In this document: piece by piece, positions 1 through 20,000 of the stretch
How the letters are laid out: each line of letters opens with the position of its first letter
How positions within the stretch are numbered: the stretch's first letter is position 1
Source: an uncultured virus (IMG/VR IMGVR_UViG_3300037067_016575)
Lineage: Duplodnaviria > Heunggongvirae > Uroviricota > Caudoviricetes
Virus record (IMG/VR): IMGVR_UViG_3300037067_016575
Reading direction: 5' to 3' (one strand)
DNA: 20,000 nucleotides
Notes under the pieces: model-generated
Seen by the model: only the letters and a program-made list of their open reading frames with translations
What the model was told of the DNA's origin: nothing
Database searches by the model: none
Made by a program: the position numbers and the translations under genes

Positions 1-151
1 CGATTGTGTCCCTTAATGCAAGAAGTTCCTCTCTTGAGTTTAAAGTGATCTCTGATACTGGAATACAATCAAAATCTAACCTATGAACTGCTTTATTATG
101 TGGTTCAAAAAACATAAGGATATATTTTTCGTCTTTTGTACGAATTTGCAT
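1..151 (-). CDS. hypothetical protein, partial (runs off window start)
   Basis: ATG at 151 after GAGGTGA; frame open to base 1 (MQIRTKDEKYILMFFEPHNK...); not in ORF track. Confidence 0.7.
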   Translation of the reverse strand, partial: MQIRTKDEKYILMFFEPHNKAVHRLDFDCIPVSEITLNSREELLALRDTI

Positions 152-201
152 GTTTTCACCTCGTAAATTTTAGTTTCCCCTACTACACTAATTCCTTTAT
201 T

Positions 202-227
202 TTCCGGAATGTGAACCGGAAAAAAAG
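202..227 (-). repeat. intergenic hairpin element, copy 1
   Basis: + strand ttccggaatgtgaaccggaaaaaaag next to stop codon at 229. Confidence 0.95.
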
Positions 228-228
228 A

Positions 229-696
229 TTAAAGGTGTCCGTCGCTCATGAAGTTCATGCACAGGCATTTTGTGATGTGTGTAAGATACATCAGTTCATA
301 CTTTGCGCGTTTCCCACTGACGGCCTTTTTCATTTCATCGGAGATTTCCCGAAACTTTGTTTCATTCTCGGTCAACATCTCGGGATATCCGAATGTTATT
401 GTGTACTGCTTTAGAGCGTCAAGAACCGCCTTTGCGTCGCTATTGGCGTCAATTTCGTCCATTAGAGCGAATGTCTCAATACATGTGCTTGCGACCACAG
501 GAACGTCTTTTCTGACTTTGAGATAATCTTCCGTAAACAGTGCAAGGATCTTCTCTGCAAACTGTTTCCCGGTAATCTCATGTATTTCCTTTGCGCGTTC
601 GATTGATATACGATAGTTATACGCCTGTAAGACGTGTATCCCCTCGTTTATCATTTCGGGTTTCCATTCAAATAACGGTTTGGGTAATTTTGCCAT
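229..696 (-). CDS. hypothetical protein (155 aa)
   Basis: ORF with AAGGAG RBS, bounded by two repeat copies. Confidence 0.85.
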   Translation of the reverse strand: MAKLPKPLFEWKPEMINEGIHVLQAYNYRISIERAKEIHEITGKQFAEKILALFTEDYLKVRKDVPVVASTCIETFALMDEIDANSDAKAVLDALKQYTITFGYPEMLTENETKFREISDEMKKAVSGKRAKYELMYLTHITKCLCMNFMSDGHL

Positions 697-724
697 AATT
701 GTTCTCCTTTTGAATGCCTTAATT

Positions 725-750
725 TTCCGGAACGTGAACCGAAAAAAAGG
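725..750 (-). repeat. intergenic hairpin element, copy 2
   Basis: ttccggaacgtgaaccgaaaaaaagg abutting TAA at 751. Confidence 0.95.
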
Positions 751-1467
751 TTAAATGTTTAGTGTCGGGCCTGTTCCCGGTGGCGCAAGATCTGGCTCGT
801 TCCTCAGTAACCTGTCGAGTGTTGTTACTGACCCATCACCACGGACTGCGTAAATTTCTCTATCTTCTTCGCATTCTTTCGCTTTTTTCTTTGCTTCTTT
901 TTCCCGAATTTGTTTTTCTGTGAGATACAAGTTATTTACTTTTTGAGAAATTAACCCCCCCAACTTATTGTTGTCAAATTTATCATAGAGTATAGTGGTT
1001 ACCTGATTGCCTTTTTGGAATACAGTTAGGATATAAAAATTCTTTGATTCTGTTAACCCATATTCCTTATATCCCTCAAAGTTTACATCAAGGTATTCTT
1101 CTAAGGTAAACATTTTAACTTCTGTTGAGGGGGATGTGAGGGTTAAGCTAACATTACCTTCAATCATTTTATTATTTATCATCCGAGCACTATAGATATA
1201 TGTAAATCCTCTCCGATATTCTTTTATTGCACGATCTGGATCGATTTTCCATAATACTTGGAATCCGCCATTTGGATATCGAAATCCTCTGTTATCGGAG
1301 ATCAGATCAACCCGTAATTTTTGCATGTCTTTCTTTGAAAAAGCATAGTAGTGTTTTCCCGGAATTTCATCATATAGTTTTGGGGTTACACCTACTTGCC
1401 TAAAATATGCAAGAGCTTTTTCTTCTTCTTTTGTTTGATAACTTAAATCAAATTTTACACCGAGCAT
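751..1467 (-). CDS. hypothetical protein (238 aa), AT-rich gene
   Basis: start moved to ATG 1467 (MLGVKF) because GAGGTGA lies just upstream. Confidence 0.85.
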   Translation of the reverse strand: MLGVKFDLSYQTKEEEKALAYFRQVGVTPKLYDEIPGKHYYAFSKKDMQKLRVDLISDNRGFRYPNGGFQVLWKIDPDRAIKEYRRGFTYIYSARMINNKMIEGNVSLTLTSPSTEVKMFTLEEYLDVNFEGYKEYGLTESKNFYILTVFQKGNQVTTILYDKFDNNKLGGLISQKVNNLYLTEKQIREKEAKKKAKECEEDREIYAVRGDGSVTTLDRLLRNEPDLAPPGTGPTLNI

Positions 1468-1521
1468 AATTTCACCTCTTAAAATACATATGCACATTTC
1501 TTTACAATAGGATATCTTGTT

Positions 1522-1547
1522 TCCCGGAACGTGAACCGGAAAAAAGG
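1522..1547 (-). repeat. intergenic hairpin element, copy 3
   Basis: tcccggaacgtgaaccggaaaaaagg abutting TAA at 1548. Confidence 0.95.
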
Positions 1548-1994
1548 TTATAATAAATCAGAGGGATCAAATTCAAACCGCCCTTTATTCTTTAGTCCTT
1601 CTGATTTGTGTTCTTTCTTTGGTGCCGGATTCGGTTGTGTTGACTGCCCTGTGTTTGGGTTTGCCGGGGGTATTCCTGATGGAATGTGTACCCCAACTAA
1701 CCCCTCCATTCCCATAACTGAAAAAACCGTTGGTTGTTCTACCGGCGCACTCTCCCACCTCTTTTGAAATTCTCTTTGGATCGCTGTTTCCATGCCTGCA
1801 AGAAAATCATCTGATTTCATATTTTGGGTGACGTGTTCTTCTGCCATTTTTTTATTGAACGTACGCGTGGCTATGTAATAACCTTGTTTCGTTTTGTTTA
1901 CTGTTTCGTCGAGAGCTTTGACGACCCCATTATGTCCAATGTCGTATCCTCTTTGCCATTCGGCTTTATCCTTATAATTCTCATTGATTGCCAT
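1548..1994 (-). CDS. hypothetical protein (148 aa), Pro-rich low-complexity C-terminus
   Basis: ORF, GAGGTGA RBS. Confidence 0.85.
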   Translation of the reverse strand: MAINENYKDKAEWQRGYDIGHNGVVKALDETVNKTKQGYYIATRTFNKKMAEEHVTQNMKSDDFLAGMETAIQREFQKRWESAPVEQPTVFSVMGMEGLVGVHIPSGIPPANPNTGQSTQPNPAPKKEHKSEGLKNKGRFEFDPSDLL

Positions 1995-2012
1995 TTTTCA
2001 CCTCAAATTTTC

Positions 2013-2029
2013 GTATAACGTCGATATAC
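2013..2029. promoter_or_regulatory. GTATA-N7-TATAC palindrome
   Basis: gtata-acgtcga-tatac about 8 nt upstream of the RBS. Confidence 0.7.
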
Positions 2030-2042
2030 GATACTCCTGACA

Positions 2043-2068
2043 TTCCGGAACGTGAACCGGAAAAAAGG
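2043..2068 (-). repeat. intergenic hairpin element, copy 4
   Basis: ttccggaacgtgaaccggaaaaaagg abutting TAA at 2069. Confidence 0.95.
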
Positions 2069-2419
2069 TTAGTAATACTCGATCTCGCTTGTGGGTTGGG
2101 GTAATCTCGGCATTTTTTTGGGGATTACTCCCTTTTTGAATAATTTTTCGACTGCCGCCCATGCTACCCGTTCGTGTTCATGCCACGGATATTCGTCCGG
2201 AATTGTTTTTACATTTACAATAGTCTCTGCGATCATCGTGGCGTCTTCGATAAACGCCTTATCGACGTTCATATACGTATTGCCGTCGATAGATGTGATT
2301 TTCCGTGTTTTCGGATTAATATTGAGTCCTGCCAGATTACTACCGTAAAGTCCGTTTGATAGTTCGGCGTAATAATCTTGGAGAATTGTTTTCCAAATCC
2401 TCACCTTGAATTTTGCCAT
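2069..2419 (-). CDS. hypothetical protein (116 aa)
   Basis: ORF, GAGGTGA RBS. Confidence 0.85.
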   Translation of the reverse strand: MAKFKVRIWKTILQDYYAELSNGLYGSNLAGLNINPKTRKITSIDGNTYMNVDKAFIEDATMIAETIVNVKTIPDEYPWHEHERVAWAAVEKLFKKGVIPKKMPRLPQPTSEIEYY

Positions 2420-2455
2420 AATTTCACCTCTGCATATGTATTTATAGATAAGGCA

Positions 2456-2770
2456 GCAAGAAAACCCCTGTTTTAAAACAGGGGATGAATTGCGTTAACC
2501 CAAACAAATAAATCTGGACTCATCAACCTATGGATGACCATACAATGTTGAATTGTATGTGTGTTGTTCTCACAACAAGTTTGTGCGAACACAATGTAGC
2601 TGGCGACGCTCCTGTAAAGGAAATAGTCAGTAGTGGCCGTTTCAACCGACCTGTGAGAATAAGGCTGGCTTTCGAGCCGGCAAACTTCTCCAAAGTAATC
2701 CGAACGAGATGTGTTGTTCACCCGAACGACCTCACGCTCAATCCTCCCGTTTTAACGGGGGGTAGTTGAA
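2456..2770. mobile_element. non-autonomous IS200/IS605-family element (MITE/PATE-like), no transposase or nuclease gene
   Basis: subterminal palindromes gcaagaaaa-cccctgttttaaaacagggg-atgaattgc (2456-2493) and cctcccgttttaacgggggg-tagttgaa (2743-2770) resemble IS200/IS605 ends; exact boundaries uncertain. Confidence 0.7.
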
Positions 2771-2820
2771 TTGTCAGGATGCAATACCAGATGGTCGGAT
2801 TAAATAGTTCGGGCATTATT

Positions 2821-3192
2821 TCAATCCCCCATTATAAAATCTATTTCGGCAAACCTTTTTTGCGCCCCGATTTTACACGTTTCCTTCTTCGGGGGCGGAG
2901 TTGAATTAATCTCGGTTTCTGTTATTATCTCTATATGTTCAAACCGGTTCGGGGGTTTTGGTATGATAATCCCCTTTATCCACCCGGGATGTTTTTCCGC
3001 ATACTCCTGTTCTTTAACACTGCCAACAAACGCACAGTTAAAACAGGAGTCACAAACACCTCCCCGCCCTAGAGGTGTGTATATGTAATCCTTGCAGGTT
3101 GTTTTTCGGATTACTGTAAGACCGTATCCCATGTCTTTGTTTAAGATCATGCAATACCAGTGGGGATTGAATAATGAATCGCCGTATCCCAT
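2821..3192 (-). CDS. hypothetical Cys-containing protein (123 aa; CxxCxxC)
   Basis: ORF, GAGGT RBS; CDSCFNC motif; two RFxxI[ED] motifs near C-terminus. Confidence 0.8.
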   Translation of the reverse strand: MGYGDSLFNPHWYCMILNKDMGYGLTVIRKTTCKDYIYTPLGRGGVCDSCFNCAFVGSVKEQEYAEKHPGWIKGIIIPKPPNRFEHIEIITETEINSTPPPKKETCKIGAQKRFAEIDFIMGD

Positions 3193-3328
3193 AATCTAAA
3201 ACCTCTATATTGCGTTTCTAATCGTGCCAGAAGGAATGACCCTACAAACACGTGATCCTCACCCATTTACGCGCCTGTCTGCGTAATACGCCCTTCTGAA
3301 AAGGGGAGAGGGGTTTAGGGTGAGGGGT

Positions 3329-3356
3329 TCTTTTCTCTTAAATGGAAGAGAAAAGA
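3329..3356 (-). terminator. 11-bp stem hairpin within a pyrimidine-rich tract downstream of the AAA operon
   Basis: tcttttctctt / aagagaaaaga inverted repeat, about 40 nt after stop at 3395. Confidence 0.4.
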
Positions 3357-3394
3357 GGTATTCGGGGAGAAGAGGGGGAAACGTTCTCTTTTCA

Positions 3395-4195
3395 TCAGAA
3401 CATATCCGCAACATCGATCCGGTCTGCGATCTTGGAACTGGTTTTGACAGGTTTACCCTTTTCGGGTCTGCCGTCCGGATGGAGTTCTGGAACCTCTGAC
3501 TCATCAGCAGCTTTTGCGCCGCCATCTAAGTAATCGATTTCGTTCTCCATTACAACGTCAACCGTCGAGAACCGGTCTTTTTCTTCGTCCAGAATTTCCA
3601 TGATCTCTTTTTGGAGCGGAAGGATCTGGTCTGCCATGATCATATTCCGCATCTCTTCGATCCGGTGGTCGATCTGAACGTCTTCCGTTACATTGACCGT
3701 TTTAAGCCGATCCAGCATCTTAAGAAGTGCTCCCCGTGTGCGGGAAGTCATCTTATCCCCGTTTTTCTCAATGGTCTCGGAGATCTTCTTGAGTACCTTC
3801 TCGTGGATCTGGGTCTGGATCTGGGAGAGCATCTCTTCCATGAGGTTTTCAGTCTGCAAACCCGACATGGAGAGTGGGATGAAATGGATATCTGCCTTTA
3901 ACGTCGGGTCAATCGCTTGCATCGAGAGATGTGCGTCTTGTACGACCTTTTCAAGCTGACCTTTCCCGATATCGTTAGTGATCCTCATCGTGTAAAACTT
4001 GGCGCATGTTCCCACGGCCATGTTTACCTGTTGCCTTACCACCCCGATCTGATTGCGCTGCTCTTTCTGGAAATGATAATACAATTTTTTGGAGTTCTCA
4101 GACTCGTTGATCTCGGTCTTATCCGTGAAATTCGGACTTGACATCTTGAGTTCAACGACGTAGAGTTGTCCTTTTGCTGTTGTTACTGCTGCCAT
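3395..4195 (-). CDS. hypothetical helical protein with acidic tail (266 aa), last gene of AAA module
   Basis: ORF, GAGGTAA RBS, composition similar to the ATPase gene. Confidence 0.9.
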   Translation of the reverse strand: MAAVTTAKGQLYVVELKMSSPNFTDKTEINESENSKKLYYHFQKEQRNQIGVVRQQVNMAVGTCAKFYTMRITNDIGKGQLEKVVQDAHLSMQAIDPTLKADIHFIPLSMSGLQTENLMEEMLSQIQTQIHEKVLKKISETIEKNGDKMTSRTRGALLKMLDRLKTVNVTEDVQIDHRIEEMRNMIMADQILPLQKEIMEILDEEKDRFSTVDVVMENEIDYLDGGAKAADESEVPELHPDGRPEKGKPVKTSSKIADRIDVADMF

Positions 4196-4256
4196 AAGTT
4201 TACCTCACCGATACAAGATTGTTTGGCAAAGAAAAGAGTTTTGAATTTCGCCGACC

Positions 4257-4475
4257 TTACCGGTGGACGAAAACTTCTGATCCCTTCTCTTCGAGGTAGG
4301 GCGTGTGGGCTTCCGCCATGAGATCCTGTTCCTTGACATTGGACTTGATCCCGTTGGATTCGAGATGCTTTCGGAGCTGCGCAAGGACTTCCGTGCATTT
4401 TGCACTCTTGAATCCTTCTGCGTGAACTTCGAGTTCCCCGCCATTCGAGATCCGGTATGTAATATTTTCTGACAT
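4257..4475 (-). CDS. DUF2997-like protein (72 aa)
   Basis: ITYRISNGGELEVHAEGFKSAKC fits the DUF2997 pattern (I.F.I..dG.V...v.G..G..C); typical neighbour of DUF1257/Ycf46. Confidence 0.7.
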   Translation of the reverse strand: MSENITYRISNGGELEVHAEGFKSAKCTEVLAQLRKHLESNGIKSNVKEQDLMAEAHTPYLEEKGSEVFVHR

Positions 4476-4477
4476 AG

Positions 4478-4876
4478 TTAGAACCTCGTTGCGGTAATCA
4501 GGATCTTACCGTCCTTGTCCTTTGTTACCTGCTGCGTGAATCCCTGCTTCGTGTTGAAGTCCTTGATGACCGCCGCCTGATACTGATCCTGTACCATGTT
4601 GGTCACCTTGGCGAATTCCTTGTTGCACTGCCACGGGTCGCCCTGCATCTCGTAGCTCTTCTTGTCCTCGGACTTGATAAACCTGAGATTACCCTGTTTC
4701 TGGTAACCATCAATCGGGGGATAGTTGACCTTGATCATGGTCTTGTCGGGATTCATGGAGTAAGTGAACTTGACTTTCTCCGTTGAAAGCTCTTTCTGCA
4801 TTGCTTTGAGTGCGTCTTCCAGCATCTTTGCGCTGGTTAACTCGCACTTTGTTTTGAGTGTCGTTATATGTGACAT
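4478..4876 (-). CDS. DUF1257 (Ycf35-like) protein (132 aa)
   Basis: start moved to ATG 4876 giving MSHITTLKTK...L.DAL, the characteristic MSH N-terminus; the upstream ORF extension runs through the repeat. Confidence 0.75.
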   Translation of the reverse strand: MSHITTLKTKCELTSAKMLEDALKAMQKELSTEKVKFTYSMNPDKTMIKVNYPPIDGYQKQGNLRFIKSEDKKSYEMQGDPWQCNKEFAKVTNMVQDQYQAAVIKDFNTKQGFTQQVTKDKDGKILITATRF

Positions 4877-4904
4877 TCTTGTGATACCTCGTAAATATTG
4901 GGTG

Positions 4905-4928
4905 TTCGGACTTCGATACTGGATACCA
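4905..4928. promoter_or_regulatory. AAA-module-specific upstream motif, copy a
   Basis: ttcggacttcgatactggatacca, 21/24 identical to 7043-7066. Confidence 0.6.
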
Positions 4929-4930
4929 AC

Positions 4931-4950
4931 TTCCGGAACGAACCGGGAAA
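4931..4950 (-). repeat. intergenic hairpin element, copy 5 (6-nt loop)
   Basis: ttccggaacgaaccgggaaa, 12 nt from stop at 4963. Confidence 0.85.
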
Positions 4951-4962
4951 GTGGTTTGGATG

Positions 4963-5190
4963 TCACCCGCAATAATGCACAGAAACCTTACTAGGATTGA
5001 TTCCGTTGGCTTTTAAATGTGCGATCAGTGCTTGGTCGTTCCCGGAACAAATAACCTCGCCATTCGAGATTATTACGTCCGTACGGGGTGACGGGTCAAC
5101 CGGAACCACACTCAAATCCTCATGCCCTAGTGCCGTAAGGTTTGCTCCCGGCATAAAGGCAAGGGAAAAAAGAGGGTTGTGGTTAACCAT
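4963..5190 (-). CDS. hypothetical protein (75 aa) within AAA module
   Basis: ATG 5190 after GGAGG, avoiding overlap with the ATPase; ends HYCG. Confidence 0.7.
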   Translation of the reverse strand: MVNHNPLFSLAFMPGANLTALGHEDLSVVPVDPSPRTDVIISNGEVICSGNDQALIAHLKANGINPSKVSVHYCG

Positions 5191-5206
5191 ATCCTCCCGG
5201 TGCCGC

Positions 5207-7009
5207 TCAGTCAATATCGCCGAGATCGGCTTTGCTGATTTCATCTTTAACGTCATTTTCCGTTACCACGTCGATTGTGCTGGCCCGGGTTCCGATCTTC
5301 TCTTTTGATGATACGATCTTCTTTCGGGCTTCTTCATCGTCCGACGCATTGATCGCGTTCTCTTCCGCCCAACGGATCATTGCATCCAGAATGTCCTTCT
5401 TCTGAGTGGTGATCGGTGTTACATCCTTCATCGCCTTGACAATGTGATCCGTCGTCAGGGGTTTTGCCCCTTCGTCGAATGCGTTACCAAGTGCGTCCTG
5501 AATGGTGTTACGGATTTCACGACCTACAAACCCTTCGCTGGCATCGGCCAGCTTTTCAAGGTCGAAATCTTCTGGGTTACGCTTGACGGCCTTGATGTGG
5601 ATACGGAAGATCTCGATCCGTTCCTTCCGAGTCGGAGCGTTCACGAAAAACATCTTTGGGAACCGGCTCATCAGTTCTGCCTTGAGGCTCGCGTGATCGT
5701 TGCACGTTGCTACGACAAAAACGCCTTTCGACTCTTCCATCTCCGTCAGGAACGACCCGAACAACCGGGCGGATTCCTCGTGCATTTCACCGTTCTGGCC
5801 GGCACCAAGTGCCTTTTCGATCTCATCAATCCAGAGGATACAGGGAGCCAGTGCCTTGGCGAGTTTCCACGTGTTCCTCATGTTGTTAGACGACTCGCCG
5901 TAATATTTACTGACGAGCTGGGACATGTCCAACCGTAGGAGCGGAAGCCGGAGTTCGTTGCCGCACGCCTTCGCGACCAGTGATTTACCAGAGCCGGGAA
6001 CACCGACCATGATAATACCACGGGGCGGGTCAATACCGTATTCCCGAGCCTCCTTTCCGAAGTGCTTTGAGGCAGATCGGATGTACGCTTTCAGGGTGTT
6101 AAGTCCCCCAATAGACTCCGACGTTTCCTCCGGTTCCCAGTACTCAAGCTGACCGGACTTCTTGATGATCTGCTTTTTCTCGCTGATGATCGTCTTGATG
6201 TTCAGATCGCCGTTGATCAGACACTTGGCGAACACGTTCTCGCATTCTTCGAGCGTGAGACCCAGCGCCGCCGCTACTATCGCGTCCTTGTTGGCGTTTA
6301 CCTGATCATTGAGAGTCTTCTTCTTCGCCAGTAGTTTGGTCAGCATCGCTTTCTGCGATTTTGCATTCTCGGGATCACTTGTTTCTTTGATGTTATCCTT
6401 CATCGTCTGTTCCTGATCGGACAGCCCTTTGATCGCAGCGCATAAGATCGCCTCGATCTCGGACTTGTCCGGCAGTGGCACGTCGATGATGCTGATCACT
6501 TTCTGCAAATCGACTGGAATAGATACGACCGGTGAGACAAGGATGATGATTTTCCTCTGTCCTTTCAGAACCGGGACGATATCACGGAGTTTACGCTGTA
6601 CCAACGGAACATCCTTCATGAATCCGTGGGTATCCAGCATAATGAAAATGTTTCCAGCGGTTCGTACTTGTTTGTCGTCTGCTCCCTTGTACTGTTCTGT
6701 GAGCTTCTTGGAACGGACTGCCTCCATTGCGTCGAACAACGTAAGTATCGTAGGGGTGTCGTCGTTTTCCGTTGAGTTTTGATCGGTATTTGTCTGAACC
6801 CATGTCGTGTTTGTTACATCGATCATCCGATGATCGACATTCCTGAAACCTGATGCACCGGAATAGATATACACGGTGCGGTGTTCATCTTTGGCGATAT
6901 CCGCAATGATTTCTATGACACGAGATTCCTCATGGGTTTCAATGGCAATAACCGGGTATCGAGCCCGGATGTGGGTTGATAATTCCTTTTTTAGTTCTGC
7001 AATTCCCAT
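5207..7009 (-). CDS. Ycf46-like AAA+ ATPase (600 aa; degenerate N-terminal domain plus C-terminal AAA domain with intact Walker motifs)
   Basis: N-term IRARYPVIAIETHEESRV; IGGLNTLK; Walker A GVPGSGKS; LPLLRLD; Walker B ILWIDEIEK; sensor-1 ATCN. Confidence 0.9.
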   Translation of the reverse strand: MGIAELKKELSTHIRARYPVIAIETHEESRVIEIIADIAKDEHRTVYIYSGASGFRNVDHRMIDVTNTTWVQTNTDQNSTENDDTPTILTLFDAMEAVRSKKLTEQYKGADDKQVRTAGNIFIMLDTHGFMKDVPLVQRKLRDIVPVLKGQRKIIILVSPVVSIPVDLQKVISIIDVPLPDKSEIEAILCAAIKGLSDQEQTMKDNIKETSDPENAKSQKAMLTKLLAKKKTLNDQVNANKDAIVAAALGLTLEECENVFAKCLINGDLNIKTIISEKKQIIKKSGQLEYWEPEETSESIGGLNTLKAYIRSASKHFGKEAREYGIDPPRGIIMVGVPGSGKSLVAKACGNELRLPLLRLDMSQLVSKYYGESSNNMRNTWKLAKALAPCILWIDEIEKALGAGQNGEMHEESARLFGSFLTEMEESKGVFVVATCNDHASLKAELMSRFPKMFFVNAPTRKERIEIFRIHIKAVKRNPEDFDLEKLADASEGFVGREIRNTIQDALGNAFDEGAKPLTTDHIVKAMKDVTPITTQKKDILDAMIRWAEENAINASDDEEARKKIVSSKEKIGTRASTIDVVTENDVKDEISKADLGDID

Positions 7010-7042
7010 ATTTGGTTAACCTCCCTCCATAGTATAGGGATA

Positions 7043-7066
7043 TTCGGACTTCTATACTGAATGCCA
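7043..7066. promoter_or_regulatory. AAA-module-specific upstream motif, copy b
   Basis: ttcggacttctatactgaatgcca; overlaps inverted repeat agtatag/ctatact (7031-7058). Confidence 0.6.
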
Positions 7067-7070
7067 CATT

Positions 7071-7097
7071 TCCCGGAACACGAACCGGAAAAAAGGG
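7071..7097 (-). repeat. intergenic hairpin element, copy 6
   Basis: tcccggaacacgaaccggaaaaaaggg followed by tta. Confidence 0.95.
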
Positions 7098-7110
7098 TTA
7101 TGCAAACATC

Positions 7111-7404
7111 TCATTTTTTTAACTTATTGTAATACTTTGTCCAAAATGCAAGTGCTTCATTCGGATCGTTCCATCGGTGTTGTTTTATCCATGCGTATGA
7201 CATGCCTGCTGGGTGAGGGGGTATATCCCAAACACCTTTTTTAGATAACTCCCAATAACCCTGATATACCCCGTCTATTAGGTGTGGCACCCCCTTCCGG
7301 ATTGCCCATCTATTTTTTCCGGATATACTTGCGGTTATTAAAGTTATTTGTTGAGATTCCGGTAGGTTTTCAGATAAAAGAGGAATGATTTTCCACAGCG
7401 TCAT
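7111..7404 (-). CDS. hypothetical Trp-rich phage-type protein (97 aa)
   Basis: start moved to ATG 7404 (GGTGA RBS), removing overlap with upstream gene. Confidence 0.75.
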   Translation of the reverse strand: MTLWKIIPLLSENLPESQQITLITASISGKNRWAIRKGVPHLIDGVYQGYWELSKKGVWDIPPHPAGMSYAWIKQHRWNDPNEALAFWTKYYNKLKK

Positions 7405-7408
7405 GTGT

Positions 7409-7819
7409 TCACCCGTAAATAAGTTTTGAAAACAGCGCGTATTGGAGGATTTTGTCTGCAATCCCGGCATCGATGTTTCCTGCATCAAGAGTGTTCTTTC
7501 CGTTTACATTGATTAAAGATACCTCGTTAGGCTGTGATTTCATCCAATCTTTTAATCCTTGTATGAGTCCTCGTTTGGAGAGAGTCAACCGAATGTTTTC
7601 ATCGTCCGGATAGAATAAAATCGTTCCACCGTTGTTTATTGCTGACGAGGCCCATTCTGATAGTGACATTCCTGTTGGTTTTTTGTCATTAGGGTGTTTG
7701 ATAATTATATGACCTATCCAATAGTTTGATCCACCCTCCAACATTGTACAGATAATGTTGTCGAAAAACTCATCGTCGAGTTCGACTTCAACTTCCATGA
7801 AAACTGATTCTTTGACCAT
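7409..7819 (-). CDS. conserved hypothetical phage-type protein (136 aa)
   Basis: LEGGSNYW and C-terminal IDAGIADKILQYALFSKLIYG recall an uncharacterised family seen in phages. Confidence 0.85.
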   Translation of the reverse strand: MVKESVFMEVEVELDDEFFDNIICTMLEGGSNYWIGHIIIKHPNDKKPTGMSLSEWASSAINNGGTILFYPDDENIRLTLSKRGLIQGLKDWMKSQPNEVSLINVNGKNTLDAGNIDAGIADKILQYALFSKLIYG

Positions 7820-7823
7820 AATT

Positions 7824-8306
7824 TTACCTCTTAAATATCATTGTGCTTTTTCCATTAATCCCCAGCACTTCACGTTCTGTACCTTGAATAATTCGCATTA
7901 ACCGATCAATCCAATCGGAATATCTGTGGCAATTTATTGTAAACCGTTTATCCCCAAGAATACAACAAGGCACTACGGCAAAGGGAATATTATTTATTTT
8001 GGCGTATTGAATTATTTCTACCGTTGCCTCGTCTGGATGCATTCCGACGATTAATGAACTGCTTTTTATTTTTTCTTCTTTTGTGAACCATTTGCGAATG
8101 AGTGTCACTTTCTTTAAAAATAGTTGCGAAACGTTCTGTAATCTCGGTTTTGGCTCGAAGACGGTAACCGAATACCCATACTGATACAAACATTTCGAGA
8201 GTTCAAGGTTTCCGTCGGCGATTACTAGAACAGTCGGATATTTTTCGGGGGGGTATTTATAATAAATGTTTTTTGAAAAAATTTCAAATCTCCTTGGATC
8301 TCCCAT
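7824..8306 (-). CDS. putative class I SAM-dependent methyltransferase-fold protein (160 aa)
   Basis: start ATG 8306; motif-I-like VLVIADGNLELS, TVFEP, LIVGMHPDEAT and PFAVVPCC. Confidence 0.6.
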   Translation of the reverse strand: MGDPRRFEIFSKNIYYKYPPEKYPTVLVIADGNLELSKCLYQYGYSVTVFEPKPRLQNVSQLFLKKVTLIRKWFTKEEKIKSSSLIVGMHPDEATVEIIQYAKINNIPFAVVPCCILGDKRFTINCHRYSDWIDRLMRIIQGTEREVLGINGKSTMIFKR

Positions 8307-8342
8307 AACATCTCCCCCAATATGTATATACAGATCCCTTAT

Positions 8343-8367
8343 TTCCCGGAGCGAACCGGAAAAAAGG
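8343..8367 (-). repeat. intergenic hairpin element, copy 7 (6-nt loop)
   Basis: ttcccggagcgaaccggaaaaaagg. Confidence 0.9.
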
Positions 8368-8373
8368 TAAAAA

Positions 8374-8604
8374 TTATCGGAAAATTTTATGCAGGATTTC
8401 GGATGAATCAAAATCGTCTCCATATTGAAGGGATTTGTCCAGTTCCAAAAACTCCCTAATCGTTTCCGGGGATGTTGACTTTTTTATATTACAATACTTG
8501 ATTAAATCCTGTAAACAGTCGTCACAGATATACCCGAATTCCTCATTATATCTACGACATAGGATATGTTCACAGCCTTCTTTAGAACACGGCATTACAC
8601 CCAT
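8374..8604 (-). CDS. small putative Zn-binding protein (76 aa)
   Basis: CxxxxCxxxxC...ICDDC; GAGGTAA RBS. Confidence 0.8.
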   Translation of the reverse strand: MGVMPCSKEGCEHILCRRYNEEFGYICDDCLQDLIKYCNIKKSTSPETIREFLELDKSLQYGDDFDSSEILHKIFR

Positions 8605-8607
8605 AAT

Positions 8608-8856
8608 TTACCTCGTAATGATTTCCTGATTTCCAATTTCCATTAGTTTTTCACGGAGATGGTCTTCTGATACCTGTACTGTTTTTGCTGCTGTTACGAC
8701 CATCGTATCAACAAGCTGCCACGTTTTAATCTGCTCATCCGTCAGAAAGCTTTTGATCTGTTCCGTCGCCATATTCAACGTTGCCTTGTAGATCTCGTGA
8801 GCTCTCTCCGCTTCCATATGACGGCGCATTTCTGCGATGGTATCGTCTGATGACAT
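8608..8856 (-). CDS. hypothetical helical protein (82 aa)
   Basis: ORF, GAGGTGA RBS. Confidence 0.8.
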   Translation of the reverse strand: MSSDDTIAEMRRHMEAERAHEIYKATLNMATEQIKSFLTDEQIKTWQLVDTMVVTAAKTVQVSEDHLREKLMEIGNQEIITR

Positions 8857-8877
8857 CGTTTTTCACCTCTTTTTTTT

Positions 8878-8894
8878 GTATATCGCCGTTATAC
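8878..8894. promoter_or_regulatory. GTATA-N7-TATAC palindrome
   Basis: gtata-tcgccgt-tatac. Confidence 0.7.
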
Positions 8895-8928
8895 AGCGTA
8901 TTCAACTGCTCCTCTGAAATACCCGTTC

Positions 8929-8954
8929 TCCGGAACGTGAACCGGAAAAATGGG
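8929..8954 (-). repeat. intergenic hairpin element, copy 8 (long composite form)
   Basis: tccggaacgtgaaccggaaaaatggg abutting TAA at 8955. Confidence 0.95.
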
Positions 8955-9605
8955 TTAAAATGGTTTCATCCATTTTATTTTGTTGTTTGAGTTTTCCGGG
9001 GTAAAACTTGCCTTGTTAATGGGACTTGTCCACCCGTTCTTTTTCAGCCATCGTTTAACATCTGCGAGTTTCGGATCTCGATCCGATTTTCCATCGATCT
9101 CAAAGAGCGAGTTATTTAAATATACTTCGAAAAATAGTGATCCTTGCCGATCATCAATAGGTAACCGGAAGTACTCTTTGAACTGATCTGTTGATATATC
9201 CTGTTTAACCGTGGGGTCTTTCTTGAAATCGTAATGAGTGATCGTCCCGATAAAACCTTTCTCGATCATTGCGAATACATTTTTTAGTGTATCCGGATCT
9301 TCGTGAGTGATTAATAAACACCCGATTTCACAATAATCGTTTCGTGAAAATATTGTGTGGTTGATGAAATCGATCAGGACTAATCCGTATTCGTCTGGAT
9401 CAATCTCATTAATGAGTTTTGACTTCGGCCATTCGTTTTCGGGTTTGGCATCATTAATGAACTTGTTCAACTCTTTGCCTTGCTCCAAGAAAGAAGGCTG
9501 CATGAAACTCCACGGGAGTATATTTGTCCATGTGCTCATCAGTACTTCTTTGATTGTTCCTTTTTTGTCTTTGTACCTAATACCTACGAAAATTCCTCCG
9601 CCCAT
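8955..9605 (-). CDS. hypothetical protein (216 aa)
   Basis: start moved to ATG 9605 (MGGGIF) after GAGGTGA; the ORF-track extension translates the repeat. Confidence 0.85.
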   Translation of the reverse strand: MGGGIFVGIRYKDKKGTIKEVLMSTWTNILPWSFMQPSFLEQGKELNKFINDAKPENEWPKSKLINEIDPDEYGLVLIDFINHTIFSRNDYCEIGCLLITHEDPDTLKNVFAMIEKGFIGTITHYDFKKDPTVKQDISTDQFKEYFRLPIDDRQGSLFFEVYLNNSLFEIDGKSDRDPKLADVKRWLKKNGWTSPINKASFTPENSNNKIKWMKPF

Positions 9606-9624
9606 AGTTTCACCTCTGAAACTT

Positions 9625-9641
9625 GTATACCGTCGATATAC
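9625..9641. promoter_or_regulatory. GTATA-N7-TATAC palindrome
   Basis: gtata-ccgtcga-tatac. Confidence 0.7.
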
Positions 9642-9674
9642 GACGAATTCAACTGCTCCTCTAAAATACCCGTT

Positions 9675-9700
9675 CTCCGGAACCTGAACCGGAAAAAAGG
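9675..9700 (-). repeat. intergenic hairpin element, copy 9 (long composite form)
   Basis: ctccggaacctgaaccggaaaaaagg abutting TAA at 9701. Confidence 0.95.
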
Positions 9701-9895
9701 TTAATGTTGAATCATTTCGATAGCTGGTGTCCCGGGCATTCGAAAATGATGATCTGTCATTTCGTGGCCGCATTCGGGGCAACGGAATGTTAGTTCAACT
9801 TGAGGATTGTTTGGATCTGACCAGATTTCGATTTTTGTTAAATTCATCATTACACCGGCATGCCCGGTTCCATGACAGTTACAATGGATCGTCAT
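9701..9895 (-). CDS. small Zn-ribbon protein (64 aa)
   Basis: CNCH...CPECG. Confidence 0.75.
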   Translation of the reverse strand: MTIHCNCHGTGHAGVMMNLTKIEIWSDPNNPQVELTFRCPECGHEMTDHHFRMPGTPAIEMIQH

Positions 9896-10105
9896 CTAAT
9901 CATCTCCGTTTGTGCTTGTTGATGCAACGGATTTTATCCCCTTGATCCTGTACATCATTTGTGTTTTTCCGATTGTGTTCCCTTCAATTTCGACGGCTTG
10001 GTTATTTTCTGCCTTTGACATCTCATTGGCGAGTTTCCGAAGCTCTTTTGTTACCTGTTTCTGAGTTAATTTCTCAGAAAACAGTAGCATGATATCTGTA
10101 CCCAT
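9896..10105 (-). CDS. hypothetical protein (69 aa)
   Basis: ORF abutting next gene. Confidence 0.7.
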   Translation of the reverse strand: MGTDIMLLFSEKLTQKQVTKELRKLANEMSKAENNQAVEIEGNTIGKTQMMYRIKGIKSVASTSTNGDD

Positions 10106-10122
10106 CTGTTATCACACCGGGG

Positions 10123-10845
10123 TTAATGTTTGTGCACGTACTGAGGGGTCTGGACAGTGATTACAACGCCTTTAGGGATCTGGTCGCGATTGATATCTTC
10201 GCAGTTACCCCCTTCGGAGTCGCATTGCCAATACGAACCTGCATACGTATAATACGTGTAAACATGAATATCTGCGTCCGGGTCGTCCAGAATATACCGG
10301 TCACCGTATTCATATCCCGTGTTGTAATCGTATTCTCCATTCTCTAACACGTAATACTGGTTTTCGTTATACCGGTACTGAGGATAGAGAACATTCGCCC
10401 GTGGACTGTAAGGATACGTATCACAGTTATCCACGGTGTAAATCGTGCCGTACCCTTCCTGCGTCCCGGTAACCTGACAGGTATACATTTCGTTGGGGTA
10501 TTGATCTCGCCATGAGAAATAGTCCGGGAACACGAGCACAACGTTATCCGTGGTTTGTACGGTGAATTCACGGTCAATCTGGTATGCGGAGTTATATTGT
10601 GCCGCGTGGGTCTCATAGACCGTATACGTGATGGTCGAGGGATACGTTGGGGTTGCTACTGCCGCTGCCGCTACGGTTCCCGCTGTTACATCGGTGTTTA
10701 CCGGGGCTTTTATGAAGGTCATCCCGCCGCCAGTTGCTATTAGGTAGCACGCTGTTCCTACGATTAATAACCCTGCAATTACGACGCCTACGGCTACGAT
10801 AACTGCAAGTTTTCCGCTTAAAGGGGTTGGTTGGTTTTCTGTCAT
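10123..10845 (-). CDS. membrane-anchored Thr/Tyr-rich surface protein (240 aa)
   Basis: N-terminal hydrophobic helix, Ala/Thr linker, Tyr-rich domain with Cys pairs; GGAGG RBS. Confidence 0.85.
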   Translation of the reverse strand: MTENQPTPLSGKLAVIVAVGVVIAGLLIVGTACYLIATGGGMTFIKAPVNTDVTAGTVAAAAVATPTYPSTITYTVYETHAAQYNSAYQIDREFTVQTTDNVVLVFPDYFSWRDQYPNEMYTCQVTGTQEGYGTIYTVDNCDTYPYSPRANVLYPQYRYNENQYYVLENGEYDYNTGYEYGDRYILDDPDADIHVYTYYTYAGSYWQCDSEGGNCEDINRDQIPKGVVITVQTPQYVHKH

Positions 10846-10869
10846 AGTATTTCCTCCGTGTTTTTGTTT

Positions 10870-11136
10870 TTAAAAGATATCTGCCACGAACAGGGCAGGT
10901 AATGCCGGGTTACCCCATCCACCATACGGGATAATTATCCAGTCGAGACCGGAATATTCCGTATCTGCTACATCGTATGCTGCGCTTGCATTACCATACG
11001 TCGAGACATAAAAATACTTGTGTCTGTTAATCACAATGTATTCCCGACCGAGATATGTCTTTTTTCGTTTATCTTTTGGAGTGATTGTATCCTGTTGGAT
11101 TTTAATGTGTTTTTCGATTGATACGCCTTTTGCCAT
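10870..11136 (-). CDS. hypothetical protein (88 aa)
   Basis: ORF in tight operon. Confidence 0.75.
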   Translation of the reverse strand: MAKGVSIEKHIKIQQDTITPKDKRKKTYLGREYIVINRHKYFYVSTYGNASAAYDVADTEYSGLDWIIIPYGGWGNPALPALFVADIF

Positions 11137-11140
11137 GTTC

Positions 11141-11551
11141 TCACTCCCTGATCTCTTTTTGTTCCTTCTCGATCAATGCTGCGAGTTCTGCCCTTGCATC
11201 TGCAAGATCTTTACGTGCTCCGTCAAGACGAGCGGCTTCCGTCTGGATGAGATCTACCCTCATGTTCGGGACAAGCCACATCAGAGAGTTTACCGCCCAT
11301 CCTGCCATTTCTAACGAGGTTATCGGCACGGTTGCAGATCTTATTTTTCCCTCGTCTGCCGCATTATACATCTGGTTTTTGACTTCCGCCGCCTTGTCAA
11401 TAAGGGACTTTTCGATCTCGTCTGCCAGATTTCGTATCGATGTCTCTTTAGATTTCACATACTGATCGTATGAGAAAATTTTGCCTTCCAACCTCTCCCT
11501 CGGGGTTAATTGAACCGGGGGAACTACCGGGACTTTTGGTTTTATTGTCAT
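11141..11551 (-). CDS. hypothetical coiled-coil protein (136 aa)
   Basis: ORF, GAGGTGA RBS, heptad-like A/E/K/L composition. Confidence 0.85.
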   Translation of the reverse strand: MTIKPKVPVVPPVQLTPRERLEGKIFSYDQYVKSKETSIRNLADEIEKSLIDKAAEVKNQMYNAADEGKIRSATVPITSLEMAGWAVNSLMWLVPNMRVDLIQTEAARLDGARKDLADARAELAALIEKEQKEIRE

Positions 11552-11555
11552 GATA

Positions 11556-11720
11556 TCACCTCGTGGTTTCCGGAATCAGATGCCCCTCGTCATCATAAGG
11601 GCAGTTTTCCAAGTCTGGTTCACCCGGGCAAATATCTCCTTTTCGCTCGGGGCATTTTAGACATAGACATTTCTTGCATTGTTTTTCCGTGCCGGGACAT
11701 TTATTACAACCCATTGCCAT
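11556..11720 (-). CDS. small Cys-rich protein (54 aa, 8 Cys)
   Basis: hand-translated MAMGCNKCPGTEKQCKKCLCLKCPERKGDICPGEPDLENCPYDDEGHLIPETTR; GAGGTAA RBS; below ORF-track cutoff. Confidence 0.75.
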   Translation of the reverse strand: MAMGCNKCPGTEKQCKKCLCLKCPERKGDICPGEPDLENCPYDDEGHLIPETTR

Positions 11721-11739
11721 GATTTTACCTCTGAAACTT

Positions 11740-11756
11740 GTATACCGTCGATATAC
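11740..11756. promoter_or_regulatory. GTATA-N7-TATAC palindrome
   Basis: gtata-ccgtcga-tatac. Confidence 0.7.
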
Positions 11757-11790
11757 GACGTATTCAACTACTTACCTGAAATGCCTCGTT

Positions 11791-11816
11791 CTCCGGAACG
11801 TGAACCGGAAAAAGGG
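11791..11816 (-). repeat. intergenic hairpin element, copy 10 (long composite form)
   Basis: ctccggaacgtgaaccggaaaaaggg after tandem TAG TAA. Confidence 0.95.
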
Positions 11817-11819
11817 TTA

Positions 11820-12506
11820 CTATTTATTACAGAAAATTGGTTTATATTCGGGAGGTTCCCCGGCATATGCAACACAAATTGCATTTTTTACTTTTTCTGG
11901 GAGCATTGCGTACCGATCTCTCCCCTGATTTTTTACGGCGTCACAATACATTTTATATCCCTCATCCCATGGGGCGGAGAAATGAGTTTGATGATCCCCC
12001 CAATGTACAAATTTCGGGCGGAATATATCAGATCGGGATATCCATTTTTGAAGGAACGTTCCTTGTTCTGCCAGATAGTTGATACGCCCCGTTATTTCAC
12101 CACACGAATCGCGGCAATCGTGATCCCCTACCCATATTTTATGTGAGCCGACGGTTTCTACCCCCCCACTACACCCGGGCATATACCACGGGTCTTGAGA
12201 GACATATTCCGAAATGAGATCTGCCTGTTCTGGTGAATACTTGCTGAAACAGTAAACAAGAAGGTCTCTGAAATAATCTTCTTGCTTCTTCGGTTCCCAT
12301 TCAAAATAGTAATTTCCCCCATTGACACTCCCCCCATTATAATAGGTGTCAAAGGTTAGCACAATCCCGTAGTTTTCGTGAAAAAATACGTAAAATGTGT
12401 CTTTAATATGATCGGGTTCTATTTTTACTTGAAACGGTATTTCAAGGACTTTTTTAAACCCGAAATTCTCAATTTTTTTGATATAGTTTTCTACATTTTT
12501 CTCCAT
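11820..12506 (-). CDS. hypothetical protein (228 aa)
   Basis: ORF, GAGGTGA RBS, bounded by repeat copies. Confidence 0.9.
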   Translation of the reverse strand: MEKNVENYIKKIENFGFKKVLEIPFQVKIEPDHIKDTFYVFFHENYGIVLTFDTYYNGGSVNGGNYYFEWEPKKQEDYFRDLLVYCFSKYSPEQADLISEYVSQDPWYMPGCSGGVETVGSHKIWVGDHDCRDSCGEITGRINYLAEQGTFLQKWISRSDIFRPKFVHWGDHQTHFSAPWDEGYKMYCDAVKNQGRDRYAMLPEKVKNAICVAYAGEPPEYKPIFCNK

Positions 12507-12525
12507 GAGTTCACCTCGTTTTTTC

Positions 12526-12542
12526 GTATACCTTCGATATAC
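12526..12542. promoter_or_regulatory. GTATA-N7-TATAC palindrome
   Basis: gtata-ccttcga-tatac. Confidence 0.7.
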
Positions 12543-12576
12543 GACGTGTTCAACCTCTCCTCTGAAACACCTCGTT

Positions 12577-12602
12577 CTCCGGAGCGCGAACCGGAAAAAA
12601 GG
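12577..12602 (-). repeat. intergenic hairpin element, copy 11 (long composite form)
   Basis: ctccggagcgcgaaccggaaaaaagg. Confidence 0.9.
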
Positions 12603-12630
12603 TTGGTTTTATTTTCCTCAATTATGGGAT

Positions 12631-12789
12631 TTAGTACGTCTCAAACATGAGGTAGGGGCAACTTTCAGGCCCGTCAACCTCTGCATATACCCGCACTTTA
12701 CGACCATCGGGAAGTTTTGCGAAGAGAACGTTGTTTTCAACAATGAGCACGCCCCCAACAACATCTTCCTGACTTAATGTTTCAAACAT
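12631..12789 (-). CDS. small hypothetical protein (52 aa)
   Basis: hand-translated MFETLSQEDVVGGVLIVENNVLFAKLPDGRKVRVYAEVDGPESCPYLMFETY; starts 3 nt after upstream stop. Confidence 0.65.
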   Translation of the reverse strand: MFETLSQEDVVGGVLIVENNVLFAKLPDGRKVRVYAEVDGPESCPYLMFETY

Positions 12790-12792
12790 TTT

Positions 12793-13047
12793 TTACTTCA
12801 TCTCTTTCATGATCTTTGATTTCATATGGCCGGGAACAGCGCAGAATATGGGGGCGTGGGGTTCACTCTCTGACTTGATCCACGAAAACGGTACGGCACT
12901 TCCTACGATAACAAACGCCAGAATTGAGATAAGTGCACCGAAATAGAGGTTGTTTAGGAAAAGTCCTGCCAGTATTCCCCCAACCATCGAGGACAACCCG
13001 ATCCATGCGAGAAGTTTTTCCCCTTTTTCTTTACCGAATTGAATCAT
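12793..13047 (-). CDS. small membrane protein, 2 TM (84 aa)
   Basis: two hydrophobic segments; GGAGGT RBS. Confidence 0.8.
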   Translation of the reverse strand: MIQFGKEKGEKLLAWIGLSSMVGGILAGLFLNNLYFGALISILAFVIVGSAVPFSWIKSESEPHAPIFCAVPGHMKSKIMKEMK

Positions 13048-13337
13048 GTTTTTACCTCCGTAATTTCTCCCTGAATTACACCGTTCGGGTATTCGTAGAC
13101 GATGAATTTGATTTTGGATTCCCCGCCAACGTATAACGTGCCGGAAAACTCGAAAACTGTAATCGCATCCACCGAATACTTTACGTTATCTATGTCCCTC
13201 GGAAATGTGATCCCATTAAATGATGCCTCATATTTTACCGCCGATATCATCGGTTCTCTATCCCTTAAATAACATTCTTTCCGAAGGATCGTTATCTGCC
13301 CTAACTCTATATCGTAGAGTTTTTTTCTTTGCTCCAT
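13044..13337 (-). CDS. hypothetical protein (97 aa)
   Basis: ATGA overlap with downstream gene. Confidence 0.8.
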   Translation of the reverse strand: MEQRKKLYDIELGQITILRKECYLRDREPMISAVKYEASFNGITFPRDIDNVKYSVDAITVFEFSGTLYVGGESKIKFIVYEYPNGVIQGEITEVKT

Positions 13338-13340
13338 GCC

Positions 13341-13703
13341 TCACCTTCTAGTTTTGACGTTCAGGGTTGCTTTTAACCCGTTGTATTCCTCATTATACCC
13401 GAGCCTGCCCCCGAGGAATTTATACACTGAAAACTCCACTCCGTTAATGTAATCGGCGATTTCTCCCGTAAAATATTTTACTGAAAGTTTGCCGTCGATT
13501 AACAGAACAACTTCTGAGAACTTTACAGGGTGTTTGTGGTTTCCAGCACAGTGGACGGTGACGTTATTATATCCGACAACACCGTTTTCTTTTGTTACGG
13601 TGATCGTCGTTGCTTTTTCGGAGTGCACCATTTCCCATAAATCCGGACGGTTGCCGAACATGTTTTCCGGTTTGTCTGATTTAATAAGGCGATCAAAAAT
13701 CAT
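13341..13703 (-). CDS. hypothetical protein (120 aa)
   Basis: ATGA overlap with upstream gene. Confidence 0.8.
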   Translation of the reverse strand: MIFDRLIKSDKPENMFGNRPDLWEMVHSEKATTITVTKENGVVGYNNVTVHCAGNHKHPVKFSEVVLLIDGKLSVKYFTGEIADYINGVEFSVYKFLGGRLGYNEEYNGLKATLNVKTRR

Positions 13704-14191
13704 TTTCTCACCCTCCTATGGGGTCGATATCTCGTTGGTTCTGCCGGGGCGAATACTTTCTTTGGAACGACGGTAATAACTTTTTCTTTCGGAAACGGCG
13801 TGGCGTTCCTCGGAATGTGATTTACCTCGTAGTTTGTACAGTTCTCGCAGGTCGGCGGGGTTCCGTTAAGTAAGTCGTCGAAGTTTATTCCGTTCCTGAA
13901 AACTCCTGAAACGGTTTCCATCGCGGAACGGATCGGATAATACAAATAGGTGATTCCCCCTATAATGAGAAGAAGACCCCCCATGAATCCGACGAGTAAT
14001 ACGGTTTTCGGGAAAAAGGTGTCGATTGTCGGCATTGTCAGGGTTTCACTCCCGGACATACTCCCCGCCGAGAATGACGAGGGGATGGTAAGGACGTTGT
14101 TTAGGGTATCTATCCCGATTTTTGCGAGCAGGACTACCCCGCACACAATAAGCGCGATGCCTACTATTTTCGTCAGAAATTCTTTCCTCAT
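13700..14191 (-). CDS. membrane protein, 2 TM plus CxxC (163 aa)
   Basis: start moved to ATG 14191 (MRKEFL); the extension translates the palindrome. Confidence 0.8.
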   Translation of the reverse strand: MRKEFLTKIVGIALIVCGVVLLAKIGIDTLNNVLTIPSSFSAGSMSGSETLTMPTIDTFFPKTVLLVGFMGGLLLIIGGITYLYYPIRSAMETVSGVFRNGINFDDLLNGTPPTCENCTNYEVNHIPRNATPFPKEKVITVVPKKVFAPAEPTRYRPHRRVRK

Positions 14192-14216
14192 GATACCAAC
14201 TCCGTTGAAATTTTTC

Positions 14217-14233
14217 GTATACCGCCGATATAC
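14217..14233. promoter_or_regulatory. GTATA-N7-TATAC palindrome (no hairpin element here)
   Basis: gtata-ccgccga-tatac. Confidence 0.7.
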
Positions 14234-14240
14234 AGTCCGT

Positions 14241-14546
14241 TTACACATCCACGGTTTTATCCGTATATTTGTAAACTGACCCGTTTAAACACGTTAAATA
14301 TCGGCGTTGTTCAACCTTTGTAACCGGATATATGGTACAGACCTTTACGCAGATCAGGCGCGTACTTTCAAAATACCTGTCTTCTGTGTGATTAACCGTT
14401 ATTGAGCACGATTGATCGATTGTTGATTCTTCCGATGGGGAAAATATACATACGGCAATTATTGCCACAAGAAGAACCACACAGATAACCATACAGATCG
14501 AGAGCCCCCATTCTATTCCGTCCCAATTTTTCCAAAAATTTTTCAT
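14241..14546 (-). CDS. single-TM protein with Cys-containing outer domain (101 aa)
   Basis: N-terminal hydrophobic helix; GAGGTG RBS. Confidence 0.8.
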   Translation of the reverse strand: MKNFWKNWDGIEWGLSICMVICVVLLVAIIAVCIFSPSEESTIDQSCSITVNHTEDRYFESTRLICVKVCTIYPVTKVEQRRYLTCLNGSVYKYTDKTVDV

Positions 14547-14580
14547 TACACCACCTCACTAATGTATATGCATACCCGAA

Positions 14581-14603
14581 TCCCGGAACCCAAACCGGAA
14601 AAA
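14581..14603 (-). repeat. intergenic hairpin element, copy 12
   Basis: tcccggaacccaaaccggaaaaa abutting TAA at 14604. Confidence 0.85.
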
Positions 14604-15128
14604 TTAAACGTGCGTCGTTGGGGATTCTGATACGTATATTACTGCTCCGAAAAAGGTTAGTATGTTCCCCACCCAGAACAGGCACCACATAAGCGTTGTC
14701 GCCACTACAAACGAATAAATTAAGTATCCGTTGTATAAGCACAACCCAAACGCAATTACGCCTATCATTGCGGATATGCTTTTTAATGTTAGTGATGAAG
14801 TCCTTGATGTTAGGTGCGCAATAAATGTGGTTAGTGTGTAAAGCCAGAAAATAATCCACATTCCCGGATCTGCATTGATAAAATTAAATAAATGGTAGTA
14901 AGTTACAACCACAACCGCTGTTGAAATTACCCCAATGAGTTTTCCGAATCCATCTAATGCGGGGATTCTCATTAGGATAAAACCCACACTGCCGGTAACT
15001 ACATACACTCCGAAAAGCAACCAGATCACCGACGGTGCCTTTACAAGGTCATATAAGAGATACGACGCTACGAGACTTGAAACAAGTCCGATGATACTCA
15101 TAAAGATGCTAATTCCTTTACTTGCCAT
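14604..15128 (-). CDS. polytopic membrane protein, ~6 TM, three internal repeats (174 aa)
   Basis: start moved to ATG 15128 (MASKGIS) after GAGGTG; 3x IG[LV][VI]...Y.[LI]...A....W.[LI]F. Confidence 0.85.
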   Translation of the reverse strand: MASKGISIFMSIIGLVSSLVASYLLYDLVKAPSVIWLLFGVYVVTGSVGFILMRIPALDGFGKLIGVISTAVVVVTYYHLFNFINADPGMWIIFWLYTLTTFIAHLTSRTSSLTLKSISAMIGVIAFGLCLYNGYLIYSFVVATTLMWCLFWVGNILTFFGAVIYVSESPTTHV

Positions 15129-15148
15129 GATTCCACCTCGTGAAATTT

Positions 15149-15165
15149 GTATAACGTCGATATAC
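15149..15165. promoter_or_regulatory. GTATA-N7-TATAC palindrome
   Basis: gtata-acgtcga-tatac. Confidence 0.7.
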
Positions 15166-15201
15166 GACGTATTCAAACCACTCGCCTGAAAACACATCGC
15201 T

Positions 15202-15227
15202 CCCCGGAACATGAACCGGGAAAAATG
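15202..15227 (-). repeat. intergenic hairpin element, copy 13 (long composite form)
   Basis: ccccggaacatgaaccgggaaaaatg followed by tta. Confidence 0.9.
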
Positions 15228-15232
15228 TTAAT

Positions 15233-15649
15233 TTATGATGCCGGGCTTTTTGCTTCCCGTTCTGCATCGCGTTTTTCTATGACTTCCCCGGCACCGATAA
15301 GCGCCCCGATAAACTTTTGCTGTACTGGATCAAGGGCGAAACACGCATTAAAGTTACGTGCTTCTTCGAGAGACGCATACACGCCGATCCCATCGAATAT
15401 GACATGTCCTTTCTCGTCGATCCCCATGACTTTGATCGGTGAATACGTGCTTTTCTTCGGCGTATTCCACCAACCATTTTTCGGGTTTTTCGTCTGTGAT
15501 ACTGCCCGTTGCCCGGCTTTTGTGGATTCGATCCAGAACCGGATCATCGTTCGCAGTTTAAACCCATACGGATAATCATCGACGACAAAAGCGGTTTCTT
15601 CGCTCGTGTGTCCAGTAAGCTGTTTTATGAATGGTTTGTGTTCGTACAT
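15233..15649 (-). CDS. conserved hypothetical protein of mobile elements (138 aa)
   Basis: GHTSEETAFVVDDYPYGFKLR...WNTPKKSTY recalls an uncharacterised phage/plasmid family; GAGGTAA RBS. Confidence 0.85.
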   Translation of the reverse strand: MYEHKPFIKQLTGHTSEETAFVVDDYPYGFKLRTMIRFWIESTKAGQRAVSQTKNPKNGWWNTPKKSTYSPIKVMGIDEKGHVIFDGIGVYASLEEARNFNACFALDPVQQKFIGALIGAGEVIEKRDAEREAKSPAS

Positions 15650-15668
15650 GATTTTACCTCGTGTTTTC

Positions 15669-15685
15669 GTATACCGTCGATATAC
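15669..15685. promoter_or_regulatory. GTATA-N7-TATAC palindrome
   Basis: gtata-ccgtcga-tatac. Confidence 0.7.
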
Positions 15686-15691
15686 GGTATA

Positions 15692-15724
15692 CCTGTTTTT
15701 CCGGAACGTGAACCGTAAAACAGG
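15692..15724 (-). repeat. intergenic hairpin element, copy 14 (extended stem)
   Basis: cctgtttttccggaacgtgaaccgtaaaacagg. Confidence 0.9.
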
Positions 15725-15729
15725 CAGAT

Positions 15730-16010
15730 CTTATGGATTTTTAAGACGTGCTTTTTGGATATAGACCTCCCGAATGAACGGAGATAACGAAGGTATCCCG
15801 CCGTCACAAAAGCGTTTCGGACGGCGGGATCTTACTGATGAGGTCTATTTTTGGGGAGTTCTTTGGTTTGAGAGGTTTGGTCTGTGTGTATCTGTGCTCG
15901 TGCTGCTTTACTAGGTTTAGTTTCGGCAGAATACGGTAACCGTCTATCTGCGCTAAAGGTCGTAGACCTGATTAATTCCCGCCGTAAACAAGACGACGGG
16001 GGAATCGAGA
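15730..16010 (-). ncRNA. candidate structured non-coding RNA cassette
   Basis: no RBS-supported ORF; nested stems 15761-15769/15840-15848 and 15795-15805/15820-15830; strand inferred from context. Confidence 0.4.
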
Positions 16011-16040
16011 CCCCGGAATGAACCGTGAACCTCGTAAAAA
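16011..16040 (-). repeat. divergent hairpin element copy
   Basis: ccccggaatgaaccgtgaacctcgtaaaaa abutting TAA at 16041. Confidence 0.65.
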
Positions 16041-16487
16041 TTATTTTTTCGTTGGTGTTCTACTAATTGGGTCTCCTGCCGGGGTGAATCCATGTTGGAT
16101 CATCATGGTTGCCCGTCGTAATTCACCCATATAACACATTGTATGATATTGGTCTTCTGCCATCCTTTCATTATCTGTTTTTGCTCCGAATGGTAGTTGA
16201 ATGTGTTCGGCAACAAAATCGAAAAGGTATTGGTATTCAACGAAGTTAATGAATACCGGGCCGAGACGCATTTCCTGAAGTAAATCTCGGTCTGTGTAGG
16301 TTAATACATGTCCTTCATCGAGATGTATATAACCCCTTTCTTCTCCGAAATGCGGCCAAATCACACTTGATACCTCAATAATTTTCCGGTCTTTCCAATA
16401 AAACCCGTCGGTTTTCCATGAAACGTCTTCCCGACAGAAAGGCACTTCAATTAAATCAGATGTGTTTAATGATGATTTTAGTTTCAC
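16041..16487 (-). CDS. hypothetical protein (148 aa)
   Basis: GTG start after GAGGTGA. Confidence 0.8.
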   Translation of the reverse strand: MKLKSSLNTSDLIEVPFCREDVSWKTDGFYWKDRKIIEVSSVIWPHFGEERGYIHLDEGHVLTYTDRDLLQEMRLGPVFINFVEYQYLFDFVAEHIQLPFGAKTDNERMAEDQYHTMCYMGELRRATMMIQHGFTPAGDPISRTPTKK

Positions 16488-16513
16488 ATTATCACCTCTT
16501 TGTTTTTAATTCG

Positions 16514-16543
16514 GAGGGTTAGGAACAATGAACCTCTACCCTC
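16514..16543 (-). repeat. divergent hairpin element copy (new stem, similar loop)
   Basis: coding strand GAGGGTAGAGG-TTCATTGTT-CCTAACCCTC. Confidence 0.5.
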
Positions 16544-16663
16544 GCAGAAACCGATTTTGTTTTAGGACAGGGAAGTTTTTTTACTACTTCCGAAAACGCA
16601 CGGTTAACGGCTATTACGCCTTATACTCAATTCCTTACCTCTTCGATGGTCGGGGGTAAGGGG

Positions 16664-16698
16664 ATATGTTGCCCCGTAGTGAACCGGGGAAAACATAT
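16664..16698 (-). repeat. divergent hairpin element copy
   Basis: coding strand ATATGTTTTCCCCGG-TTCACTA-CGGGGCAACATAT directly after stop at 16698. Confidence 0.65.
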
Positions 16699-17177
16699 TA
16701 TTCCCTGTCGGGACAGGGAATAACCGGGCCATCATACCACATATGACCCATGCAATAAATACAATTAATGACCTCGTATGCTTCCTTGCTGTTGTTTGCG
16801 TTGGCATACAAGCGGAGATTATTTGATCCGTACGACGTATACGGAACTATTTTTGCTAATCCCCCCGCTCGTTTGATTGCGTCCCGTGCTAATTCTACAG
16901 TTTCCCGCGTATGGAATGAACGCACCTTTAAATACACTTTTCTCCCGTATTTACGGGGCATTGGCTCGCAGAATCCCTCTGCAAGCCCCATATTGCCGTC
17001 GGTTGTTTGTATTACTGTGATTAGACCACGGGGCGGGTCAATGCCGTATTCCCGAGCCTCCTTTCCGAAGTGCTTTGAGGCAAATCGAATGTACGCTTTC
17101 AGGGTGTTTAACCCTCCAATGGATTCTGGTGTTTCCGACGGTTCCCTTGTCATTACGTCCACGGCATGTGTTACCAT
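16698..17177 (-). CDS. chimeric protein (159 aa) carrying a 40-aa segment of the AAA ATPase
   Basis: ESIGGLNTLKAYIRFASKHFGKEAREYGIDPPRG nearly identical to the ATPase segment. Confidence 0.75.
   Translation of the reverse strand: MVTHAVDVMTREPSETPESIGGLNTLKAYIRFASKHFGKEAREYGIDPPRGLITVIQTTDGNMGLAEGFCEPMPRKYGRKVYLKVRSFHTRETVELARDAIKRAGGLAKIVPYTSYGSNNLRLYANANNSKEAYEVINCIYCMGHMWYDGPVIPCPDRE
17025..17146 (-). repeat. 122-bp direct repeat of 6017-6138
   Basis: hand alignment: 14 mismatches, no gaps. Confidence 0.95.
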
Positions 17178-17181
17178 ATTC

Positions 17182-17358
17182 TCACTCCGGGATGTCCTGA
17201 ATTATTGGAATTTCCGTGTACGGGAATGTCATTACCATCCCACCGTCACACCGAGGACATTTCATCCAGATTCTTATTTCACTTTCTGGCCGGACAATTT
17301 GGACTTTTTCTACATCCATGTGTTGACCATCCTTCCGACAGGTAATACCAACATCCAT
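17182..17358 (-). CDS. small Zn-ribbon-like protein (58 aa)
   Basis: hand-translated MDVGITCRKDGQHMDVEKVQIVRPESEIRIWMKCPRCDGGMVMTFPYTEIPIIQDIPE; fills the gap between neighbours. Confidence 0.7.
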   Translation of the reverse strand: MDVGITCRKDGQHMDVEKVQIVRPESEIRIWMKCPRCDGGMVMTFPYTEIPIIQDIPE

Positions 17359-17361
17359 CTT

Positions 17362-17802
17362 TCATTTCCCCCCTTTCTTTTTACGTTGTGCTTTCTTGAA
17401 ATCCTGATATTTTTTGTCTTCTTTCTCCCGGATCGCCTTACCCTCATCAACATGGATCGCCATGCCTTCCGGGACACATTGACCTTTGGCAAGCAGTTCC
17501 GCAATGCTCCGGCATGCCAGTATTGCTTTATCCGGGGTTGAGATAGGGGGTGTCTTGTAATCGATCCTTCGGTTCCGATCAAATACCCGGCCCTCATATT
17601 GACCGTCCGTTAGGGGGAAAATGTTGTATTCCTTGTGGTGATGCTTTCGCATGGGATACAACGCCCGGACTTGCGTTATGGGGGTTTTAGGGGCATCCCC
17701 GTTTGGTTGATGCCACCCGCAATAAGATTTATCGGGGCATTGCCCGGTTATGTTGCATTTCTCCTCATTGATACAGGGAGGTTTTGTTTTTTTGAGTGCC
17801 AT
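17362..17802 (-). CDS. hypothetical basic protein with N-terminal Cys/His cluster (146 aa)
   Basis: C-x5-C-x5-C-x5-C-x2-H; GAGG RBS. Confidence 0.8.
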   Translation of the reverse strand: MALKKTKPPCINEEKCNITGQCPDKSYCGWHQPNGDAPKTPITQVRALYPMRKHHHKEYNIFPLTDGQYEGRVFDRNRRIDYKTPPISTPDKAILACRSIAELLAKGQCVPEGMAIHVDEGKAIREKEDKKYQDFKKAQRKKKGGK

Positions 17803-17838
17803 TGTTACGTCCTCATCCTAATTTTTTGTTGCCGGTCA

Positions 17839-18243
17839 TTAATGAGTTTTCATGTATTTTTTTACGGCTGTGTTCACCGCGCTCCCAGATGCAGTAATCC
17901 CAAGGAATCCCGCGTGTTTTTCATCGCTGCAATATTGAGCATATGCGTTGATATCTTCGGGTTGCGGTTTCTCACTCCACGACACAAAGAGTGTTGTGTA
18001 TCTGTCTGGACACCCGTGGCAACCAGAGGTTATTACCGTATCTGCAAAAAACCTCTTAAGTGGGTTTTGCCTTTTCATGCCCCATCCGCGTACCGTGTCC
18101 GGAATCCACTTCTCGTTTTTACGAGAGCATATCGCGGAACCGCACTCAATAATGAGAGCGGTGGGGCGTCCATCGTCGGTATATTGAACGTACCCTTTCT
18201 TATTGTGGAACCGCTCGTTTTTTCCAACTTTCCAAATACTCAT
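17839..18243 (-). CDS. hypothetical protein (134 aa)
   Basis: AGGTGA RBS; AT-rich TTTATAATA tract upstream. Confidence 0.8.
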   Translation of the reverse strand: MSIWKVGKNERFHNKKGYVQYTDDGRPTALIIECGSAICSRKNEKWIPDTVRGWGMKRQNPLKRFFADTVITSGCHGCPDRYTTLFVSWSEKPQPEDINAYAQYCSDEKHAGFLGITASGSAVNTAVKKYMKTH

Positions 18244-18276
18244 CTTGGTTCACCTGCATTAATTATATTATAAATT

Positions 18277-18305
18277 CCCGGACGACGGAATGACCCGACG
18301 CCGGG
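18277..18305 (-). repeat. divergent hairpin element copy (long stem)
   Basis: coding strand CCCGGCGTCGG-GTCATT-CCGTCGTCCGGG; preceded by TTTTAACGAGTTTC, similar to the 16011-16040 copy. Confidence 0.5.
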
Positions 18306-18779
18306 CGAAACTCGTTAAAACTACTCGGGATAATTCAGTGCCTTAATTGGTTACCACCACGGCAACACCGCGTTTTAACTCGTTATTTTGGTTTCTGACA
18401 ATGCGGGGATTTACACGCCTTCGTAGGCTCACGGCCACCGGCGATACCATGTTGTCAAATTCTTACTTTTCTTTGGAAATTTGATATTCCCGTCAATCGG
18501 CTCGCGCCGATATCCCGATTGTGCATATGTATTCTCACCTCGTAAGTGTGTTAGGATGTTGAACTATACGCGCTATCGGTTGACGGGAGAAACTGAATGG
18601 CTTTACGTCTTCGAACTTCACTCTGTCAGGATTTCCGATGTTGGTTTGTAAATCGATATGCAAAACACCCCGGGCATTTTACATGGTACGGAAATTCAGG
18701 AGAAAACGGTTTTTTCTGACTTCGCTTAAAGATACGCTTGAATTTAATCGGGTATTACTCGGTAGTAGATAATGAGATA

Positions 18780-19540
18780 AACTACAAACTGCCACCCTCG
18801 TTTTTTACGGCAGCTACCCAACGTATCACAGGATCAAAGTCTTCTTACCAACCCGGCGCGGCATGTCGCGCCTTGCCGGGCGAGATCTTTGATCGAGGGT
18901 TCCCATTATTGGGATCGTCTAACTTGCCAGAGCACACAAACCCGTCAAGGCTTATGCCCGGTACTCGCCCTGTGTTCGTTCCGGCGCGTCTCAATACCGC
19001 AAACAGTAACGACAACAAACTGGCGTGCTCCCTGATAGAGTGCACGGGTTTTATTGGCGTTGTGTCTCTCCGTATGGTCAATACGGCAGAAACCGCTTTG
19101 TATCTCTTACGTTCCTCGTGGAACTGTCCACATTAGGGCGGATCTTACCCTCCGCTGGCTGATTTTCCAAAAGGACAATCCGACGTATCCAATGGTTCTT
19201 TTGACGGAAAAAGAGTATTTTTAGGGTATGTTGGGTTGTCAACATTCCCCGTCGAACCAATGTGCTTTTTCAGTAGTTCCCCGTAAAGGGACGGCCCGGA
19301 TACCTTGCCGCATTATCTCTGGCTAAAATCGCTGCTCCCGAGGAGCTAGCGCCGTTATTGACACACGGTAGGACACGCCGTAAATCGGATTGACTTACAC
19401 CGTGTCCCTTCGATATCGCACGTATTGGCTTACCGTCGGATTGTCCTCACCTACGAGGTTCCCGGGCAGGGGAATTGTTTTTCCCCGCCCTTGTGTCCTC
19501 TCCATCGGTTGTTTCTTGCTTGCTCACCTTCGACAATCCA
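18780..19540 (-). ncRNA. candidate large structured non-coding RNA
   Basis: no convincing CDS; perfect 14-bp long-range stem 19172-19185/19434-19447 and many nested hairpins; strand inferred from TATA-like box and gene orientation. Confidence 0.5.
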
Positions 19541-19556
19541 GTGTTGGACGGGGTTG

Positions 19557-19572
19557 TATATATATCTTGCGA
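19557..19572 (-). promoter_or_regulatory. possible archaeal BRE/TATA promoter
   Basis: minus strand CGCAAG-ATATATATA, just upstream of the structured region. Confidence 0.35.
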
Positions 19573-20000
19573 AATTTGAAATTTCACTCTTCACGTCTGA
19601 CTATGCACTTTTTTGTACATCGGGGAATTTTAAAATCCTGTATATGCAGCCTTATCGCGCATTTTTCCCCGCGCTTGTCCCGTACCCCCCGCTACTGTTT
19701 TGAGGGGAAAAGGGGGTAGGGGGTATTAGGGGAAATGAGAGGAGACGGCAAGGGAAGGGGGCGTTTGTCCTGTGGGGTAAATGCGGTTAACCTCGCCCGT
19801 AGGGAGATATCCTTTTTCCCGTTGTAAATCTCTCAAATACCGTGGATTTTACCGGGATATCTTGTGCCGCGTATATATCGAAATTTAAAGCGGGACGTAT
19901 AGAGATCGGCATAGGTGTATATATGCATGCTGAAATGATCCTGATGCAGTGCACTCCGTAGAAAGGGAGAAGGGGGGGTAAATCTAAGGGGGAGCTTAAG

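Follow-up and report, generated by a model that had tools for sequence, protein, structure and literature searches.

A hairpin repeat behind stop codons that may punctuate transcripts in the small-gene array of an archaeal element

The promoter-early stem-loop (PeSL) cassettes of the T4-type phages RB49/phi1, PST and nt-1 are repeated non-coding modules that reach from stop to start codon among small, variable orphan genes and consist of a stem-loop followed by a leader; gene content and order shift between relatives, and no dedicated recombinase is known from the parts of the two reports considered here (PMC2839356, PMC4122927). A pre-ORF motif combining a TATA-like stretch with an inverted repeat was likened to PeSLs in HGTV-1 (PMC3950731), and intergenic repeats of classes I and II, 29-58 bp long, are located between early/middle genes of HF2 (PMC8707807). 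Integron attC arrays and CALINs occur in Archaea too (10.1101/2022.02.06.479319, PMC12901181), and the tRNase Z and RNase P of archaea cleave t-elements (PMC4326828, PMC3296008). The hairpin repeat described here is most likely a distinct variant that resembles the regulatory cassettes of T4-type phages and of a salt-lake archaeal virus.

The window, i.e. the whole stretch of 20,000 nt that was analyzed, represents one end of a large archaeal element, most likely a tailed virus. The host is archaeal, and the mobile archaeal element proposed in an earlier sequence-only reading is supported by an intron-bearing tRNA-Lys with a bulge-helix-bulge on the same contig and by the ribosome sites (GAGGTG) ahead of genes. 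Features fitting a tailed archaeal virus are phrog_8638, viral DUF3150-like clusters and a tRNA cluster; we infer the viral nature from these, because none of the genes recognized in the first 30.6 kb of the contig encodes a capsid, terminase, portal or nuclease protein. One gene block encodes a Ycf46/SpoVK-type AAA ATPase (5207-7009), a phrog_20456 protein and a DUF3150-like protein, together with a DUF2997-like protein whose weak match lies below the cut-off. Positions 2442-2770 carry an IS605-like remnant, which is multi-copy in the sequencing runs examined. No recombinase had been noticed in the window before, and this holds when the check is extended to the proteins encoded in the first 30.6 kb of the 71-kb contig (36 + 22 = 58), among which no recombinase family was seen.

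When the window was scanned on both strands with the 24-nt core of the repeat as query, allowing up to 6 edits, 14 clear copies were detected, compared with a mean of 0.33 and a maximum of 1 match in 30 dinucleotide shuffles of the window. These are the 14 copies of the sequence-only reading, with coordinates agreeing within 2-9 nt, and its observation of a single orientation is also borne out: all copies are on the coding (-) strand, and no copy in the opposite orientation was found in the window at this threshold. A covariance model trained on 25 copies recovered all 14 and, in addition, two diverged window copies absent from the training set (15998-16042, E 0.087; 16659-16703, E 0.13), both with a stop codon immediately upstream. 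As only these two were recovered, the former count of about four divergent copies is only half supported. For the inverted repeat near 18250-18320, the covariance model gave no match (E limit 5) and the fold z was -1.0. Three further copies are located on the same contig and nine in two related contigs, so that 28 copies were considered in total, each on the coding strand. Within the window the distance from one copy to the next is 310 to 2,886 nt, and the Rfam 15 models, CRISPR repeats included, had no match there at E up to 1.

The element forms a hairpin of about 33 nt with 11-13 pairs, a bulge on the 3' arm and a near-invariant head, CGG-UUCR..CCG (CGGTTCR in 25 of the 28 copies). It is longer than the consensus first given for this repeat, since the T-run and the preceding CC pair with RAAA-(bulge)-AAGG downstream of the inner stem; the repeat itself was thus recognized correctly, but not its full extent. 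Of the 28 loops, 17 are 8 nt and 11 are 6 nt long, and a 7-nt loop does not occur; a dimeric protein bound to duplex DNA would hardly tolerate both sizes. Across 25 copies, the inner eight pairs comprise 159 Watson-Crick, 20 G-U, 2 A-C and 11 other cells, and this excess of G-U over A-C (20 to 2) indicates that the hairpin folds on the mRNA strand, although a T-run fixed for another reason together with A-to-G transitions could partly explain it, and the outer stem (whole stem minus inner stem) has 13 A-C versus 12 G-U cells. For 21/25 copies, the coding strand gives the more stable predicted RNA fold; with DNA folds the strands are about equal, the coding strand being favoured in only 14/25. 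Seven of 13 pairs changed on both sides, a number reached by 4 of 500 shuffles, and the 13-pair model leaves 84.8% of cells paired, versus 38-66% when it is slid. The covariation signal is modest (nine to ten of 500 shuffles do as well in score and percent paired), the copies share ancestry, and the RNAalifold consensus retains only the inner six pairs. Two copies outside the training set, 16659-16703 and L010 5972-6017, each come after a stop codon and have rewritten stems with pairing retained (z -3.2 and -4.1). Conservation sits at the loop end of the hairpin, not at its foot.

With few exceptions the copies are linked to gene ends: in 24 of 28 cases an ORF of at least 57 aa has its stop 6-23 nt upstream. 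No gene ends directly upstream of copy 15684-15732, and 37 nt separate copy 12562-12610 from its stop. The view that a TAA belongs to the element is correct in part: a TAA ending 8-10 nt before the CGG head is present in 17/28 copies (serving as stop codon in 11, retained despite an earlier gene end in 5, unclear in 1), but it is missing at that position in the other 11 and thus not obligatory. The next start follows at 40-106 nt; for the two diverged copies of the window these distances are 200 and 376 nt. Hairpin and leader together form modules of about 100 nt, bounded by stop and ribosome site and 78-94% identical among many junctions, and could thus serve as homology for recombination. 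A TATA-like hexamer in or behind the copy is lacking in 24/28 cases, so that a stop and restart of transcription at each copy would lack a visible promoter. Ten GTATA-N7-TATAC dyads with a fixed 7-nt spacer, probably regulator sites, are located upstream of ribosome sites, which suggests that transcription also starts inside some modules; since the dyad at 14217-14233 has no hairpin in front of it, hairpin and dyad are separable.

Table 1. Coordinates of the hairpin copies, dyads and associated features in the window
Feature	Position	Strand	Evidence
Hairpin copy, 8-nt loop, behind stop of gene 229-696	187..235	-	fuzzy search, covariance model
Hairpin copy behind stop of gene 751-1467; short leader to next gene	709..758	-	
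Hairpin copy behind stop of gene 1548-1994	1507..1555	-	
GTATA-N7-TATAC dyad upstream of ribosome site	2013..2029	-	
Hairpin copy behind stop of gene 2069-2419	2028..2076	-	
Gene block, interrupted by hairpin copy 4918-4962	3395..7009	-	protein annotation
Hairpin copy, 6-nt loop, outer stem ACCA/TGGT	4918..4962	-	
Hairpin copy in front of AAA ATPase gene	7056..7104	-	
Hairpin copy, 6-nt loop	8329..8375	-	
GTATA-N7-TATAC dyad	8878..8894	-	
Hairpin copy, long-leader type	8913..8961	-	
GTATA-N7-TATAC dyad	9625..9641	-	
Hairpin copy, long-leader type	9660..9708	-	
GTATA-N7-TATAC dyad	11740..11756	-	
Hairpin copy, long-leader type	11776..11824	-	
GTATA-N7-TATAC dyad	12526..12542	-	
Hairpin copy of long-leader type; 13 pairs including 2 G-U, single bulge	12562..12610	-	
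GTATA-N7-TATAC dyad, hairpin-free	14217..14233	-	
Weak hairpin copy, inner stem only, overlaps stop of gene 14604-15128	14566..14614	-	
GTATA-N7-TATAC dyad	15149..15165	-	
Hairpin copy, compensated stem ACAT/ATGT, CCCGG/CCGGG	15187..15235	-	
GTATA-N7-TATAC dyad	15669..15685	-	
Hairpin copy, compensated outer stem CCTG/CAGG	15684..15732	-	
Structured non-coding stretch between two hairpin copies, candidate RNA	15730..16000	-	z -4.2 coding strand, -1.0 other
Diverged hairpin copy behind stop of gene 16041-16487	15998..16042	-	weak: E 0.087, fold z -0.13
Diverged hairpin copy behind stop of gene 16698-17177; rewritten but paired stems	16659..16703	-	z -3.2
AT-rich TATA-like stretch before first array gene, candidate head promoter	18245..18275	-	by eye
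Hairpin-punctuated array: about 36 genes in one orientation, mostly orphans	229..18243	-	

Six gene families common to three related contigs stand in differing orders. Between genomes, the presence of a hairpin is concordant at 6/6 gene 3' ends but at only 2/5 5' ends; the 3'-end concordance comes from six genes and has an estimated chance probability of about 0.04 if 3 of 10 genes carry a hairpin. The copies evolve in concert and are homogenized within a genome: their similarity is 0.66 within and 0.61 between genomes (permutation p 0.009 with 17 and 6 copies), and those that occupy equivalent positions come out at ranks of only 9, 9 and 14 among 17. Differing gene order and concerted copies thus fit a PeSL-like exchange between repeats. 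The gene capture or shuffling suggested previously is consistent with these observations, but not as a dedicated integron-like system, as multi-gene units between hairpins are not kept as blocks in the relatives. Some order changes in these distant relatives are located at hairpins, whereas among the 10 readable ends of genes whose neighbour differs, 3 are hairpin-free in both genomes.

Between the two functions first considered for the element, shuffling of genes and processing of transcripts, the G-U bias, the paired changes and the link to stop codons would best support the latter. We give about an even chance to the reading that the hairpin is an RNA punctuation signal setting mRNA ends at the ends of gene blocks, and secondarily provides homology for shuffling. 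The many small co-oriented genes would be read as one long early transcript which, after the ribosome's stop, would form the bulged stem in vivo; a protein would recognize the fixed hairpin head, and the stem would be the point where the transcript is cut or where decay halts. In this way the 3' end of each gene block would be protected, and the block that follows would gain a defined leader; the leaders are interchangeable and either very short or, with the dyad, about 55 nt longer. Ordinary recombination between repeats would homogenize the copies and allow genes to be moved, in the way known for the PeSLs of T4-type phages. Phage T7 has RNase III sites between its early genes, and the approximately 12-pair stem within a longer transcript is a shared feature; processing would give separate RNAs. 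Our literature search found no description of a T7- or mitochondrion-like punctuation scheme for archaeal viruses. The hairpin also resembles t-elements, which are known for cleavage, in such a stem and in a GG-UUCR at the loop like that of the tRNA T-arm (25/28), as far as the t-element reports cover this, but the 7-nt T-loop is absent and an equivalent of A58 is found in 1/28 copies. It is a rather doubtful extension that tRNA-arm-like minihelices in the early transcript are cut by the tRNase Z/RNase P of the host or by a nuclease of the virus, freeing gene-block mRNAs and the 270-nt structured RNA, while the hairpins travel as boundaries of movable cassettes.

Compared with this locus, PeSLs differ in carrying a sigma-70 promoter and a tested terminator, according to the portions of the PeSL reports used here; the host here is archaeal, no promoter consensus is visible, and the T-run is located inside the 5' arm instead of behind the stem. 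Mini-circles, like indels of close relatives that break at the modules, are features associated with PeSLs; here, the contigs of four runs contain no joint requiring a circle, but contigs drop rare forms. HGTV-1, as partially described, is an archaeal tailed virus with many tRNAs and, as here, one end region of small genes behind repeated modules, which open with a T-run behind the stop codon and include an inverted repeat (genome KC292026). Its modules, however, finish, as read by eye, with a TATA-like box placed about 25 nt upstream of a leaderless ATG, whereas the element described here is followed by a ribosome site and has no TATA box, a variable loop and coding-strand G-U pairing; our model R1 had no match in 94,856 of the 143,855 bases of KC292026, motif region included. 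The HF2 repeats resemble ours as archaeal virus repeats between early/middle genes, but, in the part of their description available to us, they are proven TATA promoters with positions conserved among relatives; here the positions are not conserved and the hairpin is conserved in structure.

These comparisons bear on the possibility that the module acts at the DNA level, with aCPSF1 of the host ending the transcript at the T-run and a viral activator, bound to the inverted repeat and/or the dyad, restarting transcription. A T-run of at least 4 directly follows the stop (alignment columns 14-16 are T in 25/25 copies), U4-tracts are an archaeal termination signal in the passages of PMC8716108 concerned, the HF2 repeats and HGTV-1 modules offer precedents, the ten dyads stand before ribosome sites, and the AT conserved directly behind the stem (17/25 and 21/25) is a possible start site position. 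Nevertheless, we hold this explanation to be somewhat unlikely: most copies have no TATA-like hexamer of the kind seen in HGTV-1, the distance from T-run to AT varies by about 5 nt through loop and stem indels, a lone T-run is a weak terminator according to the same passages (PMC8716108), and diverged copies have lost the intact T-run yet kept the pairing. Sigma-70 promoter-like sites (35 vs 36.7 in shuffles) and bacterial terminator-like sites (26 vs 22.6) are at chance level, with the restriction that these are bacterial models and the host is archaeal.

Tyrosine-recombinase cores consist of arms of about 13 bp around a 6-8-bp spacer, a layout matched by the hairpin. It might thus be the recombination site of a cassette system, either as folded single-stranded DNA with an extrahelical base that travels behind its gene in the manner of attC, or as a duplex core served by a tyrosine recombinase whose gene is located elsewhere on the element. 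The single orientation, the bulged base on one arm, the AAC at the 5' foot (18/28), the retention of the hairpin with the upstream gene and the differing gene orders would agree with this, and polarity, position behind stop codons and bulge are shared with attC arrays. We nevertheless regard it as quite improbable. A crossover in the spacer would break the paired changes of both arms of the same copy, the units between hairpins are not conserved blocks, and the 58 proteins surveyed in the first 30.6 kb include neither IntI nor another recombinase. The identity as an attC array or CALIN was rejected, and with it the integron-type comparison of the sequence-only reading: RYYYAAC and a 3'-foot GTT each occur in 2/28 copies, GTTRRRY is found downstream in 7/28 (six belonging to one duplicated leader, about 20 nt past the stem) versus 5 on the other side, the hairpin is too short, its conserved part is not the foot, and folding is favoured on the top strand, whereas attC folds and recombines as bottom strand in the sections of PMC12901181 concerned. 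Even less credible, and in our view very improbable, is a self-spreading REP-/MITE-like repeat that an IS200/IS605-type nuclease would mobilize and whose copies would be tolerated behind stop codons. The bulged hairpin with its short conserved 5'-foot motif and the multi-copy IS605-like remnant could be taken in its favour, but each of the 28 copies points in the direction of transcription, inverted or paired copies do not occur, a second copy is absent from all of 94 + 24 other loci, a scan of species genomes yielded one lone match, and the IS-like ends are, by eye, unlike the hairpin.

The ending and maturation of archaeal virus RNAs is an almost unstudied field, and the archaeal repeat modules known so far, those of HF2 and HGTV-1, are TATA promoters of halophile viruses. 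A hairpin that lacks a TATA box and looks like an RNA structure therefore represents a short, ready substrate for asking whether archaeal viruses cut polycistronic early RNA at such repeated hairpins, and with which enzyme. If the element were only a terminator or promoter module, it would be another instance of a recurring virus design. PeSL-style shuffling at regulatory repeats would, moreover, extend to an anaerobic archaeal element with ribosome-site leaders.

The hairpin repeat is real and well defined. A fuzzy search with its 24-nt core found 14 copies with at most 6 edits in the window, all in a single orientation, which agrees with the clear co-oriented copies counted in the sequence-only reading, whereas 30 dinucleotide shuffles yielded a mean of 0.33 and a maximum of one copy. 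All genes of the array are encoded on the - strand, which is also the reading direction of the copies. A metagenome pattern scan showed that the window corresponds, in reverse, to the initial 20 kb of contig Ga0265297_10001011 (71,044 bases), of which a further 10.6 kb (L012) carries three additional copies; an assembly of 83 kb exists as well. The scan also provided L010 (8.6 kb) and L009 (1.9 kb), related contigs that each hold several copies. A covariance model (R1) trained on 25 copies recovered these and found three copies outside the training set (see table), giving a total of 28: 19 in the 30.6 kb of window plus L012, 7 in L010 and 2 in L009. About four divergent window copies had also been claimed; the model added two, and an inverted repeat near the window's end was rejected by covariance-model search and folding and is not counted.

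Repeated scans of IMG/VR relatives revealed no second array. In 94 loci the model gave only lone weak matches at sites that had been selected by pattern, in 24 further loci it gave none, and the hairpin is absent from 74 AAA-ATPase loci, which are distant relatives with 21-38% identity. L081/L082 and L095, viral loci that encode distant relatives of the AAA ATPase, contain dispersed repeats of their own, unrelated 12-mers in 9-11 and 6 copies. A lone match in a bacterial MAG from a species-genome scan was taken as chance, and the loci L001, L002, L004, L007, L008, L013, L016, L017 and L018 were dropped as single pattern matches in GC-richer DNA. The hairpin has no match in Rfam, and our literature searches found no description of this element; the repeat is undescribed in sequence.

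The coding-strand consensus reads (TAA)-CCTT-TTTTCCGG-loop-CCGGRAAA-bulge-AAGG-YATT, with CGGTTCR conserved in 25 of the 28 copies. With a model of 13 pairs, 84.8% of the 315 cells are paired, compared with 38-66% when one arm is slid. Both sides have changed in 7 of the 13 pairs, which was equalled by 4 of 500 shuffles, and the overall covariation score, equalled by 9 of 500, is modest for related sequences. The RNAalifold consensus retains just the inner six pairs because the position of the bulge shifts among copies. In single copies the outer stem is rewritten yet paired (CCTG/CAGG, ACAT/ATGT, ACCA/TGGT), and two of the three untrained copies have rewritten stems with fold z of -3.2 and -4.1; the third, the window copy with the lower E, is not exceptional (-0.13). 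The inner eight pairs contain 20 G-U cells versus 2 A-C, and for 21 of 25 copies the coding strand gives the stronger RNA fold; the outer five pairs show no strand bias (12 G-U versus 13 A-C), and both strands are about equal when folded as DNA. Loop length is 8 nt in 17 copies and 6 nt in 11, and 7 nt in none of the 28.

With respect to genes, 24 of the 28 copies start 6-23 nt past the stop codon of an ORF encoding 57 aa or more, and the next start codon is 40-106 nt off, or 200 and 376 nt for two diverged window copies. The TAA, previously thought to belong to the element, is at its usual position in 17 of the 28 copies and is therefore common but not obligatory. GTATA-N7-TATAC, a second module whose spacer length is constant, precedes ten ribosome sites of the 30.6 kb and in one case has no hairpin with it. 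No TATA-like hexamer is present in or behind 24 of the 28 copies, and scans for bacterial promoters and terminators stayed at chance level. A shared variant dyad replaces GTATA-N7-TATAC in the leaders of two units, the AAA ATPase gene and its partner block. In L012 a different AT-rich dyad, TAATTAC-N3/4-GTAATTA, was noted by eye ahead of the tRNA cluster and of a gene further on; it is a candidate second promoter class. Two neighbouring window copies are separated by an ORF-free stretch of 271 nt with a fold z of -4.2 on the coding strand versus -1.0 on the opposite strand and no match in Rfam.

Six gene families with 30-74% protein identity are common to the contigs. The four shared with L010 are ordered D-A-C-E in the window's contig versus A-E-C-D in L010, and the two shared with L009 are adjacent there but far apart in the window's contig. 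Hairpin presence is concordant between genomes at all six comparable gene 3' ends (three with, three without) but only at two of five 5' ends, which indicates, albeit from small numbers, that the hairpin goes with the upstream gene. Within the window's genome, hairpin and leader recur with 78-94% identity over 73-117 nt, from stop to ribosome site, and one recurring module pair extends into about 150 nt of shared coding sequence. Two paralogous genes have a near-identical C-terminal stretch and following hairpin in common (78% over 211 nt). Similarity among copies is higher within than between genomes (0.66 versus 0.61; p 0.009), and equivalent positions do not carry mutual best matches (ranks 9, 9 and 14 of 17), which fits ongoing non-allelic exchange among repeats. 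The earlier idea of gene shuffling fits the differing gene order and the likeness of copies within a genome, but at three of ten readable ends (the downstream neighbour of gene D is cut off in L010) the neighbour changed with a hairpin in neither genome, and multi-gene units are not conserved as blocks among relatives. Contigs of four DNA runs, which drop rare forms, contained no joint requiring an excised circle; their joints are accounted for by L012 copies or by variant leaders at low depth. A joint from 15686 to 15774, found at depth 2 in one contig with its intervening letters unknown, may lack a hairpin but is not strong enough to count as evidence, and the thin coverage of 16-20 kb in runs X5 and X6 was left out. 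Scanning 58 proteins from the 30.6 kb revealed no recombinase family.

Judged from sequence, the likeliest reading, at about even odds, is that the repeat acts as an RNA stem-loop which would define where transcripts end between gene blocks, either as a cleavage site or as a barrier to decay, in a transcript that reads onward. Its modules of about 100 nt would have a second, passive role as substrate for homologous recombination. This reading is supported by the strand bias, by loops that tolerate an indel, by stems rewritten in pairs and by the close association with stop codons, and the absence of a promoter after most copies suggests cleavage. In phage T7, RNase III cuts between the early genes. 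Processing at tRNA-arm-like hairpins is unlikely. Going by the accessible parts of PMC4326828 and PMC3296008, archaeal tRNase Z and RNase P cleave tRNA-like t-elements, and the hairpin resembles these in its stem of about 12 pairs with GG-UUCR but departs from them in loop size and A58.

The main rival to such a transcript-end stem-loop, a terminator-promoter module, appears doubtful, though less so than the other alternatives. U4-tracts are an archaeal termination signal, but single ones are weak according to the available text of PMC8716108, and here the T-run sits inside the hairpin stem and is broken in diverged copies. We consider a site-specific recombination site improbable, as recombination within the loop would disrupt the paired changes of the stem and the copies lack attC features as defined in the accessible portion of PMC12901181; the proposed comparison with integron attC arrays is therefore not sustained. 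Integrons do occur in archaea (10.1101/2022.02.06.479319, as far as available), and the window array is not a member of these. A self-spreading repeat, which would leave the strict polarity unexplained, is very improbable.

The DNA is an archaeal element, as had been inferred: L012 contains a tRNA cluster and a tRNA-Lys(UUU), read by eye and missed by ARAGORN, whose intron behind the anticodon folds into a bulge-helix-bulge, and the ribosome sites are of the GAGGTG type. More tRNA-like pieces are found in the same region. The element is likely viral. Its 600-aa AAA ATPase matches phrog_8638 (6e-110), and the clusters nearest to another window protein have a viral share of 56-100%; in two of these clusters DUF3150 occurs in 11-14% of the members. 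No capsid or terminase genes were seen in the 30.6 kb, and one of 36 window proteins has a Pfam match above cut-off. The metagenomes carrying the sequence are labelled landfill and groundwater, and we infer a methanogen host. A radical SAM protein of the NrdG-activase type in L012 (below the NCBIfam cut-off) is consistent with an anaerobic host. The contig end at ~19,980 coincides with a contig end (19,985) of DNA run X2, which may itself be the source of this DNA, and a genome end at ~19,980 is plausible. The adjoining ~1.7 kb, possibly a terminus or origin, contains no convincing gene, folds in parts with z of -2 to -3 on both strands and is purine-rich near the end.

Several other features were observed. 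A gene-less element (fold z about -4) has hairpin ends that we take to be IS200/IS605-like; its depth in run X2 reaches ~300 versus 21, with varied flanks, and it is therefore multi-copy in the community. A 44-residue piece of the AAA ATPase is copied in frame (88% identity) into a 159-aa ORF otherwise unrelated to the ATPase, making a chimeric gene. Of 91 called proteins, 16 share an RFxx(I/L)(D/E)-like C-terminal tail, which resembles the KGRF motif that closes the family consensus of the AAA ATPase; the tail may serve as a common tag for docking or targeting and perhaps has a link to the ATPase.

Positions of hairpin copies found outside the training set and of other features
Feature	Sequence	Position	Covariance model E
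Untrained copy	L010	5972-6017	0.0016
Untrained copy	window	15998-16042	0.087
Untrained copy	window	16659-16703	0.13
Rejected inverted repeat	window	18250-18320	
ORF-free structured stretch between copies 15998-16042 and 15684-15732	window	15730-16000	
Variant dyads in leaders	window	4900-4920, 7035-7060	
AT-rich dyads	L012	12590-12640, 19085-19120	
Paralogous gene ends	window / L012	751-900 / 10676-10828	
tRNA-Lys(UUU)	L012	14133-14240	
tRNA-like pieces	L012	within 12645-14240	
Protein nearest to viral clusters	window	3395-4195	
Radical SAM protein	L012	15168-15764	
Possible terminus or origin	window	18300-19985	
Gene-less element	window	2442-2770	
AAA ATPase piece and its copy	window	6010-6138, 17018-17146	
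Chimeric ORF	window	16698-17177	
Proteins with common tail	L012, window, L010, L009	L012 14265-19813, window 2821-3192	

Among known systems, the promoter-early stem-loop cassettes (PeSLs) of T4-type phages appear alike in working, in that recombination between stop-to-start modules leads to indels and mini-circles, but they include a bacterial promoter and terminator, which are absent here (PMC2839356 and PMC4122927, in the parts available). The closest archaeal precedent, in the accessible text of PMC3950731, is the motif of the halovirus HGTV-1, a TATA with an inverted repeat that has already been likened to PeSLs. Reading of the genome itself showed that its modules, like those of the window, start with a T-run behind a stop codon, but their other end is a TATA-like box followed by a leaderless gene, and a search of two thirds of this genome with R1 found no sequence in common. 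In the halovirus HF2, repeats are proven promoters with conserved positions, according to the part of PMC8707807 available. The repeat is a variant of the regulatory-cassette arrays of T4-type phages and HGTV-1, set apart by the conservation of an RNA-type structure and the lack of a TATA box.

What the first reader, a model, noticed from the sequence alone, without database searches (positions are those of the whole stretch)
18780..19540. Candidate large (~0.75 kb or more) multi-domain structured RNA at the head of the array
Seen: gene density collapses after 18243. A perfect 14-bp stem aggacaatccgacg/cgtcggattgtcct (19172-19185/19434-19447) encloses nested helices at 19193-19259, 19330-19351 and 19371-19407. 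Other stems are 19464-19490, 19070-19086, and accctcg/cgagggt (18794/18894) around gatcaaag/ctttgatc. A second gacaatcc at 19532-19539 could compete for the same strand, giving an alternative fold. A TATA-like box lies at 19557-19565. I could not find RNase P, group I or group II catalytic signatures. Inference: an unclassified large ncRNA or a long structured leader; large ncRNAs such as GOLLD and ROOL are known from phages.
Basis: partly seen in the sequence, partly recalled or inferred. Interest (0 to 1): 0.74.

Follow-up and report, generated by a model that had tools for sequence, protein, structure and literature searches.

The report
Large folded RNA candidate, archaeal virus
A gene-free stretch in front of the early genes of a probable methanogen virus looks like the gene for a large, strongly folded RNA of no catalogued family, but it is known from this one virus only and has not been seen as a transcript.

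Summary
The structure is real. All named helices are present. The perfect 14-bp stem is reached by 3 of 2000 shuffles. 18787-19534 folds 48 kcal/mol better than its shuffles (z -6.0), against at most 30 for 25 other tiles of the window. The minus strand folds better, and the TATA box with its BRE points that way, predicting a start near 19534. Two domains fold independently (z -7.2 and -3.7). There is no Rfam family, no catalytic signature and no coding remnant. Against an ornate RNA: no GNRA/UNCG loops, no significant kissing loops, and an inconclusive RNA-versus-DNA test (22 G-U, 19 A-C). No full-length homologue was found, so covariation is untested, and no RNA run was available. Best reading (0.45): a stand-alone early RNA that works like GOLLD/ROOL as a scaffold or protein decoy, but is a member of neither. 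Rivals: a cis-acting leader (0.2), a DNA-level element (0.15), separate small RNAs (0.1), chance (0.1).

The parts
19557..19571 (-). Archaeal-type promoter: TATA run 19565-19557 with a purine-rich BRE-like element just upstream; predicted start near G19534
   Evidence: Sequence; TATA centred about 27 nt upstream per PMC5316973 passages. Inferred, not mapped.
18787..19534 (-). Predicted ~750-nt structured non-coding RNA (3' end uncertain)
   Evidence: z -6.0, 0 of 40 shuffles; best of 26 tiles of this size; no Rfam family
19449..19534 (-). 5' segment with hairpin 19490-19464 (one bulged U)
   Evidence: z only -1.65 alone. A strain variant adds one G that closes the bulge as a G-U pair (one contig, depth 2.5).
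19171..19448 (-). Domain I: 278 nt closed by the 14-15-bp stem (19448-19434 / 19185-19171), extended by CCAA/UUGG, enclosing a three-way and a larger multi-way junction
   Evidence: z -7.2 minus, -5.0 plus; interior without the stem z -4.05
19370..19408 (-). 16-bp hairpin whose loop region CAAUCCGA (19392-19385) could alternatively pair with 19183-19176
   Evidence: the alternative pairing is inference
19401..19426 (-). Weak likeness to palindromic element B of the array repeat
   Evidence: Weight-matrix score 17.3, 0 of 300 shuffles, but not recovered by profile HMMs: inconclusive
19169..19172 (-). U4 tract right after the long stem: possible end of a shorter ~365-nt RNA
   Evidence: 19168-19534 alone z -6.3; inference
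18787..19170 (-). Domain II: a string of hairpins (19155-19138, 19093-19064, 19061-19008, 18957-18934, 18914-18901) and a junction closed by ACCCUC/GAGGGU around GAUCAAAG/CUUUGAUC
   Evidence: z -3.7 minus, -1.8 plus
18260..18786 (-). Non-coding spacer, not significantly folded as a whole; not counted in the RNA
   Evidence: z -1.2, 5 of 30 shuffles; strain variants at 18460 and 18482 break a predicted hairpin
18250..18275 (-). Separate TATA (18274-18267) and Shine-Dalgarno (18255-18250) of the first array gene
   Evidence: the same 27-nt spacing puts a start at the ATG at 18243
17839..18243 (-). First gene of the array, 134 aa, unknown function
   Evidence: 18 relatives at 67-79% identity; 74% to IMG/VR locus L001

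Best explanation
18787-19534 is the gene for a stand-alone, non-coding RNA of about 750 nt, made leftwards from its own archaeal TATA promoter at the head of the early-gene array of a probable methanogen virus. It folds into two domains rich in junctions. Most likely it acts in trans early in infection as an abundant scaffold or decoy that binds host or viral proteins, as proposed for GOLLD and ROOL, not as a ribozyme or a base-pairing guide. Shown: the helices, the excess folding energy, the promoter-like sequence, and the absence of coding or known-family signal. Inferred: transcription, start and end, host, early timing, abundance and the scaffold/decoy role.
For: Folding excess of 48 kcal/mol versus at most 30 in 25 other tiles; both domains and the stem's interior are significant alone. 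The minus strand is better with RNA energies in both domains, and domain II loses most of its excess and all strand preference with DNA energies (z -2.2 / -2.3). TATA+BRE sits directly upstream on the same strand. The next gene has its own TATA. One variant insertion fills a bulge as a G-U pair on the minus strand (hairpin -16.7 to -21.6 kcal/mol; plus strand -17.6 to -18.5). In a sediment run, 19500-19675 (promoter and first 35 nt) is 95% identical while pieces of the gene 17362-17802 are 88-91% (pieces may come from different organisms). Setting: Ycf46-like AAA, DUF2997 and DUF3150-like genes typical of viruses; viral records sharing neighbouring genes carry MreA-like, archaeal XerA-like and MCM genes. 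No ribozyme or guide signature.
Against: No full-length homologue, so no covariation. Strand-symmetric stem count is 22 G-U versus 19 A-C, and 10 versus 10 at the stricter cut-off. Domain I also folds well as DNA (z -6.5 / -5.1). 0 GNRA or UNCG loops among 19. The best loop-loop match (7 bp) is reached by 12 of 177 shuffles. High-probability pair count is matched by 3 of 25 shuffles. Only U4-U5 tracts follow, so there is no clear terminator. Nothing here tests the scaffold/decoy role.
Confidence: 0.45

Rival explanations
1. It is the structured 5' part of a long read-through transcript (about 1.3-kb leader) that controls stability, termination or translation of the early array in cis.
For: Same strand as all array genes; no tract of six or more U between 19534 and 18243; the first gene keeps a Shine-Dalgarno that a transcript starting at its ATG could not use; a 12-bp pairing between 19459-19448 and a Shine-Dalgarno-like site at 18548-18537 exists.
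Against: The first gene has its own TATA; the 527 nt in between are not significantly folded; the 12-bp pairing is within chance by my estimate (about 0.35 expected) and the small ORF behind that site is frameshifted in two variant contigs; other viruses' copies of the first gene have different upstream DNA (loose ends at 18246-18253; L001).
Confidence: 0.2
2. The structure works as DNA (replication origin, packaging or entry signal, folded single-stranded DNA) and is not a functional RNA.
For: Perfect Watson-Crick 14-bp inverted repeat; domain I folds well on both strands with DNA energies; G-U/A-C count does not separate the strands; the adjacent 19600-20000 is non-coding with G-runs.
Against: Domain II prefers the minus strand only with RNA energies; many helices need G-U ends; a promoter points into it; no iteron-like direct repeats.
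Confidence: 0.15
3. It is two or more separate RNAs: a ~365-nt RNA (19534-19169) ending at the U4 after the long stem, plus a second RNA or a cluster of hairpins downstream.
For: Stem followed by UUUU; 19168-19534 alone has z -6.3; pairings that join the domains have low probability (about 0.6) and change with the 5' boundary.
Against: No second TATA-like site between 19170 and 18790 in the window scan; U4 is a short tract.
Confidence: 0.1
4. Non-functional intergenic DNA: chance hairpins plus decayed array cassettes.
For: The window has a high background of minus-strand structure (9 of 80 tiles at z <= -3); a weak element-B-like stretch lies inside.
Against: Best of 26 tiles by 18 kcal/mol; repeat HMMs find no cassette remnant; no coding remnant; the promoter region is 95% kept in a relative.
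Confidence: 0.1

Closest known systems
GOLLD RNA
   Same: Size near 800 nt, virus-encoded, two-part layout, unknown function (PMC12286853 passages).
   Different: No Rfam match to E 10; no tRNA in the window; probable archaeal host; conserved 3' region and cage formation not shown.
ROOL RNA
   Same: Large, multi-junction, phage-associated (581 nt average, six multistem junctions, three pseudoknots: PMC5737381 passage).
   Different: No Rfam match; longer; no significant pseudoknot or loop-loop pairing; no tRNA neighbours.
Archaeal RNase P RNA
   Same: Domain I is about 280 nt closed by a long terminal helix; the array downstream carries T-loop-like hairpins.
   Different: No CR-V motif and no P4 partner (motifs recalled); no Rfam match.
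Retron ncRNA (msr-msd)
   Same: A perfect 14-bp inverted repeat enclosing hairpins (family layout recalled, not from a call).
   Different: No reverse transcriptase in the window; the downstream gene is unrelated; DNA right of the window not seen.

Membership tests
GOLLD | Match to the Rfam covariance model, including the conserved 3' region | tested here: not met
   No hit to E 10 on the region or on either domain
GOLLD | Phage or prophage location, often near tRNAs | tested here: inconclusive
   Viral setting likely; 0 tRNAs in 20 kb; rest of the contig not held
GOLLD | RNA-only homo-oligomeric cage | not testable with these tools
   Needs in vitro transcription with mass photometry or cryo-EM
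ROOL | Match to the Rfam model | tested here: not met
ROOL | Many multistem junctions with three pseudoknots | tested here: inconclusive
   Junctions predicted; no pairing of 6 bp or more between unpaired segments; best loop-loop match reached by 12 of 177 shuffles
RNase P RNA | CR-I and CR-V forming the P4 pseudoknot | tested here: not met
   A loose CR-I pattern matches at 19463 and 19149, CR-V nowhere on either strand (recalled motifs); no Rfam hit
Group I intron | P7 elements R and S; Rfam catalytic core | tested here: not met
Group II intron | Domain V with AGC triad | tested here: not met
   One loose pattern match at 18953 lies in a short hairpin unlike domain V; no Rfam hit
SRP RNA, C/D or H/ACA guides, small ribozymes, tRNA/tmRNA | Helix-8 motif, box C, hammerhead core, Rfam or ARAGORN match | tested here: not met
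   only a chance SNORA71 hit at E 8
Retron | Reverse transcriptase gene directly downstream | tested here: not met
   31 window proteins scanned, no RT
Structured ncRNA in general | Covariation among homologues | tested here: inconclusive
   No homologue found; one structure-compatible insertion
Structured ncRNA in general | A discrete transcript | not testable with these tools
   No RNA holder listed

The most novel reading that the evidence does not exclude
A new class of large RNA of methanogen viruses that is functionally coupled to the array it heads: it recognises by shape the repeated 12-13-bp hairpins with a T-loop-like loop that separate the early genes, and processes or stabilises their transcripts, a role like RNase P or a T-box with an unrelated fold. 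Pairing-based guidance scored no better than shuffles and RNase P motifs are missing; shape recognition is not excluded.
Probability: 0.05. Interest if true: 0.9.

Novelty: new variant of a known kind. Interest (0 to 1): 0.48.

Why it matters
The function of large virus-encoded RNAs such as GOLLD and ROOL is an open question, and the described families are bacterial. A ~750-nt RNA with its own promoter at the head of the early genes of a methanogen virus would extend the theme to methanogens with an unrelated sequence, and it can be transcribed and probed in vitro at once. My paper searches (listings only) showed no description of such an RNA in methanogen viruses; subscription papers are not covered. 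The value is limited for now by having one sequence and no transcript.

Tried and rejected
Homologue searches, all empty for the RNA: blastn of 50,697 phage records, no match to E 1; plasmids, 2 chance 44-nt hits; whole records behind L001 and L165; 44 of 50 further handles searched, one chance 23-nt hit, 6 metagenome loci not held; nhmmer over all 202 fetched loci, no hit to E 1; long-stem pattern in IMG/VR, 5 of 5 hits unrelated. No whole genome is held. Expression: no RNA holder listed, which is no evidence either way. The sediment run X7 has no contig over 18565-19499 at depth about 3; a hole proves nothing. 20 of 60 difference rows were not shown, so the six substitutions in the 19431-19601 variant could not be checked against the fold. 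Antisense to array element A: an 11-nt complement looked rare (2 of 3000, chosen after the fact), but duplex energies were worse than 84 of 100 shuffles: rejected. Decayed cassette: HMMs negative. MITE: no target-site duplication flanks the 14-bp arms. Sigma-70 scan uninformative. No covariance model was built, since one sequence gives no useful model.

Full report
Setting. The window is an array of minus-strand genes, mostly of unknown function. It includes a Ycf46-like AAA ATPase with DUF2997 and DUF3150-like neighbours. The genes are separated by a repeat of up to about 100 nt: a U-tract with a 12-13-bp hairpin (element A), a palindrome (element B) and a GAGGTGA ribosome-binding site. The contig runs up to 83,165 bases, but no genome is held. 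The DNA occurs in landfill and groundwater metagenomes, three of which may be its source. The host is inferred, not shown: TATA boxes and GAGGTGA sites are archaeal in style, and IMG/VR records that share the two nearest genes carry an MreA-like regulator, an archaeal XerA-like gene, a weak Methanoculleus-type S-layer match and an MCM (the NCBIfam scores are below the curated cut-offs). One relative of the first gene is labelled Alphaproteobacteria in a MAG, which speaks against this or reflects mis-binning.

Observation. Every helix named is present. The 14-bp perfect stem is reached by 3 of 2000 shuffles. The given stretch folds at z -4.6 on the minus strand and -2.8 on the plus strand. With refined ends, 18787-19534 has z -6.0, 0 of 40 shuffles, an excess of 48 kcal/mol against at most 30 for 25 other 750-nt tiles (7 shuffles each). 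Domain I (19448-19171) has z -7.2, its interior alone -4.05, and domain II (19170-18787) -3.7; the spacer 18260-18786 is not significant. Limits: the ends were picked after looking; 9 of 80 250-nt tiles of the window reach z <= -3; and the count of well-determined pairs is matched by 3 of 25 shuffles. Identical contigs in a study not marked as a source cover most of the region.

Not coding, not a known family. 15 frames give nothing in Pfam and two E 0.06-0.09 PHROG hits; 0 of 5 long ORFs are in the protein collection. Rfam gives nothing credible on the window, the region or either domain; ARAGORN finds no tRNA or tmRNA. Recalled motifs for RNase P CR-V, hammerhead, group I, box C and SRP helix 8 are absent; loose CR-I and domain V patterns match without their partners.

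Strand and ends. The TATA run 19565-19557 has a purine-rich BRE-like element on its right, so it points left. With the box centred about 27 nt upstream (PMC5316973, passages, Thermococcus data) the start is near G19534, after a pyrimidine. An internal loop sequence at 19392-19385 could compete for the 3' arm instead. The 3' end is open: only U4-U5 tracts follow, one right after the long stem. The first array gene has its own TATA, whose spacing gives a start at its ATG, yet it also keeps a Shine-Dalgarno, so read-through remains possible.

RNA or DNA. With RNA energies both domains prefer the minus strand; with DNA energies domain II drops to z -2.2 / -2.3 while domain I stays strong. A strand-neutral stem count gave 22 G-U and 19 A-C, so this test decides nothing. 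One natural variant, a single contig at depth 2.5, inserts a base that closes a bulge as G-U on the minus strand. A relative in a sediment run keeps the promoter and first 35 nt at 95% while pieces of a nearby gene are 88-91%. These hints are small.

Ornateness. The predicted fold has multi-way junctions, but no GNRA or UNCG loop among 19, and its best loop-loop match (7 bp, 19207-19201 with 18948-18942) is reached by 12 of 177 shuffles. It looks less ornate than GOLLD or ROOL as described in PMC12286853 and PMC5737381 (passages; supplements not opened, and the 224-motif supplement may hold motifs outside Rfam).

Link to the array. A likeness to element B at 19426-19401 passed a weight-matrix test (0 of 300 shuffles) and failed an HMM test. 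An 11-nt complement to the loop of element A looked rare, but duplex energies were worse than 84 of 100 shuffles. I do not claim a guide role.

Homologues. None full-length was found. Absence of homologues is therefore not established.

Mechanism. Most likely (0.45) an early, stand-alone RNA acting in trans as a scaffold or protein decoy, by analogy with GOLLD and ROOL; only the structure and promoter are shown. Rivals are a cis-acting leader (0.2), a DNA-level element (0.15), two smaller RNAs (0.1) and non-functional sequence (0.1). Earlier AI notes of this scan describe similar large RNAs at the head of early regions in other archaeal viruses; none shares sequence with this one by their index, and they are leads, not support.

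Verdict. A real, strongly folded non-coding element and a fair candidate for a new large RNA in a probable methanogen virus. It works perhaps like GOLLD/ROOL and is a member of neither. One sequence, no covariation and no transcript keep interest moderate.

Noticed in passing
window 150-16700, between genes, minus strand: Array repeat: U5-6 tract within a 12-13-bp hairpin with a T-loop-like 6-8-nt loop (9 exact pattern matches, 0 expected; folds), then a palindrome and a GAGGTGA site. Could be terminator, processing or recombination signals.
   Followed up: partly
window 17018-17146: 88% copy of 6010-6138 of the AAA gene embedded in ORF 16698-17177; suggests shuffling within the array.
   Followed up: no
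window 19600-20000: Non-coding, with G-runs and a second TATA-like site near 19880-19870 preceded by the same AAATTTCG word as the promoter at 19570; possible origin or genome end.
   Followed up: no
window 18488-18588: Nested hairpin (z -3.75 for 18450-18599) that holds a Shine-Dalgarno and the start of a 23-codon ORF; the ORF is frameshifted in variants.
   Followed up: partly
window 18001-18250, 5001-5250, 2251-2500, 3001-3250, 15501-16000: Other minus-strand tiles with z from -3 to -5.7, some coding and some intergenic.
   Followed up: no
window 3395-7009: Module of Ycf46-like AAA, DUF2997 and DUF3150-like genes; a distinct AAA clade of about 13 proteins at 44-66% identity.
   Followed up: partly
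L001 78-2533: Reverse transcriptase with a neighbouring variable-looking gene, resembling a diversity-generating retroelement.
   Followed up: no
window 19503-19490 and 19072-19060: Near-identical words GGAGAGGACACAA and GGAGAGACACAA on the minus strand, one per domain; significance not tested.
   Followed up: no
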